Shown here: positions 1 through 64,000 of the stretch, piece by piece | How the letters are laid out: every line of letters starts with the position of its first letter | Position numbering within the stretch: the stretch's first letter is position 1 | Virus record (IMG/VR): IMGVR_UViG_3300035659_000003 | Span: 32,001 to 96,000 of that record | From: a virus | Direction: 5' to 3' (one strand) | DNA: 64,000 nt | The notes under the pieces: generated by a model | The model's database searches: none | The model's input: the letters and a program-made list of their open reading frames with translations, nothing else | Told to the model about the DNA's origin: nothing | Position numbers and translations under genes: made by a program

Positions 1-295
1 GGAGCACCAGCACGTTAACGGGGAAGGGGGCCTGTGTGATCATGCGCTTCAAGCACTCCTCCACGTAGACCTCGATGTGGAACCGGCTGCGCAGGTTCCC
101 CGTCTCATCCTGATAGTACTCGGTAGCCGCGCTCAGGGCCAGGTTCTTCTCCCAGTAGGTCAAGTCCTTGTAGACCACGGTGCCGGTCTTGCCGTTGATC
201 TCGATAGTCAGCTCTTTGACGTTCGCGTCGTCCACTACGACATCCGCCATTGTGATGCCGCCCTCGCTTGTCACCTTTGCCGGTCGTCCGCTCAT
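1..295 (-). CDS. probable tail assembly chaperone (runs off the window start)
   Basis: Manually translated ORF MSGRPAKVTSEGGITMADVVVDDANVKELTIEINGKTGTVVYKDLTYWEKNLALSAA...; RBS GGAGGGAG upstream; lies downstream of the tail tube gene. Confidence 0.55.
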   Translation of the reverse strand, partial: MSGRPAKVTSEGGITMADVVVDDANVKELTIEINGKTGTVVYKDLTYWEKNLALSAATEYYQDETGNLRSRFHIEVYVEECLKRMITQAPFPVNVLVL

Positions 296-304
296 ACTCC
301 CTCC

Positions 305-796
305 TTATGTGATCCCTGGATCGCCGCTTACACTAACCCAGTCCATCCAGTCCTCAACTGCCTGCAGCCCGTCGGGGCCGCCCACGAAGCCGTGCTCCCT
401 ATGCACTAGGCCCCGTGCCGGATCATACCGCCATTCGGGATGCGCCGCCAGCCAGTCTAGCCAGATTCGCTCGACTCGCTCGCACCACGCCCGCTGTCGG
501 TCAAACGGCAGGGCCGTAATGTCATACTCCATGCCCATCCGATTCTTAGCCTCGCGATGGTAGCCCGCCTGGGCACCCAGGATGCGCTCCCTGACCTCGG
601 CGTCCGGTATTGCCCGAACCGTCGGATCGCCTAGATACTGATCATGCGGGTTATGGAACCAGCGCAGCGCCTTGACTAGCTCGTCGCATACTGCATCCGC
701 GACCTTCTGCGGCACGGTGTTCTCCACCGCCGTGTTTAGCTGGTAGCTCTCAAGGTCAAAGTCTTCAGGGAAGCCCTGACCCATGATGTAGAACAT
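305..796 (-). CDS. hypothetical protein
   Basis: 163-aa ORF on the coding strand between tail tube and chaperone. Confidence 0.6.
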   Translation of the reverse strand: MFYIMGQGFPEDFDLESYQLNTAVENTVPQKVADAVCDELVKALRWFHNPHDQYLGDPTVRAIPDAEVRERILGAQAGYHREAKNRMGMEYDITALPFDRQRAWCERVERIWLDWLAAHPEWRYDPARGLVHREHGFVGGPDGLQAVEDWMDWVSVSGDPGIT

Positions 797-956
797 GGCC
801 TAGTTTATGGGTCGCGCGGACGGGATGGCCAGCTTATCCATTTTCGCTGCGTAGGGCACACCCTGTCCGGCTGAACAAACCTCTCAGGGCCTGGGAACGG
901 ATCGTCTCCAGGCAAGATTGGCGTCTTCGTTTTGGTATCAGTTTCCGTAGCCATCT

Positions 957-2021
957 TTAATTCGCGTAGATGGTAACGTCGCTCACGTCCCAGGTCGCCA
1001 TTTGCGGCACGAGGCCAGTAGGCGGCGCGGGAATGTGCGCAGGGGCGCTGAGCAGGACGGAGCCTGGATGCGTCGTCGAGAACCCGCCGGTGGAGCAGAT
1101 GATCGTAAACACCTGGCCAGTGGAGCCCGTGTCGCCCATAGTATTGAACTGCATGTAGATCTGCCCGCCGAGGGTCGGCCCAGGCCAGGTGGTTGCGCCC
1201 TGGTCGAGCAAGAACTCCCAGACGTTTCGGTCGATATTAGGATCGGACAGGTCAAGTTCTGTCTCCAGACGGTAGACCTGCTTACCTGGCACCAAGTCCT
1301 TCGGATGCTGCGCGCCATCCGCGCTATCCGCACGGGCCAGGTAGTACTTCGCCTCGATCTGGTTATCAACGGTCAGCGAGAACCGGCGCACGTGAGCAAC
1401 GGTTAGGCCAAGAATCTGAATCTCCGCCGAGGAGAACATAAACCTGCCCGCTGCCGAGGGGCCTGGGTCTGTACCTACGGTAGCGCTAGCAGAGTACTTG
1501 GCGTGACCCGACAGTGGATACGCAAGGGCAGTAGAAGTATGGATCATGTCCTTGAACAGAATCTCGTCCAAGCCGATCCGAAGCTCCTCGCCCTCGTTTG
1601 CGAAGATGGTAGCACGGTTGACACGCCCGCCCAGATAGTCGCGGATCAGGGGGAAGTAGCCGTCAGTATCCCGCAGCCCCACGGCCATCGTAAACGACGG
1701 GAAGGGAATCGTAACGCCTCGGAAGTCGTCCTGGTAGTCGTCGCCGACCTTCTTGCCCAGGATCATCTCCAGAATGCCTGCGTTGCCACCCTGCATGCGG
1801 ATATCCGGCACGGCTCCCCTGAAGGACTGGCGGCCCCGCAGAATAGTCTGGCGGCCCCGCGTCGAGAAGATGCCGAAGTACGGATACCATTCATACTCAG
1901 GATCGGCCACGTTTACGACCTCATGGATTCCGAATCGCTTCCAGCCGCTGACGGGAAGGGAGCCGAAGGTCGACTCCTTGGCCCAAAGTACTGAGGCGCG
2001 CTCCGTTCTGATGATACTCAC
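957..2021 (-). CDS. tail tube (major tail) protein
   Basis: 354 aa; N-terminal WAKESTFG, PSFTM, YLGGRVN, FSLTVDN pattern typical of siphovirus-like tail tubes; position after neck genes. Confidence 0.7.
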   Translation of the reverse strand: MSIIRTERASVLWAKESTFGSLPVSGWKRFGIHEVVNVADPEYEWYPYFGIFSTRGRQTILRGRQSFRGAVPDIRMQGGNAGILEMILGKKVGDDYQDDFRGVTIPFPSFTMAVGLRDTDGYFPLIRDYLGGRVNRATIFANEGEELRIGLDEILFKDMIHTSTALAYPLSGHAKYSASATVGTDPGPSAAGRFMFSSAEIQILGLTVAHVRRFSLTVDNQIEAKYYLARADSADGAQHPKDLVPGKQVYRLETELDLSDPNIDRNVWEFLLDQGATTWPGPTLGGQIYMQFNTMGDTGSTGQVFTIICSTGGFSTTHPGSVLLSAPAHIPAPPTGLVPQMATWDVSDVTIYAN

Positions 2022-2037
2022 TTACTTCACCTCTCTC

Positions 2038-2676
2038 TTAGAATGCGTCCGGCCTCGGCGCGCGTGCGGGAGGCACCGGAATCTCCGGCTCCTCATGCGC
2101 GTTTTCTGTCAGTGGTGTGCGCTGCGGCACCGGCTCGGAGGCCGATGGTCGTGATGGCGTCTCGTAGCCCGTAACGATGCCCGTGACAACCGGCACGAGC
2201 CGACTCGTCAGGCGGATATTACAAGTGCCACGCCAGTAGCGGTTCAGGCCCTCGGACTGCTCCTGAAAGCCGTCCCAGTAGAGCTGCTGATAGGGCCGAA
2301 TCACCCGCTGGTAGGTGTATATGATTCGGCGAACCTCGGACATCAGGTTGTAGAGCCGCTGACGGCTGTGCATCGTATGAATCTCAAGAGGGGACAAGAT
2401 GTCCACGTCCTTGAACTCGTAGGAGAATCCGCGCTGCTTCTCGTCGACTCGCGTCTCCCCGATCACGATGTAGTCGGATCGCTTGAGCCACATCTGCTGT
2501 GCGTCCTGCTGCACGTCGTCCTTGATGCGAATCGAGGGTTTCGGCAAGGCTCCGGCAGTGATCCAGGCCCAGTCAATGAGATCGCGCATGATCTCAGCAG
2601 GCACGGGCTCCGCGCCAGGCGTCGTCAAGGACGGGGTCGGGAGGGTGATTAGACCCTCTTGCACAGTCACGCCCAT
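2038..2676 (-). CDS. probable tail terminator/completion protein
   Basis: Position between head-tail adaptor and tail tube; helix RLYNLMSEVRRII. Confidence 0.55.
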   Translation of the reverse strand: MGVTVQEGLITLPTPSLTTPGAEPVPAEIMRDLIDWAWITAGALPKPSIRIKDDVQQDAQQMWLKRSDYIVIGETRVDEKQRGFSYEFKDVDILSPLEIHTMHSRQRLYNLMSEVRRIIYTYQRVIRPYQQLYWDGFQEQSEGLNRYWRGTCNIRLTSRLVPVVTGIVTGYETPSRPSASEPVPQRTPLTENAHEEPEIPVPPARAPRPDAF

Positions 2677-3776
2677 TAGAGGATCACCACATACCGAAGA
2701 TGATCGGCGCGCTCCAGCGCCACTTCATACCATTCCCTGACTTTTTCGCTCTTGCTCAGCTCGTTCAACCCGCTAGACAGCCAGCCAGTCTGGTCGCTAT
2801 TACGTGCCAAGTCAGCACCCACTAGCCGGAGGATGATGTGCTGCACCTCAGCCATCTGAGGGCTAGTTTCAAAGTCCTGCCCTGCGAGGTAGTCGATACT
2901 CACGCTGCGCGGCTGCCGCAGGTAGCGGCTCAGCAGGAAGCTGTAGTAGCGTAGCCGGAAGGACGGGAGCATGAAGTAGAACATCCCCGAGTAGGGGTCT
3001 AGGAACCAGTCCTTGCCGCGCCCCTCCCGCATAGCCTCGAACGCCGTCCCCTGCCAGAGCCCCACGTTCATCACCATCTGCGGCGGCTGAATACGTAGCC
3101 GCATCCCATAAGGATTGAAGTCGTGCGTCTCCCCCCACACCATCTTGTAGCGCCACGTCCGGCGGCAGTACTGATCGAGCCAGTCCTCCTGATCACGGAT
3201 GGCGTGCCGGACAACGGATACCTCCGGTGCCGTCACGTCCGTAAACGAAGGCAGGCTCAGGAACTGCGCCACGTGGTTGTAGGCGGCGTAGGTGTTATAC
3301 ATCAGCGGGCGCGCCTGCTTCAGGGTGAGCGTCCCCGCTACCGATGAGAAGCTGATGCGAATCCAGAACTCCGTCGTAACGTCGTTCGGCGGATTCTCGG
3401 TCTTGGGCCAGTTGCTCGCCGCCGAGGGAGTGTCGAGTCCCCAGGCGTACGGAGAGCGCCCCCAGTAGGCCGCGCCGTCGCTCTTGAAGGTGAAAGCGCG
3501 GTCGAACGTGTGGCCGGTCATAATCGTCTGGTAGACGTCCTCTAGGTGCACGGCCCGCCAGTCGTCGCCATCCCACAACGAGATGGTGTAGCCGACGGCA
3601 GAAGGGTACGCGGACAAGAAGAACAAGATGCCGGACGTCCAGTCGTCCATACCTAGATACAGCTCATCAGCCGTCTGGATCGTGAGGGCCATATCCGAGT
3701 CCGCCAGCGCGGTCTTGTCAGTCCAGGTGCCAGGCGCTCCTGGCCTAAAATGCCACACCGCCGCGAAAAGCTTCAT
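2676..3776 (-). CDS. head-tail adaptor (C-terminal part) with an extra N-terminal beta-rich domain
   Basis: C-terminal YAAYNHVAQFL...IRDQEDWLDQYCRRTW...SVSIDYLAG...VQHIILRLV adaptor-like pattern; synteny. Confidence 0.6.
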   Translation of the reverse strand: MKLFAAVWHFRPGAPGTWTDKTALADSDMALTIQTADELYLGMDDWTSGILFFLSAYPSAVGYTISLWDGDDWRAVHLEDVYQTIMTGHTFDRAFTFKSDGAAYWGRSPYAWGLDTPSAASNWPKTENPPNDVTTEFWIRISFSSVAGTLTLKQARPLMYNTYAAYNHVAQFLSLPSFTDVTAPEVSVVRHAIRDQEDWLDQYCRRTWRYKMVWGETHDFNPYGMRLRIQPPQMVMNVGLWQGTAFEAMREGRGKDWFLDPYSGMFYFMLPSFRLRYYSFLLSRYLRQPRSVSIDYLAGQDFETSPQMAEVQHIILRLVGADLARNSDQTGWLSSGLNELSKSEKVREWYEVALERADHLRYVVIL

Positions 3777-3779
3777 GAC

Positions 3780-4025
3780 CTAGTCCTCGTCTACCGCTAC
3801 CTCGGCGCTGCCCTTGGCGTCGACCTTGATCACTACTTGAGTCTCGGATACCGTCTTGGTCGTGGGTCGCCGCGTTTGCACCGGACGTCGACCAAGCCTG
3901 CGCGCGCTGCGCGTCGGCGTAGCGACACCAGCCTCCATGATCAGGTTGCGCCCGAACACGCCCGCAAGGGCGTTCAGGTGGCTCCGCTGGGCCTCCTCCA
4001 GCAAGGCCATATCACGTGTGTTCAT
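3780..4025 (-). CDS. hypothetical protein
   Basis: Start MNTRDMALLEE just after the upstream stop; fills the gap. Confidence 0.5.
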   Translation of the reverse strand: MNTRDMALLEEAQRSHLNALAGVFGRNLIMEAGVATPTRSARRLGRRPVQTRRPTTKTVSETQVVIKVDAKGSAEVAVDED

Positions 4026-4029
4026 GGTT

Positions 4030-4851
4030 CTACTCGGATTCGCTCCAGATGAGACGGATGTATTCGATGACGCCGATTTCCTCAATGCCGTCCGGAAGCA
4101 TGGACACGCCGATGCTGCCCACCGTGTGGACTGGACGTGCATTAAACCAGTTGCCTCCGCCCTCGACCAGGGATAGCGGCTGATAATCGGAGGGGCCGAT
4201 AGCTAGAACGTCCTCCCCCAGAACTCCGCCCTTGGGCGAATTGATAATGGTAAGGATGTCTACCCCCGCCCCTCCTGGGCCTTGGACTGAAAAGAGACCG
4301 CTAACCGTAGTGAAGCCCCTTATGCCATCGAAGGTCAGAACTTCGGTAAGGCCCGCAGCAATTTCTGAGCCTACTCCCAGCCATAGTTCCAACTGGTCTA
4401 TCTGATTGCCCACGCCCGCGCCCGTCTTCCAGAGGTAGAAGTAGTAGGTGTGCGGCAGCCCATCAGATATCAAGCCGCCAATCGGAGTGGCAGTCAACCA
4501 GCTCGTTCCGGACGCGTCGAGAACCGGCGCAGGGACGGCGATTGTCCGGTCAAATATCAAGTTGGCGGGAAGCTGGTCGTCCACATAGACGCGGACGCGC
4601 AGGTCGTTGCCGTCGTCAACCGTGAAGTTGACCGTCAATTGAAGAGCGACACTCAATACCGTGAACCTAGCGTCCGCTGGCGTAGCAAGAGTAATAGGAA
4701 CAGCGAAGTCAGCCGCGCCCAGTCCTGCGGCCTCTGCCACTGCCGCGATAACAAGGGGCGCGCCAGGCACCAAGTCGCCGGTGGTAAGAGCCCCTGGGGA
4801 ATAGGCTGCGTCCCTGACCGCGTTTACTTTTCCGTCTCTGATGATGGCCAT
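4030..4851 (-). CDS. putative virion structural protein
   Basis: 273-aa beta-rich, A/G/V-rich ORF in the structural operon. Confidence 0.6.
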   Translation of the reverse strand: MAIIRDGKVNAVRDAAYSPGALTTGDLVPGAPLVIAAVAEAAGLGAADFAVPITLATPADARFTVLSVALQLTVNFTVDDGNDLRVRVYVDDQLPANLIFDRTIAVPAPVLDASGTSWLTATPIGGLISDGLPHTYYFYLWKTGAGVGNQIDQLELWLGVGSEIAAGLTEVLTFDGIRGFTTVSGLFSVQGPGGAGVDILTIINSPKGGVLGEDVLAIGPSDYQPLSLVEGGGNWFNARPVHTVGSIGVSMLPDGIEEIGVIEYIRLIWSESE

Positions 4852-4852
4852 C

Positions 4853-5224
4853 TTACCGTCCTACCTCTACTAGGTAAACGAGGATGCCGACGTCTACGCC
4901 TACGCCGCCGAGCGGGGCGACTACTTCAAGTCCGTCGTCCGAGCTAAAAAGAATCTCCTCTTCGGGAATCCAAGCGCCGGACTGCTCCGCGCTGAGCGAG
5001 ATTGTCCGGAGAGGAACCGGCCCGCCCACTACGCCGGATACCAGGTATATCTCGACATCGACTGTGGAGGCCACCGAGTAGTAGACGCCTACTGCGTCCA
5101 CGCGCCAAGCCGCACCGATCTGCTCGGTGTCGACGGTCAACGGCGCGCCAAGGGCAAAATCACTAAAGCGCAGCAACCTGCCTCTCGTGCCAGATATCTC
5201 GTCTGCTTTCTTTTCAAGAGCCAT
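4853..5224 (-). CDS. putative small virion protein
   Basis: 123-aa ORF with RBS AGGAG; tightly coupled to neighbours. Confidence 0.55.
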   Translation of the reverse strand: MALEKKADEISGTRGRLLRFSDFALGAPLTVDTEQIGAAWRVDAVGVYYSVASTVDVEIYLVSGVVGGPVPLRTISLSAEQSGAWIPEEEILFSSDDGLEVVAPLGGVGVDVGILVYLVEVGR

Positions 5225-5233
5225 GTATCTCTC

Positions 5234-5605
5234 CTACCCGATTAGCTTCACCACGAGCGCCGCGATTCCCGACGCCACACCTGCTGCCGCGATGGTTGTA
5301 GCAACCACATAGCGAACAGCGTCCTTGATCGTGATCACGCCCTTCTTGAAATCCTCCAGCTTGTCAAACCGGCCCCCACAAACGGCAACCTGTTTGCTGT
5401 AGTTACTCGCCGCCGCCGTCTGTTGATGATTCACGACGTTGCGAAGCGCCTCAAAGTCTTGACGACTAACAACTGCGTCAGCGCGGTCGCTTGAGGCACC
5501 CGAGGTCACACGCTCCTCTAGTGAAGTCAGACGATCATCGATCCCATTAAGACGGTCACGGATACCGGCCAGGACTTCGGTATAGGTTTCGTTGCCGTTT
5601 GCCAT
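5234..5605 (-). CDS. coiled-coil protein with C-terminal transmembrane helix (possible holin/lysis accessory)
   Basis: Heptad region IRDRLNGIDDRLTSLEERV; hydrophobic C-terminus YVVATTIAAAGVASGIAALVVKLIG. Confidence 0.5.
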   Translation of the reverse strand: MANGNETYTEVLAGIRDRLNGIDDRLTSLEERVTSGASSDRADAVVSRQDFEALRNVVNHQQTAAASNYSKQVAVCGGRFDKLEDFKKGVITIKDAVRYVVATTIAAAGVASGIAALVVKLIG

Positions 5606-5667
5606 GTCCGGCCTCCCTGTTGATTGGGGCGGGGTGATTTAGTCCCCGCCCCGTAGTTTATTCAGGT

Positions 5668-6963
5668 TTACTCGAACGCGAACACAGTGACACGGTCGGC
5701 AGCAAGAAGAGGAGAGGCCGCAATGCCCGTAACGGTTACGAGGGCAGGAATTCCAGCCCCCGCTGCCGCGAACACGACTGAGCCCGCAAACGGCAAGAAC
5801 ACGCCAGCAGTCTCGAGAACCACGATCCCCCAGAAAGCGTCGAAAGGAAGGGGAATCCGCACCTCGCCGAAACCAGCGCCCGCCAGTGCCTCGCCCGCGT
5901 CGGGGATCACGGTCACGCAACAGACCTGCTTCCTGCCTGGGTCTGCACCGCGCCACATGGTTACCTCGTCGAATACGCAGTCCAGAGGAATGACGGTGAC
6001 CGCGACGGTTGCCGGAGTAGCGGGGCCAAGGATATCAAACGTCAGGAGCAAGTCTATGCCCGCAACGAGGCTCTGTGCCGTAACGTTGTTGACCGCGCCG
6101 ATGGCGTCGTTGTCGTTGATGGTTGCCGCGATAAGTGGAGTGAGAACAACGGCAGCAACCGGCGCGCCGGTGGCCTGAGAGCCAATCGGAATATTGGCCG
6201 ACAGTGCAGTTACGTGTGATACGCTCCAGAAGATGTCTACTCCGTTAGCGTGTGGCGCTGCAGCCGTTCCGCAGCGTGCACGCCCGAAGGTCACGCTGGT
6301 GCCTGCAACGTTAAGGACGCGCAGGTATTCCGCGCCGATGAAAACAAGCTCGCCCACAATCACCGGAGTCACGCCGCCGATGCCGCTTTGCACGTAACCG
6401 CGCGCAGGGGTCAGCACGACGGTCAACGGGTTAGTGATGTTGTTGAAGTCGTTATTGGCTGTGTTGTCAGCAGAGTCCAACGTGATGTCGTCCAGCTCGA
6501 AGGTGTCCGTGCCGATCTGGTAGGTATCACCAGGAACAGGAACGCCGGTTCGCGCCGTGCCAGCGACTACGCGCGCCGTCCCCATCGCAAAACGACCAGG
6601 GTCGTCCAGCGGAGGAGACGCCAGAAGGTTAACGGCAAGTGCGGCAGGTTCAATCTTGTCAAGGGCTGTAGCCGCATTGAAGAAGTCATTCGCCATCTTT
6701 GCTCGGCCAGCCGCGTCAGCCGACAGTACATCGTCGGCGAGGTCGTCGGTATCAACCGCCAGGTTATCGATGGCCAAGCTAGTGAGCCCGCCCTTATCGG
6801 GCAAGTCCATCCATACCGCCAGGTTGATGATGATGGTGTCAGGGCTGCCCTCGATAAGGTAGACCGCGTCGGTCAGGGACGGATCATTTATGTAGGTGAC
6901 CTGCCTATAGACGGGCCGCGCCAGGTTCCCCAGTTGAGTCAGGGTCAGTTTAGTAAGTGCCAT
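5668..6963 (-). CDS. virion structural protein (head fibre/decoration-like)
   Basis: Likely start MALTKLTLTQ at 6963; A/V/T/G-rich; contains the IGAEYLRV...TFGRARCGT...H module. Confidence 0.6.
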   Translation of the reverse strand: MALTKLTLTQLGNLARPVYRQVTYINDPSLTDAVYLIEGSPDTIIINLAVWMDLPDKGGLTSLAIDNLAVDTDDLADDVLSADAAGRAKMANDFFNAATALDKIEPAALAVNLLASPPLDDPGRFAMGTARVVAGTARTGVPVPGDTYQIGTDTFELDDITLDSADNTANNDFNNITNPLTVVLTPARGYVQSGIGGVTPVIVGELVFIGAEYLRVLNVAGTSVTFGRARCGTAAAPHANGVDIFWSVSHVTALSANIPIGSQATGAPVAAVVLTPLIAATINDNDAIGAVNNVTAQSLVAGIDLLLTFDILGPATPATVAVTVIPLDCVFDEVTMWRGADPGRKQVCCVTVIPDAGEALAGAGFGEVRIPLPFDAFWGIVVLETAGVFLPFAGSVVFAAAGAGIPALVTVTGIAASPLLAADRVTVFAFE

Positions 6964-6964
6964 A

Positions 6965-7429
6965 TTAGTAAGTCCTCTCGTCGTCGCACAGAATGTAGTC
7001 GAACGCAAGCTCGACCGTGCCCGCAAATGCGCCACCACAGATCACCGCGAAGATAATCGGCTGCTCCGCCGCCACCCGCAAGGCGTTAGTGGTCAACGCG
7101 CCGTAGACGATAGTGTTGTCGGCTGGCGTTGTCGCACCGAGAATCTGGGTGATCAGGCTATTGCCCGCCGCCGCCGCTTCGTCATAAAGCGATGGTGCCA
7201 GAAGGTCGATGCTTGTCAGCCCCGCGAGGCTCTCGCCCAGAATCCTGACATCAACGATGCGGATCGGGACGGTAGGAACCAGGCATGTGGCGCGAACCTC
7301 GCCGTTAATCGGCACGATCTTGACGGGATTGCTGGTGCGGAGCATCTCCTGCCCCTTTCCCAGCTCGTCCACCACGCGCTTGGCAGTGCTGTAAAGAACC
7401 CGTTGTCGCCTAGCTGCTGGGTACGCCAC
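6965..7429 (-). CDS. putative capsid decoration protein, paralog 2
   Basis: 154 aa; tandem paralog of 7431..7895 (both start AYPAARRQRVLYSTAKRV and end DYILCD[DE]ERTY). Confidence 0.6.
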   Translation of the reverse strand: MAYPAARRQRVLYSTAKRVVDELGKGQEMLRTSNPVKIVPINGEVRATCLVPTVPIRIVDVRILGESLAGLTSIDLLAPSLYDEAAAAGNSLITQILGATTPADNTIVYGALTTNALRVAAEQPIIFAVICGGAFAGTVELAFDYILCDDERTY

Positions 7430-7430
7430 C

Positions 7431-7895
7431 CTAGTAAGTCCTCTCCTCGTCGCAGAGGATGTAGTCTACCTGCACCTCGACGGAACCCGTGGCCGCGCCT
7501 GCAGTTATCACAACAAGATTGATGGGCTGCTCCGCCGCTACCCTATTAGCCAACGGAAGAACCGCGCCGTAGACTAGGGTGTCGTCCGCCGCTGCTGCCA
7601 ACTCTGTGATCAAACGGTTACCCGCACCTGCTGCAGAATCATAGAGAGCCGGAGCTAGGACGTTGATGCTGGTAAGGTTGGCGACGCTCTCGCCCATAAC
7701 CTTGACGTCAACAATGCGAACAGGAACGGTAGGAATGCCCACGATCGCGCGGATCGTGCTTGCGCCCGCCTGAGTAATCTTAACCGGCCCAAATGTGCGC
7801 AGGGCCTCCTGACCCTTACCGAGTTCGTCGCGGACGCGCTTTGCGGTGCTATAAAGAACACGCTGTCTTCGTGCTGCTGGGTACGCCATCGTCAC
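7431..7895 (-). CDS. putative capsid decoration protein, paralog 1
   Basis: First gene downstream of the major capsid gene; paralog of 6965..7429. Confidence 0.6.
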   Translation of the reverse strand: MTMAYPAARRQRVLYSTAKRVRDELGKGQEALRTFGPVKITQAGASTIRAIVGIPTVPVRIVDVKVMGESVANLTSINVLAPALYDSAAGAGNRLITELAAAADDTLVYGAVLPLANRVAAEQPINLVVITAGAATGSVEVQVDYILCDEERTY

Positions 7896-8085
7896 TATTC
7901 CTCTCTGGGAGGGGGGCCATGGGACTCCCCGCCTATGCTTTTCGCCTCTTCCCGTGTGAGCGCCAGGGCCGGAGAAAGGAGGCGAACTCCGGCCTGCGCC
8001 ATTTCAGCTTTCGCTGTCGTCCTTTTAACCAAGGAAGGGGGCTAGGCGGATGCCGTAACCCCGTCCCTTACTATGTTGTCCTTGT

Positions 8086-9507
8086 TTACGTCAGGTTGAC
8101 GCCGTCGCTCAAGTCGACGATCTTCGCCTGCTTCCTGAAGTCCATGCAGCGGAGGTTGAAGGCGGTAAGGTAGATGGCCTTGATGCCGAGCATGTTGTTC
8201 TGGAGGTAGTCACGGGATTCCATATACTGGGTGGTGAAGAGAACCGGAATCTCGAGGAACCGAGTGTCCATCACGTACACGTTCGGGCCGCGCTTCTCGT
8301 CACCGGCAGCCGCCAACTGGTAGCTAGTCGGGGTATCGAAGTCGTGGAAGACTGGGATGCCCTTGTAGGTTGCCACCTGGAAGCCGGTCGGGTAACCCTT
8401 CAGCGTGCCTTCGCCGCCGAGCTTGACCTGGAACTCGCCTTCACCGATGAAGTGCTGGTTGGCCTGGAGAATGGTTCCCAGTCGGGTCAACTGCTCGATG
8501 CCGGTTGTGACTAGGTCGGGCTCGCCGCCGTTCCGACGTACCCTGTCAATGGCCTGGTCTAGCAGGACAGTGCTCAGGTGCCGGAGTGGAGCCGCTGCGG
8601 AAGCAGCCTCAAACACGTTGCCTGCGTTCCAGGCCAGGGCATCGCGGTCGGCAAGAACGAGGGAGCCGTAGCCCGCAACTTCGGCGTTGGTGAACGTCGC
8701 GCCGTTGCGGATACGGGCCGTCTGGTCGACCACGTCGTCGAGGCTGTAGGAAGCGCCGCGATCGCGTGCGTAGAGGATGCGGTCGGTTGTGGTGATCTGG
8801 TCAAACGTGGCCACCGTGTCGGAAGTGATGCCGGTGCAGATGATGTCCTGTGCCTGACCTGCCTCGCGGAACGTGTCGCCCACGTTCAGCCACGAGGTGT
8901 CGATCAAGGTGACCGCGCCTGCAGGAGCAGCGCCTAGCACGATGCGCTGGTCACTAGATGCCAGAAGCATCTGGTTGAGGCGCTTCGTGTGGTCGATCAT
9001 CGCAGTCTCCTGCGCTACCGCCAGGGCGTCCCCGATACCACCCTCCAGGGTGCCCAGGAACTGTGCCAGAGCGGAAACGCCGATGGACGTCACGATGAAT
9101 CTCGGCTGGATGTAGACGGTCTGCAGGTCAGGGCTGTCGATGTCCGGCAGGGCCGCGACTTCCGTCACGGGCCGAGTCGAACGGTTACGACCAGACCGAA
9201 TCCTGTAACCTGTGGTTGGCCCCCACGCCACCTTTCGGAGCAGGTTGAACACCCTGGTCTGGGAGTTCAAACTATCCCAGACTTTGGCTCCAAAAGTATT
9301 GACAAAAAAGTCACCCGCAATGAATGCATCGGCAGGCGGGGACGAGGTGATGTCCTTCTGGAGGAGGCCGGAGCCTGGGCCGAAGTAGCCGTAGCGGAGT
9401 TCGCGGGGACTAGAGCCACCAGGAACGCGCTGCAGCCAGTCGGCTAGAGTTCTCGGACTCCAGTTGATGGCCTTGTTTAGTTGGCTGTTGCGGTAAGAGC
9501 TTCCCAT
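8086..9507 (-). CDS. major capsid protein (HK97 fold)
   Basis: 473 aa; FGAKVWDSLNSQTRVFNLL, W-G-YRI, NGGEPDLVTTG, GFQVATYKGIPV, YVMDTRFL, C-terminal QAKIVDL; follows acidic scaffold gene. Confidence 0.85.
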   Translation of the reverse strand: MGSSYRNSQLNKAINWSPRTLADWLQRVPGGSSPRELRYGYFGPGSGLLQKDITSSPPADAFIAGDFFVNTFGAKVWDSLNSQTRVFNLLRKVAWGPTTGYRIRSGRNRSTRPVTEVAALPDIDSPDLQTVYIQPRFIVTSIGVSALAQFLGTLEGGIGDALAVAQETAMIDHTKRLNQMLLASSDQRIVLGAAPAGAVTLIDTSWLNVGDTFREAGQAQDIICTGITSDTVATFDQITTTDRILYARDRGASYSLDDVVDQTARIRNGATFTNAEVAGYGSLVLADRDALAWNAGNVFEAASAAAPLRHLSTVLLDQAIDRVRRNGGEPDLVTTGIEQLTRLGTILQANQHFIGEGEFQVKLGGEGTLKGYPTGFQVATYKGIPVFHDFDTPTSYQLAAAGDEKRGPNVYVMDTRFLEIPVLFTTQYMESRDYLQNNMLGIKAIYLTAFNLRCMDFRKQAKIVDLSDGVNLT

Positions 9508-9525
9508 CGTGGTATCGCCCCTCCC

Positions 9526-10287
9526 CTAGATGATCGAATCCGGCAGATCACCGACCGCAACGCGGAAGCGGTTGATCTCCTGGAAACTCATGCCGCGAGC
9601 CCGATCTTCCAGCTCGCCCAGGTCAGGCGTGGGCTCCGACGGGGTCTTCCCCACGGTCGGGCCAACGGCCTTCTTGATGATGCCCGCCGAAACGAGAGCG
9701 GCCTTGATCTCTGCATTCTCGTCGAAGAGCTTCTTGAGGGTCGGCCCCATCTTGCTCTTCGGGATGATTGTGGCGTCGGCAGGCCAGTCCTTGGTGTCGG
9801 GAGTGATGGGAGGGTTACCTGGAACGTCCGAGTCCTTCTCGCCGAAATTGCTAGAGGCGTCGTCCTTGTCCACCTTGGCCTTGCGGGCCATACTGACCAG
9901 GCCAGGCACGTTCTTGGTGTCCTCTTCCGAACCGCTATAGCTCTCCGGCGACCCTAGATCGCTGTCGCCGTAGGGACTAAAGTCGGACTCGGTTGCGGAC
10001 TCGCCCAACTCGAACTCGTCCTCTTCGGGGGCCTCTTCGTCCTCCTCGGAGTCTTCGTCGCTGTCGAGCGCCATGACATGCTTGGTCAGGGCGGACATGG
10101 AGCGGGTAAGGTCAAGCATCAGCGTTGCCTGCTCGCGCAGGGCCTTGCTGAGCGAACTCACCTTGGTCTCTAGCGACTCAGCGGAATCCTCGTCGTCGTC
10201 CCCCTCGTCCTCGGACAGGAGAGACTCCAGGCTTTCCTCGTCATCGCCCTCGGGATTGTCTGCCAGACGTAGAAGTCTCTTATTCAT
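9526..10287 (-). CDS. capsid scaffolding protein
   Basis: Very acidic, coiled-coil/disordered 253 aa directly upstream of the MCP; carries several hydrophobic-x-K sites (LSKA, LTKH, VDKD, IKKA). Confidence 0.7.
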   Translation of the reverse strand: MNKRLLRLADNPEGDDEESLESLLSEDEGDDDEDSAESLETKVSSLSKALREQATLMLDLTRSMSALTKHVMALDSDEDSEEDEEAPEEDEFELGESATESDFSPYGDSDLGSPESYSGSEEDTKNVPGLVSMARKAKVDKDDASSNFGEKDSDVPGNPPITPDTKDWPADATIIPKSKMGPTLKKLFDENAEIKAALVSAGIIKKAVGPTVGKTPSEPTPDLGELEDRARGMSFQEINRFRVAVGDLPDSII

Positions 10288-10372
10288 ACGAAAACAACCT
10301 CCAACGTTGCGCTACACTCCCAGCTATTCGATGCGTAGCATATCATAATGGAGGCAGTTCTGACAGAGCTAC

Positions 10373-10401
10373 AATAACAAAGGGCCGCCCGAAGGCGACC
10401 T
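10373..10401 (-). terminator. intrinsic terminator candidate
   Basis: Minus strand GGTCGCC-TTCG-GGCGGCC followed by CTTTGTTATT. Confidence 0.6.
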
Positions 10402-10512
10402 ATCTCGGCGGAGCATCAAACCGCCCGCCAATCACACAGCGTAGTTGTTCCCCTTACCCACCCTCGGCAGGCATTATGCCCGCCTACTCCGAACAGCCCT
10501 CTCGCGAAGCTG

Positions 10513-10710
10513 CTAAGTTATTGGTGGCTTCCTGTTTTGCCACGCAGTCACGCCCGCCAGGACGGGAGCCATGACCCACAGCAGCAACAGGGCCTCCTCT
10601 GGTACGGCGTAACCCTCGTGTAGAGCGTACAGCAACGCCGCGTAGCCGACTAGCATCGCCCCGAACGGGGCCGCAACGTCCTGTATGATCTGTGCAACGG
10701 CTTGAAACAT
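10513..10710 (-). CDS. small two-TM membrane protein (holin candidate)
   Basis: 65 aa, two hydrophobic segments, basic C-terminus; RBS AAGGAG. Confidence 0.5.
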   Translation of the reverse strand: MFQAVAQIIQDVAAPFGAMLVGYAALLYALHEGYAVPEEALLLLWVMAPVLAGVTAWQNRKPPIT

Positions 10711-10726
10711 AAGTGGTTCTCCTTCA

Positions 10727-10800
10727 TGGTCGGGAGAGGAGGAATTGAACCTCCGCTTCCTGGCCCCAAACCAGGGGTGCTACCGTAACACTTCCCCCCG
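10727..10800 (-). tRNA. tRNA-Pro(UGG)
   Basis: Cloverleaf; anticodon arm CCTGG-TTTGGGG-CCAGG; T-loop TTCAAT; C1-G72; encoded CCA. Confidence 0.9.
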
Positions 10801-10875
10801 TGGTGGACTTGTTCAGACTCGAACTGAAATCTCGCCGCTTGCAGGGCGGCTGCTCGCCCGTTGAGCTACAAGCCC
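10801..10875 (-). tRNA. tRNA-Ala(UGC), with C33
   Basis: Acceptor GGGCTTG/CAAGTCC has the G3-U70 Ala determinant; anticodon arm GCCGC-CCTGCAA-GCGGC; A73 + CCA; directly abuts tRNA-Pro. Confidence 0.88.
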
Positions 10876-11343
10876 GATGATATAGTCCTGCCCAAACCGC
10901 CCCTTCTCCGTGTGGTGTGTTGGGCACAACACCTGCAGATTCTCGATTTCGTTATTAGTGCGGTCGCCGTCAATGTGATCCACCTCGACGCAGATTCCCG
11001 CATAGCCACAAACGCAGCACACCGGCCCGAGCAATCTAAGTGCTCTGTCTCGATAGCTAGCAGCGCCGGTCGTCCTTGCCGCCCCCGCGCGGTAGCCTAA
11101 CCGTCGCGCCTCATCAGAATCCTGACAGGCAGGGCCACAAAAGAAGAAACCAGTCTTGTTACCCTTGATACGACTAGGCATCCGATGAACTGCTGTTCCG
11201 CACACGGAGCAGGGCAGGAAATGGCTCGCACGCACTTGGTGCCACACGCACCGGCATCCCTCCTTGTGAGGATGAGGCCGTCGGGCCATCTCTGGTTGCC
11301 CGCCGTGAAACGGACATTGACACCCTACCTTATGTGCACCCAT
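10813..11343 (-). CDS. HNH endonuclease with N-terminal Cys/His zinc-binding segments
   Basis: CCVCG...EVDHIDGDRTNNEIENLQVLCPTHH HNH motif. Confidence 0.85.
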   Translation of the reverse strand: MGAHKVGCQCPFHGGQPEMARRPHPHKEGCRCVWHQVRASHFLPCSVCGTAVHRMPSRIKGNKTGFFFCGPACQDSDEARRLGYRAGAARTTGAASYRDRALRLLGPVCCVCGYAGICVEVDHIDGDRTNNEIENLQVLCPTHHTEKGRFGQDYIIGLVAQRASSRPASGEISVRV

Positions 11344-11349
11344 TACAAA

Positions 11350-11505
11350 AATAGAAGCCCCGCACTCCCCGCGACCGTCGCCGCAGGTGGCGGCCCCTTG
11401 CAGGGCCTAAAATCGCACCGGCCAGGGTCTCATCATGAGTTGAGGGCCGCCCCTGTGTCCAGCGCGTAACCTTGCCAGGGTGGAACCAGTCCACCCCTGC
11501 AACGG
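11350..11505 (-). ncRNA. candidate structured non-coding RNA/leader
   Basis: About 155-nt interval without a credible ORF after an extended -10 (TGGTATACT); several stems; ends near a T-rich tract. Confidence 0.3.
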
Positions 11506-11507
11506 AC

Positions 11508-11517
11508 AGTATACCAC
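11508..11517 (-). promoter_or_regulatory. extended -10 promoter (TG-N-TATACT)
   Basis: Minus strand GTGGTATACT; the same 10-mer recurs at 61486-61495. Confidence 0.55.
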
Positions 11518-11529
11518 AAGCGCTGGTGC

Positions 11530-11922
11530 CTACAAGGGCTTTTCGTCGGCCTTCCGAACACGCTTCTCAACGCGAGCAACGGACTTCTGCAGGGCCTCCA
11601 TACCGGCGCGCAGGACGTCGAGGTCGGTCTGAATCTCATCCAGGTCTTCGTCGAATTCCTTATCCTCCGCCTCTTCCTCTTCGGCCTGCTCCTCGATGGT
11701 CTCCTCTAGGCGGTGCTGGGCCAGGAGAATAAACGCCGCGAGGAAGATGGCCTCCAGGGATACCACCATCGTCAGCAGGCTATAAGGCCAGGGATCGCCG
11801 AGGCGTCCGCCCAGGACTAGCCAAAGAGTAAACCCCACGATATGCAGGTAGACGAAGAGGGGGCTGCCCGCGAAGCGGGACACCCACAGCGCGAAGCGCG
11901 TCTCCAGATCGTGCAGCCTCAC
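11530..11922 (-). CDS. DUF1003-like membrane protein
   Basis: RFAGSPLFVYLH...DPWPYSLLTMVVSLEAIFLAAFILLAQ signature plus C-terminal coiled coil. Confidence 0.8.
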   Translation of the reverse strand: MRLHDLETRFALWVSRFAGSPLFVYLHIVGFTLWLVLGGRLGDPWPYSLLTMVVSLEAIFLAAFILLAQHRLEETIEEQAEEEEAEDKEFDEDLDEIQTDLDVLRAGMEALQKSVARVEKRVRKADEKPL

Positions 11923-12015
11923 AGCGGCCCCCTCTCTTGACAGGGTGCCCTCCCCCGCCCTGGTGCGTCAAGGGGCCAGGATTTGCCCCACAACGCGGCA
12001 GGATTGGCCCCAGAC

Positions 12016-12672
12016 CTAAGCCTGCGGTGTCCGCGCCCGTGCGTGGATCAAGAACTTCTGCGAGCTTAGGTAATCGTACCCAGGGGGGTCAGTGCCGTAG
12101 CGGATCGTGACCTGACCCTCGTAGAGTCCTGGCGTCCTAAAGACGTATCCGGACTGCAGCGCCACGTGGCCCTGTAGTGAGTTTAGAATCTGGCAGGGCG
12201 CGCTAGTCAAGAGCTTCGTGCCCTTGTAGCGCGAGACGTAAACCGTCACCAACGTGAGAACCTGAAGCTGGACATTTGAATCGTCCGAGTGCAGCGCGAT
12301 GGACGTGCCCTCCTGCGCGCGATCAGCCGTGAAGACATCGCCTGCGCGAAGCGTCACGAGCAGGGTCTCGGAACCGATAGACACGCGGTAAGGAGTCGCG
12401 GGTGGCGGAGTCGCCAGCGGGAAGAGCGTGCCCTGTCCGGCGTGCAGGCTGAAGACGACGGGGTCGTCAACGTCGTTCATCGGGCCGTCGAGCTGACCGG
12501 AGATCGCAGTAGGAGGCTCCAGGTCGACGTACCCGCCGTCGTCGTAGACTAGCCAAATGTCAAGGTCAGGCAGCGTATCCCCGACCCACACCGTGAGCGG
12601 GCCAGCGAAAGAGGCCAGTAGCTCTCGAGTCGTCTGATAGTCCATTGTCATTATGTTACCCTCCAGGGCCAA
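12016..12672 (-). CDS. baseplate upper protein (BppU)-like tail protein with inserted module
   Basis: VGDTLPDL...GLYEGQVTIRY frame; internal module shared with the N-terminus of the 16073..18130 fibre. Confidence 0.5.
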   Translation of the reverse strand: MALEGNIMTMDYQTTRELLASFAGPLTVWVGDTLPDLDIWLVYDDGGYVDLEPPTAISGQLDGPMNDVDDPVVFSLHAGQGTLFPLATPPPATPYRVSIGSETLLVTLRAGDVFTADRAQEGTSIALHSDDSNVQLQVLTLVTVYVSRYKGTKLLTSAPCQILNSLQGHVALQSGYVFRTPGLYEGQVTIRYGTDPPGYDYLSSQKFLIHARARTPQA

Positions 12673-14650
12673 TCACGCGCAGGCGAAGTCTGCCGTGTCC
12701 TACCAGCAGCCGCAAGGCCGCCAGAACCAGCGCCGCCGTCGAGTACGAAGCCGTATCTAGCCCTGCGCCGGTGTCCGCTAGCGTGATCAAAATCCGTGCA
12801 ACCTCGGCGCTCACACCGGCGTCCGTCAGGAACAGCCGGATGTCCGCATACTCCGCGCCAGTGCCCGCCTCCAAGACCTGCTTGCTTGCGAACCCGACGA
12901 TCTCCGCTGCCGCGCCGACCTCTGTGGCGTAGTGAAGGATCGCCGCAACATCTGTACCGGAGCCTGGATCGTTGAAGAGCAGCAAGAGCCCGTAGGTGTC
13001 CACGCCCGCGCCCGCTTCTGCAACAGGCAGGTTGAGGAGCAGTGCGTCGGCTCCGCTGCCGACCTCGGCGGCGAAAATCCACGGGATATAGGGCGGAGGG
13101 CCTTCGTCTCCCACCCCAACATCGGTGGTAAGGACACCAGGCATGAACTCAAGCTCTACGCCGAGGCCGTACTCCAGCAGGGTGGCAGGGAGGATGTTCG
13201 CTAGGGCTTCGGTGCCCACGCCAGTCTCGAAGAGTTCCCACAGCTTGTCGTAGATCTCTATGCCGAGACCCACGTCGTCTAGCAGCAGGTTGAGGAGCAA
13301 CACGTCTAGCCCAGAACCCGCCTCAACTAGGGGCAGGATAAGCTGCATGCTATCGGCACCAGCGCCAGACTCCGGCGTTAGCGAGACAACCCCCAGCATC
13401 GAAACTGCATCAAGGCCCTCCCCCAGCTCCGTGGCAGGCCGCGTAGTTATCAGGGGCAGGGTGCCCGTGTAAACGCAGTTCGGCCCCCCGACCGCGTCGG
13501 TCTGGCTCCAGGCGATCATATAGATAGCACCTGGCAAGCTGTTGCTAGGTGTGTTAATCCAGTCCCACTCCTCGCCGGTCGCGTCCTCTTGGTAGAGGAA
13601 TAGCGCGGCCCAGTTCTGCTCCGTTGCCCAGTAAATGGTGCGGGTGACCGCGCCGTCGTCGCGTATCCAGTACATCCGGTAGTAGTAACCGTCCCAGGTG
13701 ATATCGGCTGAGAGCGTCCCGTCCAGCACGCAGACCTGCGTCGGGCCGGACAGCAAGGTGCCGTCTACTCCGTACTTGCGGAAGTAGGGCGTCTCGTTAT
13801 AGATATAGCACACCCCGACGTCGAGGGCCGCATACGTATTGCCCGACAGAGAAAAGCCCTCGCTCTCGTCCGCCACCCACTGCTCGATGCTGGTGTAGAC
13901 GACGGCGCTTGAGCCCCAGGCCACGTCAGTCGCCTTGTAGAGAACCAGCGAGCCGCCCGCGCGGGCGAGAACGAAGGTATAGGCACCCACCTGAATCATC
14001 GACGCCTTGTCGCTACCGCTTGCGGGTAGGACGTTCGGCGTCTCAACCGCGTTCTGCAGCGTCCATGGGGCCTGCGCGGTGAACTGTGCCCAGTCCCGTG
14101 TCGTGGCGGTCTTGCGAAGAGCGAGAACCTGTAGCTTGCCGTCTGCCGCGCCGGACAAGACCGCGTTTCGGTAGCCCGCAGCCAGCGCACCAAAGGAGAG
14201 CGCGATCTCGTTGCTCACTCGCCAGACAGGACTGGCGGTGTAGGTGAGGGTGCGATACCAGACGTCGTCACCCAGGGTCGGGTCGCCCCACCTACTGTAG
14301 ACGACATGGATGTCATTGGTAACGGGATCAGCAACAGCAGAGGCGTAAACGTCCGTGCGAGAGCTGATTAGCGCAGGGGCTGTCCACGTAGCGCCGTAGT
14401 CAACGGTGACAGAATACATCAGCCCCGCCGCGCCCTCTTGGTAGATCACCATCATGGCGAAGGGCGTGGCAATACAGATGGGCGAGTAGGGATGCGCGGT
14501 CGCCTTTTGGCTTGCCGAGGTGTCAACGCAGGTAACAAGCGCGTCGCCCCAGATCGCGGGGATATCAAGACCGGAACCGGCGTCCGCCGCCCCAAGTTCC
14601 GAGGTCTCCCAGGCGTCTAGGAAGTATCTATCTAGGTATGAGGTGTCCAT
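12656..14650 (-). CDS. tail/receptor-binding protein (Asp-box beta-propeller-like N-terminus, repetitive C-terminal stalk)
   Basis: SVTVDYGATW Asp-box-like motif; many ~16-17-aa E/D-x-G-x-G-x-D/E repeats in the C-terminal 250 aa. Confidence 0.6.
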   Translation of the reverse strand: MDTSYLDRYFLDAWETSELGAADAGSGLDIPAIWGDALVTCVDTSASQKATAHPYSPICIATPFAMMVIYQEGAAGLMYSVTVDYGATWTAPALISSRTDVYASAVADPVTNDIHVVYSRWGDPTLGDDVWYRTLTYTASPVWRVSNEIALSFGALAAGYRNAVLSGAADGKLQVLALRKTATTRDWAQFTAQAPWTLQNAVETPNVLPASGSDKASMIQVGAYTFVLARAGGSLVLYKATDVAWGSSAVVYTSIEQWVADESEGFSLSGNTYAALDVGVCYIYNETPYFRKYGVDGTLLSGPTQVCVLDGTLSADITWDGYYYRMYWIRDDGAVTRTIYWATEQNWAALFLYQEDATGEEWDWINTPSNSLPGAIYMIAWSQTDAVGGPNCVYTGTLPLITTRPATELGEGLDAVSMLGVVSLTPESGAGADSMQLILPLVEAGSGLDVLLLNLLLDDVGLGIEIYDKLWELFETGVGTEALANILPATLLEYGLGVELEFMPGVLTTDVGVGDEGPPPYIPWIFAAEVGSGADALLLNLPVAEAGAGVDTYGLLLLFNDPGSGTDVAAILHYATEVGAAAEIVGFASKQVLEAGTGAEYADIRLFLTDAGVSAEVARILITLADTGAGLDTASYSTAALVLAALRLLVGHGRLRLRVIGPGG

Positions 14651-14781
14651 CGTGAGCCTGCTCTAGCCTTTTCGCTTTCTCTACAGCTATGCGCCAGAGC
14701 AGCTTCACAGATGCACCATCCGTCTTGTGCGACAGCCTTTTGCGCCGCTGCTCTTCGCGACGCTCTCCTTTAGTCTCATCC

Positions 14782-15813
14782 CTATTCAACATAGGGGGCC
14801 ACCTTCAGGCTGCCGAGAACGGCCTCCAGAACTGGCACCGCACCCTTCAGACGGGTCTCGTAGTCGCGGATGCGCTGTAGCCGCTTGTCGGCCTTGACGC
14901 TAAGGGTTTTCAGTTGTGCGGCGGTTGCGTCCTGCAGTCGCTGAAGCTGGGCGATCTGATCGCTAGCTCCGCGCAGCCTGCCGTAAGCCGCGAGCAGTTC
15001 CTCGTTCATTTTCGCCAGCTTCTGCTCGCAGGTCTCGACCAGCACGCCGGTGTCGGCTTGCGCGATAATATCCCAGTTAGCCTGTGCAGTAACCCCACGC
15101 CGCCACAAGGATGTGCCGCCCCAGCCCATAGGGTCTTGCGAGCCCGCCAACTGCACCGCGCGCTCTAGTCCCTTGCGGAACCGCGCAGGGTCGTCGTCGT
15201 TACCAGGCAAGGCGAACACGACGGTCTTACCGTAATACTGCAGCCGCTCCCAGGTATGCTCGACCTCCCAGACGGGATCGGTGCCGAACGTGTCCCAGTA
15301 GTCCTGGGGCACCAGGCAGTTGACGTAGGGGAGCCACTCGTCGATGTGTATCTCCGCCATGTGATCAACGGTGTAGCCTCCGTAGGTTCCGTAACGAGGA
15401 TCGAAGGAGAGGCTGATCCAGGCGTCAGGACAGGCCGCACGGATCGCCTGCATGTACGGGTGCAGGTTAGACCACGGCCCCGTCCAGAAATACTGGTAGG
15501 GCTCAACGTCCAGGATGAGCCGGTTGCCGCCCGCGCGGATCACCTCGATAGCGATTGCAGCCTCGGCAGCAGGGTCTAGCCCCTTCGGAACGCACCACGG
15601 AGAGAACAGGATGCCCTGATTCCCGTAGACGGTTTTCAGGTGCGCGACCGAGGCGGCGTTTTTCGGCGCGGCGGGGTGGTTAGAAAACGCGGACATATAG
15701 GACACCCCATCGTGTGTCTTGACCCAGACCTCTCCGATAGGAAGTTTGGCGTCGTCCCCCTCTACCCCAGGGTAGTCACTCTCGAGCTGCCACACCCACG
15801 CGCGTGTCTTCAT
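14782..15813 (-). CDS. probable endolysin (glycoside hydrolase TIM-barrel, GH25-like) with C-terminal coiled coil
   Basis: VWVKTHDG, LILDVEPY, PQDYW motifs; coiled coil tail. Confidence 0.6.
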   Translation of the reverse strand: MKTRAWVWQLESDYPGVEGDDAKLPIGEVWVKTHDGVSYMSAFSNHPAAPKNAASVAHLKTVYGNQGILFSPWCVPKGLDPAAEAAIAIEVIRAGGNRLILDVEPYQYFWTGPWSNLHPYMQAIRAACPDAWISLSFDPRYGTYGGYTVDHMAEIHIDEWLPYVNCLVPQDYWDTFGTDPVWEVEHTWERLQYYGKTVVFALPGNDDDPARFRKGLERAVQLAGSQDPMGWGGTSLWRRGVTAQANWDIIAQADTGVLVETCEQKLAKMNEELLAAYGRLRGASDQIAQLQRLQDATAAQLKTLSVKADKRLQRIRDYETRLKGAVPVLEAVLGSLKVAPYVE

Positions 15814-15820
15814 GTGCTGC

Positions 15821-16039
15821 CTAGCCCTTCGGCCCCTCCATCTCGCGGATGCGGTTCTGCAGCGTGAGAATGATCAGTTGCTGCCGACGGTTTTCCTTCG
15901 CCTGCTGCATGATCAGGATCGCCTGGTTGCCCAGGAACATCTGAATCTCCTCCAGGGTCAGGCCTGGCAGGGCTGGCCCCTCCTGCGGAACGGGTGCCTC
16001 TGGCACCGGAATCTCTTGTGGCTTCTTCTTGCTGCTCAT
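15821..16039 (-). CDS. small coiled-coil protein
   Basis: 72 aa; strong RBS AAGGAGG and TATAAT upstream (about 16061-16066). Confidence 0.6.
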   Translation of the reverse strand: MSSKKKPQEIPVPEAPVPQEGPALPGLTLEEIQMFLGNQAILIMQQAKENRRQQLIILTLQNRIREMEGPKG

Positions 16040-16072
16040 AGCTAGTGCCTCCTTACTACGATTATACCCTAT

Positions 16073-18130
16073 TTAGCGTGTCAGGCCACGGATATACAAG
16101 TCCATTACATCCACGGTGAGAGTCGTGCCAGTACCGGCGGCGGCTCGAACATAGCATGTCGGCGTCACTGGTTGGGTTGGCATAGCTACGTTATGCGTCA
16201 CCTCGCCTGCTGCATCGAGAGTAAGGCCGACGCTCCCTGCAGTGATACGACGAATCCTGATCTTATGCCACGCGGTGTCTATCGGCACGCCAGTGTTGGT
16301 TCGGGTACTATCCACGCCGCCCGCGCGCGTGGTTAGATAGAAGTTCGCGTCGGCGGCACGTTTCTCGATAAAGTGACCGTCGGTTGGGGGCTCGCCCGCA
16401 GGGTCGCGACAGAGCCCTAGCCGAACACACGCATCTGCCGTGTTCCACGGCGCAAACACGAAGGTGATGTCGAAGTAATCCGTAATTGCCAGAGGGTGGT
16501 TGCTAGAGTTATACAGGGCGATCGCCCCATAGTTTCCAGTCCCCGCCGCGATGCTCATATAGAACTGCCCAGGGTGATTAGCGCCGCCGCTGAGGTTGTT
16601 AACAGTGGCACCAACCTGTATCAATGACCAGTTAAGCTCTCCGATGCCGATGGCGGAGGTGCCGCCCATAAACTCATCAAACAAATGAGAGTCAGCGATG
16701 CTGGGGCCAGCAGTGTTGCCCGCACCCAGGGCCACCCACGCCCCATTGACGCGCGCGTGTACGCCAGGAACGTCCGAGTCGTAGAGGATCATCCCGTTAA
16801 CTGCGGTCAGCGCGCCGCGCTGGGCGGTAGTCATGCGGTTCAGTAGAAGCGCACCCGTGGTGGACTGCAGCTCCAGCGTCGCGCTCGTCGCGGGATCGGC
16901 GTCCGCGCCGATTAGCGCGCGCCCGATCAGCCTAGAAATCAGCGCCACGTGCAGTGCGTCATCGGTTTTGAGGACGTTTGCCGCCGAGCGGTAGAGAGTC
17001 GTATCCAGCGCTGCCGCGCCCCCCGCGCCGAAGCTAACGCTCAAGTGCGAGATCTGAACCTTGGGGTTCGCCTCCCCAAGCACATGACCTGCGATCACTG
17101 TGGTACCAGCCGCCAGCGAATGGGTGATGGGGGCCTGTATCGCGATGTTGTTGCTGGCGTTCAGGCCCAGAAGAAGAACGTCAGCGGCACCAGCGAAGTT
17201 GCGTGCGTAGATGTACTGCGCGTTAGGGATACGAATAAGTCCTACCGTGGCCGGAGTCGTGCCGAGCTGAAGGTCGTCGGGGGTCGCCAGGACATTTGCG
17301 GCGGCCCGATACAGCCTGACGTCTACTGCGCTTGCGCCGCCTGCGCCGAACTGGATCTGCCCATGCTCGATGGTCGTCTTGGGATTAGCCTCAGCAGCGA
17401 CATAGGCAGAAAAGGCAACAGTACCACCGATCGCCCCCAGCATCCGGTGGGCGATGGGGGCCTCCATGTGGATTTCGTTGGAGACGTTCAGGCCGAGAAG
17501 GATGACGTTAAAGACGTTAGCCTGCTCGCGGGCCTGGATGTACTGAACGTTAGGAAGGCGAATCTTGCCCGCCGTCGCGGGGGTCGTGCCTAGCTGAAAG
17601 TCGTCCGGCGTAGTCAGTAGGTTTGCGCCACCACGCCCGATCTCTGTGTCGGCGGCAACCGCGCCCGTACCCCAGGCAATCTTCTCCTCCGTCCAGTAGG
17701 AGCGATCCTCTGCGTCGGCCCCGATCCGGCGTGCGATATGGACTCCGGCAGCCAGCGTCCACGTCCACTTGGCAGAGATGGTTTCGGCCTCGTCGATGAA
17801 CGCGCCCGTGACCTCGACGTAGTTGACCGCCACCTGCAGCTCGCTGAATAGTTGAGAGGTGGTATGAAGCTGAACAACCGAGCCGTTCACATGCACCGCG
17901 ATAACCGTGCCCTCGTCGGCGCGTGTGGCTGTGAGCACATCACCTACACGGTTTGTGACGTGTAGGATTTCATCGTTGATGGTGATGTGGAAAGGAAAGA
18001 CTGCCGGAAAGAACGCGCCCTCGCCAGCGTTAAGGGTGACGATGACGGGATCGTCGACGTTGTTTATCCCGCCAAGGAGCGTGCCGGTAGAGCGGTTCTT
18101 AGTCTTATGGAAGATCGTTGCTGCGGGCAT
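16073..18130 (-). CDS. tail fibre protein
   Basis: 685 aa, A/G/T-rich; internal ~100-aa duplication (TPDD[FL]QLGTTPAT...); LELQSTTGALLLNRMTTAQR...GMILYDSD fibre motif; lectin-like C-terminus. Confidence 0.75.
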   Translation of the reverse strand: MPAATIFHKTKNRSTGTLLGGINNVDDPVIVTLNAGEGAFFPAVFPFHITINDEILHVTNRVGDVLTATRADEGTVIAVHVNGSVVQLHTTSQLFSELQVAVNYVEVTGAFIDEAETISAKWTWTLAAGVHIARRIGADAEDRSYWTEEKIAWGTGAVAADTEIGRGGANLLTTPDDFQLGTTPATAGKIRLPNVQYIQAREQANVFNVILLGLNVSNEIHMEAPIAHRMLGAIGGTVAFSAYVAAEANPKTTIEHGQIQFGAGGASAVDVRLYRAAANVLATPDDLQLGTTPATVGLIRIPNAQYIYARNFAGAADVLLLGLNASNNIAIQAPITHSLAAGTTVIAGHVLGEANPKVQISHLSVSFGAGGAAALDTTLYRSAANVLKTDDALHVALISRLIGRALIGADADPATSATLELQSTTGALLLNRMTTAQRGALTAVNGMILYDSDVPGVHARVNGAWVALGAGNTAGPSIADSHLFDEFMGGTSAIGIGELNWSLIQVGATVNNLSGGANHPGQFYMSIAAGTGNYGAIALYNSSNHPLAITDYFDITFVFAPWNTADACVRLGLCRDPAGEPPTDGHFIEKRAADANFYLTTRAGGVDSTRTNTGVPIDTAWHKIRIRRITAGSVGLTLDAAGEVTHNVAMPTQPVTPTCYVRAAAGTGTTLTVDVMDLYIRGLTR

Positions 18131-18216
18131 CCTACCACACTCCTCGTGCTAGGGTAATAGGGATGATAGGGGCGGGTCAGAGCAACCCTGTAGCGAAGTC
18201 CGCCCCTGCACGCCTC

Positions 18217-18738
18217 TTACGAAATTGTGATGCTGAGGGTCAGCGTCCAGCTCGCGCCCGCCGCCTTGGTGCCCAGACCACCGGCGGGAACCAGGTGGTT
18301 CAACATGGCCGAGGCCGGAGGAGCATTCCCGTTGAAGCACCCGATCTCGTTCCACACGTAGTTCGCGTCTCCTGCGCCGAAGGTGCTGCGGAAGGTGATA
18401 ACCGTAGTAACCACCTGTGGATAAGCGACGTCCTGTATGATGTAGGTCTTGCTGGGGCCGTTGATGTCGGTGTCGCCAGGTGCCGCAGCGCCCGCGCCGT
18501 TGCCGACGGCCAGGTAGGTGTTCCCGTTGGCGAACGCCGTGCCTACAGCGCCCATAAGCAAGTCCAGCAACACGTTGATGCCAACGTTGCACAGCAGGTT
18601 GCCGTCCTTCTCGATGACTTCATAAGGCTTAACCGTGGAGAGGAACTTCTCCAGGTCGCCGTCGAAATCCGCCTTGTCGCCCCAGCGCTTCTCAAGCCGC
18701 CAGTGTGCGCGCCAGTTGCCCTTGTCCGTTTGCTCCAT
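18217..18738 (-). CDS. minor tail/structural protein
   Basis: Start MEQTDKG with RBS AGGAG; NLLCNVG...YLAVGNG...FGAGDANYVWNEIG...WTLTLSIT pattern. Confidence 0.65.
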   Translation of the reverse strand: MEQTDKGNWRAHWRLEKRWGDKADFDGDLEKFLSTVKPYEVIEKDGNLLCNVGINVLLDLLMGAVGTAFANGNTYLAVGNGAGAAAPGDTDINGPSKTYIIQDVAYPQVVTTVITFRSTFGAGDANYVWNEIGCFNGNAPPASAMLNHLVPAGGLGTKAAGASWTLTLSITIS

Positions 18739-18782
18739 TGTAGACCTCACTCCTGCTCGTTCTCGGCCCCTAGCGTGCTCAC

Positions 18783-19067
18783 CTAAGCTGGCCACGGGAG
18801 ACCGGCTTCCGCCGCTTCCTTCTTCAGCGCGCGGATGCGAGTCGTTATCTCGATTGCCCGCTGGCGCTGTGCCGCCACCTCCGGCGGAACGTTCCTGAAT
18901 GCTGGGTCGCTTGGATTGCTCAGATAAGCGCACTCTGAGCTGCAGTAGACCTTGCCTAGCACCGTGATGGGATGATCCACCTGACGCTCGCACAAGTCGT
19001 TATCGCAGACGTGCACCCCGTCGCACCCTGGCCGACCACATTCCTTGCAGTGTACCCGCTCAACCAT
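18783..19067 (-). CDS. zinc-finger protein
   Basis: CKECGRPGCDGVH, CDNDLC, YCSSEC; RBS AGGAGGGGAG. Confidence 0.6.
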   Translation of the reverse strand: MVERVHCKECGRPGCDGVHVCDNDLCERQVDHPITVLGKVYCSSECAYLSNPSDPAFRNVPPEVAAQRQRAIEITTRIRALKKEAAEAGLPWPA

Positions 19068-19155
19068 GTCTTGCTCCCCTCCTGTGAGGATGTCTCTTCT
19101 CGCTACCCTTGTGCAGCTATCATACGACAACACCGGCGGTAGACGAAGGGCTCAC

Positions 19156-19186
19156 AAAACGCCCGCGACCCGCCGAAGCGGGCCGC
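19156..19186 (-). terminator. intrinsic terminator candidate closing the accessory block
   Basis: Minus strand GCGGCCCGC-TTCG-GCGGGTCGC then GGGCGTTTT. Confidence 0.5.
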
Positions 19187-19220
19187 AAAGCGGAAAGGTG
19201 AGATGCAGAAACTGTCTAGG

Positions 19221-19934
19221 TTAAGGGGTGTCGGACGCCTCGTCTAGTACTTGCTCCGCCCAAGCACACCAGGTAACGGCCTCCCCCAGGATATCCGAAT
19301 CCATAAGAGCCGTCTCCCCCTGAGCCGCGAGATATGCCCTCTCGTAGCATTGCAGAAAGGCTTCTAACTCCCCCGCTGCGGCGTCGTCGCGGGCAACACT
19401 GCCCCTCGCGTCGAGAAACTGCCTCACCCCACGGAGAACCGTGGTAAAGGGCGAGGATTCATATTCTGAGGTGGCCGCGCGCAGGTCATCAGCAGCCCCA
19501 CGCGGGAGAAGGAGATGATCAACGCGCCGCTCGTCCTCGGCCAGCGCCTTGAACGCGTTATCAAGGTCTGCCTCGGTTAGGGCAGGGTCTCTCCCCTTCG
19601 CACCTGGGGGAAGGGCGAGCACGTCGCGCCGAGTCAGCTCGTCCAAGTGGAAGTGCAGCTCGTCGTACAGGGGATTGCCTTCCTGCATAGTGATGCGCAC
19701 TAGCGCGCCGTCCTTGTGCACAAACAGAACCGTACCGAAGTCCCCGAAGAACTGAGAAGACTTATTGCTGATCGTAACAGAGTCACCGATCTGGAGCGCC
19801 CGCTCCTCGCTCGTCCGGCGGTTGTGAAGGAGCGCGTCCAGGTCTGCGTGGTGCCAGCGCAACTCGTGCGCGGGGATCACGCAGTCCCTTGGATCGTCGT
19901 GCCAGGTCTTGGCGTCTAGCGGGTTGAATATCAT
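19221..19934 (-). CDS. hypothetical protein with KOW/SH3-like segment
   Basis: LQIGDSVTI...FFGDFGTVL motif. Confidence 0.55.
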   Translation of the reverse strand: MIFNPLDAKTWHDDPRDCVIPAHELRWHHADLDALLHNRRTSEERALQIGDSVTISNKSSQFFGDFGTVLFVHKDGALVRITMQEGNPLYDELHFHLDELTRRDVLALPPGAKGRDPALTEADLDNAFKALAEDERRVDHLLLPRGAADDLRAATSEYESSPFTTVLRGVRQFLDARGSVARDDAAAGELEAFLQCYERAYLAAQGETALMDSDILGEAVTWCAWAEQVLDEASDTP

Positions 19935-19937
19935 CCC

Positions 19938-20276
19938 CTAGTACTCCGGCGCAGGCTCCGTCGGCGGCAGCCTGTCCATGCACGCAAGGATGGCCGCGCT
20001 GAGTTCGTCGGGGAAGTAGTCGGGGTCGTTAAGCATGTCTTCCTCCAGCGCCAGGAACTCGCCGATGCTGACGTTCGCCTCTAGCTCCCGCAGGGTGCAA
20101 TGGCAGTAGGGCAGGAAGTCAGGATCAAACGACGTCGCCTCCGAGCAGCCCACAATGAAGAGGTCTTTGACTGCCTGCGGATAGCGACCGACTTCACCGC
20201 CCCCGCCGCCGCCGGAACAGGCTGCAAACAGGGCCATCGTCAGGGCGATTACGCCCAGAATAAGAACGTGCTTCAT
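19938..20276 (-). CDS. lipoprotein
   Basis: Signal peptide plus lipobox-like FAAC; RBS AAGGAGG; conserved-looking Cys. Confidence 0.7.
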   Translation of the reverse strand: MKHVLILGVIALTMALFAACSGGGGGGEVGRYPQAVKDLFIVGCSEATSFDPDFLPYCHCTLRELEANVSIGEFLALEEDMLNDPDYFPDELSAAILACMDRLPPTEPAPEY

Positions 20277-20449
20277 GAGGTGCCTCCTTCAATAAACAAG
20301 GGGAGGGCCGCGTCCGACGGTGTAGGCTCGGCTACCGGCGCGCGGAACCCGACATCGGCGGGCGCGGACTGCTCCCCGCCTAATCTTACGCCTGATTGCC
20401 GTATCACTCTAGACCCCGCCCTCTTCCAGCTCTTCACCACTCTGATCAC
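20273..20449 (-). CDS. small hypothetical protein (58 aa, below the ORF-track cutoff)
   Basis: GTG start behind a promoter repeat; stop overlaps the next start (ATGA). Confidence 0.4.
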   Translation of the reverse strand: MIRVVKSWKRAGSRVIRQSGVRLGGEQSAPADVGFRAPVAEPTPSDAALPLFIEGGTS

Positions 20450-20775
20450 CCACCTTTCACTGATATAGACGGTGCCAGTAGCCCTGTGTTACACCTTTTC
20501 GGTGGGTTTTTCACTTTTTCTTGCAGGCCTAGCCGTGCCCGCTGACTGCCGGTCAGTTGCCGGAGCTGCTTAGGCCGGAACGGATACCAGACACCCCCTT
20601 CAACAGGAAACCCCCACGCCTGCAGGACGCGCACGGAGCGGGGGTCAAACGACACGAGCAGCCACCGCCCCTCCAGAACGGCCTCCACCTTGACTAGGTG
20701 ATCGTTGATCAGCAGGCAGTCGGGGTCGGAGAGGTAGTAGTGGTCGCCAACCCGAATCGTCGCGATCTGGGCCAT
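20446..20775 (-). CDS. hypothetical protein
   Basis: ORF from MAQIATIRVG, coupled to upstream stop (TAATG). Confidence 0.5.
   Translation of the reverse strand: MAQIATIRVGDHYYLSDPDCLLINDHLVKVEAVLEGRWLLVSFDPRSVRVLQAWGFPVEGGVWYPFRPKQLRQLTGSQRARLGLQEKVKNPPKRCNTGLLAPSISVKGG
20450..20492 (-). promoter_or_regulatory. repeated ECF-sigma-like promoter plus leader, copy 1
   Basis: GTAAC-N16-CGTCTATATCAGTGAAAGGTGG. Confidence 0.65.
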
Positions 20776-20874
20776 TAGCGTATCTCCAGCCACACGGCCA
20801 GGGCGATCACGAGCATCGTCCCCACGCCCCATAGCTCCAGGATGATCAGCCAGGCCGGTAGGTCAAACCACATC

Positions 20875-21120
20875 CTAGAACCGCTCCTGCAGGGTCTGGC
20901 GTGATATGTAGGGCAGGCTGCCCAGCGCCGCCGACACGCGTGCGTAGAGCTGCGGCGCGTCGCGCTCCCCGAAGGGCGCGCCGAAGTCTGCGATGACCGA
21001 CTCCGTGCACACAGAGCAGGCGTACAGATCACCGCTCCGAATCAGCTCGCCCTCGCGAACGAAAACGCCGATCTCCTGGCACCGCATCGGACTACCACAT
21101 AGTGGACACACAAGCAGCAT
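20875..21120 (-). CDS. zinc-ribbon protein
   Basis: CPLCG...CSVC. Confidence 0.55.
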   Translation of the reverse strand: MLLVCPLCGSPMRCQEIGVFVREGELIRSGDLYACSVCTESVIADFGAPFGERDAPQLYARVSAALGSLPYISRQTLQERF

Positions 21121-21393
21121 CTCGGCTCCCCTTTCTGTATAGCGCCCATTCGTCCTCGACCTTGAACGCCTGGTATGCGTTGACGTTCGGAATCTGGCCT
21201 CGGATAAGCGCCTTCAACGTCTCGTCAGTAATCGCCGCACGGATTTCCTTGAGGCACGTGCGGCACGTCGCCCTATCAATATCGCCAGTGACGTTGGCGG
21301 GATTACGGAGCGTCTGCTCGCACAGGGTGTGGAACCGCACCAACATCTCCCCGTGCCCCTGGCGCGTGAAGGCTTGTCCTAGATGGATAACGC

Positions 21394-21633
21394 TCAAACT
21401 ACCTCCGCCTCGAAGCCGGACTCGTGGAGCATCGTCGCCAGCTTGTGCGCGTTCTCGACGGCGCATCCGGCGGAGACCCCCGTGACCGTCGACTCATCGC
21501 GCGCGGTATTGACCGAGACGCCGCCTTCAGGGAAGACGCGCTTGAAGTCGCGCGTCAGCTCGTCGTTGTTAGGCAGCTTCTCGTGGATCACGTAGGCGTG
21601 ATACTTGCCGAACATGAACCGAACCGTAGGCAT
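21394..21633 (-). CDS. hypothetical protein
   Basis: 79-aa ORF coupled to neighbours. Confidence 0.5.
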   Translation of the reverse strand: MPTVRFMFGKYHAYVIHEKLPNNDELTRDFKRVFPEGGVSVNTARDESTVTGVSAGCAVENAHKLATMLHESGFEAEVV

Positions 21634-21945
21634 CTAAACTACCCCCAACCGCGCCAGGTTGTATCCCGCGCGGACGCCGCGCCCATGCTTGCAGAGGGTG
21701 CTGCCGAACATGTGCCGGAACTCGTAATCGCCGCAAATGCACGTGAGCGTGGGCCGTTCGGGTTCCAGGTAGATGCGGTAGTGGCGGCCCTCCGGCGAGG
21801 TCAGGCCGATGTAGCCCCGCGCTGACCGGCGGTGGAAGCGGTAGAATACCAACACATCCAGCGCTTTCGGATCGAGGTTTCTCAGCCATCCCCCGCGCCG
21901 ATGGATGTTGCGCCGCTGCAACCTGGGCCAGGTAAGGGCTGTCAC
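21634..21945 (-). CDS. SWIM zinc-finger protein
   Basis: TCICGDYEFR...LCKH SWIM motif. Confidence 0.7.
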   Translation of the reverse strand: MTALTWPRLQRRNIHRRGGWLRNLDPKALDVLVFYRFHRRSARGYIGLTSPEGRHYRIYLEPERPTLTCICGDYEFRHMFGSTLCKHGRGVRAGYNLARLGVV

Positions 21946-21947
21946 CG

Positions 21948-22238
21948 CTAGACCTCCCGCGTGTAATGCAAGGCCTCGAGCCGCTCGCCGAGGCGCTTGA
22001 CGTAGTCATCCACACCCGTGTAACCAGCGTGGCCCCTGGCGTAGACCTTCCAGCCGTAGTCGTGGGAGCCTGTGTCACTGCGGAACCACACCGCGTAGCG
22101 CCGCAGAACGACCCCATTGCTCCGCACGGCGTACTCCCTGACGCGCGCGCTAACGAGATCGTCGTCCGGAGTGTCCCACTCCTTGCGCCAGCGGGCCAGG
22201 ATCGTCGTTCCCTTAGTTGTCAACTTCGCCATAATCAT
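21948..22238 (-). CDS. hypothetical protein
   Basis: First gene behind promoter repeat copy 2; RBS GGAGGT. Confidence 0.6.
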   Translation of the reverse strand: MIMAKLTTKGTTILARWRKEWDTPDDDLVSARVREYAVRSNGVVLRRYAVWFRSDTGSHDYGWKVYARGHAGYTGVDDYVKRLGERLEALHYTREV

Positions 22239-22280
22239 CCACCTCCACTGATATAGACGGTGGTGGGCGAAGATCGTTAC
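22239..22280 (-). promoter_or_regulatory. repeated ECF-sigma-like promoter plus leader, copy 2
   Basis: GTAAC-N16-CGTCTATATCAGTGGAGGTGG. Confidence 0.65.
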
Positions 22281-22294
22281 GCCTTTTTGCGCGA

Positions 22295-22774
22295 TTATCC
22301 GGCTTCTTCTACATCCAGCCCCGCGAACTCTAGAACGGCGTGCACAGCCTCCTCGCGACTGTGCACACGGCAGCTCGCGGCCTCGCGGACGAAGGCGTGC
22401 TCGTGGGGGTTCCCCTCCTTCTCCATGATGAGGACGACGAACTTGTGCAGGTGCGACGCCCAGGCCAGCTCGAACATCGAGCCGATGCTTGCCTTTGTTG
22501 CGCCCAGGAAGTCCGCGATGATCACGTCAACGGTAGACACATCGTGGTGGTCTCGCGCGAAGATGGCCGAGTCCGTTGACATAGCTGCGCGGTAGTGGCC
22601 GGACGGCAGCGGCTTGTTGCGGTATTGATGGGACAGGCTACGCTTCCCCCGCATAGGCGAGCGAACCTCGACTCCGCGCTTCTCCAGTGGCATGGCGATC
22701 TCCTCGCGGTGGGTGATCGCCTCGTCATATGTAAGGCCGGTTATGGGGCCACACAGATAACAAGATACGTGCAT
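22295..22774 (-). CDS. nucleoside 2-deoxyribosyltransferase-like protein
   Basis: YLCGPI, SPMR, IFARD, SIGSMFELAWA motifs. Confidence 0.8.
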   Translation of the reverse strand: MHVSCYLCGPITGLTYDEAITHREEIAMPLEKRGVEVRSPMRGKRSLSHQYRNKPLPSGHYRAAMSTDSAIFARDHHDVSTVDVIIADFLGATKASIGSMFELAWASHLHKFVVLIMEKEGNPHEHAFVREAASCRVHSREEAVHAVLEFAGLDVEEAG

Positions 22775-22785
22775 GGTTCCTCCTT

Positions 22786-23238
22786 CTAGAATACGTCCCC
22801 GTGAAGTTCGTAATGGCAGTTCTTACACAAGAGGACACACTTCTCAACCTCGCGGCAGAACAGATCGGTGTTGCTGCGCCACAGCCCTGCTGAAATTCGC
22901 CGCTCTTTAACCGCGCCGTCCTCATGGTGAAAGTCTAGTGAGCCGCCATACGTATTATACCCGCATTGCTGACAGCCGAGACCTTCTTTATAGGCAGAAA
23001 ACGCGTCTCGCCGCCGACCCCGAAATTTCCTAGCCCGCGTCAGGTAGGCTGCTCTGCGGCAGGGTTCGCTACAGTAACACGCCCCAGGAGATGGGAACGG
23101 AATCGGGCCTCCGCACTCGCGACAGGGGCGGCGACGCTTCATTCTATAGCAACGCTGCAGCGCGGCCCATCGTTCAGGATTGCGCGCGGCCCACGCGCGA
23201 GATCTAACCGTTTTAGGATTCTGGCTCAGGATAGACAT
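22786..23238 (-). CDS. HNH endonuclease
   Basis: CQQCGY...LDFHH...EVEKCVLLCKNCHYELH. Confidence 0.8.
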   Translation of the reverse strand: MSILSQNPKTVRSRAWAARNPERWAALQRCYRMKRRRPCRECGGPIPFPSPGACYCSEPCRRAAYLTRARKFRGRRRDAFSAYKEGLGCQQCGYNTYGGSLDFHHEDGAVKERRISAGLWRSNTDLFCREVEKCVLLCKNCHYELHGDVF

Positions 23239-23536
23239 CGCCGTTCTCAGAACATTTGCGCCGCTCGTAAGGCACCACCACACGGCGATACAGCTCCTGA
23301 TCGACATTTTTCAACACACCGGTCAGCAGGGCAATCTTCCAGTATCTAGGCGTGCCCATGAGGTTCAGGACTAGCGTGGTGATGGCATAATTGAGCAGGC
23401 CCGCCTCCACGGTCATCCTATCCGCCTCTAGCTGTGCGGCAGGGGCCATCATGGTGCGCTCGTTGCGGATGGCATCTGCCAACTGACGCACCCAGGTGTC
23501 AATGAACTCGCGGTTCTTCTTCGGCACGTAGGGCAT
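23213..23536 (-). CDS. conserved phage hypothetical protein
   Basis: MPYV...GLLNYAIT...ELYRRVVVPYE..K..ENGDVY pattern common in phages. Confidence 0.7.
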   Translation of the reverse strand: MPYVPKKNREFIDTWVRQLADAIRNERTMMAPAAQLEADRMTVEAGLLNYAITTLVLNLMGTPRYWKIALLTGVLKNVDQELYRRVVVPYERRKCSENGDVYPEPES

Positions 23537-25240
23537 CTACATACCTCCTACAGGATGGCCGCAGACACGGCACACCACGACTTCTTCGAAATACTGCTCG
23601 GTCGTAGGTCGACGCTCGATGATGTGCTCACCGTGTTGCACGCGCAGCAGCGAGGCATTCACCCGCACACGCTCGCGGTCAACGGGGACGATTCGGAAGC
23701 TGCCGTCGCAATGCTGCTCCAGACGCACCCGCTTGTCCATCAGCGGCTCCAGGTAGCGCTTAAGGAATACCTCCGTGCCGCAGCACGAGCGGATCAGAAC
23801 CGCGTCCCCCCGCCACTCCAATGTTCCCTCAGTCATACAGCCCTCCCTACTACCGGAACCACTGGCACATCCGCCGCCAGTGCCCACTGAACGGCCACTG
23901 TCGGCCCCTCACAGCGTGGGCAGTACCTGATTACCTGCTCTGGGCGAAACCGCCCGTGAGGGAAGTCCTCCGGTCTGGACGGGCGGTAGCCGTAGGGCCA
24001 GTCGCACGTGCCACACCGTGCCCCAATCAGGATCGCGTTCATGCCTTTTTCACCAGGTGGATGTGGGGATGGTTCGGGAAGCAGCTCCGGTCGGTGCTGA
24101 GCACCAAGTCGGGATAGCGCTTGATCCCGCGCCGAACCAGCTCAAGGATATAGCCTCCGTCACGGGGCCACACGCCGTGTCGTGCGTTGGTGTTCTCCTT
24201 CACCGCGATCACGATATCGCCGCAGTAGGGGCAGTCCGCCACCCAGATATCCACATCCTCGTACCACCACTGATAGCCCTTGTGCGGGCGCTCACAGAGG
24301 AAGCACGACCCCTTGGCCGGTTTCGGTAGGGGTGGGGGCGGGCACACGGGCTCCGACTGCGTCGTCGCCAGGAGCGTGCCGTCTTCCCACACCTTGAAAA
24401 AGGCGTAGCGGCCATCCAGCACCTCGAGGCACAACTGGTGCCCTTTCGGGATGATCTCGACGGGCACCGACGAAGCTGCGTGAACCTTCAGATCACGCCC
24501 TGTGTCGTTGAAGAATACGGCGTGTGCTGTCATGACTCCTCCTTCTCCCGCGCCAACAGGATGCTGTTCCAGCTAAACTCTACCACGTCTGCATAGGGCA
24601 GGTCGTCCAGCAACCGATCTGCGATTGCCGTGCCCTCGTACTCGGCGAACTGAAATCGGATACCCTCGATCGTAGCAAACAGCCGCGTGCAGGTCGCAAC
24701 GATGTAGCGCCAGCCCTTGTCGTTCTCGGCGTTGTGGATGGCCCAGCATGGCACCAGCTCCGCGTCAATGCGCTCAACTGGAAGGCCCGTCAGTGTGCGG
24801 GCCGCCACACAGGTCAGCGCCAGAGCCATCTCAAGTTCCGTCCACATGTAGCTCATCCTTATGATACCAGGCCTGGGCTCCGCGTGCGGCATTGATCGAG
24901 ACCAAGAACCACCCGCGCCCGAATATCCCGTCAATGTCTTTCTGCCCACTCATAATGACGGTGCCGCCGCTCCCAGCGAAACACTGGAACCGCTGGCCTG
25001 GCGGCTTGATGATGGTAACGCGGGTTCCGCGTCTCACTTAGTTCTCTCCAGGCACTGTGTGATCCGGCGCGCCAGGAGCTTCGCGTCCCCGCGCGAGATC
25101 GTAAAGGCGAAGCCAGGCTTATCCTCTTCGGGGTAGATCTCCAGCTTCAGCTCCTGGGGGCTCGCCGTCGAGACGTAGCCGTTCGGGTATTTGCCTGGTT
25201 TACGCCAGCCCCACATCAGCCCTGGGATGTGCTTGGCCAT
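23537..25240 (-). other. run of about six short, translationally coupled hypothetical genes, several Cys-rich
   Basis: ORFs near 23537-23836, 23833-24042, 24039-24533, 24530-24853, 24831-25037 and 25034-25240, mostly with ATGA/GTGA-type overlaps. Confidence 0.5.
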
Positions 25241-25832
25241 TTGCTTCCTCCAGTATGTCTAACAGCGCCCCAACGCCAGGTATCCGCACGATCTTCGGGT
25301 GTTCGAGATGCCGGTTGTAGGGGTAGTCAAGAGTGAAGACCGTGATTCCCGCCTCTGCCAGGGCCTGCACAGCTCTCGGGTGGTCGTCCACCATAACAGT
25401 GATGCCTAGCTCCTCGCATTTGGCGGGCTTGTCGCTCGGCTTCTCGACGGTGAATACGGTAGGCTGTACCAGCAGGTGCCACTGCAGCCAGCGCGCCGTT
25501 TGCTCCGCCGCTGGCCTGCCCGTCACGCGCCCGCGCGCCGTAATCCAGGTCACCTCCCAGGTGTCCATCAAGCAGCGCAGCCGCCACCACTCGTCATCGG
25601 TTAGCAGACTAGGCACCCTCTCCCACGAGTTCGGAACCTTGTCGAACTCCCGCCACGCCGCGTTGATGGCCTTCTTGTCCACACCATAGAGCACGGCCAG
25701 GTCAGACACCGTGGCGTCGCCCCCTCGGATCGGCGTGACGGGGTTGCCTGCCGCATCCCGCAGGAACCGCGCCCAGTAGGTCATGAAGTCCGCGACAACT
25801 CCGTCCACATCCCAGCCTATGCGATAACTCAC
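25200..25832 (-). CDS. HAD-superfamily 5'(3')-deoxyribonucleotidase-like protein
   Basis: GWDVDGVVADF, ITAR, K, MVDD, PYN motifs; GTG start overlapping the upstream stop. Confidence 0.8.
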   Translation of the reverse strand: MSYRIGWDVDGVVADFMTYWARFLRDAAGNPVTPIRGGDATVSDLAVLYGVDKKAINAAWREFDKVPNSWERVPSLLTDDEWWRLRCLMDTWEVTWITARGRVTGRPAAEQTARWLQWHLLVQPTVFTVEKPSDKPAKCEELGITVMVDDHPRAVQALAEAGITVFTLDYPYNRHLEHPKIVRIPGVGALLDILEEANGQAHPRADVGLA

Positions 25833-26275
25833 TGTTGGCTCCGTCTCCCGCGTAGCGCCTGATAGATAATTGCGCGAGTGATTGCCACGAACGGGCCATG
25901 CCACCACCCACCACGATGCGCAGGTCGCCCACCCTGTCCCAGAATAGGAAATGCTACAAATAGCTCTGCGTCTGAACGCCTGCGTCCCCGAAAGTAAGGC
26001 AGCAACATACGGATGATCCACTGCGCCCTGCGTCCAGTAACAACCCAGTCTCCACAGAGCGCCCAGTTCTGCCGCTTTCGAAGTCGGATATCGCCCGCCC
26101 CCGTCCCGTCCTGACACGCCTGCAAAAGCTGCGTATCAGTGTTAGTCACGCGCAGTCTAAGAGCGAAGCCAGTCGGACATCGGTAGCACTGAAGGTGACC
26201 CTCGCCCTCCACGATGCCCGCAAGCCAGCCTAGAAACGAGTCTGAGGAATCCAAAACCCTAGTCCTCTTACGCAA
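25829..26275 (-). CDS. free-standing LAGLIDADG homing endonuclease
   Basis: WLAGIVEGEG, VTNTD, LLPY motifs. Confidence 0.8.
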   Translation of the reverse strand: MRKRTRVLDSSDSFLGWLAGIVEGEGHLQCYRCPTGFALRLRVTNTDTQLLQACQDGTGAGDIRLRKRQNWALCGDWVVTGRRAQWIIRMLLPYFRGRRRSDAELFVAFPILGQGGRPAHRGGWWHGPFVAITRAIIYQALRGRRSQQ

Positions 26276-26457
26276 ACAGAATCACGCCTGCTATAGCCAA
26301 CGCAGGAAGCCCTACCATGACTAGGCACGCCGCCCAGAACGGCCAGCGAGGATAGCTGCAGACCACCAGCACGCATTCGCCGTCCAGCACACTACGCTCG
26401 CCGCAACGTGGGCAGATCTCAAGCCCCAGGCCGCCAGTGCCGGAACCGCCGCCCATG

Positions 26458-27066
26458 CTAGTCCTCCACCGCGTCGACCATACCCCACTCCAGAGCCTCT
26501 TCGGGGAAGAGGTAGACGGGGGTGTTGGCCTCTAGAATCGTGAGCCAGAACTCCTCGGTCTTGTAGGGTGTCCCCGCCGCCGCCGTGCTGCGCTCCGCAT
26601 GGAACTTGGCTGTCTCCCTGTGCAACCGCGTCAGAAGCTTCTGCTCCGCGTTGAGGTCGCGCAGGTCGCCCACCGTCCAAGACGTGATGCCGTGCACCAT
26701 CAAGAAAGCGCTCTTGCCCATCTTGCGGACGTTGCACGTCTGGAGAACCTCGAACGCAGCGCTCATGCCGTGCCCGTAGACCTCGCCGGTGACGATGCAG
26801 CCCTTCCGCTGCGCCGCGCGGATCGCGTCCACGATAGCAAACTCGGACTCCACACTGCCGCCGTTCGAGGAGATGCGGACGGTGATCGGGTCAGGCTTCT
26901 CGCTGAGAAGGCTGATCTCCCGAACGATCCTGGCCGCCATCTCCGACCCCACGCGCTCGTCCAAGTAGACCTCGCGGCGCTTGAGGGCGGCAAACCGAAG
27001 CGAATCCTCGTAGCCGCGTGGCTCCTTCGTCTCGTCCACGTAGGTAGGCTCGTCCTGAGTCCTCAT
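26458..27066 (-). CDS. clpP: ClpP-like protease
   Basis: ISSNGGSV, GHGMSAA (catalytic Ser), FLMVH (His), YLFPEEALEWGMVD. Confidence 0.85.
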   Translation of the reverse strand: MRTQDEPTYVDETKEPRGYEDSLRFAALKRREVYLDERVGSEMAARIVREISLLSEKPDPITVRISSNGGSVESEFAIVDAIRAAQRKGCIVTGEVYGHGMSAAFEVLQTCNVRKMGKSAFLMVHGITSWTVGDLRDLNAEQKLLTRLHRETAKFHAERSTAAAGTPYKTEEFWLTILEANTPVYLFPEEALEWGMVDAVED

Positions 27067-27067
27067 A

Positions 27068-27262
27068 CTAGCCCTTCCTCTCCTTCTGATCGCTATCGAT
27101 CGTCCAGTTCGCGATGACATCCTCGGCGCAGCCTCCGCAGTAGCAGCCGTCGTCTATCCAGTGCACGCACCCTGAGCAGACCGCCAACCCGCAGGTCTCG
27201 CACTCGTGCTCCGGAAACTCCGCGCTGCAAAACCAGCAGGGGAACTCGCCCACGTCCATCAC
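27068..27262 (-). CDS. Cys-rich zinc-finger protein
   Basis: Four CxxC pairs in 64 aa. Confidence 0.55.
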   Translation of the reverse strand: MMDVGEFPCWFCSAEFPEHECETCGLAVCSGCVHWIDDGCYCGGCAEDVIANWTIDSDQKERKG

Positions 27263-27654
27263 TCCGCCTCTGACTCCTGCGGCGCGAACGCTCCGGCGCG
27301 AATGGCCTCGACCGCCTCGATGTCGCGACCGTCAAGTGCCCTGTCGTCAAGCTCAGGATGCGTCCGCTCATACTCCATCAGCGTCAACGCACACCAAGCG
27401 ACCGACGCCAACACATGCTGGCCGTCCTTCGGGTCGAGTGAGACCCCCTTGCGGAACGTCTCCAGGTGCCGCATCATTGCGCCGATGACACGGCTCCAGG
27501 CCATGCCCTTGCGCCAGTTGTGATCGGTGTATTTGCGGGCACCCATCGTGTAGACGAACGCCACCGCCCCTAGTGGCAACGGGGGGATCAGATCATAGCG
27601 GAGTTTCTCCGCGTCGTTCTTCCAGGCCGGTAGTTTGGCCTTCGGGCCGCTCAT
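27259..27654 (-). CDS. dATP/dGTP diphosphohydrolase-domain protein (DUF5664-like)
   Basis: KLRYDLIP...GARKYTDHNWRKG...AMMRHL...H.LA motif. Confidence 0.8.
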   Translation of the reverse strand: MSGPKAKLPAWKNDAEKLRYDLIPPLPLGAVAFVYTMGARKYTDHNWRKGMAWSRVIGAMMRHLETFRKGVSLDPKDGQHVLASVAWCALTLMEYERTHPELDDRALDGRDIEAVEAIRAGAFAPQESEAE

Positions 27655-28948
27655 CACCAAGTCCTGTCCAGCTCCACCGGATAGGGATCGCTCGGCTCGT
27701 CGTCTAGAAACGAATCCTCCGGTGGCTCGCCCGTAGGAAACCCTCCACTCAGGACATAATCTGGGGAAGCGTAAGGGTCGTCGCGGGCCGCGTCGTCGAG
27801 GTCGAGTACAGGCCGATAGGCCCTGAACGGGGCCTTGTTGATGATCCTGACCGTAGTGGGGCTCCCTTGCCGCACTAGGTACTCTAGCGCCTTGCGGATT
27901 CCCCGCATCTCCTCCAGCATCTGCCGTTGCTGCTCGATACACATAGACTAAGCCTCCTCTATCTCTCGTGCCCAAGGTGGCACCTCGGTCAGTGGTTCCA
28001 GTTCCGGCACGAGGCCGCTGAATTGCTGCAAGACAAGGAACACCTGCAGCAGCACCGGCTGTGCATTGTCATAGGACGTGCGCCCCAGGCTGGAGACAAT
28101 CATCCAGGCGTCGTCGAACGTCAAGGCCAGCTCCTGCTTATCGGCGCTAGGGGCAGCCGCCGCACCGTATCCGGCGATCGCCGCTGTGGTGGTGACGCCC
28201 TTTGGAAAGGTCAGGGCCAGGATGATATCTTGCACCTTGCGGAGTAGATAGTGCACCTCCGACTCGTCCTTCCCCAGCACGTGAGGGCCGCTAATGCCGC
28301 GCAAGAGTTCATGGATGGCCCAGCCGTCAGTCAGGCTCACCCATATCGTCTTCGTATCGGACATTGGGCACCTCCTCCGATAAGGAATCTACCGCTAGCA
28401 CAATCGTCTCCTCGAACTCAGGGTGCTCAGCGCGGAGAAACTCCGTAACCGCGCCGCACTTCTTGCAGACGCCATGCTCGTAGAAATAATGACTCCCCAT
28501 CACCCATGTGGGCCGATCCATAATGTAGTGATGGACGCAGTTCGAGTCCCCGCCACGGACGTTGACTCGCTGTGAGGCGTGCTTACCCACGCGTCCACCC
28601 CGTCGCCGCCGCCAGACGCTCCTGAGCAGTCGCGTCCGGCAGGGTATTGATCTCGGGATCGGTGCGAGATAGGCCCAGGATGCGGTCGGTGCTCTTCTCC
28701 TCGGGGTCGCCCCGCTGCTCGGCGTGTTCTCGCATCTCCTGCGCCAACGTGTAGGCGGGCCGGATATGGTCGGAGAATGTGTAAACGTCCAGTGCTCCGA
28801 ACCGGCCTAGTGGCACACGCACCGTTACGATTTCCCACGCGTGCTCCCCGAAGGCGTAGCGCTCGACGGCGACAACGACGCCGATCGCCCGCAGCGCTCT
28901 CCGCTCAGCCGTGTGAAGGATTTCTGCTAGCTCACCGAGCCTCGTCAT
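27654..28948 (-). other. four short hypothetical genes
   Basis: ORFs 27654-27944, 27948-28364, 28327-28590 and 28583-28948, tightly packed. Confidence 0.5.
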
Positions 28949-28966
28949 TGGTATTCTCCAGTGCTA

Positions 28967-29425
28967 CTAGGCCGCATTTGCCCGTCGCCTCCCATGAACT
29001 TCCTCGTTGTGCTGCGCCAGAGTGTCGTTCAATCTGTCAAAAGGCACAGTTGAGGTAGTACCGTCGCACCAATGAATCGGGACGGGCGGGTGAAACTGCA
29101 TCCGCCACGCAATGGCCTCGTCGCTCTTGGCGTTGGCGTCAAGGCGCGTGGCCTTGGTACCTGCAGGGACGAGTTTGAGCGGCGTCGGCGTGTCGACGAC
29201 CCTCGCCGCGACTGCTGCCCGCTGCCCCCCCTCGGCCAGGCTCCAGAAGCGCCAGCCGTTGCAGGCGACTCCGCCCGTGATTGCGCTCCCCGCCGCCGAC
29301 AAGCTCCCGAACTCCCGCCCGTCCTCCAGGCGGCAGCGCCCCCCATCGAGGACGGTGGCCCCGTAAGCGTCGCCCTTATAACGAGCCACCAATGGTGTGC
29401 CCGCTGCCAAGCTATGCCGAGCCAT
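28967..29425 (-). CDS. RAMA/DUF2924-like DNA-binding domain protein
   Basis: YKG..YGATV...DGREFGSLSAAGSAITGG..CNGWRFW signature. Confidence 0.75.
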   Translation of the reverse strand: MARHSLAAGTPLVARYKGDAYGATVLDGGRCRLEDGREFGSLSAAGSAITGGVACNGWRFWSLAEGGQRAAVAARVVDTPTPLKLVPAGTKATRLDANAKSDEAIAWRMQFHPPVPIHWCDGTTSTVPFDRLNDTLAQHNEEVHGRRRANAA

Positions 29426-29447
29426 ACGCGACCTCCCTTTCTGCTTA

Positions 29448-29618
29448 CTATGACGATCCGGCGGGGTCTTCGGTCACACCCCGCACCCGCTCAATAGGAA
29501 ACCGGATGATCTTATGGGCCTCCTTCTTGGCCCGCTGATAGTCAGCCATGAAGCGGTTCGCCACGCCCATGAATTTCAAGAAGCGGCGCAGCTCAAGGTC
29601 AATCGGCTCCTTGTCCAT
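29448..29618 (-). CDS. small hypothetical protein (56 aa)
   Basis: Manual translation MDKEPIDLELRRFLKFMG...; RBS AGGAGG. Confidence 0.5.
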   Translation of the reverse strand: MDKEPIDLELRRFLKFMGVANRFMADYQRAKKEAHKIIRFPIERVRGVTEDPAGSS

Positions 29619-29630
29619 CGTCAGGCCCTC

Positions 29631-29864
29631 CTAGCTAAGCAGGGCCTCGACTAGCCCCTGCCGAAACGCCGCAATGATATCTGTGTTGCTCAGGCCCGCC
29701 GCGCGGAGTGCCTTGATCTTAGTCGCCGTCGCCATCTGGGTAGGCGTCCACAGACACGTAGCCTTCGAAGTCAGACTGAGAACCTCGGCGATGCGGGGCG
29801 CGGTGACGCTCAGCTCCTGCTGAAACTTCCGCACTGCTTCGTCGATCTCGTCTTGCGTAAGCAT
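29631..29864 (-). CDS. hypothetical protein
   Basis: First gene behind promoter repeat copy 3. Confidence 0.55.
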   Translation of the reverse strand: MLTQDEIDEAVRKFQQELSVTAPRIAEVLSLTSKATCLWTPTQMATATKIKALRAAGLSNTDIIAAFRQGLVEALLS

Positions 29865-29873
29865 CCCCGATCA

Positions 29874-29916
29874 CCACCTTTCACTGATAGAGACGGTCGG
29901 CTGGGGGGAGTGTTAC
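29874..29916 (-). promoter_or_regulatory. repeated ECF-sigma-like promoter plus leader, copy 3
   Basis: GTAAC-N16-CGTCTCTATCAGTGAAAGGTGG at the head of the accessory block. Confidence 0.65.
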
Positions 29917-29919
29917 GGG

Positions 29920-32900
29920 TTATTCTGGGGATTTTTTAGGGTTCTTCCGACGAACAGGCCGGAATGTGGGCCGTGCCTTCCGATAGATCAGGAAGCAGCG
30001 GCAGTTAGACCGGCAGATCGTGCTGCCGTCTCGGGGTAGGCGGGGCATCCGGTTGGCGGGCCAGGGGCTCTGCGTGGCCATCTCCAGGCACGTAGCACAG
30101 TGCTCAGCGCCAAGGGTCAGCTTCCAGTGGGCCTTCATCTGCGGCAGGTTCTCCGAGACGGTCTGATGATACAGTCCGGCGGAGCCGTCCGCGTAGAGCT
30201 TGGCGCGCCAGATGGCCTGCTTCTCGGTCTTGACCTTGCCCGCCGCCAGATCGTCGCGGAAGCCGTCGAGGTAGTGGTGCTGATGTCTCAACTCGGCCAT
30301 GAGATTATCCCGTGCCCGCTGCCGTGCGTCCGGCGTTTCCTTGAGCCGCAGCGTCGAGGCGTAGGCCGACTTGCCATAGAGGTCATCAACCGCCGCGCGC
30401 ATCTGTGCGTGCCAGGTATCCACGTCGCCTTCGCCGCGCCACAGGGCACACGTTGCGGTCTCCATTGCCTTCTTCGTGCGCCCGATCTCCATGTTGACGC
30501 GCTCAAGCGGGGAGGGCCACCGGCGCTTGCCTCGCTTGTCCAGCTTAAAGTACACGCGGGAGGGCAGATCGGAGTCCACGGCGGTGCGGGCCTTGTTGAT
30601 GCCCATCGCTGCTAGGCGCATCAGCATCTCTGCATGCGCGATTTCCGCCAGGGTAATAGGCGCATTCCGGCTGTCCTGCACGTCCTGAGAACCAGCAACA
30701 CCCTGGTTCGTGGTGACGATCCCCGTCGTGACTTCCGGTGCGTTGCCGGTGTGGGCACGAGAATCCATCGGCTCGGTTGGCGCGCCCTTCTCAACCTCCC
30801 CACCTACGAATATCTGGATGTGCCGCCCGTCCGAGGTGGTCACGAACTTGCGGGGGGCGATCCCCAGCTCCTCACCGAAGTCCTTGTTCAGGGTATCCGC
30901 CTCGTCCTCGACGGGGTTCCACTCAAGCAGCTCCGCGATAGCGTCGTAAAGCCCCGAGAAGCGCCGCTTAAACTTAGTAGGGCTTATCGTCATGTATGCC
31001 ACGCACTCGGCGAACATCTCCGCCGAACTGTCGCGCCCGTAGTGACTCGGGAGACCGCGTGCCGTCTCCTGCGCCGCGTGGAAGGCATCGAGCCAGGTGT
31101 CAGAATTAGAGAAGCGACGCTCCGTGCCATCGTCCATGACATGAGCATACTCGTGGGCGATCACCGCCCGCATGGTGTCATAGGGGCCAGAGGGAAGCTC
31201 TCCCCCCATCGCGCTCCCCCACGACTGGGCGTCGAGGGTCAGGACACTGACCTCCGCCTCATCATATCCGACGTAGGTCATGCCCGCCGCCTTGCCCACG
31301 TCGTCTGGAGACAGCTCGCCCGCTTCTGCCAGATCTTCCATAGCACGTCTCATATCGTCGCGGGAGTAGGTGTGCCAGACCGCATTAGGTACGCCGTGCG
31401 GTGCGGGCATCAGCACCAGCACCTCAGCGACGATGGGCTGATCCTGAACGTAGACATCAGCGAAGTCATGCTGCTCGGCGATCTTGAGCGCGGTGAATAG
31501 CTCGTGGATTTTCTTCGGTATTGCCTCCCCGCCATGCCGGTTGATGTCGCGGATATGGCGAATCAGGGCGCTCCGTCGGACGTGGGCACCTCCGTGCTTG
31601 CCATGCTTCTTCTGATCATGCTTGCCTGGAAGGTGCTTCTCGACCCCACTCGCAGGCTGCAACGCGAACACATCATGCGTCTGCTTTGTCCAGTCGGCAT
31701 TATGCATGTCCTCGTCCAGCCACACGGCCTCTTGTGCGGCGAGTTCGATATTGTGATGCCGCATATCCTGCTCGAAGCGCTCCTCCCACGCCGGTAGTTC
31801 CTGCCCTCCAGCACGCCGAGCAACGACATCAATTTCCCCGCCGATGACTAGCATCTCATACTCTTCGGCGCAGCCAGGCCCTGTGCGGAACGTCGAAAAG
31901 ATCTTATCACGAGGCACGCGGGCGGCAACCAGCATCTGCTCTTCCTCATGGTGTATAGCAAAGCGCGTTGCAACCGAGTACTCGCTGGCGAAGGACGACA
32001 GGGGGTTGAGCTTAGCACGGGTGCGCGTCGGCTCATCCGCTGGTAGTGCAGATACCCAGTCCGGAATTTTCGCTGCCTCGTCCCATCCCATACCCCGCAC
32101 CAGCACGACCTCATCCATCTCCAGCTCTTTGAGAAGGGCCTGCGTGTCCTCATATACAGAGTCCACCCATGCCCGCAGAACCGGCCCGTGCTTGGAGACG
32201 ATACGGTCAATCTCGTCGGAACCATGTTCGACGTAGGCGACCGTAGTGTCCTCCACGCCGAACGCCTCTGATGCAACCCGCTGCAGTGCAACGCTCGGTG
32301 CCCGATGATCAGAACTAGATATGGCCCACGTCTTGGTCAAGTAGTAAGCGACCTTTTCCGACGAGGACAGCTCTACCCCCTTCGCCGGATCGTAGACATC
32401 GCGAAAGTGAGGAGCGAGAGTTCGTGCCGCTGCCCAGAAGGGAGCAGCCTTAGCCATCTTGTCTTCGGCGTCTGCCCACCCTTCGGCGAGAGCCATCGTC
32501 AATGTCTGCCGAACACCCGTCAGCTCATCCCGATTGCCTCCCCGAAACCGATAGTTATCCCCTTCCCGAGAAATCCTTACAGGCGAGCCGACTTTCTCAT
32601 AGTAGTCATTCAAGAAGCGAGCCGCTTCATAGGAGAGCTTGTCAAGATTCTCCGACTCCTGCTCAGGCGTTACGCCGAGCTTCCGCTCCATCCCCTTCGC
32701 CGTCCGCTCCATGATTTCCTGCTTCAGATCAGCGCGGGCGTCATCGTCCCTAACATCGATGCTATTGCCCGCCGTCAGGATACCTACCTGCTCTTCCAGC
32801 TTCGCACTGAAGCTCCTATCCTTTGCCCGCTGGCTGAGCACGCCGTCCACCGAGAATAATGCGTCCCTGATACGCACAGCAGCATTGAAGTTCTCGTAGC

Positions 32901-34884
32901 CACCCTCCTTCTTCGCCCTGCGTATCATCGCTGCAAGCGCCGTGTGAAGGCGATCACGAATGGTCTCGAGCAAGCCGTCGCCGAGGTTGGAAAATTCTGG
33001 AATGTCGCCACGAGTGACTCTCTCCAGAATCTCCCGATAAAGGTCACGTGCTTCCGAGGGGTCGAGCCAGTCCACCGCCCCCACGCGCCCCGCTGCTGCG
33101 TGGCCACGCGCACGCCCGTGCTTCTTCTGATCATGCTTGCCTGGAAGGTGCTTCTCGATCTTCTTGCTCTCCGGAATGGAGCCGGAGCCAGTCGCGCGCC
33201 CAACGTGCGGGGTCTCCGCGCCGCCCTCGGAACCCTCGTAGCCAGTCTCCTGCCCTTCTTCGGAGGTGCCCTCTTCCGGCGTGATAGGCTTGATTGCCTC
33301 GCTAGGGGTTACGTCCCCCTCAGCCAGCCGAATAACGTCCCCGCCACGGCTCATCACAACGACCTCGTGCTGGCCCATGCCCTCCAACTCAGGCAGGGCA
33401 TCCGAGAGCAGGAACACCTGATCGACGGGCAGCTTCCTGGAGACGACCGATCCGTCGCCGTATCCCTCCGCTCCTGCCCAGTCCTCGGCCACCTTCATAC
33501 TCAGCGTCCACGATTCCAGCGGACGAGGGCGATACTCCTTGCCCGCCACCAAGTCCTCGTGCATCTTCCCCGAAACACCCCTGTGCAGCTTCACTGACTT
33601 CAGCCCTGTCTGTTGCAGTGCCTTCGAGGAGGCAAGGCGTAGAGCCTTCAACACCACGGGGTTCAGTGCATGGTCGACCTTGGGGTTCGCGCCCGCGATG
33701 CCGTCGATGTAGCTATCGGCGTCGTCCGACGGAGCGTCAGGCTTTCGGGATGCCAGGTGCTCCTTGGCGGCCCTGCGCCCCAGCAAGCGGTCAACCAGGA
33801 GCGTCCCGCCATCCTTGTCCCATTCCCAGAACCACACGAGGGCAGCAGCCTCGGCCTGCTCCTGTGAGACGCCCCAGTCCTTCAGAACACGATTGAACGT
33901 CCCTCGGATGCCGTGCACCCCCCAGTCTTTCTCCCGCCCTGCTTCAGGGTCGGCCTCATAGTAATGCCCGCCACGTGGCCCCTCTTCGACGTGCTCTCCG
34001 CCTGGCGGCTCCTCGCCCTCGCCAATGTAGATGCGCCCTTTCCTGGCTTGCGCCACGTAAGAAGGGATGCCTACGCGTACGCCGACGTTCTTGGGGTGGA
34101 TGTCCTGATCCAGATCGTCTAGCTCACTCCACTCCTCGCCGTGCGCTTTCTGAATCGGCCCTTCGCTGGTCTCAACGGCCTCAATCGCCAGGATCGCGTC
34201 AGTATTGTAAACGTAATAACTGCCGAGGCTCGCCCCGTCAAATCCAGCAGCGACAGTATTGCGCGTATAGGACTGTGCATCCCGCACTCCCGCCAAATCA
34301 AAGGCACTATCATACTGAGTCAGGAATCGCCCTCTGACCTTGGCCTGCAAGATCACCATGTCTGGCCGCATCTTCCCCGTCATGGGTGCGGTGAACCACA
34401 TGCGAGCCTTTCTCGCTGACGGCGCGAACGAGATGGCGTAGTCGTTCCGGTACCGAGGGCGGATATGCTGCAGGTGGAACCCCTCCCTCAATATCGCTTC
34501 GGCGCTCGCCCGCGTCGTCCCGTGATAGAGCGTCTTCGTCTCTAGTGGCACGGGCGCGCCCCGTCGTTCAGGCACGGGCCGCTTTGGGCTAGGCTTGTCA
34601 GGCCGTGTCCACTTGCGCGCTAGGCCTTCAGACGCCGATTCTGTGGCCCTGTGGGGCGAATCCTGGCCAGTCTGTGGCGAAGGGCGACCCTTCCCGCCTA
34701 CGTCGTAATAGCGCCCGCCACGAGGCCCCTCCTCGATATTGACGCCCTTCGGGGGTTGCTCGCCAGGCTGCAGGTAAACGCGACCCTTCGCTACCTCGCG
34801 AATGACCTCCAGATTGGGATCGGGAGCGACTACGAAATCTGTGTTCCCCTGTCGGATTCTTACTCCTTCGCGCCGTCTAGCCAT
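29920..34884 (-). CDS. MuF (head morphogenesis) domain polyprotein with three ADP-ribosyltransferase-like domains and a zincin metallopeptidase
   Basis: C-terminal WKLTLGAEHCATC...LPRDGSTICRSNCRC (MuF); TLYHGT (ART, His-type); LHRG..ESWT..QHEVVV and LVRG..LSSFA..EYEMLV (ART, R-S-E type); AHEYAH..SHYG..EMFAE (zincin). Confidence 0.8.
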   Translation of the reverse strand: MARRREGVRIRQGNTDFVVAPDPNLEVIREVAKGRVYLQPGEQPPKGVNIEEGPRGGRYYDVGGKGRPSPQTGQDSPHRATESASEGLARKWTRPDKPSPKRPVPERRGAPVPLETKTLYHGTTRASAEAILREGFHLQHIRPRYRNDYAISFAPSARKARMWFTAPMTGKMRPDMVILQAKVRGRFLTQYDSAFDLAGVRDAQSYTRNTVAAGFDGASLGSYYVYNTDAILAIEAVETSEGPIQKAHGEEWSELDDLDQDIHPKNVGVRVGIPSYVAQARKGRIYIGEGEEPPGGEHVEEGPRGGHYYEADPEAGREKDWGVHGIRGTFNRVLKDWGVSQEQAEAAALVWFWEWDKDGGTLLVDRLLGRRAAKEHLASRKPDAPSDDADSYIDGIAGANPKVDHALNPVVLKALRLASSKALQQTGLKSVKLHRGVSGKMHEDLVAGKEYRPRPLESWTLSMKVAEDWAGAEGYGDGSVVSRKLPVDQVFLLSDALPELEGMGQHEVVVMSRGGDVIRLAEGDVTPSEAIKPITPEEGTSEEGQETGYEGSEGGAETPHVGRATGSGSIPESKKIEKHLPGKHDQKKHGRARGHAAAGRVGAVDWLDPSEARDLYREILERVTRGDIPEFSNLGDGLLETIRDRLHTALAAMIRRAKKEGGYENFNAAVRIRDALFSVDGVLSQRAKDRSFSAKLEEQVGILTAGNSIDVRDDDARADLKQEIMERTAKGMERKLGVTPEQESENLDKLSYEAARFLNDYYEKVGSPVRISREGDNYRFRGGNRDELTGVRQTLTMALAEGWADAEDKMAKAAPFWAAARTLAPHFRDVYDPAKGVELSSSEKVAYYLTKTWAISSSDHRAPSVALQRVASEAFGVEDTTVAYVEHGSDEIDRIVSKHGPVLRAWVDSVYEDTQALLKELEMDEVVLVRGMGWDEAAKIPDWVSALPADEPTRTRAKLNPLSSFASEYSVATRFAIHHEEEQMLVAARVPRDKIFSTFRTGPGCAEEYEMLVIGGEIDVVARRAGGQELPAWEERFEQDMRHHNIELAAQEAVWLDEDMHNADWTKQTHDVFALQPASGVEKHLPGKHDQKKHGKHGGAHVRRSALIRHIRDINRHGGEAIPKKIHELFTALKIAEQHDFADVYVQDQPIVAEVLVLMPAPHGVPNAVWHTYSRDDMRRAMEDLAEAGELSPDDVGKAAGMTYVGYDEAEVSVLTLDAQSWGSAMGGELPSGPYDTMRAVIAHEYAHVMDDGTERRFSNSDTWLDAFHAAQETARGLPSHYGRDSSAEMFAECVAYMTISPTKFKRRFSGLYDAIAELLEWNPVEDEADTLNKDFGEELGIAPRKFVTTSDGRHIQIFVGGEVEKGAPTEPMDSRAHTGNAPEVTTGIVTTNQGVAGSQDVQDSRNAPITLAEIAHAEMLMRLAAMGINKARTAVDSDLPSRVYFKLDKRGKRRWPSPLERVNMEIGRTKKAMETATCALWRGEGDVDTWHAQMRAAVDDLYGKSAYASTLRLKETPDARQRARDNLMAELRHQHHYLDGFRDDLAAGKVKTEKQAIWRAKLYADGSAGLYHQTVSENLPQMKAHWKLTLGAEHCATCLEMATQSPWPANRMPRLPRDGSTICRSNCRCFLIYRKARPTFRPVRRKNPKKSPE
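31604..33158. repeat. identical 40-bp direct repeat (31604-31643 and 33119-33158) encoding EKHLPGKHDQKKH
   Basis: tgcttcttctgatcatgcttgcctggaaggtgcttctcga present twice, 1515 bp (505 codons) apart. Confidence 0.9.
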
Positions 34885-37800
34885 TAGTTGCGCTTCCTGG
34901 CGCGTCCCCTGCCAGTCGAGTCTCGAATCGTGAATATCCGATCAGCCCGCGCCGCCGCAGTAGACCTAGTAGCTGTTGATCTAGGCAGTTGCTCCAACCG
35001 CTGATCCTTCAGGAAGAACAAGGCACCGGCTGAAATCCTGGCCTGCCCCGCATCGTCTAGCTTCTGCCATTTCCTGGTAACTGCGCCCACCTTCCCAGGT
35101 GAGTCCGCTGCGCTGTAGTCGCGCCATACGGCAGGCATGTCGGGGTTGCGGTCTACTGTGAAGCGGTCATGCGCCGGAACGTCCCCGCCGCCCCGCGTCG
35201 GGTCGTGAGAGTGCGCGGGATTCTCTTCGGTGTCGTGCTTGGCCAGCAACCTGACCTCGCCGCGTGGGGCCTCTTCGAGTCTGCTCTTGTAGTCTGACAA
35301 TGCCTCTAGCCACGCATCCAGCAAGGATTCTGCCGTCCAGTGGGGATCGGGAACCCTCTCGCCCTGCTCCTCCCCCGCGATGCGCAGGCGCACCTGGGGA
35401 ATGGGTAGACCGGACTGATGAAGCGCCACCAGGAACAGCCCGAACTCCTTGGCGCTGGTGCCGAACCAGCTAGGCGCGTCCTCTAGCATCTTGTCGTACG
35501 CCTCGTTCGGCTGGGCTCCGCGCTTGACGTAGCGCTCGTAGATGGCAACCTGCTGCTGCACCTCATCCGTCTCCCACGGCGCGGTCTTGTCAGTGGCCTT
35601 TTTCAGCCCGAATCGCCATACCTTATTCACTTCTGCCAGATACTCCATGACAGCGTATGCCACCCGCATCGCGGGATCATGATCGTCATATATCCCGAAC
35701 ATGATGGGAAGGAACATCTCGGCCTGGTGACCAAACGATATCATCGTATCGATAGCGATTGCCTGCGAGCGGCGATCCGCGTAGCGATATCGCCTCAAGT
35801 CCTGGCGCACAATCTCGTCGAACTCTTCGGCCCAAAAATCGGCCTTGCTTTCGGCGGCAGGGTCGTCTGTCCCCACCGCCCATTCTCGCAAGCGGCGAGG
35901 AGCAGCTTCGGCAACGCGCTCTGCGACGCCGAACAACCGATCAACATCGACGTCGCTCGCCTGTCCTCTAGCCAAACGAGCATATTGCTCCAGAAAATCG
36001 GACATCGCTTCGAGTTGCTTGGGGTATTTCGTATTCCTGACCGCGTCCGCCAACTCTGGCACAGCGTCCACTAGCCTGTGCTGCGTCGGATCGTGCGAGT
36101 GCCCTGGGTTCTCCTCAGTCTCGTGCTTGCTGACCTTGCCGCCCTTGACGGGGTGCACCCAGATGATGTCGTCCTTGTTGTCCTTCTCCCACTTCGTGAA
36201 GCAAGCGTCACAGAACCACGCGATAGCCATGCCCTCGGCCCACTTCACTTCCTTCGTCGGCGGCTTATCGCAGTCCATGCACTTATCGCGCCTGGGGCGC
36301 GCCTTACTGGTCACGCCGATATCCTGCGTAACGGCACCGGACGTAGGCGTCGAATCTCCGATCCCGCCCGCCTTAACCTGCAGCGAGTCGGCCTGTTGAA
36401 CGTCCTCCAGCATCTGGATGGCCTGCTCCTCGCCAATGGCCTCCGCCACAGCCTCTACCTTTTCCTTAAGCTCCTCGGCGGAATCCGTGTCCCCGTCCGG
36501 CAGGGTCGGCCAGCGGTCATCCGCCAGCAGGCGCAGGTCTGCGTCTCCGAGTTCTCCTAGCCCCTCCATAATACGCGCGACCAGCTTGACCCGCTCCGGC
36601 ACCTCGCCCTTGGCCAGCAGCGCCGCGTCGTCCGCCGGAACCTTACGGGTTGCCAGGCCCAGGGACTCGACCTTCTTGCGGAAGGCGTCTAGCGCGTCGG
36701 TGATGGCGTCCGAGAGGTCAATCCGCTCCTTGCGCGTTAGGTGCCCCAGCGCCCGCAGGCGATCCATTGCGTCCGTGTAGGACTGATGTATCTTGCTCTC
36801 CGCGATGTCAATCAGCGTCGTCTCGGCCTTGTCGACCTTCCCGCCACAGGTTAGGCAAGACGTCCGGCGGGCGTCGGCGGACTTGGAGAGCACCACCAGT
36901 TTCGCATCTTGGTTTACGCCCAATTCGCAAATGGTTATTTCGTAAAATACTATGCGTGAGATCAGCCAGAAGCACTTCCCGTCCTGGCACGTGTAGTGAC
37001 GGCTCTCCAGCGGGGCATCGCCGGAGATGGAGAACGAGGCCAGCTTGCCATCCTCGATGTCCTTGATTACCTGGTCGACGATCGGCGGGCGGTTCGGGTC
37101 GGTGCGTATCTTGATCACGCAGAACAGCCCGATGTCGTCCACCGTGGTCTTGAAGACCTGCCCAGTCTTGGGGTGCGTCCACTGTGGCAGCACCTCGCCC
37201 ACCTGGACGTTGCTGTGGAGCAGCATCGCGTTCCGGTATTTCGGCTCGGCCAGGAAGCGCACCAGGTCTTCCCGCATCGCCTCCTTGGTGATCAGGTGGT
37301 GCTCCTTGTCGATCACCTGTGGCGAAGCGTACCCGCCGACGACGTACTCCTTCTCCTCGTCGTCCTCGGCCTTGTAGAGCGTGTGCACCGCGCCATAGGC
37401 CATCCGCGTGCCCTGTGGGACGGCCTTGGTCAGCACCTCGGGGGTGTAAGGTTCACCGTCCGGCGAAAGGGCCGCTTGTAGTGAACACGTGCCGCCCTTG
37501 CAGGCCGCGTTGTATTCCTGGTACTCCGTCCCCTCGCCCGTCTCCGGTGCTACGATTGAGGTGTCCTGCGCCGATGCGGAGTGAGTGTCACCCTGCTTAG
37601 CGGTATAATCTGTGTGCAGTTTGTCGCCGCTGTGTGGACTTTCTGCACGCGTAATGTACCGCGCAGCCTCGAAGCCCTTCTGAAACGCCTCGCCGTGCCA
37701 TCTCTGCTCGTGCTTCTCGATCTTGTCGGACGGGTCGGTGATTAGGACGCCGATTACCTTCACGACATGCCCGTAGGCACGCATGTGGGCGGGCGCGGTG

Positions 37801-40687
37801 GAGCCAGGGCGCGTCCTTGCGAACTTCTCCACCTTGAATCCGGCGGGCTCGAGGGCGGCCTTGACCTTATCAGCCCGTCCAGTCTCCAACTCAAACCCCT
37901 GCGCATGAGCTACCAGGCGACCGCCAACCTTGGCGGATCGGAGCAGGTTCTCTATCTCGCTCTTACGCGTCCAGACGTTCAGGTAGGCGGGCTTACCGCC
38001 GCCCTCCTGCGTCGGGTCGTGAGAGTGCTCTGGGTTCTCCTCGGTGTCGTGCTTCTCAACCTTCCGGCGGCACCGCGCGCAACCAGGAGCGATCGGCCCT
38101 ACATCCGCGCCAGTCATAGCGTCGGCAGGTGGGCCAGCGAAGTCCTTTCTCAAGCCCTCCGCGTGCTGCACTTCCCGCCTGAGAATCTCAAGGAATGCAG
38201 CCGCCCCGTCGCCTCCATAGACGGTCTCACTGATCCGCCGCCCCTTGTGGTCGGAGATGAACCAGGACAGCCCGCGTGCCGTCTTGCGCGCCAGCAGCGG
38301 ATAGGCTGTGCCGTTGATGGTCACCACTTCTTGAACGTGCGGAAGGATACGACGCAGTTGAGCCATATCTTCAGGAGACCAGTCCGACATCCCGAGACCC
38401 TTCTTGTTGCGGATCGCCCATGCCCAGCCCTCTGGCCGCTTGGCAACGTGAACCTCCTCCCGCCCCTCCTCTTTCAGGCGCTCCCGCCAGCGCTTGACGC
38501 GGTCGCGGGCCGCCTGCTTGCGTGCCTCCCGCCCCTTTGGGGTGGGCTCCGTCTTATCCACATCCAGCAAGCCCTTATGCTGCAGTTGACGCTGCGCCAT
38601 AGTCAGAGCATCAGCGAGCAGGTTATGCCGCGCCTTGTGCTTTTCAGTCGTGGAGCTGGCCTGCCACATATCGCTCCAGTTAATGAACGCCTGATTGGTA
38701 TGAGCCACCTCTTCGATTAGATCGTCTGGGATATCGGGGAAGGCTTGGCGGAGATATGCCGCGATGACCTCGACCCTGATGGCCCCATCGCGCTGATCAG
38801 GATTGAGAGTCTCTTTCCACTCCTTGATCTTCGCGTGAAGGGTATCTCGAGTATGCATCCCCCCCACAACGGTAAGTGCGGCCCATTCGATGTTTTCCAC
38901 CTCGTCGAAGTATGTCCCGACGACAGCCCGCGCCTTCGCGTCCAATGCGCTCCACCCAAACACATCCGTGAAGAGGCGCTCCGCCAGATCGGGCTGCAGC
39001 CATTCGGTGAGTGCTTCCTCGATCAGGGCGTTCGTGCCCCCGTATCCCCACCGGCCAATCGGGTTGACCGCATGACAAGTCTCATGTGCAATGGCCGGAA
39101 CCACGAACGTAGCACTCCAGTCTGTCGCGCCGCCCAGCACCGCCTCTAGGTGCCTGACTGCGCTGGGGCCGAGGATGAGCTTCCCGCTGTCATAGGCCGC
39201 ATAGGGGAGCGCTGTCGTAATCAGCTTGCCGCCGACCTTCGTACCTTCTACGCCCCACAGAACGGCCCAGCGACCCTCGTCGTACCCCTCCACGCTGTGA
39301 ACGTTGCAGCTCCAGCCGATGGCCTTAGCAGTCCTCAAGCACGACTTAACAGCTTCCGTTGCCTTCTCGCTGAGGTTCTCGACGTGGACGAGGTCTCCGC
39401 GTGCTTCAGCACGACGATGCTCCTCGCCACGTTCTCGCCAGACACGGTCGAGGTCTTCGGTTAGATAGTAACGCCCCCCGCGAGGGCCATCCTTGACATC
39501 AATGCCCTCTGGAGGCTCCTCGCCAGGCTTGAGGTAGACACGAGCTTTCTCGATCTTCTCGTCCGTCGCGCGCGCCTTGTGCCCAAGCATCTTGATATAG
39601 GCACGGGCCTCTTGCAGCGCGATCTCGCTCTTGATATAGGCGGCGAGTTTCAGAGCCTTAGTGAAGAGCTTCTTGGCGTCCGCTGCGCTGGCCAGCACCG
39701 CCACCTCGCGGATTCGCTCGACGATCAGCGCATCACGCAACAGGGAATCTGCCTTCTGGACGCGCGCCGTCCCCGCCTTGCCGCGCCCCTCGATCACAGG
39801 CAGCGCCTCCTCGTGGCTGAACCAGGATTCAGGTAGATCGGCTTCGCGCTCGGAAGGCTTACTGAAGCGGGGCTTAGGTAGCTCCGCGCCTGGAGCAATA
39901 ACGTTTGAGCGGTCGTGCTGCTTCTCCAATGGGGCTCCGAGGAACAGCTCCACCTCGTTGTGGTAGTCCTCTATATAGCGGTCGAGCCGCTCCTTGAACT
40001 CCTGCAGAACTCTGTGCGGTATGTGCATTAGAAGCTCACCGTTCCTACATATGAGTGCTGGGCCAGTTCGCTCTTCCACCCAACACGCTCGTGAAAACCG
40101 TCGATCACGTAAACGTCGGCCTGACGCGTGTCCGTGTTCAATATAATCCCGTAGGTTTTAGCCTTCAAGCGGATACCACGTTCTCGGCCTATTGCCATGA
40201 GCACCTGTTGCTTGCGCTCAATCGTGGCCTTCCCCTTCACACGGTTCCAGGCCGCCTTCTCCTCCGGTGCTGCGGCCTTCAACCACGCAGCCTCTGTAGG
40301 GCCTGGCTGCCCAATCGTCGCGCGCCAGTGCTGCGCCGATTCGCCGTTGGATACCAGCCCCGCCTTTACCTCCACAACGTGATGATCTGCCATAACGTCT
40401 ACGGGGAAGTTCTGTGCTTCCTCTACGCTCAAGCGCCGTGCGTCGCCAAAGCCCTGATCGAGCAAAAGCTGAAGTGCGATCTTCTCGCCAATCTCGCCGG
40501 TCTCAAGCTTGCTGGGCTTATGTGCCAGTGCGACGGGCTTGCCGCCGAAGACTCGCTCCTGTGGTTCTGGTTCGCCCGCGCTCGGGTCATGTACGCTCTC
40601 GTAGTAAAGTCCGCCGCGCGGCCCCTCTTGAACGTGAACACCCTGTGGCGGCTTCTCGCCTGGTTTGAGGTAAACCTTGAATTGCTT
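33958..40687 (-). repeat. dispersed coding repeat [VI]Y[LI]xxGExPPxGxxxx[ED]GPRGGxYY (4 copies in 3 genes)
   Basis: Copies near 33958-34041, 34705-34788, 39465-39548 and 40601-40687. Confidence 0.9.
34884..40028 (-). CDS. polyprotein with an internal HK97-type prohead protease and a zincin domain
   Basis: VVGGYASPQVIDKE..LLHSN..VGEV..LASFSISG..YEITIC..GVN (protease, about 36880-37370); AHETCH..IEEALTE (zincin); likely start at 40028 by TAATG coupling. Confidence 0.82.
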   Translation of the reverse strand: MHIPHRVLQEFKERLDRYIEDYHNEVELFLGAPLEKQHDRSNVIAPGAELPKPRFSKPSEREADLPESWFSHEEALPVIEGRGKAGTARVQKADSLLRDALIVERIREVAVLASAADAKKLFTKALKLAAYIKSEIALQEARAYIKMLGHKARATDEKIEKARVYLKPGEEPPEGIDVKDGPRGGRYYLTEDLDRVWRERGEEHRRAEARGDLVHVENLSEKATEAVKSCLRTAKAIGWSCNVHSVEGYDEGRWAVLWGVEGTKVGGKLITTALPYAAYDSGKLILGPSAVRHLEAVLGGATDWSATFVVPAIAHETCHAVNPIGRWGYGGTNALIEEALTEWLQPDLAERLFTDVFGWSALDAKARAVVGTYFDEVENIEWAALTVVGGMHTRDTLHAKIKEWKETLNPDQRDGAIRVEVIAAYLRQAFPDIPDDLIEEVAHTNQAFINWSDMWQASSTTEKHKARHNLLADALTMAQRQLQHKGLLDVDKTEPTPKGREARKQAARDRVKRWRERLKEEGREEVHVAKRPEGWAWAIRNKKGLGMSDWSPEDMAQLRRILPHVQEVVTINGTAYPLLARKTARGLSWFISDHKGRRISETVYGGDGAAAFLEILRREVQHAEGLRKDFAGPPADAMTGADVGPIAPGCARCRRKVEKHDTEENPEHSHDPTQEGGGKPAYLNVWTRKSEIENLLRSAKVGGRLVAHAQGFELETGRADKVKAALEPAGFKVEKFARTRPGSTAPAHMRAYGHVVKVIGVLITDPSDKIEKHEQRWHGEAFQKGFEAARYITRAESPHSGDKLHTDYTAKQGDTHSASAQDTSIVAPETGEGTEYQEYNAACKGGTCSLQAALSPDGEPYTPEVLTKAVPQGTRMAYGAVHTLYKAEDDEEKEYVVGGYASPQVIDKEHHLITKEAMREDLVRFLAEPKYRNAMLLHSNVQVGEVLPQWTHPKTGQVFKTTVDDIGLFCVIKIRTDPNRPPIVDQVIKDIEDGKLASFSISGDAPLESRHYTCQDGKCFWLISRIVFYEITICELGVNQDAKLVVLSKSADARRTSCLTCGGKVDKAETTLIDIAESKIHQSYTDAMDRLRALGHLTRKERIDLSDAITDALDAFRKKVESLGLATRKVPADDAALLAKGEVPERVKLVARIMEGLGELGDADLRLLADDRWPTLPDGDTDSAEELKEKVEAVAEAIGEEQAIQMLEDVQQADSLQVKAGGIGDSTPTSGAVTQDIGVTSKARPRRDKCMDCDKPPTKEVKWAEGMAIAWFCDACFTKWEKDNKDDIIWVHPVKGGKVSKHETEENPGHSHDPTQHRLVDAVPELADAVRNTKYPKQLEAMSDFLEQYARLARGQASDVDVDRLFGVAERVAEAAPRRLREWAVGTDDPAAESKADFWAEEFDEIVRQDLRRYRYADRRSQAIAIDTMISFGHQAEMFLPIMFGIYDDHDPAMRVAYAVMEYLAEVNKVWRFGLKKATDKTAPWETDEVQQQVAIYERYVKRGAQPNEAYDKMLEDAPSWFGTSAKEFGLFLVALHQSGLPIPQVRLRIAGEEQGERVPDPHWTAESLLDAWLEALSDYKSRLEEAPRGEVRLLAKHDTEENPAHSHDPTRGGGDVPAHDRFTVDRNPDMPAVWRDYSAADSPGKVGAVTRKWQKLDDAGQARISAGALFFLKDQRLEQLPRSTATRSTAAARADRIFTIRDSTGRGRARKRN

Positions 40688-41209
40688 GGCTACCGTTCCG
40701 CTGCCCCGTCGAACAATGATGCCCCATCGCGCGTCCTCCGTAACGTTGAAGCCCGCATCACGCAGGGCCTGCGTTGCCCGCGACAAAAGCCGCGCGTAGC
40801 GCTCGCCGTCGTAAACGGTCTGATGGAGCTGAAGCTTGTATTCGCCCTCCGCCCACTTCGTTACATACAGACCATCGCGCCGAGTTGCCTTACCAGGTTT
40901 CTGCCTAACTCGATACTTCTCCTGTGGATCGCGCTCGTATTTTGTTGACACAGGCAGCCCTGCCGCCTCCAACGCACTGTGCAGATTTCCACCTGTAGGC
41001 TTCGGCGCGGCCCTAGTGGGGTGGGGGGCCTGCGTCGGGTCGTGGGAGTGTTCGGGGTTCTCCTCGGTGTCGTGCTTCTTGACGCGACGCTTCCCCAAAG
41101 GACGATCTACGCCGCGCAGGGCGTAGGTGCTGCGGTCGGAATCTGTGCCGTAGTGCGCGAGCTTCTCCGCGCGCTTGGCAATCTCGCTTAGCGACAGTCG
41201 GCGGGCCAT
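40028..41209 (-). CDS. two-module protein with a C-terminal PD-(D/E)xK nuclease-like domain
   Basis: TGEIGEKIA...FPVDVM...VVEVKAG restriction-endonuclease-fold motif behind a GPRGG tag; first module behind a KHDTEENP tag. Confidence 0.7.
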   Translation of the reverse strand: MARRLSLSEIAKRAEKLAHYGTDSDRSTYALRGVDRPLGKRRVKKHDTEENPEHSHDPTQAPHPTRAAPKPTGGNLHSALEAAGLPVSTKYERDPQEKYRVRQKPGKATRRDGLYVTKWAEGEYKLQLHQTVYDGERYARLLSRATQALRDAGFNVTEDARWGIIVRRGSGTVAKQFKVYLKPGEKPPQGVHVQEGPRGGLYYESVHDPSAGEPEPQERVFGGKPVALAHKPSKLETGEIGEKIALQLLLDQGFGDARRLSVEEAQNFPVDVMADHHVVEVKAGLVSNGESAQHWRATIGQPGPTEAAWLKAAAPEEKAAWNRVKGKATIERKQQVLMAIGRERGIRLKAKTYGIILNTDTRQADVYVIDGFHERVGWKSELAQHSYVGTVSF

Positions 41210-41220
41210 GAGTCGGCCCC

Positions 41221-41919
41221 CTAGCAGCAGTGCTTACGTTCGAGACGCTTCTCGATGTGCTCTAGGTCTACGATGACGCCGCGCTTAAGTTGCTTCTCTA
41301 GTTTCTGAGCCACAGCGCGCAACCTTGTGCCGACCTCGTTAATGACGATCCGCTTTTCCTCGTAGGCCACAACGGGCTCCGCGTCGGGCCGTGCCGCTGC
41401 CTTCCGGATCGGGGCGAGGTCGATATCCTCACTCCCGCATCCAGGACAGGAACGTCGGCCTGCCGGAATCTTGCGCCCGCACTCCTGGCACCAGAACTGC
41501 TTGTCGATCTTTGCTTTGTCCATCTTGTTCTCCCGTGCGAGATGATTGTGGGCCGCCCGCAACCAGTCCAGCCCGCCTCGCCTGTCTTCCCTCATAAAGT
41601 TCGTCGCCGCTGCGTGCAGAAGTTGGCGGACTTCCTCCGACACCTTGCCACGCAAGTCATCCCGCCGCTGCAGAATCACGCCTGCCATTCGCTTCGGGCC
41701 TATAAGAGCCATGTGATCTTCTATCTCAGGCAGGGACAGCCCCTTCATGGGGTTCCGCGCCGCACGCGGCTTCGAGAAGGACTCAGAGGGTGACCGCAGC
41801 CCGTGCACGGCCTCGCCCGCGTGGGTGTGGTGCTTCCGCGCCTCCTCGTGGCAGTAGTCGTGACCGCCGTGACGGTGGTGACCAGGGGGACAAGGCTTAT
41901 CGACGAGGCGATCAGGCAT
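41221..41919 (-). CDS. modular head-cluster protein with His/Cys tag and zinc ribbon
   Basis: CPPGHHRHGGHDYCH; CQECG..CPGCG; RBS GGAG before MPDRLVDK. Confidence 0.65.
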   Translation of the reverse strand: MPDRLVDKPCPPGHHRHGGHDYCHEEARKHHTHAGEAVHGLRSPSESFSKPRAARNPMKGLSLPEIEDHMALIGPKRMAGVILQRRDDLRGKVSEEVRQLLHAAATNFMREDRRGGLDWLRAAHNHLARENKMDKAKIDKQFWCQECGRKIPAGRRSCPGCGSEDIDLAPIRKAAARPDAEPVVAYEEKRIVINEVGTRLRAVAQKLEKQLKRGVIVDLEHIEKRLERKHCC

Positions 41920-44653
41920 TCGCTCTCCCGCCACCTGGACGGTTCTGCCGCTCAGTACCCATTCCAGGTGTGCGCCACGCACGCTGTGCCTGTGCCCTGC
42001 GCCCAAGCTCGGCGTTGACAGCCTTCAGACGATCGATATACTCCTGATGTACGTCGGGGGCCAGTTGCCTGGCCCGATCGCCCTTCAGGTAGTTGACCAG
42101 CGCGTCGTAGTGACGCGAGAGCTTCTTATCGTCCATGCGCTGCACGTCTGCGTGGGCCTGATCGCCCGCCTCGGGCTTCGGCTTCACCTTGCTTGCCGCA
42201 CGCCGCAGGATGTCGACGACCACCTTGGTCTGCATTCTCTCCTGCGGAGAGTCATCCTTGCCCGCCATGATACGATCCTTGGCGTGCTGCTCTATCCGAG
42301 CGGCTGCTCCGGCAAGGCGCTTGTAGGCGTCCGCCGGATCGCGGGTATCCTTGAGCCCCTCCTTGAAGTGGGCCAGAACCCGCTCCAACCCGCCAACGCC
42401 CAGAGCGCGGGCCTGCACAACAGCCTCGTCTAGAACGCCGTGGGCGTCCTCCAAGGCACCGGCAGGCTTCATCATTGTCTCCCCTCGGTGCGCGCGCTTC
42501 ATGGGGTGGCAGTAGTCATAGGGCTCGTGCTTGTGCCATCCGGCGGGGCAACCGCCGACGGCCTTCTTGATCTCATCAATCGCCTTGTGCGCCTGCTGAT
42601 AGGTTTCGTGAGCGCGCGTCCCGTAGGGAGGAACCTCATGGGTGCGGCTGACTGCAGGAGGCACGTCGGGCCTCGGCTTACCTACGTGACGGTGACTCGC
42701 AGACGGGGGTTTTGGCTTCAGTGGCTCTAGGGACAGGCGCTTATCGATCTTCTCAACCTCTTCCGCGATCTTCTGGTAGAGGTGCTTCGGCCCCCACTCC
42801 TGGGGATACTCGTCAGGGTGCTGCTTATCCAAGTGCCGCCGCCTCTTCTCGCGCGCGTCGCGCCGCCGCTCAATGTCGCCGTGAATCTTGTCACGCTGGC
42901 TCTGCAGCCGCTGTGCCGTCCGCGCGCGATCGTGCGTCTCTGCCCTGCGTGCTGCGTAAGACTGTGCGCTGCCATACGGGGAATGAGAATGCTCTGGGTT
43001 CAAGTCACTCACATGCTTTTCCACACGGCTCAGGATTGTCTCGCAGTCGTCGTGAAGTGCGCCAGTCTCGTGCTTTTTCAAGGGATATGACGACCTCGGC
43101 CCAGACACAGACTGAGGGCCTGGCCCCAATATCGGGCGCTTCACGCCTTCCGCCTTCTCCTCGTGACTGTGGACGAACGTTCCGCCCTTGTGGTCATGTG
43201 CTACTCCGTGGTGGCGGTGCTCGCGGGCTGTCCGACCGAACTTGGTGATGGGCTCGTACTCGGCCCGCCCGCCGCGCTCAGGCTTCGGATCGAAGATGGC
43301 CGTGTGGAGCCTGCGATTGGCTTCTGCCTCCGACTCGGATTTGCGCGGGTCGTGAGAGTGACTAGGATTCTCCTCGGTCTCGTGCTTTGCCAGCCGCTGC
43401 CCGTGCGCCGTCCCGCGCTGCTGTCGTGGCTTGGTCTGGCCGTGGGGCTTGCGCGAAGGCTTGACGCCCTTGATCTTCGTGCTCCGCCGCGACTTCTTCT
43501 TATCCAAGTCGTGGTGCTCCTGTGCGTGCTCGGAGAGAATCTCCGCAACGGACTGAAGCGTCCTACCGATCATAGTAACGTCCGCGAGTTCGGGGGTAGC
43601 CTCATCTGTGCCGCCACCGTTCTTTTTCACCCGCTTCGGCACGAACTTAGCAGGGCCGACATCGGGGGAGTCAGGAGCAACTGTTCTCCCGAACGCCCTA
43701 TCCTTGCGCCGCGTCTCCCTGGCTGCGTCCGCTGGTGTCCAAGGATGTGATCTAATATTGGCGGCTCGCCAGGCCCCAGGGTCTGGGTGCGTCGGTCTAG
43801 CCTTCTTAACGGGCTGCGGCTTGGCCTGCGGCCCACGAGGGTGCCAGCCCCAGGCAGGCGCATCAGGGCCTAGCTCGTGCTTCTCGAGTGCCCTCAGCGT
43901 CCTTGTATCGTGCCACTCTGCCACACGCGCGACATAAGGACGGTTCTTCTTGTAGTAATCGAGAATCTGCTTCCGCGCGTCCTTCTCGTTCTTGGCCTTC
44001 ACATTCTTAGTCGACGTCTGCTGCTCTGGCCCCTTGACGGTATACTCCACGTAGCCAAAGTGCACGCGGTAGGTTTTGAGGTCGTCCTTCTTCTTCCCCT
44101 CCGCGCCGCCGCCCTCCTTTGTCGGGTCGTGAGAGTGCTCGGGATTCTCTTCAGTCTCGTGCTTCTTCATCGGCTTGTTACGCGGATTGAACCGTGAACC
44201 TGCCCACCCGCTCGGAGGCTTGCTCGTGTCACCAGGAGCCCTCCCTGCGTAGCGCTCTTCTGCAGAGGGCTTCTTAGGCAGCTCCCCACGCTTAGGATCA
44301 GCAGGGCTCGGAACAAAATGCTGCTTACCGACCCGCCCAGGCCCCCTAGCGAGCCCTGGGTGTGGCGCGGCCAACTGACGACGCGGTTGCGCGGGGGCAA
44401 CACCAGAAAAACCCTTGCCTTGATAGACCTTGGCCGGAATACCCTGCGGCTGTGGGTTCTGCACCGGCCCCTTCGGGACGGTCGGCTTCTTACCGAAGAG
44501 CTTGTTGATTTCAGTTATCCCCGCCCGAACCGCATCCAGAGCCTTATCCTCCACTTTATGTTTGATCGAGCCACAGTAGGCATCGGGATCGTCCTTGTCG
44601 CGGTTGCGCGATACGCAGTCATCGAAGTTGGTGTAACCGGCAAACGGCATCAC
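41912..44653 (-). CDS. basic, His/Pro-rich modular polyprotein
   Basis: 913 aa; N-terminal PFAGYTNFDDCV..DKDDPDAYC module; about 20 x-x-K|H/A/Q boundaries; three His tags. Confidence 0.7.
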   Translation of the reverse strand: MMPFAGYTNFDDCVSRNRDKDDPDAYCGSIKHKVEDKALDAVRAGITEINKLFGKKPTVPKGPVQNPQPQGIPAKVYQGKGFSGVAPAQPRRQLAAPHPGLARGPGRVGKQHFVPSPADPKRGELPKKPSAEERYAGRAPGDTSKPPSGWAGSRFNPRNKPMKKHETEENPEHSHDPTKEGGGAEGKKKDDLKTYRVHFGYVEYTVKGPEQQTSTKNVKAKNEKDARKQILDYYKKNRPYVARVAEWHDTRTLRALEKHELGPDAPAWGWHPRGPQAKPQPVKKARPTHPDPGAWRAANIRSHPWTPADAARETRRKDRAFGRTVAPDSPDVGPAKFVPKRVKKNGGGTDEATPELADVTMIGRTLQSVAEILSEHAQEHHDLDKKKSRRSTKIKGVKPSRKPHGQTKPRQQRGTAHGQRLAKHETEENPSHSHDPRKSESEAEANRRLHTAIFDPKPERGGRAEYEPITKFGRTAREHRHHGVAHDHKGGTFVHSHEEKAEGVKRPILGPGPQSVSGPRSSYPLKKHETGALHDDCETILSRVEKHVSDLNPEHSHSPYGSAQSYAARRAETHDRARTAQRLQSQRDKIHGDIERRRDAREKRRRHLDKQHPDEYPQEWGPKHLYQKIAEEVEKIDKRLSLEPLKPKPPSASHRHVGKPRPDVPPAVSRTHEVPPYGTRAHETYQQAHKAIDEIKKAVGGCPAGWHKHEPYDYCHPMKRAHRGETMMKPAGALEDAHGVLDEAVVQARALGVGGLERVLAHFKEGLKDTRDPADAYKRLAGAAARIEQHAKDRIMAGKDDSPQERMQTKVVVDILRRAASKVKPKPEAGDQAHADVQRMDDKKLSRHYDALVNYLKGDRARQLAPDVHQEYIDRLKAVNAELGRRAQAQRAWRTPGMGTERQNRPGGGRANA

Positions 44654-44659
44654 TAGCTC

Positions 44660-47200
44660 CTACGGCAGGGCGTGAATCCGTGATGCCCCGCGCCGCCTAC
44701 CCTCAGCCATTGCCTGCCGCTTGGCGTCGGCGTACGAGCCGTGGATGAAGTGAGGCTTAGGGTCGTCGTCATACTGGAATGCCCATCCGCCCGTGCCTCT
44801 CGGCTTCTTCCCGTGGCTCCACTCAAAGCGCTCGGTTGCGACGTGCCTCGGCCCAGCCCCCTTGCCTGCGCGCGGGTCGTGCTCGCTGTGCGGGCTGTTC
44901 GGCGTGTCGTGCTTCTTTACTGGTGCGGTGGGGTCTGTCGGCACGCGCCGAGTCGGGGTGACGCCCCAGTCGCTACCAGATGTCCATACCTTACCGGATG
45001 GGCTCGACGCAGGGGCGGCCCCTGGCTTACGCTTCTCCAGCGCATCTGTTGCCGCGCGTAGCTCAGCCTGAGCCTTAGCGACTTCAGAATTCATCTTTTC
45101 GGCTTTTCTCTCCACGGGCACCTCTCGCGGGTATCCCGCTGCAGGCCGCTTGCCCGTCCACGCCGGACTAGAAGAGGTGTGCTCAATCTGCCCCATACTT
45201 CCCATTTGCGGGTGATAGGCACGAGCATGACTGTGCGTGTCGCCTGTCTCTTGATGCGTGTGCTCGCGTCCCTGGACGCCGTGCGGGTCAGCCAGCGGAG
45301 TCTTGCGAGCCTTGGAGAACGCGGGGCTCATCTGATCGCGCTTATGCATTGACCCACCAGGAAGCGTGTCCTGGGGCGGGGGCTTTGTAACCCCTGCCTT
45401 GGGGTCTCTGAAGTGCCGCTGCAGATCACGCTGTGCGGACGACATCCCACCCACCAGCTTCTTCGGCTTAGGCGCAGGGCCATAAGGTGCCCCGCCGTGC
45501 GGGTGAGGGCCATGCTCCTGTGGAGCGTCGTGCTTGTCTACCTCGGCCTTCTTCGCATTAGCCATTCCACCACGAGCGTGACTGGCCGAGTGGCCGAACT
45601 TGCGCTCGTGCTCACTGTATCCAGAACCATAAGGCCCAGGCGTCCGGCTTTCCGGCGCGCGGGGCTGCGGCGGAGAAATCTTCACCTTCCCGTGCGCGCC
45701 GTAATCGTGCTCGTGGGTCTCCCCACCAGGCCCCATGTGACCGTGCAACCTTCCCTGTCCGCCGCGAGGCCCTCCGTGGGGGGTCTCCTTCTCCAGCGCG
45801 GACGTTGCCGCACGCAGGGTTGCCTGTGCCTTGGCAAACGTAGGGCTCATCTTCGTGACTAGTGGCTGGACTTCGGTATGTGGCGTAAACTTCCGAGATG
45901 CGGGATGCTTTTGCGTCACAGGGTGACCCTCGGACGCCCCCTCGTGGCGATGCTGCCCAGGAGGACTGCCGTGCGTTGTGCGAAGCTTGCTGGGATCATA
46001 GGTGTCCTTCTGCACCTTCGCCTTCTTCGTCGGCGTAGCGGATGGGCGGGTTATTTTATAAGGATGATAATCCGGAGCCGGTACTTCGCTAGTGCCGCGC
46101 TGCCTGCGAAACGGGCTGCGCGTCGAAGGGGCGTACCCGCCCTGGTGCCTCACCGACATCGTTCCCTGCTCACCTTGGGCCTTCATCGCTGGTTCCGATC
46201 GCGTGGGTGTCGGGGATGGATGGCTCCCAGGGCGCGGCCCAGGGACAGGAGCGACTGTAGACTGGGGCTGTGGAGTTGCGGGCTCGGCCTTCTTCGCAGG
46301 AGAGAAGCGTCCAGGGTAGTCCTGGGGATTCTTCTTGGGGCGAGGCGGGTCTGGCTTGGCACGCGGCCCCGCGCGATTACCGCCACCGCGTCCCGTCAGC
46401 CATCGCAAACGCTCTGGGGACGAGCGAGGTGCGGGAGCATCCTCGGCCTTGTCCATAAGGTAGCTTGAGGTGCTCTTCTGCCCCGTGCTGGTGGGCTTAC
46501 GCGGACGGCCAACCGGCTTGAAGCCGGAGGTCAGCGGCTGCGGATGTGTGTGGCGCTCGCCCTCGGGTGCTCGACTTCTCGATCCGAAGTGCGGGTGCGT
46601 CTGTGGACGCGAGTAGCGCTTCTTGTCCCCATAATGCTTCTCAAGCTCCTCGTCCTCGGCCTTGTTCATGCCCCCTCGGATCGAATGTGGGGCTCTCGTC
46701 GCGTAAGAGTCAGCACTAGTTCCCTTCTTCGACTTAGGCGGCCAGTGCGGAATACCAACTTCCTTGTCCTGGGCCTTCCACATGGCCTCGCGCCGTTTCG
46801 GTTCGCGCCGGACGGTCTTGCCCTTATCCAGGTCGCCTACGGCCCGAACGGACTTCCGCAGCGCAGATAGCGCCTTAGCCAACTCCACCGTATCCGGCAG
46901 CTCCTCACCGTCCTCGGCCTTGCCCACAACTTCCTTCAGGAACAGCTCCAGGGCCTGGTTGAGCTTCGCACCCTTGGCGAGCCCAGGCATCTGAAAGATA
47001 CCAGCACCCGTCACGGCGTAGTAGGAACCGCCCTCGCGCCCCCACAACTCGGCATAGTTCGCCCCGTTGTCGGCGGACACGTAATGAACAATTCCGCCCT
47101 CGGCACCCTTGGACAGGTTCGGCCAGCGCGATGCGGTGCTGAGTGTGATGCCCATAGGCTGCACAGCCTTCGCGAGCCGACTCAAAAATGTCTGGATCAT
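44660..47200 (-). CDS. basic, low-complexity modular polyprotein
   Basis: 846 aa; more than 20 hydrophobic-x-K motifs spaced about 20-50 aa apart; P/G/R/H-rich. Confidence 0.7.
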   Translation of the reverse strand: MIQTFLSRLAKAVQPMGITLSTASRWPNLSKGAEGGIVHYVSADNGANYAELWGREGGSYYAVTGAGIFQMPGLAKGAKLNQALELFLKEVVGKAEDGEELPDTVELAKALSALRKSVRAVGDLDKGKTVRREPKRREAMWKAQDKEVGIPHWPPKSKKGTSADSYATRAPHSIRGGMNKAEDEELEKHYGDKKRYSRPQTHPHFGSRSRAPEGERHTHPQPLTSGFKPVGRPRKPTSTGQKSTSSYLMDKAEDAPAPRSSPERLRWLTGRGGGNRAGPRAKPDPPRPKKNPQDYPGRFSPAKKAEPATPQPQSTVAPVPGPRPGSHPSPTPTRSEPAMKAQGEQGTMSVRHQGGYAPSTRSPFRRQRGTSEVPAPDYHPYKITRPSATPTKKAKVQKDTYDPSKLRTTHGSPPGQHRHEGASEGHPVTQKHPASRKFTPHTEVQPLVTKMSPTFAKAQATLRAATSALEKETPHGGPRGGQGRLHGHMGPGGETHEHDYGAHGKVKISPPQPRAPESRTPGPYGSGYSEHERKFGHSASHARGGMANAKKAEVDKHDAPQEHGPHPHGGAPYGPAPKPKKLVGGMSSAQRDLQRHFRDPKAGVTKPPPQDTLPGGSMHKRDQMSPAFSKARKTPLADPHGVQGREHTHQETGDTHSHARAYHPQMGSMGQIEHTSSSPAWTGKRPAAGYPREVPVERKAEKMNSEVAKAQAELRAATDALEKRKPGAAPASSPSGKVWTSGSDWGVTPTRRVPTDPTAPVKKHDTPNSPHSEHDPRAGKGAGPRHVATERFEWSHGKKPRGTGGWAFQYDDDPKPHFIHGSYADAKRQAMAEGRRRGASRIHALP

Positions 47201-47272
47201 AGATAGGTTCCCCCCTAATACGCGTGTCTTACTCTCCCTTATTTTAGCAGAAGGGGCGGACTTGCGCCACCC

Positions 47273-47971
47273 CTACGGGTGATCCAGCCTGTAACGATAC
47301 CACCCAGGATCAGCATAAGGGTAGCGATACTTGAGCAGTTCCTTGTTTGCAGCGGTAGGCCGATCAACTTCGTAGCTCTGGTTCATGATCCCGCCCTCGA
47401 GATCGCCCAGACCCAGACAGTGCCCGACCTCGTGATTGACCAGGCTGCGCCGCTGATACAGAGACATCGCATCCCAGTAGACTGCCACGTTCGGGTTCGT
47501 GGTCGCCCTGGTGTTGATGGTTACGGTGCACACCCCCGCCGTCCACATACGCTCCTTGTCCCAGTGGTACGCGCTCCAGTTAGCCTGCGCCGCCCTGTCA
47601 GCACCGAGATAGCCCTGCACAATCCATATAGAGACAAGCCAGTACGGAGAGCAGGCGTTCTCGAACTCGATACCAATCTCGGCGAGAGGTTCACGCCAGC
47701 CCCCCTGATCGTCTAGGGCAACGTTTCCACCAGGAGCGGCGTAGCCCGCGCACCACCTGATAGGGCTTTTCTCGATCAGCGCGCGCAGTGGCACCGAAGG
47801 ACACAGGCCAGGTGGTGGCGCGCACTTACCATCCCACCCTGTCTCCACAGGGACAATGGCCGGATTCGGCAGCGCAGGGAGAGCTGGCCCGCCGTCAGAG
47901 ATCGTGATCAAAGCAAAAGCGGCGATGCTTATCGTCGCTATGGCGATAGCTAAAAGTGCCTTAGTGCGCAT
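47273..47971 (-). CDS. exported or membrane-anchored zinc metalloprotease (metzincin)
   Basis: N-terminal hydrophobic signal; HEVGHCLGLGD plus Met-turn GIMN. Confidence 0.75.
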   Translation of the reverse strand: MRTKALLAIAIATISIAAFALITISDGGPALPALPNPAIVPVETGWDGKCAPPPGLCPSVPLRALIEKSPIRWCAGYAAPGGNVALDDQGGWREPLAEIGIEFENACSPYWLVSIWIVQGYLGADRAAQANWSAYHWDKERMWTAGVCTVTINTRATTNPNVAVYWDAMSLYQRRSLVNHEVGHCLGLGDLEGGIMNQSYEVDRPTAANKELLKYRYPYADPGWYRYRLDHP

Positions 47972-48562
47972 CTACTGCAGCCTTATCTGCGACCCGAGTC
48001 GTCGCTTCAAACCAGGAGCCAGCGTCCGTATTACCTCGCGTCGTGCGGGCCGAACATACGGCGTCGCCTTCTGGCGTGGCACGTTGCGCGCATGCGCATG
48101 TCGGGAGTGCGGCTTTACGAAGGTCTTGTTGTCACCGATATCCAGCGGGTTCTTACTGATCCGAAAGTAGCCACGCCGAAGAATGGTGTTTCTGAAGTGC
48201 CCGCGCGTCCAGTTTTGCTTCCACTCCTTGCGGCGGTGCTTAACCGTCCGCAAGTGGCCCTTGACCCTGTGGTAGCGGACGTTCTCGACGTGCGCCCGCA
48301 TACCGTATTCCTTGCGCGCGGCGTAAGGAGCTGTGTAAACCAGCGTGAACCCGTTAGGCAACAGCGTCAGCACGCCGCTACGCCGCAGGTGGCCAGTCTT
48401 GTAGGGGGCAAGCTGGGCCGAGCGGTAGTGAATTTGCTTGCCTAATTCATGAAGCAGCGCGACTAGATGCCCCGACATCGCTGCCTGGAGCTTTACACCA
48501 ATCGGCGCAAGGGAGCGCCTAGTCATCCTCCATATCCTTCGCCCAGCTAGGCAGACGATCAT
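47972..48562 (-). CDS. HK97 gp10-like neck/tail morphogenesis protein
   Basis: APYKTGHLRRS...YTAPYAARKEYG...PYVRPA pattern. Confidence 0.7.
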   Translation of the reverse strand: MIVCLAGRRIWRMTRRSLAPIGVKLQAAMSGHLVALLHELGKQIHYRSAQLAPYKTGHLRRSGVLTLLPNGFTLVYTAPYAARKEYGMRAHVENVRYHRVKGHLRTVKHRRKEWKQNWTRGHFRNTILRRGYFRISKNPLDIGDNKTFVKPHSRHAHARNVPRQKATPYVRPARREVIRTLAPGLKRRLGSQIRLQ

Positions 48563-48914
48563 CGGCTGGTTCGAGTAGGAGAAAGCGATTCACCCCCGCC
48601 ATGGCCGCTATGAACTCCGGCGACGCCCGCTTAGCGCGCCGCAGGACAAGCGTATTTCGCCGATCCTTGTCCGCCTTCATAATCAGTGCCGGAGGCTCGT
48701 GCGTAAACGGCGCGTCTGTGCTGCCTCGGCGGTTACTCTCGCAGGGATTGCCGGTGTTGCAGCTCGCCCGCCAACGTCGCAGGTATCCCCAGTAAGCCAA
48801 CAGCTCCTCGTGCGTGAACTTAGTCGTTGGTGCCGACGCGTCCTGCAGGACGGACTCTGCCTCGTGAATGATCCTGCTGCCGCCCTCTTCCGGAGCGTCT
48901 AGAACGTCAGCCAT
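48519..48914 (-). CDS. hypothetical protein
   Basis: 131-aa ORF with RBS GAGGAG. Confidence 0.5.
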   Translation of the reverse strand: MADVLDAPEEGGSRIIHEAESVLQDASAPTTKFTHEELLAYWGYLRRWRASCNTGNPCESNRRGSTDAPFTHEPPALIMKADKDRRNTLVLRRAKRASPEFIAAMAGVNRFLLLEPADDRLPSWAKDMEDD

Positions 48915-49302
48915 TGCCGTTGCTCCTCTGATGGTGCTGAAACGCGCGGAACCACCAATGTATTACTACTGCAGACGCCAGCAGCGCAGGCCAGATATGC
49001 CAGCCAAGCGCCGTCCAGGTGTGCGGGTGGAGCGCATGAGAAAACAGCCCATGCCAGCCCCACATCTCGCCGTGCTCAAGGACGTGGTCGTAGAGAGCGA
49101 TTCCCATTCCTCCGAAACCAACGATGCCTCCGAAGACCGCGATGACCAGCTCCAGCCAGGGCCGCCACTTGGAGCAAGGGAGCCACAGCAACGCAGCCAC
49201 TGCAACAATAATACATCCCGCAAAAGTCGGAGTCATCGCCCGCTTGCTCCACTTCTCTCTGTCCACGTAGTAGACTCCTTGCCCCCTTTGCTGCGCTACC
49301 AT
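48907..49302 (-). CDS. membrane protein
   Basis: Three hydrophobic segments, W/H-rich. Confidence 0.55.
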   Translation of the reverse strand: MVAQQRGQGVYYVDREKWSKRAMTPTFAGCIIVAVAALLWLPCSKWRPWLELVIAVFGGIVGFGGMGIALYDHVLEHGEMWGWHGLFSHALHPHTWTALGWHIWPALLASAVVIHWWFRAFQHHQRSNGNG

Positions 49303-49303
49303 C

Positions 49304-49777
49304 TTACGGCTCCGGCGCTGCCGGTGGAAGGTCTCCCGCCTCTGGCAGGCCGATCGTCACAACCACACACGGCGGGCCGTCGGTGTAGACCTTGCGGATC
49401 ATCCAGAAGGCAATCCGACCATCGTCCTTCCAGCCTATCTTGTTGCCTGCGTCCCCTACTGCGCGGGCTAGCTTATCTCCGTCCGGCGCATGCCCATACC
49501 AGTCGTCATGTGGCCTGCTTTTCGGGCGGGTGAAATAGAACACCGCATCAACAGCCACAGGGCGGTCTAGCGGGAACGTCAGCCGGTCTAGCTCGCGTGC
49601 CATCACCTGCCCGACAAGGCGCACCCAGTCCTCGGTAGAATCAGGTGCCTTAGAGACAGGGAGGGGCTTGCGCCCCTCTCTTTGTGCCTTTTTCCATGCC
49701 GCGTCGGTTATGAAGACGGCCCTGGAGCCCTTGGGCCTCGGCTGCCCATAGACAACGACGCGCGCTAGGACTTCCAT
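49304..49777 (-). CDS. rusA: RusA-like Holliday junction resolvase
   Basis: GQPRPKGS...PDGDKLARAVGDA...WKDDGRI...KVY. Confidence 0.85.
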   Translation of the reverse strand: MEVLARVVVYGQPRPKGSRAVFITDAAWKKAQREGRKPLPVSKAPDSTEDWVRLVGQVMARELDRLTFPLDRPVAVDAVFYFTRPKSRPHDDWYGHAPDGDKLARAVGDAGNKIGWKDDGRIAFWMIRKVYTDGPPCVVVTIGLPEAGDLPPAAPEP

Positions 49778-51310
49778 TTACTCGGTCGGATCGGGTGCTG
49801 GGTCGGGCCACTCCCATGTCCCCGCTGCGCCCTCGACGTCGTGCAGGTAGCGCGCGTGCGTCTTAGGGTCGGCGTCGCTGAGGTTCACGGGGTAGGTAAA
49901 GGTCTTGCCCCAGCGGGGGTGGACGCCGAAGAACAGCCACATCGGGGCTGCTCCGGTTGCCAGCTTGGTGATGCTGTATTCGTCCGGCCCCTTGCTGCTG
50001 CCCGTCATGACGATCGCGCCGTTTGGGGTCTGCATGTCGGCGGTCGTGTGGAAGTTGCCAACGCAGAAGTATTCGAAGTCCAGGTTGATCCGACGCAGCA
50101 AGTCGGACAGGTTCACGCGGGCACGGTTGATGCCGTAGTAGGGTATCTGGTTCCACATGGAGATCGTGTCCCCGTGCAGGAACAGGAATCGGTGGCCCTT
50201 GATCTCGACGATCCTGAAAAAGGACTCCGGCACCTCGACGCGGACGTTCGGGATGTCGCGCACCATCACGCTGACCATGTGATAGACGATGGTGTCGAAG
50301 TTGTCGGCCTTCTCCTTGTGGACAGGCTTCGGCCACATGCGTGGGTGGTTCCCAGGCAGGCCGATGAACTCGACCTCGTCGAAGAACCTGGACAAGTCAC
50401 GCAACCCGCAAGCCAGTAACCGTGCGGCACCGACGACGTGCTGCGTTGTGTATAGCTCATTCGTGCGTGCCAGCTCGTCGTGAATCGTTCCAGAGATGTT
50501 GTCGCCGACATCGACCAGCCACAGCTTGTCGAAGTGCACACCCTTGTGGTGCCGAATCGCCAAGTTGATCACGGAGTCGATGTAGTCCTGAAACCGTGCC
50601 TGGGCCATTGCCACGTCGTAGCGTCCCAGACCGTGGGTTGCCGCCTCGCTGATGACTTCCCCAAGGTGGAGGCAGGAGATGAATGCCACAGCGTCCTGCG
50701 GATGGTGGTCGGGGTCGATCGGGGGAATCTCCAGAGACTTGGGCGCGGGCGGTATCGCATGAATCTCCGCCTCGAACATATCGTAGATGCGCTTAAAGTA
50801 GGTCTGATCGTCCAGTGCGACGTCGTAGCGATGTTTCAGCTCGGTGTAGCGCTGCCTCGCGTCTCGAACCTGGCGATCGCGCGTGACCGCCTCCTCGGTG
50901 GTCAATTCGGGCTCTGGCGCGGGGGGAGCTGCCTTGGGCGAAACGATGGGCGGAGCCTCCGGCGCGGGCGGGTCGTCCATGGGCTCTAGAATCACAGGCG
51001 GGGCCTCTGGCTCCAGATCGAAGTCGCCTGCCTGTTGCCCCATCAGACTAAGCTGTCCCGCTGGCGGCCTGTAGGTTTCGGCCTCTGAGTGAGAAATCCG
51101 CCCGTTGTTGTAGAGGATCAGATGGATCGCGTTGATCGTCGGGCGGGTGTCCGTCGGCAGAACGGGGATCAACTCCTCTTGGATTCGCTGGCAGTTAGCC
51201 CATCCATGCTCAGTTACGAGCTGGAGAGCGCGGCGGATGATCCACGCTTTCGTTCGCTGGTAGTCTTCGTAGGAGAGCCCTTCCGAGAGCGTCTTGAAGC
51301 GTTGTGGCAT
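49778..51310 (-). CDS. calcineurin-like metallophosphoesterase with N-terminal extension
   Basis: SCLHLGE, GDNISG, GNH, HGD, GNFH motifs. Confidence 0.8.
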   Translation of the reverse strand: MPQRFKTLSEGLSYEDYQRTKAWIIRRALQLVTEHGWANCQRIQEELIPVLPTDTRPTINAIHLILYNNGRISHSEAETYRPPAGQLSLMGQQAGDFDLEPEAPPVILEPMDDPPAPEAPPIVSPKAAPPAPEPELTTEEAVTRDRQVRDARQRYTELKHRYDVALDDQTYFKRIYDMFEAEIHAIPPAPKSLEIPPIDPDHHPQDAVAFISCLHLGEVISEAATHGLGRYDVAMAQARFQDYIDSVINLAIRHHKGVHFDKLWLVDVGDNISGTIHDELARTNELYTTQHVVGAARLLACGLRDLSRFFDEVEFIGLPGNHPRMWPKPVHKEKADNFDTIVYHMVSVMVRDIPNVRVEVPESFFRIVEIKGHRFLFLHGDTISMWNQIPYYGINRARVNLSDLLRRINLDFEYFCVGNFHTTADMQTPNGAIVMTGSSKGPDEYSITKLATGAAPMWLFFGVHPRWGKTFTYPVNLSDADPKTHARYLHDVEGAAGTWEWPDPAPDPTE

Positions 51311-51520
51311 GGTGCCGTATCCTCCTTCTTTAGCGCCTTCCGCAACCTCAACTCCATAACGGCCAGGCGCTCTAGCATCATTGCCCCCTGCGCGGGGGTC
51401 AGATGTTGCAGGTCAACATAATCATAAGGCATTTTTCCGGACATTTTAGCGATTGTGCGCTGCAATCCGGAAATCTCTAGGGCCTCCTGCGCCCCAATGA
51501 ACTCGTAGTCGTCGTAGTTG

Positions 51521-51952
51521 TTAAGCATCGCGACGGCCCCTGCGCGTGTGAGCTTTCAGCGCTTGTCGAAGAGCCTCTCGGCGCGCTTCCTCATCAGGGG
51601 GAATCCGCCGACCGCCCTTCAACACAGGCATCTCGTCATAAAACCGCAGGATGATATCAGCCTGCTCCCCCTTCACGATCAGTAACGGGCGAATCCGCCG
51701 AAGAATCGTATGGAGTTTGTGCGAGCCGATGGCCCAGCGCCACTGATCACGACCATTGACGTTATACCGCACAGCGTCGAAGAACGTCATTGTGCCACCA
51801 AAGGTCGCCGCCAGCCAGTCGATCAGTCTTTTGTCTACTTGCTGAAGCTCCAGCCTTGGGCAGTGCGGCGAGCTATTCCGTCCCATAATTTTCAGATAGC
51901 CCTCGCCGTCGATAAATGCGGCCAGCCGCGCCCAGTCGATCTCGCTAGGCAC
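51521..51952 (-). CDS. free-standing LAGLIDADG homing endonuclease
   Basis: RLAAFIDGEG...FGG...IRPLLIVKGEQA. Confidence 0.85.
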   Translation of the reverse strand: MPSEIDWARLAAFIDGEGYLKIMGRNSSPHCPRLELQQVDKRLIDWLAATFGGTMTFFDAVRYNVNGRDQWRWAIGSHKLHTILRRIRPLLIVKGEQADIILRFYDEMPVLKGGRRIPPDEEARREALRQALKAHTRRGRRDA

Positions 51953-52670
51953 GTGTCACCGTCGCAAGATGGCGGGCGATTTCTTTACGAAGCCCTGCGA
52001 GCTTGGCCTCCCAAAGCTCTACTAGCGCAGCGGCCTCCTCGCCGTGCAGCCCCACCCGATCCGCAAGTTCTCGCACTTCGCGCCCGCGCCCCTGCGCCGC
52101 GCGCGCAACCTCAGCCATCTGGAGCAGCATCCTGGGCCATAGATCAGGGTCTCTGTATATCCCAGCAAACTTAGCGGGGCGCAGGCAGCGGAGCATCGGA
52201 ATCGCGGGCATCTTACCCGTAAAGCCGTTATCGATTGCCCTGATATGCCCGTCAGCCACGACAAACCAGTTTCCTTCGTGACGATCCGTGTTGCCTGCGA
52301 GGAAGTCCAGGATGACCATGTTCGCCATGTCGTGCAAGAAGGCATCCCCGCCGTGCGCCCAGCCGTGGATGCCGTCAACATTGGCAGCCTGAACACCGTT
52401 CTCCACACGCCGCATCATAGAACCGACGCCTTTGCCGAGATCGACTAGCCGCACTTCAGGCACAATCCCGCCAAACATCATCTGAGCAAGCTCATACGCA
52501 AACAGCTCATCCCGCTCTTCACGCACGCCTACCTTGTGGAACCAGACCGATCCATCCAGCATATGCACCAAGAAGGTATTTTCACTGTGGATGCCGCCGC
52601 GAATTCCGGCCTCATCAAGGGGAGCAATGCTCTTTACGTCCCGTGTGGTGTAGCGAACAGGTCTGCTCAT
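51945..52670 (-). CDS. HipA/PI3K-PI4K-like kinase
   Basis: WFHK, ELFAYELA, VPEV, LDFLAGNTDRHEGNW, AIDNG. Confidence 0.75.
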   Translation of the reverse strand: MSRPVRYTTRDVKSIAPLDEAGIRGGIHSENTFLVHMLDGSVWFHKVGVREERDELFAYELAQMMFGGIVPEVRLVDLGKGVGSMMRRVENGVQAANVDGIHGWAHGGDAFLHDMANMVILDFLAGNTDRHEGNWFVVADGHIRAIDNGFTGKMPAIPMLRCLRPAKFAGIYRDPDLWPRMLLQMAEVARAAQGRGREVRELADRVGLHGEEAAALVELWEAKLAGLRKEIARHLATVTRA

Positions 52671-52724
52671 TAGCAGTTATCCCATACTAGGCGGCCTGCG
52701 TAAAGGACACCAAGACGCACGAGC

Positions 52725-53426
52725 TTAGACATGCTTTGTCAACCCACAAGACCCACGGCCCCATCGATCACGGCGCAACCAATAACCGAAGCCACCGATC
52801 AAAGGTAGAATCCCTATTGATGATGCGATTCCGTCTGCTGAACCCGGAATTGAAACCTGCCTGACTCCTGTCGCACCAGCGGCGGCTCGCAACTCATCAG
52901 AAGCGACTGCTTGAATCGCGCCCGATCCGGCGGCCACCACGTCCTCGCGCTCAGTCATCCCTACTGGGGGATGCACTGTCCACCCGCCGTCAGTTCTAAC
53001 AGCGTGCCACGTCACAAGGTATTGACCCGCCACTGTCATAGTAAGAGAGGGCGCGTTGTGAAGCGCAAGACCGTCGATCTGATTTGATCCAAACAGGTTA
53101 ATGGGGTTCGCCGGATCGATGCCCCTGTAGCATAGAATGGCACCAACCTTCTTAATATTTCCGGAACCAGTCCATGTAAAAGATGCACCCTCCGTTCCGT
53201 CCGCGATTCTGAAATGACACCAGGTGGCAGCTGAGACAGTCGCCCCGCCAATAACCTCAAACTTCTCTGTCCAACCCGCAGGGATACTCAAATCCTGAGT
53301 ATTCGTGGCTCCCGAGATGAAGGCGACCAGCAGATCGCCCACAGCAACGCCTGCGGGTTTGTTAATGACAATGTTTGGAACAGAAGCAGAGATGCCAGAA
53401 GTGGAGTCGATAAACGAAAGGGTCAT
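52725..53426 (-). CDS. virion structural/adhesion-like protein
   Basis: KPAGVAVGDLLVAFI...PAGWT...YRGID...APSLT pattern. Confidence 0.6.
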   Translation of the reverse strand: MTLSFIDSTSGISASVPNIVINKPAGVAVGDLLVAFISGATNTQDLSIPAGWTEKFEVIGGATVSAATWCHFRIADGTEGASFTWTGSGNIKKVGAILCYRGIDPANPINLFGSNQIDGLALHNAPSLTMTVAGQYLVTWHAVRTDGGWTVHPPVGMTEREDVVAAGSGAIQAVASDELRAAAGATGVRQVSIPGSADGIASSIGILPLIGGFGYWLRRDRWGRGSCGLTKHV

Positions 53427-53428
53427 GT

Positions 53429-53758
53429 CTACGTAAGCTCCAGCCCGCTTATTGTAACGGTCAAACCGACGGCGTCCGCCTTGACCGAGATGAAGTCGCC
53501 CACGGTGTCTAGCGTCTGCGGCCCCTGCCAGGTACACGTCGAGTACGCTGCGACGGTCATCATATACATCAAGGCGTTATCAGTGCCTGCGGCCCCGCCG
53601 CTTGGCACAAGGTGAACATAAACGAGCTTAGCCGCAGCCGTTGTGTTGCAGATATCTATCGTCTGAACAACGGTAACCGTGGCTGCGGGCACGGTGTAGA
53701 TCGTAACATAGACAGCCGTGATCGCTGCCTGAGCCAGTTGCTTTGGTGCTAGAGCCAT
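53429..53758 (-). CDS. small structural protein, paralog A
   Basis: IYTVPAA..VVQTIDICNTTAA; similar to 54632..54970. Confidence 0.6.
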   Translation of the reverse strand: MALAPKQLAQAAITAVYVTIYTVPAATVTVVQTIDICNTTAAAKLVYVHLVPSGGAAGTDNALMYMMTVAAYSTCTWQGPQTLDTVGDFISVKADAVGLTVTISGLELT

Positions 53759-53759
53759 C

Positions 53760-54611
53760 CTACATCACTCCTGCGGCCATCCAAGCGAGTAGCGCTGCGT
53801 CGGGATCGCCGCCCGCACCACCGCCGCCTGTCCCTGGCGGGCCAGGCATCCCCATCTCACCGTCTTCGCCGTCCCATCCTGGTGGCCCCACCAAGCCTAC
53901 TCCATCAACCCCGATCACGCCGTCCGCGCCCGCAGGCCCTGGAATCGGCGGGCCAGGCTCACCCTCTTCGCCGTCCCATCCTGGTGGCCCCATTGAGCCA
54001 GGTGCTCCGTCCGCGCCAGCGGCTCCCGCTGCACCGGCGGCTCCGGCAGGCCCTGGAATTGGGGGGCCAGGCTCGCCCTCATCGCCGTCCCATCCTGGTG
54101 GCCCCATTGAGCCAGGTGCTCCGTCCGCGCCAGCGGCTCCCGCTGCACCGGCGGCTCCGGCAGGCCCTGGAATTGGGGGGCCAGGCTCGCCCTCATCGCC
54201 CTCCACACCTGGCGGCCCCATCTGGCCAGGTGGCCCTGGGGCTCCCCCACCCGCCAATGTGTCCTCGTAGAACGCACAGCGGTTATCGGTGACGCTGATG
54301 ACCTCGCTAATACCAGTCACGACCGTCGCCATCGGGATGGAGTTGAAGGGAAAGCCCGCCAAGCCTGTCGCCACTGCGCCAGTAAAGTCGACGTAGATGT
54401 AGTTAGTATTGCTAACGGCAAGTCCGATGACACCGGCGGGGATATTGTAAACATTCTGATCGATGCGCGCCCGTCCCCCCGCGTAGTTGGCGAACAGGCC
54501 GTCTCCCGCCGTGACAAGGAGAGCCTGCGCCATCTGATCAAGCTCCAGCAACGGGACGTTATTCGCCCGCGCCAGGGCCTGGAGCACGTCAAAGGGGAGA
54601 ACGTAATACAT
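53760..54611 (-). CDS. collagen-like fibre protein
   Basis: Long Gly-X-Y tract interrupted by PPIP. Confidence 0.85.
   Translation of the reverse strand: MYYVLPFDVLQALARANNVPLLELDQMAQALLVTAGDGLFANYAGGRARIDQNVYNIPAGVIGLAVSNTNYIYVDFTGAVATGLAGFPFNSIPMATVVTGISEVISVTDNRCAFYEDTLAGGGAPGPPGQMGPPGVEGDEGEPGPPIPGPAGAAGAAGAAGADGAPGSMGPPGWDGDEGEPGPPIPGPAGAAGAAGAAGADGAPGSMGPPGWDGEEGEPGPPIPGPAGADGVIGVDGVGLVGPPGWDGEDGEMGMPGPPGTGGGGAGGDPDAALLAWMAAGVM
53968..54200. repeat. perfect 114-bp tandem duplication within the collagen tract
   Basis: 53968-54081 is identical to 54082-54195. Confidence 0.85.
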
Positions 54612-54631
54612 GCGCGCCTGAAGGCTAACGG

Positions 54632-54970
54632 CTAGACTACGATAGACTCGCCCATGATGGTGATTGTCAGCGAAGCCGCCGCGCTAGCTCCACCGACCAG
54701 GAAGGTGGTGCTTATGAGCTTCAGCATCCCATACCAGTCAAACTCGCTGTAGGCTGCGATGCTCTTGTTATACCACAGCTCCGTGCCCGCCGCGTTTGTG
54801 CCTGTCGCTCCGAGGTACATCCTAAAGGTAACGGGTGCGGCTGTCTTGTTAACGATGTGGAGCTGCCTGACCACGTCGTAGACCAGCGCCGACGCGGGAA
54901 CGTAGATGTCGGTCGTGTATACGTCCGACAAGGCCGCTGGCCCGTACAGCTTCTTGATTACTCCTGCCAT
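54632..54970 (-). CDS. small structural protein, paralog B
   Basis: IYVPASA..VVRQLHIVNKTAA; RBS AGGAG. Confidence 0.6.
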   Translation of the reverse strand: MAGVIKKLYGPAALSDVYTTDIYVPASALVYDVVRQLHIVNKTAAPVTFRMYLGATGTNAAGTELWYNKSIAAYSEFDWYGMLKLISTTFLVGGASAAASLTITIMGESIVV

Positions 54971-54991
54971 GTCACTCTCCTCCGCGAGATA

Positions 54992-56782
54992 CTAGAACAG
55001 CCCGCCGCCCTGTCCGCCGCCGCCCTGTCCGCCGCCCATCCCAGGCATGCCGCCGCCCATCTTCTCCTGCTGCTTCTGCTGCTCCGCCATCGAGAGCACC
55101 TTGCCGCTGTACGTAAACTTCTCCGTGTCGGGATCGTACTCGACGCCGAAGCCCATCATGGCCATCGTCTGGGCGAACATGCCCTTCTGCTGCAGGAGGT
55201 TCAGGCGCATGAGTTCGCTCTGCTCTTCCGGTATTGCTAGCTGCAGCTTCCAGTCGGTGATGCCGAAGGCATCCATGAGCGAGGGAAAGACCTCGGTGTG
55301 GTAGCTGCGCTGTGCGCCCTCGACCACGCGGCTCATGACGACGAGCTGCTGGCTTTCGCTGTTGAGCCCCCCCACGCCCGCCACGCTGCTCATCCAGATC
55401 TGGCTGACGCCATAGAGTCCGGCAACCCGCTCGCGAATCTCGTCGCGGACAGGCAGGTAGTTCAGCTCGTCCAGGCTGTAGGCGAAACGGACGAACTCGG
55501 TCTTGCCCTGGCCGGTCTTGCTGTTGACCGCGATCCAGGGGATGTAGTGCGGGTCTTGCTGCATCTTGGCGGCCATCTCCGCCTTGCGGCTCTCCAGGCC
55601 CTGCACGTCGTCCGTCACCGTGGCAATGATACCCTGCGGCACGCGCCGCTCGTAGAAGTAGTCGTAGAGGTAGCGATCCATCCCGATAAGCGTCAGCGCC
55701 TTTTCGTAGACACTGAGGATCGGCGGGTAGCCATATAGCTCGGTGGGCGTGTACCGGCTCCAGTGAGTCACCTCGTCGGATGTCAGGTAGAGCACCTTGC
55801 TCTGCGCGCTGCCATATCCGCCCTGCAGGTACTGCTCGTTGTACTTGTACCATACGGGGAACGTCTGCAGCCCGCACTCGGGGCACTTCCCCTTCCACTC
55901 GTACTCCCAGCCCTCGCCCGCCGGAACCTCCAACAGGTTGTCGCGGTGGAGCAGGCAAATGTGGTGCCGCTGGCCAGGGATGCCTCGCTGGTCGAGGTCA
56001 AACTCCACCAGCACGGGGTCTAGACGAAAGATCTGGCGTGGCTCGCTGCGAAGCTTGTAGGAGCCGTCCTCCTGGGGGATGCCGTAATAGTCCTTGCTGA
56101 TGAGGATGAAGGCGTCGTCAACAACGTTCAGGTCGTCCTCGCACTCCCTCAGCACAACTTCCAGGCTCTGCCCGAAGTGGTTACAGCGCCGAAGGAACTT
56201 GTCAAACCGATCCCGCTGAGTCTCGTCAGGAGCATCCAGCTCGGGATGCTGGAGATGCTTCTTACCCTCCTCGTCTACCTTGACGACCGCCTCCCCGTCG
56301 TCGTCGCGGAGCGGCTCGGAGCATTTGTAGTCTATCTTCTTGGCCTCTGCCTCTGAGAATTCGCGCCTGCAAACAGGACACTTCCACTCAAAGGCGGGCT
56401 CCCATTCCAGCCCGCGCCGGAAGATCTCGTTTCGAAGGTGCGTGACCGCCGTGCGCACGTCCGCGTTGTTGTTGGCAATCACATAGAGATCAAGCAAGTA
56501 GCGCCGGTCAGCGATGTACTGGCGCTTGCCCTTAAAACCATAATCATTAATTCCTATAAGTCCCGTAGACGATTCTTGTACACTCGCAGCTTTGAGCATA
56601 AGCTGTGCTACAAAGCGCTCCGACGCCGTCCCCCCGCCGCTAGTGTTCATCGAATTCGCGATCGTGGCGAACGTGTCGTGAGCCGGATGCCCCGCAGGGA
56701 ACGGGTTTGCTCCGGCCTGCGCCGTCAGAACAAGAGGCTCCGCCTTGCGGATAATCTCACTCAGATTGCCTCTGATGCCCAT
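54992..56782 (-). CDS. portal protein
   Basis: 596 aa; DDLNVVDDAFILI, LYGYPPI, YFYERRVPQGII, RERVAGLYGVSQIW, GGLNSESQQ portal-like motifs. Confidence 0.85.
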   Translation of the reverse strand: MGIRGNLSEIIRKAEPLVLTAQAGANPFPAGHPAHDTFATIANSMNTSGGGTASERFVAQLMLKAASVQESSTGLIGINDYGFKGKRQYIADRRYLLDLYVIANNNADVRTAVTHLRNEIFRRGLEWEPAFEWKCPVCRREFSEAEAKKIDYKCSEPLRDDDGEAVVKVDEEGKKHLQHPELDAPDETQRDRFDKFLRRCNHFGQSLEVVLRECEDDLNVVDDAFILISKDYYGIPQEDGSYKLRSEPRQIFRLDPVLVEFDLDQRGIPGQRHHICLLHRDNLLEVPAGEGWEYEWKGKCPECGLQTFPVWYKYNEQYLQGGYGSAQSKVLYLTSDEVTHWSRYTPTELYGYPPILSVYEKALTLIGMDRYLYDYFYERRVPQGIIATVTDDVQGLESRKAEMAAKMQQDPHYIPWIAVNSKTGQGKTEFVRFAYSLDELNYLPVRDEIRERVAGLYGVSQIWMSSVAGVGGLNSESQQLVVMSRVVEGAQRSYHTEVFPSLMDAFGITDWKLQLAIPEEQSELMRLNLLQQKGMFAQTMAMMGFGVEYDPDTEKFTYSGKVLSMAEQQKQQEKMGGGMPGMGGGQGGGGQGGGLF

Positions 56783-57176
56783 GTCGCTTCCTCAACTCTT
56801 GATAGCCCGCCGCCTGCGCGATCTTAGCGAAAGGAGGCAGGTGCCGTCCGCGCGTGCCTATAGGGAATATGGCGAAGATCTCCGCCTCGTGCTGTTTCTC
56901 GCCCCGCAGGTAGGGCAGCAACTGGCAGGCGACGTCCTGCGCTGGTTTGCCACAAATTTTCCACACCCACGCATCCCGCCAATGGGCCTTACCGTTATAC
57001 CTCTTGAGCGAAGTGACGCTCCCGCCGAACGGCAGAAACGCGTCGACTAGCGTGCGGTCGGTGTTGCCTATCTGCATACTGAGCGAGAACTGCCGCCTCG
57101 TAGAGTTGATTCCACAGTAGAAGCACCCCTCGCCCTCAAATAGGCCCGCCAACCACGCCAAGTCAGTCGCAGTCAC
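56757..57176 (-). CDS. free-standing LAGLIDADG homing endonuclease
   Basis: DLAWLAGLFEGEG..IGNTD..FGG..LLPYL..K; GTG start coupled to the GroES stop. Confidence 0.85.
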   Translation of the reverse strand: MTATDLAWLAGLFEGEGCFYCGINSTRRQFSLSMQIGNTDRTLVDAFLPFGGSVTSLKRYNGKAHWRDAWVWKICGKPAQDVACQLLPYLRGEKQHEAEIFAIFPIGTRGRHLPPFAKIAQAAGYQELRKRHGHQRQSE

Positions 57177-57493
57177 TAATCCTCCAGGCGCGCCCTGATG
57201 AACGTCTCGTCTATGAGCAAACACGGGGCCTCTTTGCCCTCCGAGTCCACGAACGTCCAGCGCCCGCCCATCCACTCCTCGAACAGCACCGTGTCACCCA
57301 CGTAGATCTCCTCGTCGACGCGCTCCCCTACCGCCAGAACCTTGCCGATGGTGGTGTTCTTAGGCTGAAGCAGAAGAATCCCCTCCGGTGCAGGCCGATC
57401 CCACACCTCCGCGAGAACTACCCAGTGCCCCCGCAGGGTCATCTCCTCAAAGCTAACGCCCGAAGACGTGTATCCGCTGAGCTTGCTACTCAT
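57176..57493 (-). CDS. groES: co-chaperonin GroES-like protein
   Basis: LRGHWVV..GILL..GKVLAVG..VGDTVLFEEWMG..LLIDE..I.A; RBS AAGGAGG. Confidence 0.8.
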   Translation of the reverse strand: MSSKLSGYTSSGVSFEEMTLRGHWVVLAEVWDRPAPEGILLLQPKNTTIGKVLAVGERVDEEIYVGDTVLFEEWMGGRWTFVDSEGKEAPCLLIDETFIRARLED

Positions 57494-58247
57494 CCGATTG
57501 CCTCCTTCTGAGTGCATCCTGCCACTGACGCGCCACCTCGTCCAGGTCTTCTCCCGTTTCCGGTTTCGGCTGTGGCTGCTGTGCCTCGCGCAGCGTGGTG
57601 CGGTAATCCAAAAAGGCCTGAGCCTCCCGCTCAGCCCGTTGTGGCGAGTAGCCAAAAGTCCGAAGCCGGTCGATCAGTGCATCCTTATCCAGGTCAAACC
57701 AGGAGGAGTCAAGGCTCATGCGTGCGCCGCGACGTCCGCGCCCCTCCGTGATCAGCGCAGGACGCCCAGGAGTCTGGAGAAGACCGCCCTTTGCCATTTA
57801 CTCCTCCGGCGGTGTCGGAGCCCGTTCCGGCAGCAAGCCGCGAGCCAGCAGCTCCAGTCGAACGTTAACACGCACAGGATTATCCGGTGGCTCCATGTCT
57901 GACGTAAGGCGCTCGCCGTTCAGTTCGAGATGCCCCGTGCCTAGCTTGGCGCTGATCTCAAACGGCAAGGTCTCCAGCGTCTCGTCTAGCGTGACTGGCA
58001 ACTCGTAGCGGTTGCCCGCAGCGGTGACCCATTCTAGCAGTATCTCCATCTAGCGATCCGCCTCTCGGCGCAGGCCCTCTACGGCATCATCGAGCTGCCT
58101 CAGTCCACGCTCGCGCTCCTCCTCGGACTTGCCCTGCCGCTCCATCCAGCGGTTAAACTGCCCACGACGGGAGTCCAACCGCTCGGCCCGCTCTCGCGCC
58201 TCGTGCCGCCGCTCAGCATCCTCTGGTCTCGATCTTGGCATAGTCAC
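57486..58247 (-). other. three short hypothetical genes
   Basis: ORFs 57486-57797, 57798-58049 and 58050-58247, abutting; TATAAT at about 58267-58272 upstream. Confidence 0.5.
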
Positions 58248-58305
58248 AGTCTCCTACTACAGGGAATTATACTGTAAGCGGGGCCGTTTGCGAACCCGTA
58301 GGATA

Positions 58306-58382
58306 TGGTGAGGACGAGAGGCCTCGAACCTCTAACCGCCAGATTAAGAATCTGGTGCTCTGCCCACTTGAGCTACGTCCCC
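58306..58382 (-). tRNA. tRNA-Lys(CUU)
   Basis: Anticodon arm CCAGA-TTCTTAA-TCTGG; TAGCTCA D-arm; TTCGA; CCA. Confidence 0.92.
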
Positions 58383-58385
58383 ATA

Positions 58386-58461
58386 TGGAGCTAGCGAAAG
58401 GAATCGAACCCTCAACCTTGCCGTTACGACGGGCCTGCTCTACCTGTTGAGCTACGCCAGC
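58386..58461 (-). tRNA. tRNA-Thr(CGU), imperfect anticodon stem
   Basis: GCTGGCG acceptor; loop GT-CGT-AA; TTCGAT; CCA. Confidence 0.8.
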
Positions 58462-58464
58462 AAA

Positions 58465-58538
58465 TGGCTCCTCGGGAGTGACTCGAACACCCGTCTTTGC
58501 GTCCAGGGCGCAACGGCCTACCTCTAGCCGACCGAGGA
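58465..58538 (-). tRNA. tRNA-Gln(CUG), with C33
   Basis: U1-A72, G73; anticodon arm TTGCG-CCCTGGA-CGCAA; CCA. Confidence 0.85.
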
Positions 58539-58539
58539 A

Positions 58540-58617
58540 TGGTGCGGTAGAAAGGATTCGAACCTCCAGCCACCTGTTCTACAGACAGGCCCAACTCACC
58601 GCCGTTGGAGCTACCGC
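58540..58617 (-). tRNA. tRNA-Tyr(GUA), short variable loop
   Basis: Acceptor GCGGTAG/CTACCGC; anticodon arm CCTGT-CTGTAGA-ACAGG; TTCGAAT; ACCA. Confidence 0.82.
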
Positions 58618-58629
58618 ACAAACACAACT

Positions 58630-58953
58630 TTAGTCACTCGTCCCCTGCTTGTCAAGTGCACGGGGCGAGGATTTCCCCGTCCATCGGATTTGACGCCGCC
58701 CCTTGCCCGCCGTAGGGCCGCTCGTGACGACGTGTTCGATATGGCCCCAGGAGATATGCTTCCATATCCGCTCGTGCACAAAGTACAGCGTGACGCTCAG
58801 GGGCATATAGGCCAGCGTCATCATAAACGACGTTGAGACGTCGCCCGTGAACGCAAGCCCAATGACCATAATCATCACCAGGCCGCGAAGCTCCCACGTC
58901 AGGCCCTTAGTAAGGCTCCGCAGGCGGCTACTCTCGAGGATTACCTTCGTCAT
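58630..58953 (-). CDS. DUF2061-like membrane protein
   Basis: ESSRLRSLTKGLTW...LYFVHERIWKHISWG signature. Confidence 0.8.
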   Translation of the reverse strand: MTKVILESSRLRSLTKGLTWELRGLVMIMVIGLAFTGDVSTSFMMTLAYMPLSVTLYFVHERIWKHISWGHIEHVVTSGPTAGKGRRQIRWTGKSSPRALDKQGTSD

Positions 58954-59896
58954 TGCGGCTGTCCCCTAGCGGAATTATGGTGCCGCTAAAGTCTAGGTCT
59001 TTCGCGAGCATTGCGCCCTGATCCGCAGCGCCTGCTGCCAGCACTGCGGCAGGATTGCGCCAGACGACTTCGGTGCGCGGAGCATTCGCCTTCCCCGCGC
59101 CCTTGCCCTGGAGATTGCTCACCCGCGTGCGCCCCGCCACCATGCAGGAGGTCTCGAACTCGGTGCGCGTCCACGCCCCAGGAGATTCCTCCAGAGTCCG
59201 GTACAGGTCGTTGTCGTATCCGCTCAGCATCACCATGCCTGGGAAGTTGTTGAGTGCGACAAGCAGGTCTTCGTGATCCTCCCGCGTCAACTCGTGCTCG
59301 TACCCGCCCGCCTTGCGCGTCTCCGGAAGGTACGGTGGGTCGCAGTAGATCAGGGTTGTCGGCAGATTGTAGATCTCAAGGCAGCGCCGCCAGTCCACGT
59401 TCTCGATCTGGACGTGCTGGAGACGGCGATGGACGGCTGGCAGCAGCCCCTGTGCGCTGACCCAGTTACCTGCGATCGAAGCCCCTGCGCCGCTGACGCT
59501 AAAGCCCCAACTATTCCCGTAGAAGTTCCCGCCGAACGACTGCCGTGCCAGGATGAACCACTTCCGCGCACGCTCCACAGGGTCTTCCTCGGCCATCCAC
59601 GCCCGCGCCTCGATGTGCTCCTGGCGGCTGTAGGGCGTCAGACTTACAACATCGCGGAACCGTGCAAAGGTCTCAGGATCGCGCAGCACCCTGAAGAAGT
59701 TCACTAGCCCCTGGTCGAGGTCATTGTAGACCTCCAGGGATGAGGGCTTCTTGGCAAAGAGCAGCGACGCGCCGCCGCCGAAGACCTCCACATACTCCAG
59801 ATGCTTCAGCGGCATGAGTTTGAGCAGATTCGCTACCATCATACCCTTACCCCCTAGCCAAGTGATGGGTGAACGGGAAGACGAGCGCCACGGCAT
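58928..59896 (-). CDS. dam: DNA adenine methyltransferase (D12/Dam class)
   Basis: WLGGK, YVEVFGGGAS, EVYNDL, IYCDPPY, MLSGY; target site unknown. Confidence 0.9.
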   Translation of the reverse strand: MPWRSSSRSPITWLGGKGMMVANLLKLMPLKHLEYVEVFGGGASLLFAKKPSSLEVYNDLDQGLVNFFRVLRDPETFARFRDVVSLTPYSRQEHIEARAWMAEEDPVERARKWFILARQSFGGNFYGNSWGFSVSGAGASIAGNWVSAQGLLPAVHRRLQHVQIENVDWRRCLEIYNLPTTLIYCDPPYLPETRKAGGYEHELTREDHEDLLVALNNFPGMVMLSGYDNDLYRTLEESPGAWTRTEFETSCMVAGRTRVSNLQGKGAGKANAPRTEVVWRNPAAVLAAGAADQGAMLAKDLDFSGTIIPLGDSRNDEGNPRE

Positions 59897-59902
59897 AGGT
59901 CA

Positions 59903-59908
59903 ATTATA
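59903..59908 (-). promoter_or_regulatory. -10 box giving a probable leaderless transcript
   Basis: TATAAT lies 6 nt before the methylase ATG; no RBS. Confidence 0.55.
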
Positions 59909-60080
59909 CTCCCTGGCCAGTTGGTTTTCCGCCGGTTTCGGAAAGGACTTATGAGGAGCCCCGATGCCCCCCAACGAACTGGATCGCGAACAGGATCAGC
60001 AGGCCCAGCGCCCAGTCCGGCCCGAGTGCGCCCGCCACCATCAAGGAGGCAATCACAAGTCCGGCGATCACCGTCACGGC

Positions 60081-60800
60081 CTATGCCTTCCTCGGCTTGC
60101 GGGTGGGCGGTGGCGGAGTGTCGAGCATATTCGGCGGCTCAGGGCTGTCAGGCTCGTCCCACTTGGGAATACTAGTGGTGTAGCCCTGTTCGGGCAGGTT
60201 CATGTCCGGCTCAGGGTCGGTGTCAGGCACGTCCACCGGCGCGTCCGGCGTCGTTTCCGGCTCCCAGCGCTCGGTGTAGCTGCCGTCGGGCTGGATGTAG
60301 AAGCTGCTGCCGTCCTCGAAGAAGTAGAGTGCGTAGCGGCCAGGGACGCTCCCCCCCTCGGCTGCGTGCCCATGTTGCCGCTCCAGCAGGGCGAGGGTGT
60401 TGATCTCCGGCGTGTTCGGGGGTGGCACCGGCGGTGCGTTCGGGTCAAACTCGCCGCCCACAGACGGTCGCAGGTCAGGCAGCTCGACGTGAGCGCTGTC
60501 CTCGCTGTCCGGCACCACGACTTCCGGTTCCGGCTTGCCGTAGAGCCGCGCAAGGGCGTCGTCCAGCATGTCGCTGGTCAGCTCTTCCCCGAGTGTGCCT
60601 GGTACGAGGTCGGAACCAGAGTCAGCGAACTTGTCCTTCTCTGACTCCGCCAGCCCGTTGGCGATCTTGACCAGGATAGGCCCGTGGTATTCCGGCGTCT
60701 CACATGCTGCCTTCAGGTCAACGGCCTCCGACAACTCCAGGTCGATGGAGACCGAATCTACGTATCGCGTTATCCTCATATGTCCTCCTTCACTCTTCAA
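60081..60800 (-). CDS. acidic Pro-rich hypothetical protein
   Basis: Long ORF; RBS AAGGAGG favours a start at MRITRY (about 60779). Confidence 0.6.
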   Translation of the reverse strand: MKSEGGHMRITRYVDSVSIDLELSEAVDLKAACETPEYHGPILVKIANGLAESEKDKFADSGSDLVPGTLGEELTSDMLDDALARLYGKPEPEVVVPDSEDSAHVELPDLRPSVGGEFDPNAPPVPPPNTPEINTLALLERQHGHAAEGGSVPGRYALYFFEDGSSFYIQPDGSYTERWEPETTPDAPVDVPDTDPEPDMNLPEQGYTTSIPKWDEPDSPEPPNMLDTPPPPTRKPRKA

Positions 60801-60801
60801 A

Positions 60802-60878
60802 TGGAAGCGGGGGGCGGACTCGAACCGCCGATCTCTTGCTTATGAGGCAAGCGAGATGGGCCGCTTCTCTACCCCGCA
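60802..60878 (-). tRNA. tRNA-Met(CAU), initiator-like
   Basis: Unpaired 1:72 (U:U), GCGGGG acceptor, TAGAG D-arm start; anticodon arm CTTGC-CTCATAA-GCAAG; CCA. Confidence 0.85.
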
Positions 60879-60978
60879 CTAGTGGCCTGGTATGGGGTAT
60901 CCTCGCTCGACGCTTTCCACACTGCTGCGTCCGGTGCAGGCGTTTTGCACCCTAGCCGTGAAAAACCGCAGCACGGGC

Positions 60979-61194
60979 TCATACCAGACCCGTGTTATCG
61001 TTGTCCTCGACGCGCCCGTGTCGAATGATGTGAGGCTTGGTGTCTACGATCAGCCTAGTCTTAGCGTGGGGCTGGTAGGAAAGGTCAAGATTCACGACCT
61101 CCTGCTCCCCGCGCTCGATGGCGTCCGCATAGTGCCGAAGAACCTCTACGGCTCTCCGTCGAAGACTCTCGTAGTCTTCCACAAAAACCGACAT
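60979..61194 (-). CDS. hypothetical protein
   Basis: 71 aa; RBS AAGGAG. Confidence 0.55.
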   Translation of the reverse strand: MSVFVEDYESLRRRAVEVLRHYADAIERGEQEVVNLDLSYQPHAKTRLIVDTKPHIIRHGRVEDNDNTGLV

Positions 61195-61334
61195 TGGCGC
61201 TCCTTTTGCTAGGCGGCGGGTTATCTCTGCCTAGCCTTATGAGGTGCTGGAGATTTCGCCCGCTCCACAGGTTCCCGACTAGGGAAGAATCCTGCTCAGC
61301 GGCCTCGGACACCTCACCGCCGCCCGTATATTAT

Positions 61335-61482
61335 GCCTCCGGCCCCCACACTCTACCGTTGGCGGGCGGCCCTCCTGCTCGTTGCGCGCGCCAGGGCCGC
61401 GTCCCACTCCCAGATGTCAGCCTGAGCTACCAAACATCCCCCTGGGTATTCGCCAGGGTTAAGCCGTCTGACTCACGGCCTA
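61335..61482 (-). ncRNA. candidate structured non-coding RNA/leader
   Basis: Four consecutive hairpins directly after GTGGTATACT; no minus-strand ORF. Confidence 0.35.
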
Positions 61483-61599
61483 CCTAGTATACCACGCTAG
61501 GGCTCAAGTATTCAGGCGTACTTGCAGGCAAACAGGAAGAAGATGCCAAAGTGGAATTTCCAGATTTCGATCTGGAACCCTATCCTAATGCCGCCCTCG

Positions 61600-62526
61600 T
61601 CATCCCTCATGCGTAAAGCCCTCCTCCGCTAGCAACAGCTTATACCACTCAGGGAATCCGGCGGTCGCGATGCGGGTTATCCGCTGCCAAGCCCACCGGA
61701 ACAGCGCGTCCTTGATGGCGTCCTCCTCTTCCTTCAGGACGTCCTCCTTGATCTCCTTCAGCAGCGGGCCGATGTCCTGGGGGGCATGCGTCCGCTCCCC
61801 GCGCTCCTCCATGTGCTGGATCGCCTTGCGCCAGCGTGCCTCGGCGTGAAGGCCTATGCCTATTTGCTCGATGATGTCTTTCGACTGAGGGTTCGCCGCG
61901 CCCCAGGACTCGCGATGGACTTCCTTATAGGCTTCGCTGACGTACTTCCCCATAATGGTCTTCTTGTCCCGCCCGTACAGGCCGTAGGCCTTGATGACCA
62001 CGCCCTCTATCTTGGGGCCACCGAGGAAGGACTCACACGCCAACAGATTATTCAGCGCTTCCATTGAGTCGAATGGCTGGCCCAGCAGTCGTGGTGGCCA
62101 GGTGCCGATATACATCAGAGGCACGCACTCCAGACCGATCCTCGCGCACTCCGCGCGCTTCTCGTCCGGCGTCAGGTAGTCCTCAACCCCTCGGTCGATG
62201 TCAAAGATCACCACGTTCTTCTCAGGCACGCGATCGTAGAAGAGGGCGTTGTGCTTGCGCTTGTTGAGTACCTCGCCTCGGTACACCCAGCCTGGGTGCA
62301 AAGGCAGCTCGCGGACGTTCTCCACCGCCGCCTCGAACATCTTGTCGGGCGCGTCGGTCTGATCTTTGCCCTTGCTGCGGCAGACGAACTCGCCGCCTAC
62401 CGTCTGCATGAAGGAGAACTGACTCCCATCGACCTTCTCCTCCACCACCACGGGGCCGGAGAACAGGTCTCCTAGCTCCCTGTGGCCGAGGGCATAAATC
62501 GAGCTGTAGGACGGAATTGCACCCAT
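61600..62526 (-). CDS. ATP-dependent RNA ligase-like nucleotidyltransferase
   Basis: EEKVDGS (motif I), YRGE (III), IFDI (IIIa), EGVVIK (IV), K (V). Confidence 0.8.
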   Translation of the reverse strand: MGAIPSYSSIYALGHRELGDLFSGPVVVEEKVDGSQFSFMQTVGGEFVCRSKGKDQTDAPDKMFEAAVENVRELPLHPGWVYRGEVLNKRKHNALFYDRVPEKNVVIFDIDRGVEDYLTPDEKRAECARIGLECVPLMYIGTWPPRLLGQPFDSMEALNNLLACESFLGGPKIEGVVIKAYGLYGRDKKTIMGKYVSEAYKEVHRESWGAANPQSKDIIEQIGIGLHAEARWRKAIQHMEERGERTHAPQDIGPLLKEIKEDVLKEEEDAIKDALFRWAWQRITRIATAGFPEWYKLLLAEEGFTHEG

Positions 62527-62892
62527 GCTGGTGGTCTCCTTACTTCGGGCTCTCGATGTTATCGTCTAGCTGCATAGCGTACGCCACCATCCCGCCGTCG
62601 CCGAGGAAGGACACGATCTTGCCTAGCTTCCTCAACCCCACGTAGCAAAGGTGGCACAAGAATATCTTCCGTCCGCACTGCCAATGCCGATAGGCCGCCA
62701 GGCGCTTGCAGAAGAGACAGGGCTGCAAAAGCTCCCCTATCTCAACTGCGCTGTCGATATCAACGGTGTGGAAGATCATTCCTGTCCTTCCGTCGCGGGG
62801 GGAACAGGGTCTTGAACCAGGCGACGACGAGGAGGGCCAGCATCGCGCCGGAGAACAGTGCCAGTGCTGTCCATGCCACGTCGTCAAGATAG

Positions 62893-63150
62893 TCAAACAG
62901 AGGCATCTCGTATCAGCTCCTCTAACCGCGCCACCATCTGTGGGCGGTCTATCTTCGGAACCTCGTCAATCAGCCGTGCGAGTCCTTCCTTGAGCGTGAT
63001 AAGCTGCTTGCCAACCTCGCCGATGATTTCCTGCAGCGCCGCGATGTCGTCGGGGCCGCAGTCGCAGTCTAGCGGGGCGTTCTGTATCCGCTCCTCGGCA
63101 CCTTCCGGCACCGCGTAGCTACGAAGCCGGTCGATCAGCGACAGGCTCAC
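62893..63150 (-). CDS. hypothetical protein
   Basis: 85-aa helical ORF. Confidence 0.5.
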   Translation of the reverse strand: MSLSLIDRLRSYAVPEGAEERIQNAPLDCDCGPDDIAALQEIIGEVGKQLITLKEGLARLIDEVPKIDRPQMVARLEELIRDASV

Positions 63151-63520
63151 GTCCGCGCTCCCGAATGTGGATCACAGGAATACCCGCCTTCTGTGCGCGC
63201 TGCACCATATCGCCCGTGCCAGGCGTGTACTCGGCGGTCGGGGTGAAGGCGATCACCAGGTCAGGGTCACCTTCGTCTAGCATCTGTTGATTGCGGATGA
63301 TGCCCGCCCTCTTGCCATGCTGCGCCCAGTTTGCAGGGAAGGACACCACATCGTAACCTAGCGCGCGTCCGGCCTTGTCCGCCAGCATATCGGCCCCGCG
63401 CGCCGCGCCGTGGATGATGACAATCTCCTGCAAAGGATAGAAAGTACGCACAGCCTCCATGACGCTGTAGAGAAGCTCGTAGTTGGTGAACTCTCGGCTG
63501 CCGCAGACTAGGATTCTCAT
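63119..63520 (-). CDS. SLOG-family (DUF2493/YspA-like) protein
   Basis: MRILVCGSR, IIHGAARGAD, PANW..HGKRAGIIRNQQML, GTGDMV. Confidence 0.85.
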   Translation of the reverse strand: MRILVCGSREFTNYELLYSVMEAVRTFYPLQEIVIIHGAARGADMLADKAGRALGYDVVSFPANWAQHGKRAGIIRNQQMLDEGDPDLVIAFTPTAEYTPGTGDMVQRAQKAGIPVIHIRERGREPVADRPAS

Positions 63521-63708
63521 TCAGATTGCTCCTTCTCCGGCGCGGGCCGCGCGCAATCCTCAATACAGCGCTGGCAACGCCAGTCCCCAGGGTCGTCGTA
63601 GCATTCGCCGAGGTGGTCGTCGCAACAAGCCGTCCAGCAGCGGTCGCAGAAGCCGATTGCCTCATTGTCGCAGAACTCGCAGCGCCCGCAGGGGCCTAGT
63701 TTCGGCAT
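63517..63708 (-). CDS. Cys-rich zinc-finger protein
   Basis: Multiple CxxC motifs in 63 aa. Confidence 0.5.
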   Translation of the reverse strand: MPKLGPCGRCEFCDNEAIGFCDRCWTACCDDHLGECYDDPGDWRCQRCIEDCARPAPEKEQSE

Positions 63709-63938
63709 AGCCTACTCAGTATAACCGCTGCCAGGGATAGAATTGCCAAAAGTGCGAGCACAATTGGCCAGATCGCGGCCAGAAACGCCAACACAAGCCA
63801 GTCAAGGGGCTGGATGGTCGGGGGCTCCTCGCCGGTATTCTGGGCCAGGATCAGCCGCGCTAGCCCGCCGATTACGCCTACTCCGATAAGAAAATAGCCC
63901 GCAACAGCGGCCCCAAACAGCAAGGTAGGTAAAACCAT
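63696..63938 (-). CDS. small membrane protein
   Basis: Two hydrophobic segments; RBS AGGAG. Confidence 0.5.
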   Translation of the reverse strand: MVLPTLLFGAAVAGYFLIGVGVIGGLARLILAQNTGEEPPTIQPLDWLVLAFLAAIWPIVLALLAILSLAAVILSRLCRN

Positions 63939-64000
63939 CCGCTATCTCCTCTGCAGCGCCTGTGTTGGCCGCCGTGTGGCCGCACGTCTTACTTTTTGCG

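Follow-up and report, generated by a model that had tools for sequence, protein, structure and literature searches.

Between the portal and major capsid protein (MCP) genes of a 109,910-bp virus contig flanked by direct terminal repeats lies a cluster of six consecutive minus-strand ORFs, g1 to g6, at positions 29920-47200 of the window (the whole 64,000-nucleotide stretch of DNA analysed here; Table 1), with the portal, MCP, scaffold and neck genes on the same strand. All six were found where the original prediction had placed them, and they are as tightly coupled as it held: g4/g5 and g5/g6 have one base in common (ATGA), g2/g3 overlap by 8 nt, and the remaining intergenic gaps are 6 and 11 nt. 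The starts of g3 and g5 are backed by orthologues in a close relative. In the related genome G001, the first residue of a 596-aa ORF pairs with g2 residue 2, so g2 is probably 912 aa long, with its ATG at 44650.

Table 1. Features of the six-gene cluster and of its genomic surroundings, with positions in the window
Feature	Position	Strand	Remark
g1	44660..47200	(-)	846 aa
Degenerate tag A in g1	44873-44914	(-)	VKK|HDTPNSPHSEHDP; one copy
g2	41912..44653 or 44650	(-)	913/912 aa
Exact tag A copies in g2	44123-44164, 43346-43387	(-)	n = 2
Degenerate tag A copies in g2	43046-43075, 42977-43018	(-)	n = 2
C-terminal Cys/His motif of g2	42506-42550	(-)	CPxGxHKHxxxDYCH
g3	41221..41919	(-)	232 aa
N-terminal Cys/His motif of g3	41848-41892	(-)	same as in g2
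g4	40028..41209	(-)	393 aa
Tag A of g4	41036-41077	(-)	
Tag C of g4	40601-40675	(-)	
PD-(D/E)xK-like C-terminal module of g4	40031-40588	(-)	residues 208-393; tentative, Atlas leads only
g5	34884..40028	(-)	1714 aa
Tag C of g5	39465-39539	(-)	
HExxH module of g5		(-)	HETCH at residue 315
Tag A1 of g5	38013-38054	(-)	
HK97-type (S78) prohead protease domain	36882..37370	(-)	g5 residues 887-1049
Protease catalytic His938	37215-37217	(-)	
Protease catalytic Ser1000	37029-37031	(-)	FSISG
Tag A2 of g5	36087-36128	(-)	
Tag A3 of g5	35199-35240	(-)	
g6	29920..34884	(-)	1654 aa
Tag C1 of g6	34705-34779	(-)	
Tag C2 of g6	33958-34032	(-)	
Tag B1 of g6	33115-33153	(-)	
ADP-ribosyltransferase (ART) domain, predicted	31810..32379	(-)	g6 residues 836-1025
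Tag B2 of g6	31600-31638	(-)	
Zincin cassette	30883..31635	(-)	g6 residues 1084-1334; HEYAH at 1244
MuF-like C-terminal domain, tentative	29977..30498	(-)	g6 residues 1463-1636; CxxC...NCRC motif
Major capsid protein	8086..9507	(-)	473 aa; QLNK12|A near N-terminus; proposed substrate
Acidic scaffold-like protein	9526..10287	(-)	253 aa; directly upstream of MCP
Portal protein	54992..56782	(-)	596 aa; IRK13|AE near N-terminus
ClpP-like protease	26458-27120		second protease in the genome
Standalone gene	51945-52670		module within a G001 polyprotein

The original prediction described every gene as a string of unrelated modules, which fits g5 and g6 but not g1 and g2, both of them basic, Pro/Gly/His-rich chains of low complexity. 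With a net charge of +53, g1 has no Pfam, PHROG or NCBIfam match and contains 21 hydrophobic-x-K|[AHDGSQ] sites (the bar marks the proposed joint), six of which read K|AE[DPVK]. The N-terminal 41 aa of g2 are 80% identical to the beginning of the 596-aa G001 ORF, and its C-terminal third is 89-94% identical in Rel1 (L115/L116), a close relative from a metagenome scan with 87-96% identity. g3 has a zinc ribbon (CxxC...CxxC) and a full-length Rel1 orthologue at 63% identity. In g4, a 44-aa leader is followed by tag A, a module (61-175), tag C and a C-terminal module that is tentatively nuclease-like, of the PD-(D/E)xK type.

The order of elements in g5 is leader, tag C, HExxH module, tag A1, protease, a helical and zinc-ribbon part, tag A2, a further module, tag A3 and tail. 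Its protease domain, the genome's only HK97-type protease, has the edges LYK886|A and LSK1049|S, with VDK1067|A thereafter. PHROG 23555 'head maturation protease' (E 1.1e-10), Pfam S78 (PF04586; E 6.3e-4, 20.4 bits, below the cut-off of 21) and NCBIfam proheadase_HK97 (TIGR01543; E 1.1e-5, 25.6 bits, below the cut-off of 59) agree on the family, with both curated cut-offs missed. In an alignment of six sequences, HK97 gp4 among them, the columns of gp4 His65 and Ser114 do not vary, and they correspond to g5 His938 and Ser1000; identity is 62% to G001 and 31% to HCTV-1 gp111, the annotated head maturation protease adjoining the MCP of that virus. Judged by sequence, the domain is very probably a member of the HK97-type family, with its catalytic His and Ser intact, and the prohead protease originally placed in the cluster is supported by three libraries and by both retained catalytic positions. 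HK97 gp4 itself, of the same family and with the same His and Ser, is by contrast a free-standing protein of 225 aa outside any cargo chain, and the substrates known for it are gp5 and gp4. The catalytic His is directly followed by an intein in Rel1.

g6 consists of a leader, tag C1, module 1, tag C2, module 2, tag B1, a helical part with the ART domain, tag B2, the zincin, a linker and a MuF-like C-terminus. Profile and fold together make the ADP-ribosyltransferase fold a solid prediction: Pfam DRAT matches at E 3.1e-6 (27.0 bits, cut-off 25), the AF2 model has a pLDDT of 84-98, and the Foldseek list, although its best E is 0.017 and none is 0.001 or lower, consists almost entirely of ARTs, led by TreX, iota Ia, CDTa, ExoS and cholera A1. 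Tag B2, which follows this domain as a predicted coil (pLDDT 37-40), heads the zincin cassette, whose end is at LNK1334|D; the matches to Pfam M90/ATLF are weak (E 0.003-0.006), and the AF2 model of this part (the region of sites 1334, 1366 and 1431) is of low confidence, with a shallow alignment. The C-terminus is tentatively MuF-like: it matches PHROG 24776, a family without annotated function, at E 2.8e-15, has no Pfam match at E <= 1, yields an Atlas lead to PF04233 (rank 21, score 0.93, PF04233 on 60% of cluster members), and aligns by hhalign to a five-sequence MuF profile with CxxC and NCRC in register (probability 6%, E 0.006). Of the domain calls, one ART is solid, and the MuF domain, the nuclease and a total of three ARTs are weak.

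The reused peptides that the original prediction placed after Lys sites proved to be true repeats, restricted to the cluster genes and not found in MCP, portal or scaffold. Tag A, K|H[DE]TEENPxHSHDP, has six exact and three degenerate copies; tag B, [IV]EK|HLPGKHDQKKHG (general form K|HLPGKHDQxxHG), has two; and tag C, xYLxPGExPPxGxxVxxGPRGGxYY, a beta mini-domain of ~28 residues, has four. Tags A and B are linear and begin K|H, and both are rich in His and Asp with an xHD core. Since the six tag A copies differ from one another at 59 synonymous codon pairs, they have been kept at the protein level, and codon comparison thus shows the tags to be under selection as protein sequence. As DNA patterns in IMG/VR, tags A and C gave no match. 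The tag B pattern gave 72 in 185,579 genomes, mostly out-of-frame chance matches with only ~8 true copies; a 22-aa tag B peptide matched nothing in phages by tblastn, the MuF/protease of Arthrobacter phage Salgado has no tag, and a full-text literature search for the tag strings returned no paper. Two chemical readings of tag A were considered, NPxH as an autocleavage motif of the FlhB/EscU type and an acid-labile D-P bond, and neither has supporting context.

Many other phages carry tag B as well, placed between a portal or MuF domain and an ART or another domain; it heads ~484-aa ART cassettes repeated in tandem three to four times in P0010 and P0012, and a variant occurs 16 times in one 7059-aa protein. 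Across genomes, the residue before ~40 true copies is K in 22, A in 7, R in 4, F in 4 and E in 3, and position -3 is mostly L, I or V. Within a genome this residue is the same among copies (A/A, K/K, K/K, R/R, E/E, K five times), with P2-P5 variable. S78 proteases adjoin tag-B genes, and because genomes with A, R or K before the tag all have proteases of Pfam S78, the difference in this residue is not explained at the family level. Some tags elsewhere follow leaders of only six residues (MSEFEK|H, MTLHEF|H), behind which a cut would be of little use, suggesting that the tag serves a function in its own right.

Related genomes, all of them metagenomic, bear out the module swapping that the original prediction proposed looking for. 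With the intein left out, Rel1 differs from the cluster by six major indels, all of whole cassettes: among them TSK|A and LKK|A border g5 1241-1474, Lys flanks an extra 'tag A + 79 aa' unit at g5 K1597, the zincin block g6 1084-1365, between GVEK| and GEVEK|, is absent from Rel1, and g4 61-207 is missing exactly from the end of tag A to the end of tag C (module plus tag C). Three of the six have Lys on both sides and the remaining three have their ends at or close to tags, two of the six ending 15-26 aa past tag C and not at a Lys or tag edge. More distantly, G001, whose MCP is 71% identical, has in common with the cluster only the protease, the tags (C in four copies, B in three, and a variant of A) and 41 aa of g2, and a standalone gene of this phage is a module within a G001 polyprotein (Table 1). 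Cassette turnover in this anti-host arsenal is thus unusually fast, tags and protease being constant and nearly every payload changed at 71% MCP identity. In Rel2 (59% identity), the same zincin and MuF unit as in g6 stands behind tag C, not tag B. Further, a phmmer search of 1.84 billion proteins with g6 579-1334 gave 1492 matches, of which those of zincin type extend from g6 1081-1085 to 1326-1333 (query 503-507 and 748-755), so that the homology boundaries coincide with K1083| and K1334|. Given the Rel1 indels, the turnover of payloads behind retained tags in G001 and these boundaries, the cluster proteins very likely represent chains of exchangeable 'tag + payload' cassettes with their joints at Lys sites or tags, as far as sequence comparison can tell.

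Every listed Lys site is present, and the loose motif behind them carries meaning only in part. This form, [ILVMFA]xK[AHDGSQ], occurs 76 times in the six proteins, where shuffled sequences give 46.0 (z 4.8), an excess that is due to the tags and to g1 (21 observed against 6.7): with tags masked and g1 left out, 42 remain against 36.2 (p 0.17), and the other 130 ORFs have a slight excess themselves (129 against 106). The enrichment originally expected is therefore there overall but not once the tags are masked and g1 is set aside. Hydrophobic-x-K-H gives the strong signal, with 16 against 3.1 expected in the cluster and 6 against 5.2 in the rest of the genome. The expectation that sites mark domain boundaries agrees with the homology boundaries at K1083| and K1334|, but some matches fall inside folded domains, such as VIK|D in the protease, and using the loose motif to predict 'dozens' of products was an overstatement.

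Sites of this kind had also been noted in the MCP (LNK|A, LQK|D), in the portal (IRK|A) and at several places in the scaffold, and all are present. In the place of MCP QLNK12|A stand MVNK|G in G001 and QLAK|A in HCTV-1, and the scaffold-like protein is 37% identical to the product of the gene upstream of the G001 MCP. The HK97 gp5 cut, which we take to be FNK103|S104, fits the hydrophobic-x-K|small pattern. At the position aligned to it, the MCP reads AAEK|AA in one genome with tags after K and GYR|GT in another with tags after R (n = 2); in L084, where tag B follows Ala, the boundary is ambiguous in the same comparison.

The best explanation of the cluster is that it encodes phage-type polyvalent head proteins of an uncultured bacteriophage, with an ART, zincins, a nuclease-like module, a zinc ribbon and other modules as payloads, and with the protease and the MuF-like domain built in. 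Like the giant proteins of 2-15 domains found beside head genes in portal-terminase phages (PMC5512222), g5 joins unrelated HExxH, protease and zinc-ribbon parts, g6 joins ART, zincin and MuF-like parts, and the cluster is linked to virion genes, between portal and MCP. Those proteins also have ART, zincin MPTase, MuF and nuclease effectors and are predicted to be packaged and injected, and autoprocessing by an MPTase domain was proposed for them and for P1 DdrB (Iyer et al. 2017, PMC5512222). No conserved junction tags or prohead-protease sites are described there ('linker' is absent and 'prohead protease' occurs once), whereas in this cluster the prohead protease forms one of the modules and each joint is marked by a short tag with a Lys.

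Because the cassette joints resemble prohead-protease cut sites, the enzymes are likely to be packaged in the capsid and separated by cleavage. In the scheme that we infer for packaging, cleavage, release and delivery with the DNA, the precursors would enter the prohead together with the protease and the MuF-like domain, the protease would cut hydrophobic-x-K joints behind their Lys, in the manner of HK97 gp4 at gp5 FNK|S, these cuts would free the protease itself, the enzymes and basic peptides from g1 and g2, and the products would exit with the DNA. Cleavage at the joints by the embedded protease is reasonably likely on present comparisons. Weighing against it are a Lys motif at expectation outside the tags and g1, the two Rel1 indels that end past tag C, a conserved tag on the prime side that would remain on the cargo, tags behind six-residue leaders, large packaged proteins such as N4 vRNAP that stay uncut (PMC5512222), the second, ClpP-like protease, and a residue before tag B that is not always Lys across genomes, though the proteases are all S78.

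T4 internal proteins and Alt (PMC3012670, PMC9958956) come close to this proposal, as cargo enzymes including an ART are loaded in the prohead, trimmed by gp21 and injected. However, T4 uses separate small cargo genes and an address of ~10 residues that precedes the cut, with Glu at P1 (I/LxE, PMC12991175), and is discarded, whereas here the cargo is chained, the tags fall into several families, it is chiefly the residues behind the Lys that are conserved, tags are mostly internal, and the leaders, 6-44 aa long, are unalike. Consequently, the idea that the cargo is 'tag-addressed' is the weakest part of the original interpretation and, like the 'dozens' of products, claims too much; exchangeable cassettes with joints at Lys or tags are the part that survives. 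A bolder possibility, which can be entertained only tentatively, is a junction code of the form hydrophobic-x-P1|tag, general to head-packaged cargo of tailed phages, with P1 matched to each phage's protease and the tag staying on the new N-terminus as a retention, ejection or activation signal. Its tag families would be DQxxHG (HLPGKHDQxxHG, HGTGDQSPHGNW), HDTEENPxHSHDP, FTHEHDxYPRH and the GPRGGxYY mini-domain, and loading, release and injection would extend to any payload behind a tag.

Conserved linkers at which cassettes swap are familiar from polymorphic toxins, in the VENN and PT motifs. The tags and Lys sites might likewise be recombination joints at which nothing is cut, the polyproteins being packaged and acting as intact multi-enzyme chains. 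Indels that end at short repeats (GVEK/GEVEK, tag A/tag A, tag C), the persistence of tags through extreme payload turnover and the precedent of uncut packaged giants (N4 vRNAP, ArdC, TraC1; PMC5512222) all fit. This account is nevertheless unlikely: tag identity is kept in protein and not in DNA, as the many synonymous differences indicate, 8-12 conserved residues exceed what a linker needs, recombination does not explain a genome-specific residue before tag B beside variable P2-P5, and the protease would remain tethered midway in a 1714-aa chain.

Another enzyme might do the cutting, either the cluster's own zincin (MPTase) domains, given HExxH modules in both g5 and g6, or the ClpP-like protease, which is conserved in Rel1; the tags, His/Asp-rich around their xHD core, would then serve in metal binding or in docking to the capsid interior, portal or DNA, a role that suits the tag C mini-domain better than cutting does. 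Yet Rel1 keeps the tags without the g6 zincin cassette, many tag-B proteins elsewhere have no zincin match, the ClpP-like gene has nucleotide-metabolism genes and not head genes as neighbours, and hydrophobic-x-P1 is the known pattern of the prohead protease superfamily (T4 I/LxE, PMC12991175; SPN3US AxE, PMC10052503), which together make this option improbable. Least probable of all, the Lys motif could be a by-product of composition and paralogous tag duplication with no bearing on cutting, as a Lys content of 5.2-9.5% in the six proteins against 3.5% elsewhere, weak position-specific enrichment around all Lys residues and the masked count would allow, but Lys with a hydrophobic residue at -3 precedes the unrelated tag families A, B and E, and stands near C, in several genomes, and homology and indel boundaries coincide with these Lys residues.

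For cleavage by the embedded protease, processing of head cargo elsewhere offers partial precedents. In phiKZ, 201phi2-1 and SPN3US (PMC10052503, PMC7411985), many head-internal proteins are cut by gp175/gp245 at AxE, with multiple cuts per precursor and an autocleaving protease; there, however, N-terminal propeptides are removed from separate proteins by a protease of the T4-like family, and no tandem cassettes are described. P1 packages anti-restriction cargo, including the ~2000-aa DarB, in the head and removes the DarA N-terminus by its prohead protease, Pro (PMC12810830, PMC9024508), but its Dar proteins are separate, loaded in a defined order and without described junction repeats. MuF polymorphic toxins (Jamet et al. 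2017, PMC5576092; Zhang et al. 2012, PMC3482391) fuse MuF to variable toxins predicted to be delivered from the capsid; they have an N-terminal MuF and one C-terminal toxin, with no junction motif mentioned, whereas in g6 the tentative MuF-like region is C-terminal and the enzymes precede it, and in other phages tag B stands at the exact MuF-toxin junction. The original view that the whole grammar was undescribed must therefore be narrowed: head-packaged polyvalent proteins (PMC5512222) and protease processing in T4, P1 and phiKZ/SPN3US are known, the concept extends the polyvalent proteins of Iyer 2017, and what appears unreported is limited to the junction tags and the Lys-site grammar. Should the protease indeed cut at the joints, the mature set of injected effectors could be predicted from sequence alone for thousands of uncultured phages, the activation of polyvalent proteins, left open in the 2017 description, would be explained, and a portable 'tag + payload' rule would become available for loading foreign proteins into HK97-type capsids.

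Gene order is the same in the Druskaviridae (HCTV-1, HVTV-1), which have portal, giants (1046, 675 and 1210 aa), MuF, protease and MCP in the same succession. Behind LEK| at the N-terminus of their zeta-toxin protein gp109 stands a tag C-like element, which recurs within gp106, and the tag C fold also matches proteins of HVTV-1 and of an uncultured archaeal virus. Unlike the present phage, Druskaviridae have acidic halophile proteomes, an archaeal host and no tags A or B, and identity is only 24-31%. An archaeal virus was considered, as within the phage collection portal, MCP and protease match only haloarchaeal Druskaviridae and a Methanomassiliicoccales virus; it was rejected because PolA with UDG, DnaB, a bacterial RecA and an M23 peptidase are encoded and the proteome is not acidic. 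Judging from these genes, the host is bacterial.

Cassettes, each a short repeated tag with the payload that follows it, are the building units of the proteins encoded by six consecutive minus-strand genes, g1 to g6, and it is at the joints of these cassettes that cleavage may take place (in the motifs, a vertical bar marks the putative cut, after residue P1). All six reading frames of the original prediction are present as described (Table) and are translationally coupled, with one base shared by g4 and g5 and likewise by g5 and g6, an 8-nt overlap of g2 and g3, and remaining gaps of 6 and 11 nt. The starts of g3 and g5 are backed by orthologues in a close relative (contigs L115/L116), and that of g2 by G001, a relative with 71% identity in the major capsid protein (MCP) and 62% in the protease. 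The window covers bases 32001-96000 of the record, a 109,910-bp virus sequence with direct terminal repeats, and its minus strand carries nearly all genes.

Table. Cluster genes, tags and other features (window coordinates unless another sequence is named).
Feature	Position	Strand	Description
g1		-	ORF, 846 aa
g2	ATG at 44650	-	ORF, 913 aa; 912 aa from this ATG
g3	ATG at 41919	-	ORF, 232 aa
g4		-	ORF, 393 aa
g5	ATG at 40028	-	ORF, 1714 aa
g6		-	ORF, 1654 aa
Tag A			K|H[DE]TEENPxHSHDP; 6 exact copies in g2, g4, g5; 3 degenerate in g1, g2
Tag B			[IV]EK|HLPGKHDQKKHG; 2 copies in g6
Tag C			[VI]Y[LI]xPGExPPxGxxVxxGPRGGxYY; 4 copies in g4, g5, g6
Cys/His motif, g2 C-terminus	42506-42550	-	CPxGxH[KR]HxxxDYCH
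Cys/His motif, g3 N-terminus	41848-41892	-	same motif
Portal	54992-56782	-	flanks cluster
MCP	8086-9507	-	far-off flank; acidic scaffold-like gene upstream
ClpP-family gene	26458-27120	-	Pfam CLP_protease, E 1.7e-15
Signal-bearing protein	47273-47971	-	232 aa, directly upstream of g1
PI3/PI4-kinase-like gene	51945-52670	-	standalone, 241 aa
Kinase-like module in polyprotein	G001 80053-82395 (L110)		780-aa tag-bearing polyprotein
Tail-fibre-like repeats	16073-18130		resembled by extra gene of close relative
Extra gene of close relative	L115:8374-10011	+	545 aa
Intein-like insertion, close relative	L115:5571-6440		290 aa; equivalent window point ~37214/37215
MuF gene of other tag-B phage	L004:1961-3550	+	apparently intein-interrupted

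Self-comparison of the cluster proteins defines three tag families, A, B and C, and the tags are under selection: the six exact copies of tag A show 59 synonymous codon-pair differences, so that the tag has been kept at the protein level, neither recent duplication nor gene conversion accounting for it. A three-stranded mini-domain is predicted for tag C (mean pLDDT 78, nine sequences); structurally it comes closest to proteins from HVTV-1 and from uncultured archaeal viruses (34-39% identity, probability 0.92-1.0, weak E-values over 45 residues); a similar element stands right after the N-terminal LEK| of the HCTV-1 zeta-toxin protein and another within gp106. K[AG]R directly precedes three of the four tag C copies; the g4 copy has the VAK| Lys three residues before it (VAK|QFK-VY). 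Tag B2 of g6 is modelled by AF2 as coil (pLDDT 37-40) immediately after a confident ART domain. One Cys/His motif is shared by g2, at its C-terminus, and g3, at its N-terminus, the two copies flanking the 8-nt gene overlap. The MCP, portal and scaffold are without any of these tags or the Cys/His motif.

We regard the joints as real module boundaries on three independent lines of comparison: the close relative, a distant relative and the boundaries of homology. In the close relative the shared parts are 87-96% identical and the differences consist of whole cassettes. It is without g4 61-207 (a module plus tag C), the gap running exactly from the end of tag A to the end of tag C, without g5 1241-1474, between TSK|A and LKK|A, and without g6 1084-1365 (tag B2 plus zincin), between GVEK| and GEVEK|; it has an extra unit of tag A and 79 aa at K1597 and a 41-aa insertion at g6 520 with AKK|H inside. 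The first g6 module and tag C2 are missing as well, with end-points 15-26 aa past tag C copies, so that not all breaks fall at Lys. An extra gene between its g5 and g6 orthologues, absent from this genome, has tail-fibre-like repeats. The 17-kb cluster of G001 (ORFs of 385, 2095, 780, 356, 596 and 1210 aa) overlaps with g1-g6 only in the protease domain, four copies of tag C, three of tag B (after VEK|, VDK| and LSK|), a tag A variant (IRK|HNTPRSPHRLHDPR) and 41 g2 residues; it has its own tag, FTHEHDxYPRHxI, two of whose three copies lie a few residues after K, the third beginning QKALSP, as in LQK|ALSPFTHEHD. In a relative at 59% identity the zincin and MuF unit follows tag C instead of tag B. 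Zincin-type matches from a search of 1.84 billion proteins run from query positions 503-507 to 748-755 (g6 1081-1085 to 1326-1333), edges that correspond to K1083| and K1334|. Tag B recurs every ~484 residues in P0010 (three copies) and P0012 (four), both from the same 102-kb contig; all homologues are metagenomic proteins. One such protein of 7059 aa, P0011, has 16 copies of a tag B variant, K|HGTGDQSPHGNWAR, and 11 matched ART-like stretches, and is by its sequence an extreme tandem cassette array. A standalone kinase-like gene of this phage is 31% identical to residues 525-671 of a G001 polyprotein, and the same payload thus exists both free and chained.

Differences by whole cassettes also fit a reading in which the tags and Lys sites are exchange joints where no cleavage occurs, which we consider unlikely; the residue before tag B bears on this choice. 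A back-translated tag B pattern was found in 27 IMG/VR contigs (GC 39-70%), and a small number of true copies occur in genomes of actinobacteria, Chloroflexi and sphingomonads; in Pfam layouts a portal or MuF domain stands on one side of the tag and an ART or another domain on the other (portal-tagB-x-tagB-ART; MuF-tagB(624)-ART(649-817)). The MuF gene of one such phage, apparently interrupted by an intein, matches Pfam Intein_splicing (E 7e-7) and a Phage_Mu_F fragment. The residue ahead of the tag, in ~40 true copies, is K in 22, A in 7, R in 4, F in 4 and E in 3, with position -3 usually L, I or V; it is identical among the copies of one genome (A/A, K/K, K/K, R/R, E/E, K five times), with P2-P5 varying, and S78 proteases adjoin tag-B genes with A, R or K before the tag. 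The HK97 capsid sequence is itself in the MCP alignment, its cut lying at FNK|S. The aligned MCP position reads AAEK|AA where tags follow K and GYR|GT where they follow R, a suggestive match in two genomes, a third (tags after A) being ambiguous. At the start of this phage's MCP stands QLNK|A, with MVNK|G in G001 and QLAK|A in HCTV-1 at the same place. The hydrophobic-x-P1 pattern before tag B is that of known prohead protease sites, in T4 (I/LxE; PMC12991175), SPN3US (AxE; PMC10052503) and HK97.

The g5 protease domain matches three libraries (PHROG, 1.1e-10; NCBIfam proheadase_HK97, 1.1e-5; Pfam S78, 6.3e-4, just short of the cut-off), and HK97 gp4 His65 and Ser114, invariant in the alignment, have their equivalents in g5 His938 and Ser1000. 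Cleavage at the joints by this embedded HK97-type protease is, with moderate confidence, the most likely mechanism. We infer that the g1-g6 precursors would co-assemble into the prohead, that the protease would cut at junction Lys, freeing itself, the enzymes and the basic g1/g2 peptides, and that the products would exit with the DNA. An address role for the tags is the weakest part of the proposal, the conserved residues following the putative cut. Given this, the leaders of only six residues before some tags, and the folded tag C, the tags may act after, or independently of, cleavage. In the close relative, an insertion straight after the protease catalytic His begins CLRAG and finishes IIYHN, then S; one portion is similar to a 155-aa protein encoded by this phage, whose own protease is without the insertion.

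Among the predicted enzyme domains, one ART, at g6 836-1025, is solid: its Pfam DRAT score exceeds the cut-off, the query g6 579-1334 gave 1492 matches among 1.84 billion representatives, with the ART stretch covered by most matches listed, AF2 pLDDT is 84-98, and the Foldseek list is nearly all ARTs (best E-value 0.017). The others stood less firmly. A second ART-like stretch gave a weak match (E 0.017), the nuclease call comes from Atlas leads, and the MuF call for g6 from a low-probability hhalign alignment and an Atlas lead, with no Pfam match. The first g6 module had no match in the Pfam search, nor did g1 and g2, two basic chains rich in Pro, Gly and His (net charges +53 and +51), match any Pfam, PHROG or NCBIfam family. 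The zincin calls are HExxH motifs with weak M90/ATLF matches, and AF2 modelled the zincin stretch, with the sites downstream, at low certainty; that zincins or a ClpP-like protein process the chains is improbable. The ClpP-family gene, which also matches PHROG 'head maturation protease' families, has nucleotide metabolism genes (dATP/dGTP diphosphohydrolase, NT5C-like) and not head genes as neighbours, and is kept in the close relative (72% identity).

The Lys sites originally listed are all real, but the loose motif, [ILVMFA]xK[AHDGSQ], over-predicts. The six proteins hold 76 matches to it, where shuffling predicts 46.0 (z 4.8), with a slight excess in the other 130 ORFs (129 vs 106); masking the tags leaves 62 vs 43.4, and leaving out g1 as well 42 vs 36.2 (p 0.17), and some matches fall within folded domains. 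The narrower signals are the informative ones: hydrophobic-x-K-H (16 vs 3.1 in the cluster, 6 vs 5.2 in the remaining genome), hydrophobic-x-K-[AG] (33 vs 14.6) and K-A-E (9 vs 3.4, chiefly g1). That the motif is pure composition, as the masked counts without g1 might suggest, is very improbable.

Judged from sequence, the cluster clearly belongs with the phage-type polyvalent proteins, and it can be likened to the head cargo that proteases process in T4, P1 and phiKZ/SPN3US, processing here being predicted. The paper on polyvalent proteins puts forward autoprocessing by MPTase domains and contains no description of junction tags (PMC5512222), MuF-toxin papers mention none (PMC5576092, PMC3482391), and a full-text literature search for the tag strings returned nothing. 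Phage-collection matches of the head genes are to haloarchaeal Druskaviridae only (portal 26%, MCP 24%, protease 31% identity). Because its replication and lysis genes are of bacterial type (PolA with UDG, DnaB, RecA, M23 peptidase) and its proteome is not acidic, the virus is treated as a bacteriophage. Over the whole record (L103-L105 and the window), portal, MCP, protease and tag C have their nearest counterparts in the archaeal Druskaviridae and in uncultured viruses of archaea, and the virus seems to be a bacterial representative of a head lineage found mostly in archaeal viruses to date. Outside the tag system, the protein encoded directly upstream of g1 carries a hydrophobic, signal-like stretch at its N-terminus and gives a weak HExxH match of matrixin type (E 0.001).

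Follow-up and report, generated by a model that had tools for sequence, protein, structure and literature searches.

What is the function of a short glycine-rich motif that stands, four times over, ahead of enzyme-like modules in the head genes of an uncultured phage? The phage is represented by a record of 109,910 bp, and the window is the stretch of 64,000 nucleotides (positions 32,001 to 96,000 of that record) in which the motif was noticed. A six-frame regular-expression search of the window and a profile scan of the whole genome located exactly four copies of the tag, all on the minus strand and all held by three consecutive head genes, P0001, P0002 and P0003 (Table 1). The tag is about 31 residues long, with 13 of about 30 positions invariant among the four copies, and its consensus is hydrophobic-x-K-x-[RK]-[VI]Y[LI]xPGExPPxGxxVxxGPRGGxYY[ED]. 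The lysine site (VAK, ARK, IEK and VAK) noticed two or three residues before each tag start is borne out by the sequence. One additional GPRGG, at 45758-45772, occurs without the remaining tag motif. The DNA of the four copies differs at synonymous third positions and has no long identical run in common. Since the copies diverge at synonymous sites, conservation acts on the protein level; a DNA-level repeat or a recent duplication as the origin of the four tags is ruled out by the same differences.

Table 1. Tags, downstream modules and associated features of the head genes (coordinates are those of the window)
Feature	Position	Strand	Details
P0001	29920-34884	-	Giant head protein; GPRGG cores at 34714-34728, 33967-33981
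P0002	34884-40079	-	Giant head protein; GPRGG core at 39474-39488
P0003	40028-41209	-	Head gene; GPRGG core at 40610-40624
Tag 1	34702..34794	-	P0001 aa 31-61; VAK + GR + VYLQPGEQPPKGVNIEEGPRGGRYYD
Tag 2	33955..34047	-	P0001 aa 280-310; ARK + GR + IYIGEGEEPPGGEHVEEGPRGGHYYE
Tag 3	39462..39554	-	P0002 aa 176-206; IEK + AR + VYLKPGEEPPEGIDVKDGPRGGRYYL
Tag 4	40598..40693	-	P0003 aa 173-204; VAK + QFK + VYLKPGEKPPQGVHVQEGPRGGLYYE
Payload 1, putative H-type (PARP/exotoxin-A-like) ADP-ribosyltransferase	34099..34587	-	LYHGT aa 119-123; sub-threshold lead
Payload 2, putative R-S-E ADP-ribosyltransferase	33205..33927	-	KLHRG aa 432, SWTLS aa 458, QHEVVV aa 505
Payload 3, putative zincin metallopeptidase	38670..39464	-	P0002 HETCH aa 332-336, EEALTEW aa 354-360
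Payload 4, PD-(D/E)xK nuclease (modelled fold)	40031..40552	-	P0003 E242, D271, E280-x-K282
Putative HK97-type (S78) prohead protease domain in P0002	36855..37382	-	His in LLHSN, Ser in SFSISG
P0001 C-terminal Cys-rich domain	29923..30498	-	CATC...CRSNCRC; phrog_24776, unknown function, E 2.8e-15
Other leader types at module borders, hydrophobic-x-K ahead	35197..44164 (range)	-	
Leader K-H[DE]TEENPxHSHDP, P0003	41036-41077	-	
Leader K-H[DE]TEENPxHSHDP, P0002	38013-38054, 36087-36128, 35199-35240	-	
Leader K-H[DE]TEENPxHSHDP, 913-aa ORF	44123-44164, 43346-43387	-	
Leader KHLPGKHDQKKHG (n=2), P0001	33127-33153, 31612-31638	-	

An enzymatic payload had been proposed after all four tags. This was upheld by fold for the nuclease, while the two ADP-ribosyltransferases (ARTs) and the zincin reached only sub-threshold scores. 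Payload 4 was modelled by AlphaFold2 (AF2) at a domain pLDDT of 82-92. VIA-align matched the model to NhoI (Z 9.2, rmsd 2.8, 106 aligned), I-Ssp6803I (Z 8.6) and Hjc (Z 7.8), Foldseek retrieved 3ndh at a probability of 0.99, and the residues E242, D271, E280 and K282 do not vary among 18 homologues. The model confirms a restriction-endonuclease-like fold with E...D...E-x-K residues, so that, of the ART, zincin and nuclease folds expected downstream, the nuclease fold is present behind tag 4. For payload 1, the ESM Atlas returned PARP, Exotox-A and ART-PolyVal clusters (top score 0.93; PARP in 18 of 30 matches), and the LYHGT stretch gave weak RNA 2'-phosphotransferase matches (E 0.54 and E 0.034). 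Pfam gave no match, and the homologue search found one true relative only (P0104, 31% identity); a His-type ART is suggested. Payload 2 has its motifs in the correct order, with HRG at aa 434-436 followed by SWTLS and QHEVVV, and matches Pfam DRAT at E 0.016 and 14.8 bits, under the 25-bit cut-off. Its BLASTP comparison with the DRAT-positive third ART of the same protein was not significant, and the motifs are suggestive of an R-S-E ART. All ESM Atlas matches of payload 3 are to zincin families (top score 0.89), suggestive of a zincin, and no match was found in Pfam or among PDB sequences. PDB sequence searches with the four payloads gave chance-level matches only. Enzyme modules free of the tag are also found in these proteins, namely a third, DRAT-like ART (P0001 aa 905-1020; Pfam 27 bits against a cut-off of 25), a second putative zincin (HEYAH) and the putative S78 protease.

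The surroundings of the tags belong to the phage head. A portal gene lies upstream of the tag genes at 54992-56782. A search with PF05065 for the capsid protein gave no match; PHROGs gave a capsid protein candidate at 8086-9507, whose N-terminus contains LNK-A, with nothing firm on protease specificity. The putative S78 domain of P0002, presumed to be the processing enzyme, scores E 1.1e-10 against phrog_23555 'head maturation protease', E 0.029 in Pfam (below cut-off) and E 1.1e-5 against TIGR01543 (below cut-off). The Cys-rich C-terminus of P0001 is MuF-like by motif only, with no match to Pfam Phage_Mu_F on this protein, and is presumed to be the capsid anchor of the polyprotein. By the definition of phage polyvalent proteins (at least two effector-type domains in a head context), both giant proteins belong to this class, P0001 with three ART-like modules and HExxH, and P0002 with an HExxH module and the putative S78 protease. 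They resemble the polyvalent proteins described by Iyer et al. 2017 (PMC5512222) in being giant and multi-effector with head-morphogenesis domains, and relatives carry ART-PolyVal, InPase, Zeta and others from that repertoire. In the main text of that paper (PMC5512222), the motif, glycine-rich leaders and linkers are all absent. MuF polymorphic toxins possess an N-terminal MuF domain and one C-terminal toxin (Jamet et al. 2017, PMC5576092), whereas the MuF-like region of P0001 is located at the extreme C-terminus with four or five modules ahead. With its effector-like modules N-terminal to the Cys-rich region and no Phage_Mu_F domain, P0001 falls outside that group.

Searches beyond this genome show how widely the tag is distributed. 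No Pfam or NCBIfam family covers the tag, whether the tags alone or the whole proteins are scanned, and the sole PHROGs overlap is phrog_24083, of unknown function. From 1.84 billion representatives, a profile built from 34 tags retrieved 1008 protein clusters at E<=1e-3, of which 194 reach E<=1e-10; recurrence of the motif together with its fixed-spacing K in the 1008 clusters excludes a chance origin of the tag. With the four-tag alignment, no more than 8 loci were found across 185,579 prokaryote genomes, and tblastn of P0003 against 50,697 GenBank phage records gave no match. The tag is carried by 21 viral contigs, some with 3-6 tags over consecutive head ORFs, and the usual load is 2-4 tags per protein, spaced about 260 residues. 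Among fused head proteins, the tag is found C-terminal to the portal (P0010, P0014, P0043 and P0044), to S78 (P0020, P0038 and L007) and to MuF (P0031). A literature search on GPRGG in phage returned unrelated papers only, and nothing applicable was found in the literature on capsid targeting, polyproteins and prohead-protease specificity.

The position of the tag within these proteins supports its description as a leader. In 64 of 179 proteins, no more than 40 aa separate the first tag from the N-terminus, and several proteins are opened by the tag itself; the last tag comes as close to the C-terminus in only 10 of the 179. What follows is domain-sized, with a median of 258 aa past the last tag and 264 aa from tag to tag. 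The 30 residues directly behind the tag are linker-like, i.e. flexible by composition (63% G/P/S/T/E/D/K/Q and 19.5% hydrophobic; the module bodies have 51.5% and 29.2%).

The tag was expected to form a small hairpin. A small β structure is supported by AF2, run on the tag with the 34-tag alignment (core pLDDT 83-84), with three β strands; the predicted fold is a three-stranded β-meander and not a simple hairpin. In the AF2 model of P0003, the strands of tag 4 are placed at aa 178-180, 193-195 and 201-204, at a tag pLDDT of only about 57-62 in the protein context. The tag-alone model found nothing below E 3 in the PDB by Foldseek. Some traits resemble WW domains, namely the three strands, PxG and YY.

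A similarity between the tag core and the PBCV basic adaptor (PF08789) was found by hhalign, in which the 34-tag alignment and PF08789-positive sequences matched at a probability of 96.9% and E 1.4e-10; this is a short (23 columns), motif-dominated, profile-profile match. As controls, 60 column-shuffled alignments reached at most 1.9%. The Pfam model of PF08789 (gathering score 20.4 bits) had no match at E<=10 on the four tags or the six-frame whole genome, and Bacteroidota proteins from L030, L032 and L033 pass it with 26-34 bits.

The tag was also said to mark enzymes. The recognisable domains behind tags in relatives are indeed mostly enzymes, and include ADPrib_exo_Tox, ART-PolyVal, DRAT, Topo IB, PolyA_pol and GNAT, as well as Zeta, kinases, ATLF and Peptidase_Mx; nucleotidyltransferases and zincins are among the readable modules. 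As a set, the cargo recalls the domains with which phage polyvalent proteins take over the host and counter its defences. However, about 70% of the downstream modules have no recognisable family, and 'enzymatic' is therefore established only for the readable minority. At least one cargo, the pentapeptide repeats of P0042, is non-enzymatic. That the tagged enzymes are toxic is an assumption. In relatives, NUDIX, PI3/4-kinase-like and DUF192 modules stand untagged ahead of the first tag, and enzymes also sit behind other leaders without a GPRGG tag.

The tag is one of several leaders. In this genome, two unrelated leader motifs are likewise preceded by hydrophobic-x-K, and one of them, K-H[DE]TEENPxHSHDP, occurs six times. 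Leader dialects other than the GPRGG tag include His-rich KHDT, HLPGxHDQ, GRPG, HPRDxxGRF and GPKGGQFC. A related nuclease (43-96% identity) is found behind the GPRGG tag, a His-rich tag or other Gly-rich leaders, and the leader swaps fall exactly at the K site. Judged from these sequences, the cassette is an evolutionary unit. None of the 179 proteins combines other Gly-rich leaders with the GPRGG tag, a mutual exclusion that would be expected if each dialect fits a lineage-specific partner.

The reading that we favour, with evenly divided confidence, is that polyvalent proteins inside the capsid are cut by a protease into cargo cassettes, and that the tag serves as the N-terminal adaptor of such a cassette. 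A cassette would consist, in order, of the hydrophobic-x-K site, a β-meander of about 27 residues ([RK]-VYL / PGExPPxG / VxV / GPRGG / xYYE), a flexible linker of about 10-40 residues and a domain-sized effector. Cassettes would be strung behind proteins built into the procapsid (portal, S78 protease-scaffold or MuF-like domain) or stand alone, and the polyproteins would co-assemble into the procapsid. There, the embedded HK97-type protease would cut after the Lys, and the released enzymes would retain the β-meander as their new N-terminus. As an adaptor, the meander would keep the enzyme in the head, at the inner face of the shell, the scaffold core or the packaged DNA, until it is expelled together with the genome, i.e. 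injected. What we infer is the cut after the Lys, the holding of the enzyme inside the capsid, its binding partner and its injection. The tags of the window are about net neutral and not basic, which weakens the DNA-binding variant of the adaptor. Against an adaptor it also counts that fusion to a portal, protease or MuF domain alone would secure packaging, an address being not strictly needed there. Several enzyme modules, moreover, have no tag.

The conserved lysine also admits an explanation that is in our view unlikely, namely that the tag is a protease-recognition element only, a P'-side exosite for the HK97-type prohead protease acting at hydrophobic-x-K, and has no later role. HK97 gp4 cuts its capsid protein after a Lys; K stands at the fixed spacing in 73% of 262 unique tags, S78 domains occur within the same polyproteins, and the tag sits between modules, where cuts are needed. 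However, in many stand-alone proteins the tag begins at residues 1-4 or behind only 5-20 residues, which leaves little or nothing to remove. The two unrelated motifs that follow the same K site, moreover, indicate that the P' side is not one recognition sequence. Among 5 other viral records with the tag, S78 was seen in only 3; these records are incomplete and the proteases divergent.

A removable propeptide of the type of the T4 capsid-targeting sequence (CTS), which would target the procapsid and then be cut off after GG or YYE, is quite improbable. It would accord with the N-terminal position of the tag, the flexible linker behind it and the invariant Gly-Gly, but a conserved cleavage-like site past the tag was looked for in the 262 tags and none was found, conservation ending at YY[ED], and the conserved Lys site lies upstream of the tag and not downstream. 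Furthermore, after a cut behind an internal tag, the tag would end up at the C-terminal end of the module before it, and its polarity would be meaningless. Very improbable is a neutral joint, a folded spacer for cassette shuffling without a binding partner, like the VENN/TG junctions: cassette swaps among close relatives do fall exactly at the tag border and polyproteins do carry multiple tags at domain-sized spacing, but tag DNA with only short identical runs and synonymous differences is a poor substrate for homologous recombination, residue-specific conservation over the 262 tags (P 98%, G 100%, G 98%, Y 96%) points to a specific interaction or fold, an N-terminal tag on a single-domain protein insulates nothing, and the mutual exclusion of leader dialects argues for a matched partner.

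The adaptor reading can be compared with known systems. The trafficking domains of polymorphic toxins, to which the tag was originally compared, fit less well than the PBCV basic adaptor, the T4 CTS and the cargo-loading peptides of encapsulins. PT-VENN and PT-TG (Zhang et al. 2012, PMC3482391) are likewise conserved short modules N-terminal to variable effectors that mark an exchange point, but have no sequence relation to the tag; they belong to toxins that bacteria secrete, each system having a single terminal toxin and an immunity gene (PMC3482391), whereas the context of the tag is the head interior with several cassettes per protein. The two PBCV-1 kinases that possess PF08789 (A278L and A282L) are abundant in the virion, which packages about 400-530 copies, and are recovered with its DNA-associated fraction (PMC3281028). 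PF08789 has in common with the tag the core G-x-x-hydrophobic-x-x-GPRGG-x-YY, and it too is small, β-rich and attached to enzymes. The tag differs in that a further strand ([RK]-VYL-x-PGE-x-PP) stands at its N-terminal side and the C-terminal N-x-x-G-x-K-x-Y strand of PF08789 is missing; it is approximately neutral instead of basic, stands N-terminal to its cargo, comes in several copies per polyprotein and is linked to a Lys site.

In T4, the internal proteins and Alt carry an N-terminal targeting sequence that is removed by the prohead protease (gp21, of L-x-E specificity), and the CTS cargo, which includes an ADP-ribosyltransferase, enters the prohead, is processed and leaves with the DNA on injection. 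The tag resembles the CTS as a short N-terminal peptide on non-structural proteins but has no sequence similarity to it; the CTS is N-terminal to its cleavage site and removed, whereas the tag follows its Lys site and would stay, and T4 employs single proteins where the tag-bearing phage has multi-cassette polyproteins. In encapsulin cargo, which is loaded into the interior of an HK97-fold shell, a flexible linker joins a short conserved peptide to an enzyme. The same peptide-linker-enzyme logic is seen here, and the linker composition after the tag fits; however, encapsulin peptides are usually C-terminal, linear and pocket-docking, whereas the tag is predicted to be a folded β-meander, and no protease step is involved in encapsulins.

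A wider reading, which we regard as rather doubtful, is that the GPRGG-YY β-meander would be an ancient, portable virion-cargo adaptor with a core common to tailed phages and giant eukaryotic viruses (as the PBCV basic adaptor), which docks arbitrary enzymes to the packaged genome or capsid interior and forms, with the other dialects, part of a general lineage-coded addressing system. If such a system exists, a matching tag fused to any protein would load the corresponding capsid. If the adaptor role itself holds, the tag would also serve for bringing proteins of choice into phage particles.

The tag offers a sequence handle on how tailed phages other than T4 choose the non-structural enzymes that travel in the head and are injected. 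In at least 1000 protein clusters it shows where cassettes border on each other, and it thereby sets the limits of hundreds of candidates for injected effectors, of which about 70% match no known family. It also hints at an adaptor principle common to phage cargo and the virion-packaged kinases of chloroviruses.

The GPRGG tag, a 31-residue peptide motif, occurs exactly four times in a six-frame scan, each copy 2-3 residues past VAK, ARK, IEK or VAK, as the original prediction had placed them, and a profile scan of the whole genome returned the same four tags and no others. The pattern holds up and is far from a chance match. Thirteen positions are invariant among the four copies; at the DNA level their synonymous third positions differ and a long identical run is absent, so it is the peptide that is under selection. 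Searched with a four-tag profile, a 5.8-billion-protein collection yielded 43 proteins, many of them with 2-4 copies, and the viral contigs of IMG/VR yielded 21 loci, in some of which 3-6 tags are spread over consecutive ORFs. A profile of 34 tags, run with HMMER over 1.84 billion cluster representatives, matched 1008 clusters at E<=1e-3, 194 at E<=1e-10 and 7 at E<=1e-30. No model in Pfam or NCBIfam scores the tag, and it is not mentioned in the open literature searched; the sequence family it forms is widespread and undescribed. The consensus of 262 unique tags, from position 1 to 31, reads hydrophobic (63%), x, K (73%), A/G/S, R/K (93%), V/I, Y (93%), L/I/V (95%), x-P-G-E-x, A/P, P (98%), x, G (84%), x-x, V, x-x, G (100%), P-R, G (100%), G (98%), x, Y/F, Y (96%) and E/D, in which the near-100% values for the G-G-Y-Y core are partly by construction, because this core is the alignment anchor. 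The Lys at position 3 thus places the Lys site, which the original prediction had pointed out in front of the four copies, in the family-wide pattern. Two distant relatives of this phage, JACOXG010000010.1 (109,932 bp) and CAYSNL010000001.1 (109,520 bp), show 37-50% amino acid identity to it in several genes and carry a tag at residue 13 of a 727-aa ORF. The 10-kb stretches compared give identical tblastx matches; one record carries the label of a Candidatus Daviesbacteria MAG, the other that of a Woesearchaeota MAG, and both are probably viral contigs binned into cellular MAGs.

The full virus record is 109,910 bp long, with direct terminal repeats, a G+C content of about 0.61 and nearly all genes on the minus strand; the window covers its bases 32001-96000. 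Six large consecutive minus-strand ORFs run from 47200 to 29920, and the last three, P0003 (tag 4), P0002 (tag 3) and P0001 (tags 1 and 2), contain the tags. P0002 possesses a probable prohead protease domain, and P0001 a DRAT-like ART domain, a HEYAH zincin motif and a Cys-rich domain; by this content both belong to the head-associated polyvalent proteins as Iyer et al. 2017 (PMC5512222) described them. With its first GTG as the start, the P0002 ORF shares 52 nt (40028-40079) with the end of P0003, in a different reading frame, and its stop shares one base with the ATG of P0001. The candidate major head protein was not detected in a PF05065 search; close to its N-terminus it has the hydrophobic-x-K sites LNK-A (aa 10-13) and LQK-D (about aa 49-52), which could be maturation cuts. 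Directly downstream of the head polyproteins lie two genes for nucleotide enzymes, of the kind that go with modified-base genomes, e.g. 2-aminoadenine. P0003 also contains a small α/β module between its His-rich tag and its GPRGG tag, whose best structural matches are phage neck and tail-terminator proteins (phiCD508 neck, Z 7.2; Mu terminator, Z 6.7); generic ferredoxin-like folds score about equally, and the resemblance is too weak for an interpretation.

Features of the head region and leader copies in the window
Feature	Position	Strand	Evidence or remark
Portal gene	54992-56782		
Candidate major head protein	8086-9507	minus	phrog_24667, E 1.9e-10, partial match
P0003 (393 aa)	40028-41209	minus	
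P0002 (1731 aa)	34884-40079	minus	
P0001 (1654 aa)	29920-34884	minus	
Putative HK97-type prohead protease domain, P0002	~aa 900-1075		Pfam S78 E 0.029 (below cut-off); phrog_23555 E 1.1e-10; TIGR01543 E 1.1e-5 (below cut-off)
DRAT-like ART, P0001	aa 905-1020		above Pfam cut-off
Cys-rich C-terminal domain, P0001			phrog_24776; MuF-like by motif only
Small α/β module, P0003	aa 75-172 (40694-40987)		
dATP/dGTP diphosphohydrolase N-terminal domain and NT5C-like 5'-nucleotidase	27259-27975 and 25200-26117	minus	PF18909, E 8e-28 (diphosphohydrolase domain)
Leader K-H[DE]TEENPxHSHDP, P0003	41036-41077	minus	
Leader K-H[DE]TEENPxHSHDP, P0002	38013-38054, 36087-36128, 35199-35240	minus	
Leader K-H[DE]TEENPxHSHDP, 913-aa ORF	44123-44164, 43346-43387	minus	
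Third leader [IV]EK-HLPGKHDQKKHG, P0001	33127-33153	minus	~340 residues upstream of DRAT-like third ART
Third leader [IV]EK-HLPGKHDQKKHG, P0001	31612-31638	minus	~150 residues upstream of HEYAH zincin module

The number of tags in 179 tag-bearing proteins is one in 68, two in 91, three in 17 and four in 3. Of these proteins, 64 have their first tag no further than 40 residues from the N-terminus, several starting with the tag itself, and only 10, some of them truncated at contig ends, have their last tag equally near the C-terminus. Median spacing is 264 residues from tag to tag and 258 beyond the last tag, that is, one domain. In the 30 residues past the tag, G/P/S/T/E/D/K/Q make up 63% and hydrophobic residues 19.5%, against 51.5% and 29.2% further in, a composition that marks this stretch as linker-like. 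Where tags are fused to recognisable head proteins they are C-terminal to the head part, namely to a portal (P0010, P0014, P0043, P0044), an S78 protease (P0020, P0038 and a 1764-aa frame in the record of locus L007) or Mu F (P0031).

The module after tag 4 is a PD-(D/E)xK nuclease by fold, as predicted: its AF2 domain has a pLDDT of 82-92, it matches the NhoI restriction endonuclease (Z 9.2), the homing endonuclease I-Ssp6803I (Z 8.6) and Hjc resolvases (Z 7.5-7.8), and its catalytic residues E242, D271, E280 and K282 are invariant in 18 homologues. The assignment of payloads 1-3 as putative H-type ART, R-S-E ART and zincin agrees with all evidence, none of it at a curated threshold. In relatives, Topo IB, ART-PolyVal and ADPrib_exo_Tox follow the tag directly, within 3-30 residues. 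All domains are downstream of a tag in 76 proteins, whose first tag is at most 60 residues from the N-terminus; the Pfam families identified in these are DRAT (4), Topo IB, PolyA_pol and ADPrib_exo_Tox (3 each), GNAT (2), and Zeta toxin, PI3/4-kinase, Fam20C, AAA_33, HD, ATLF, Pentapeptide repeats and HEAT (1 each). With the payload results, this tally therefore does not show tags mostly followed by non-enzymatic sequence, or by sequence devoid of ART, zincin or nuclease folds. That the payloads are enzymatic holds where the cargo is readable and is established only there, roughly 70% of the 76 proteins having no known family. Enzymes that lack a GPRGG tag occur as well, in the window itself and, in relatives, ahead of the first tag.

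The nuclease domain of P0003 recurs in homologues (43-96% identity) behind different short leaders. In P0046 a GPRGG-type tag stands directly behind the common N-terminal leader of 45 residues, in P0047-P0049 its place is taken by the His-rich motif K-HDTPRSPHCxHDP, and further homologues have CHxxSGPKGGQFCS, HPRDERGRFA or GSGNFxHxGRPGxxGGS. In total, at least five leader types (GPRGG tag, His-rich KHDT, GPKGGQFCS, HPRDxxGRF and GSGNxGHxGRPGxxGGS) precede the nuclease in P0046-P0062, the homologues of P0003 aa 205-393, a pattern that suggests a broader repertoire of leader 'dialects', each specific to a lineage, in the head cargo of phages. Compared with P0046, P0003 has an extra inserted cassette of a His-rich tag and a 120-aa module. 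This genome itself contains a second leader, K-H[DE]TEENPxHSHDP, in six copies at module borders, always preceded by hydrophobic-x-K, with looser variants in the 846-aa ORF at 44660-47200, and a third, KHLPGKHDQKKHG, in two copies behind the same K site. The HLPGxHDQ motif of the third leader is found in 6 of the 179 tag-bearing proteins, and the Gly-rich GRPG, GRF and GPKGGQFC dialects co-occur with the GPRGG tag in none. Leader exchange points fall exactly at the hydrophobic-x-K border; with the shared K site, these swaps therefore define the evolutionary unit as tag, linker and cargo, beginning right behind the Lys. Tag type follows the phage lineage, not the cargo.

The structure that AF2 predicts from the alignment of 34 tags has three short strands, formed by VYL, the VxV region and xYYE and linked by the PGExPPxG and GPRGG turns (core pLDDT 83-84), and the P0003 model has the same three strands at a pLDDT of about 57-62; Foldseek found no match for this very small unit. 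When 185,579 prokaryote genomes were scanned, Bacteroidota proteins with KGRTIYEGPRGGRYYINSNGNKTYI at their C-terminus came to light, which the Pfam model of the PBCV-specific basic adaptor domain, PF08789, accepts (E 2.4e-8). A profile-profile comparison aligned the tags with these sequences over 23 columns (probability 97%, E 1e-10; at most 1.9% in 60 column-shuffled controls), but the Pfam PF08789 model does not score the window's tags, and the tag is therefore called related to the core of PF08789, or convergent on it, and not a member. A cellular context of the GPRGG-YY core is seen in five Bacteroidota chromosomal contigs (L029-L033). The proteins there are about 200-237 aa long and end in a PF08789 domain, their middle being a long low-complexity stretch rich in K, T and A, and the N-terminal part of one (L032) gives weak, sub-threshold matches to membrane-protein families. 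The virion context in chlorovirus PBCV-1 is telling: the kinases A278L and A282L, which possess PF08789, number about 400-530 copies in a virion and were recovered with packaged DNA (PMC3281028).

The reading that fits most observations is that the tag is an N-terminal adaptor on protease-released cargo. The polyproteins would enter the procapsid via portal-, protease/scaffold- or MuF-like parts, or short N-terminal leaders; the S78 protease would cut behind Lys; and the β-meander would stay on each enzyme, holding it in the head, by a partner that may be shell, scaffold or DNA, until ejection. In support of this reading are the polarity of the tag and the linker behind it, the tags at the N-terminus of stand-alone proteins, the dialects specific to lineages, the head context and the parallel with PBCV. 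The main rival, that the tag is purely a protease-recognition element, is weakened by tags at residue 1-4 of stand-alone proteins and by the unrelated motifs behind the same K site. A propeptide removed from the cargo, or a neutral joint at which modules recombine, is less likely. Of the original interpretation, a leader marking toxic enzymes for packaging or translocation, the N-terminal polarity and the mostly enzymatic nature of readable cargo are borne out, while Lys cleavage, head retention and injection are steps that we infer. The tag fits a known concept, that of addressed, protease-processed capsid cargo and polyvalent proteins, and gives it a new form, with a retained N-terminal β-meander (predicted), multi-cassette polyproteins and interchangeable dialects.

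Follow-up and report, generated by a model that had tools for sequence, protein, structure and literature searches.

The DNA analysed here (the window) is a 64,000-nucleotide stretch of the 109,910-bp (~110 kb) genome of an uncultured phage, the host and virion of which are likewise uncultured. Its head genes form a block on one strand, which includes the portal, a protease domain, a MuF-like protein, and the major head protein. The block is made up of the portal gene (54992–56782), four adjacent genes that carry a short His-rich tag, and the genes of a giant MuF-like protein, a protease similar to ClpP, and the major head protein (8086–9507). An acidic scaffold-like protein is encoded at 9526–10287. 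The four tagged genes lie on the minus strand, between the portal gene and that of the MuF-like giant protein.

All of the features described below are on the minus strand. The tagged gene at 44660–47200 encodes a protein of 846 aa, rich in Pro, His, and Lys, in which a single degenerate tag is accompanied by several hydrophobic-x-K↓AE sites (the arrow marks the junction). It is followed by the gene of a basic, His-rich protein of 913 aa (41912–44653), which contains a pair of exact tags, a single degenerate one, and additional hydrophobic-x-K↓H sites. The 393-aa protein (40028–41209) is composed of a leader, a tag, a small module, a GPRGG hairpin motif, and a PD-(D/E)xK-like nuclease module (aa ~217–393), while the 1731-aa polyprotein (34884–40079) contains three tags, a zincin-like HETCH motif, and an embedded head protease. 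The neighbouring multi-domain MuF-like protein (1654 aa, 29920–34884) has an ART/DRAT-like domain, a HEYAH motif, a C-terminal domain that matches phrog_24776, and two copies of a further His-rich header, type A (KHLPGKHDQKKHG), at 33115–33153 and 31600–31638. A DRAT/ART-like domain, a protease, a PD-(D/E)xK-like nuclease, and HExxH motifs near virion genes represent the mix that is typical of polyvalent proteins. HETCH and HEYAH were seen as motifs, and the Pfam search recovered no metallopeptidase domain in the giant proteins that bear them.

The 12-kb tagged region had no match to the named phages in a nucleotide search. The closest named relatives of the portal are haloarchaeal tailed viruses (~26% identity); in HVTV-1, the search for His tags found none, and the GPxGG motif only. 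A bacterial host nevertheless appears more likely than an archaeal one, since the virus encodes RecA, DnaB, and PolA of the bacterial type, together with an M23 peptidase and an amidase-like lysin. One related contig of 35.9 kb was binned in a metagenome-assembled genome of Methanoregula, but this binning is considered unreliable.

A six-frame regular-expression search recovered eight copies of the tag, all on the minus strand, and a search of the whole 109,910-bp genome found none beyond these. Six are exact, with the form KH[DE]TEENPxHSHDP (the TEENP tag), and two are degenerate, which bears out the original prediction of six near-identical and two degenerate copies in four genes. In the 1731-aa protein, KHDTEENPAHSHDP (35199–35240) heads the last module, of 117 aa, KHETEENPGHSHDP (36087–36128) lies within a 236-aa cassette found in the window only, and, upstream of the protease, KHDTEENPEHSHDP (38013–38054) is at the head of an alpha/beta module of 113 aa. 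In the 393-aa protein, a second copy of KHDTEENPEHSHDP (41036–41077) comes after an N-terminal leader of 45 aa. The 913-aa protein contains the exact tags KHETEENPSHSHDP (43346–43387) and KHETEENPEHSHDP (44123–44164) and the degenerate tag KHVSDLNPEHSHSP (42977–43018), and in the 846-aa protein, the degenerate "type B" tag KHDTPNSPHSEHDP (44873–44914) is at the head of the C-terminal module, of 83 aa.

Conservation and setting of the tag

The prediction that a Lys precedes each copy, and that a different module follows it, also held. Two positions before this Lys, there is in every case a V, L, M, I, or F, and in an all-against-all BLASTP of the downstream segments, the matches were confined to the tag itself. 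The smallest module downstream of a tag in the window is the one of 83 aa, and no tag is C-terminal.

Twelve of the 14 residues are invariant in the six exact copies. Synonymous variation is found at codons 4, 5, 7, 8, 11, and 13, whereas non-synonymous change is restricted to positions 3 (D/E) and 9 (x), a pattern that indicates purifying selection on the peptide, as had been proposed for selection in general. The associated claim that the differences between copies are mostly synonymous is correct as a majority, but a modest one, with 52 synonymous and 32 non-synonymous differences when summed over all pairs. The window and seven related contigs together contain 19 distinct copies, in which K, H2, P8, H12, and P14 are invariant, and all 19 are preceded by hydrophobic-x-Lys. 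The density of hydrophobic-x-K-H is 2.89 per 1000 residues in the five large genes of the head block versus 0.25 in the remaining proteome, which excludes a chance origin. The conserved residues all lie past the invariant Lys, and there is no conserved site after the tag.

In the AlphaFold models, the tag stretch that heads the 113-aa module (38013–38054) has a pLDDT below 50 and the module that follows is folded. Residues 20–73 of the 393-aa protein, which include its tag, also have a pLDDT below 50. Both of the modelled tags thus lie in low-confidence linkers directly before folded modules, and are probably disordered.

The composition of the tag recalls a number of known peptides. Cleavage at Asn-Pro has precedents in the NPTH loop of FlhB/EscU and in reovirus mu1, and cleavage at Asp-Pro in the self-processing module of FrpC and the GDPH of mucin. 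As all six exact copies hold both NPxH and D-P, the tag might cleave itself at one of these bonds. This appears most improbable, given that the Asn is absent from type B tags at the same junction in related phages, that the invariant residues are limited to K, H, P, H, and P, that the tag is predicted to be disordered, with no strained turn, and that type A tags contain no N-P and no D-P. Autocleavage of the FlhB/EscU type (N↓PTH), in particular, was rejected, as it needs an invariant Asn-Pro in a strained turn, whereas the Asn here is variable and the tag is modelled with low confidence. Two further candidates were also discarded. The 2A ribosome-skipping peptide has the form D-x-E-x-N-P-G-P, with an invariant NPG-P, whereas the tag reads NP[EAGS]H, with no G-P, and the likeness to DxEENP was judged to be a coincidence. 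An internal ribosome-binding site (GAGGAG) in the DNA of the tag is not followed by a start codon, and two of the copies read GAAGAG.

The embedded protease and module exchange

The protease domain of the 1731-aa protein (aa 901–1073; 36861–37379) is identified as a head-maturation serine protease by a match to phrog_23555 (E 1e-10). The top structural match of its model is gp21 of phage T4 (5jbl_A; Z 9.7, 139 residues aligned, rmsd 3.4), with herpesvirus proteases further down the list; the domain has no match to Pfam S78. The sites on either side, LYK↓AEDD and LSK↓SADA, retain their LYK and LSK in relatives at 62% identity. The same polyproteins hold modules that start with A or S rather than His, and the His header is therefore not required for a junction. 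The major head protein contains no K-H.

In close relatives, insertions and deletions start and stop at hydrophobic-x-K junctions. The two-module cassette specific to the window (aa 1259–1494, 236 aa; 35598–36305), for example, has TSK↓A and LKK↓A as its boundaries, and none of the related contigs L014, L015, and L016 contains it. Relative to the window, L014 has an extra module of 94 aa that extends from tag to tag, and the window tag at 35199–35240 is, in its DNA, a hybrid of the tags on either side of this module. This provides one clear case for the earlier suggestion that the repeat seeds recombination. At the position of the tag in the 393-aa protein, its orthologues have either another tag type or none, and the type switches along with the downstream module. 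The degenerate tag at 42977–43018 is kept in relatives, either as KHQTEVNPAHSHGP or as KHVSDLNPEHSHSP. The module headed by the type B tag in the 846-aa protein is headed by H[QE]TEENPxHSHNP in L016, L017, L019, and L034, and types B and C alternate before one and the same module.

The tag might, then, be mainly a recombination joint, kept for the exchange of modules, with no function as a peptide. The tag-to-tag indel with its hybrid DNA is consistent with such a role, as are the presence or absence of tags among the relatives, with a half tag in one of them, and the mosaic identity profile of the region. It is, even so, a very improbable account of the tag as a whole, since the copies share at most 25 identical bases, given the synonymous variation, selection falls on the amino acids, and the junctions that delimit other indels lack a tag. 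The invariant hydrophobic-x-K, the indels bounded by junctions, and the tag type that moves with its module provide indirect support for the Lys-His bond as a junction between modules.

A wider family of three-His headers

The exact TEENP tag is very rare, with only 13 matches among 1.84 billion protein representatives, and is restricted to one small clade. Its C-terminal half recovered just five chance matches from IMG/VR, in unrelated short ORFs, and a search of the PDB sequences with a profile of the tag gave none. A match in a Nitrospirae contig (L035) was rejected as chance, being located in a membrane protein.

The type A tag, KHLPGxHDQxxHG, which is often followed by a run of Gly, is far from confined to this clade, and is found in MuF, portal, and toxin fusion proteins in at least 55 viral contigs. 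It is carried by MuF, portal-MuF, and ART proteins of uncultured phages; a short tblastn search found no match in the named phages. The two tags have the same frame, in the same orientation, that is, a basic residue, His2, a middle His, His12, and then G or DP, often with a run of Gly. More precisely, K1-H2 is followed by a third His at position 7, 9, or 10, by H12, and by G or D-P. The type A His residues are H2, H7, and H12, and the TEENP tag fits this frame through K1, H2, H12, and P14, invariant in its 19 copies, while the middle part differs (LPGxHDQ versus DTEENPxHS). A relative with a ~61% identical portal has KHLPGxHDQxxHG, KHPGHDDQSVHDP, and KHNTPRSPHRLHDP in its large head-block proteins, and type A occurs with type B in a single protein, P0021, and with the TEENP tag in the present genome. 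The original prediction treated the tag as a stand-alone invention, which does not fit with the two copies of the common form, KHLPGKHDQKKHG, in the neighbouring gene (29920–34884). Judged by these sequences, the TEENP tag is a rare variant, specific to its clade, of a three-His header that is itself widespread. The window's protease was sought beside type A tags in other contigs and was not found, and the tags are therefore not bound to that protease lineage.

In a search that did not require the Lys, the residue before the type A tag was K in 60 cases, R in 14, A in six, F and E in three each, and N and Y in one each, and was uniform within each contig. Pfam Peptidase_S78 was found in six of the eight contigs with K or R before the tag, and in none of the six with E, A, or F, in a comparison of 14 phylogenetically non-independent contigs, some of which are incomplete. 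The contigs with E, A, or F had no match to Peptidase_S77, ClpP, S49, DUF2213, or phrog_23555. The residue before the His thus shifts in partial step with the family of the head protease, which also argues for the Lys-His bond as the junction.

This pattern bears on two other interpretations of the tag. The first of these is a docking peptide that is not cut, similar to the cargo-loading peptides of encapsulins or a retained capsid-targeting sequence, which would bind the inner surface of the capsid, the scaffold, or the portal, and in which the invariant hydrophobic-x-K-H would be part of the binding epitope rather than a cut site. Thirteen conserved residues do exceed the needs of a protease site, the predicted disorder of the tags is usual for short linear motifs, and type A tags are often at the extreme N-terminus, where cutting would remove little. 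In 24 of 77 copies, the tag is no more than 50 aa from the first possible start codon, whereas, among 65 copies, the smallest distance to the stop codon is 87 aa, so that none falls within 50 aa of it. These positions also mark the tag as a header. Multiple tags in a single polypeptide would, however, be redundant for loading, hydrophobic-x-K junctions with no tag are also present beside the protease, and the residue before the tag differs among phages while the tag is constant, which suits a protease-specific site better than a single epitope. Docking with no cleavage is thus considered unlikely.

The second interpretation is that the zincin-like (HExxH) metallopeptidase domains recognise the tag and cut the polyproteins after injection into the host, with the three His residues of the tag engaging the catalytic zinc. 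The HETCH and HEYAH motifs of the giant proteins are in keeping with this, and autoprocessing of this type was predicted by Iyer et al. (PMC5512222), with the sites left undefined. Only 14 of the 68 ORFs with type A tags contain any HExxH, however, the residue before the tag tracks the family of the head serine protease, and Pfam recognises no metallopeptidase domain here, all of which makes this mechanism quite unlikely.

A possible processing junction and its counterparts

We consider it probable, if by a small measure, that the tag combines a Lys↓His processing junction for the embedded head protease with an N-terminal His header that is retained. This reading is based on the position and conservation of the tags, their predicted disorder, the orientation of the header, the junction-bounded shuffling, and the family relationship, from which we infer cleavage, the identity of the protease, packaging in the capsid, and metal binding. 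The tag would mark the start of a module in giant, multi-domain proteins of the head block. Its first part, hydrophobic-x-Lys, would be the cut site of the serine protease with the gp21/herpesvirus fold in the 1731-aa protein, and the cutting of the polyproteins would probably take place within the procapsid. Once released, the module would retain the second part, the 13 residues H-[DE]-T-E-E-N-P-x-H-S-H-D-P, as its new N-terminus. The conservation of this header far exceeds what a protease would need after the cut, and a further function, shared by all the modules, is therefore probable. The chelation of a divalent metal by the header (synthetic form HDTEENPEHSHDP), or the binding of a common partner in the head, would be the best guess for this function. 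The tagged proteins are probably cargo carried in the capsid. Counting against the cleavage reading are the lack of K-H in the major head protein, the lack of a Pfam S78 match for the embedded protease, and the headerless modules that start with A or S, and the invariant Lys and hydrophobic residue may belong to a binding motif instead.

The closest counterpart is the capsid-targeting sequence (CTS) found on the internal proteins IPI–III and Alt of T4, which is processed by the prohead protease gp21 (PMC9026906). In both cases, a short conserved peptide is located on the N-terminal side of otherwise unrelated proteins, head-internal ones in T4 and those of the head block here, a hydrophobic residue lies two positions before the cut (L/I-x-E in T4, and hydrophobic-x-K at the cut predicted here), the protease has the same fold, as seen in the structural match with gp21 (Z 9.7), and the cargo varies among related phages, as the modules do here. 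The CTS lies before the cut and is removed, however, whereas the 13 conserved residues here come after the presumed cut and would be retained by the cargo. The present tags are also internal and repeated, in polyproteins of up to 1731 aa, and are His-rich, with no sequence similarity to the CTS.

The phage-type polyvalent proteins described by Iyer, Burroughs, Anand, de Souza, and Aravind (2017, PMC5512222) are predicted to be packaged, injected, and processed into units. The tagged proteins resemble them in being giant, in lying beside virion genes, and in joining ART-like, zincin-motif, nuclease, and MuF domains, but differ in the embedded head serine protease and the junctions with a defined motif. 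The autoprocessing by metallopeptidases proposed in that study (PMC5512222) names no junction peptide or site. In the Dar system of phage P1, DarA is cleaved by the head protease Pro, and DarB and other proteins are packaged, with the loading relying on DarA and Hdf bound to the interior of the capsid (PMC12810830). Large anti-host proteins are thus loaded into the head, and the N-terminus of a cargo organiser is processed by the head protease, although neither a repeated tag nor a polyprotein layout has been described for P1. The MuF polymorphic toxins of temperate phages (Jamet et al. 2017, PMC5576092) are fusions of the MuF head domain with toxin modules that vary, and it is between the MuF and ART domains of such proteins that the type A tags are found; that study (PMC5576092) makes no mention of a linker motif, cleavage, or a junction.

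A bolder proposal, which we regard as unlikely, is that three-His headers represent a general, portable "address and cut" code for the cargo of phage capsids, of which the TEENP tag is one dialect. In each phage, the residue that precedes the header would be suited to the head protease, and the retained His triad would act as a metal-dependent latch, holding the freed modules in the head, on the capsid, the DNA, or each other, and releasing them on ejection. If such a code exists, some 16 added residues would suffice to load any protein into such capsids. The TEENP form provides further evidence that the header tolerates change in its middle part, with the K-H...H frame retained, which narrows the choice of residues that matter.

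The choice, loading, and release of injected enzymes and toxins by phages are known in detail for only a few models, such as the T4 CTS and P1 Dar. The TEENP tag and the common header may represent a "cut here" label that many phages place on their proteins, of which we found no published description, including in the papers on MuF toxins and polyvalent proteins. A junction and header defined by sequence would permit the cargo to be spotted directly in the genomes of uncultured phages, would reveal where the giant polyvalent proteins split into working units, and would provide a small handle for putting foreign proteins into capsids.

Occurrence and genomic setting of the tag

The TEENP tag, KH[DE]TEENPxHSHDP (position 1 being the Lys), occurs exactly eight times in the window in a six-frame regex search, two degenerate copies included, in the number and places of the original prediction, and no further copies are present in the whole 109,910-bp source record, an IMG/VR virus genome with direct terminal repeats, in which the window spans bases 32001–96000. 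The six exact copies are invariant at 12 of the 14 residues, with synonymous variation in six codons and positions 3 (D/E) and 9 alone carrying replacements, which supports the proposed selection on the peptide, although synonymous changes are only a modest majority of the differences. The longest identical DNA run between any two copies is 25 bases, and the tag itself is the sole sequence shared by the downstream segments, so a different module does follow each copy, as had been proposed.

Every relevant gene lies on the minus strand. The portal (54992–56782) is first in transcription order, followed by a collagen-like tail-fibre gene, an exonuclease, and a neck or minor head protein, and then by the four tag-bearing genes, which encode proteins of 846 (44660–47200), 913 (41912–44653), 393 (40028–41209), and 1731 aa (34884–40079), with a 261-aa zinc-ribbon gene (41221–42006) between the 913-aa and 393-aa genes. 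These are followed by a 1654-aa protein with a DRAT/ART-like domain (29920–34884), a lysin and a ClpP-like protease, and, far downstream, the major head protein (8086–9507). Seven tRNA genes (Pro, Ala, Lys, Thr, Gln, Tyr, and Met) are found on the same strand at 10727–10875 and 58306–60878.

The 846-aa protein is rich in Pro, His, Lys, and Gly, has little predicted fold and several hydrophobic-x-K/AE sites (slashes mark presumed cut positions), and gives the impression of small basic peptides strung together. The Cys/His motif CPxGxHxHxxxDYCH, common to the zinc-ribbon and 913-aa proteins, may be a small metal-binding knuckle. The N-terminal residues of the 913-aa protein (about 44550–44653, minus) follow the pattern FAGYxNFDDCVxxNxDKDDPDAYC, which we take to resemble a motif at the ends of the head protease or scaffold proteins of other phages.

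A rare tag and its widespread counterpart

Motif and profile searches confine the exact tag to very few proteins. The motif K-H-[DE]-T-E-E-N-P-x-H recovered eight contigs, seven of them close, mosaic relatives from a single sample series. A word-indexed search of 5.8 billion proteins returned 17, and an exhaustive profile search matched 13 among 1.84 billion representatives, so the exact tag is very rare; two of the 13 were absent from the word-indexed set, that is, P0022, with the tags KHVTQNNPGHSHDP and KHDTTNNPDHSHNP, and P0021 (2458 aa), with three KHLPGEHDQxxHG and three KHDTP[AR]SPHxEH[DG]P. Over 19 distinct copies, K1, H2, P8, H12, and P14 are invariant, in agreement with the Lys originally noted before each copy, and the position two places ahead of this Lys is occupied without exception by V, L, M, I, or F.

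One carrier, contig L034 (CAZVFG010000006.1, 35.9 kb), has three TEENP tags and was assigned by binning to a Methanoregula metagenome-assembled genome, and archaeal viruses are the nearest named relatives of the portal. Against this, the viral gene content includes bacterial-type RecA, DnaB, and PolA-UDG, along with an M23 peptidase and an amidase-like lysin, and the host is more likely a bacterium than an archaeon.

A link to the widespread type A tag, KHLPGxHDQxxHG, is provided by the 1654-aa neighbor, with two copies of KHLPGKHDQKKHG, and by a virus with a ~61% identical portal, in which KHLPGxHDQxxHG, KHPGHDDQSVHDP, and KHNTPRSPHRLHDP are found in large head-block proteins. A scan of IMG/VR recovered 64 type A stretches on ~55 contigs (82 distinct copies), usually with a Gly run next; the carriers are MuF, portal-MuF, ADP-ribosyltransferase, and ddrB-ParB fusions. 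The first possible start codon is no more than 50 aa away for 24 of 77 copies, whereas a stop codon is that close for none of 65, which makes the type A tag a header rather than a tail. Every tag type has His2 and His12 in common, with a third His between them. A rival explanation makes the tag a metallopeptidase site, but of 68 ORFs with type A tags, only 14 contain HExxH.

Exchange of tagged modules among relatives

In comparison with its orthologues, the 1731-aa protein contains a 236-aa two-module cassette, with edges TSK/A and LKK/A, that has no counterpart in the relatives L014, L015, and L016. A 94-aa module of L014 and L016, missing from the window, spans exactly from tag to tag; of the single window tag at this site, the first half agrees with the upstream L014 tag and the second half with the downstream L014 tag. 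This hybrid is one case in support of the prediction that the repeat seeds recombination, and a rival explanation would reduce the tag to a pure recombination joint.

Among the 846-aa orthologues, one relative has a full tag and another a half tag where the window protein has none, and the C-terminal module follows the degenerate HDTPNSPHSEHDP in the window and H[QE]TEENPxHSHNP in four relatives. The 393-aa orthologues keep the 45-aa leader, and the region after it differs, with a TEENP tag and an extra module, an HDTPRSPHC[EK]HDP tag immediately ahead of the nuclease, or no tag. These gains, losses, and swaps indicate that the tag travels with its downstream sequence.

For the 393-aa protein, AlphaFold (19-sequence alignment, mean pLDDT 72) predicts a leader helix at residues 7–22, a stretch that includes the tag (residues 20–73) with pLDDT below 50, a small module, a beta-hairpin spanning GPRGG, and a confident C-terminal domain with weak matches to PD-(D/E)xK nucleases, in which D271, E280, and K282 are invariant. 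In the model of polyprotein residues 650–1100 (mean pLDDT 49; protease 65–85), the tag likewise lies in a low-confidence linker, ahead of a folded 80-residue module.

The motif YLxPGExPPxGxxVxxGPRGGxYY, a beta-hairpin in the AlphaFold model, has four copies in three giant proteins (34705–34776, 33958–34029, 39465–39536, and 40601–40672, minus); this peptide also terminates gene 116 of the haloarchaeal virus HVTV-1, and is present again in the relatives G002 and G003. Portal (PF06074), MuF (PF04233), and DUF2213 fusions of other phages end in the same nuclease-like module as the 393-aa protein (40031–40561, minus), preceded there by other short junction peptides such as KFNPxHDxxGRF...GGGG or HPRGGKG.

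The head protease and the proposed processing

A head-maturation protease domain occupies residues 901–1073 of the 1731-aa protein (phrog_23555 match). The best structural match of its AlphaFold model is T4 gp21 (5jbl_A: Z 9.7, 139 residues aligned, rmsd 3.4), with the herpesvirus proteases ranking below, and the Peptidase_S78 profile gives no match to it. In the model of residues 650–1100, LYK/ and LSK/ sit at either edge of the domain, and both are kept in viruses with a 62% identical protease located at the polyprotein N-terminus. The density of hydrophobic-x-K-H in the five large head-block genes exceeds that in the other genes ~12-fold, an enrichment of which composition accounts for only ~3.7-fold.

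In three close relatives, L014 (6900–7773), L012, and L016 (same site), an intein of 284 aa that includes an HNH endonuclease (Pfam PF14890 on proteins P0001 and P0011) is inserted immediately after the predicted catalytic His of the protease (LLH/C...HN/SNVQ, where slashes mark the intein boundaries). The intein is missing from the window (equivalent site about 37213) and from L015.

A scan in which Lys was not required gave at least 80 stretches; among the matches listed, the residue before the type A tag is K in 60, R in 14, A in six, F in three, E in three, N in one, and Y in one, and is constant inside a contig (for example, LVA/H twice, R three times, or LLE/H twice). Peptidase_S78 was found in six of eight contigs with K or R at this position versus none of six with E, A, or F, three of which are at least 92% complete (one-sided exact probability ~0.009, calculated by hand and ignoring the relatedness of the contigs). 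Peptidase_S77, ClpP, S49, DUF2213, and phrog_23555 had no matches in the contigs with E, A, or F. The association of protease family with preceding residue is suggestive, rather than proof, of a cut just before the His. Less likely rival readings are that the tag is an uncut docking peptide or that it cleaves itself. On contigs L126 and L112, the residues ahead of type A tags read L-L-E or I-L-E, which is the motif cleaved by T4 gp21, and Peptidase_S77 was not detected in either record.

Literature searches found no papers containing the tag motifs, and the junction peptides are not described in studies of MuF toxins (Jamet et al. 2017, PMC5576092) or polyvalent proteins (Iyer et al. 2017, PMC5512222). 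Among characterized systems, the T4 capsid targeting sequence (CTS), cut at L/I-x-E, comes closest (PMC9026906).

Polyprotein processing is the most likely mechanism overall. The polyproteins would enter the procapsid, where the embedded protease would cleave after hydrophobic-x-Lys, freeing modules that start with an N-terminal His, when tagged, or Ala/Ser, when untagged. The retained header would then have a second role common to the modules, which may be metal binding, as the three His at fixed spacing and the flanking acidic residues point to.
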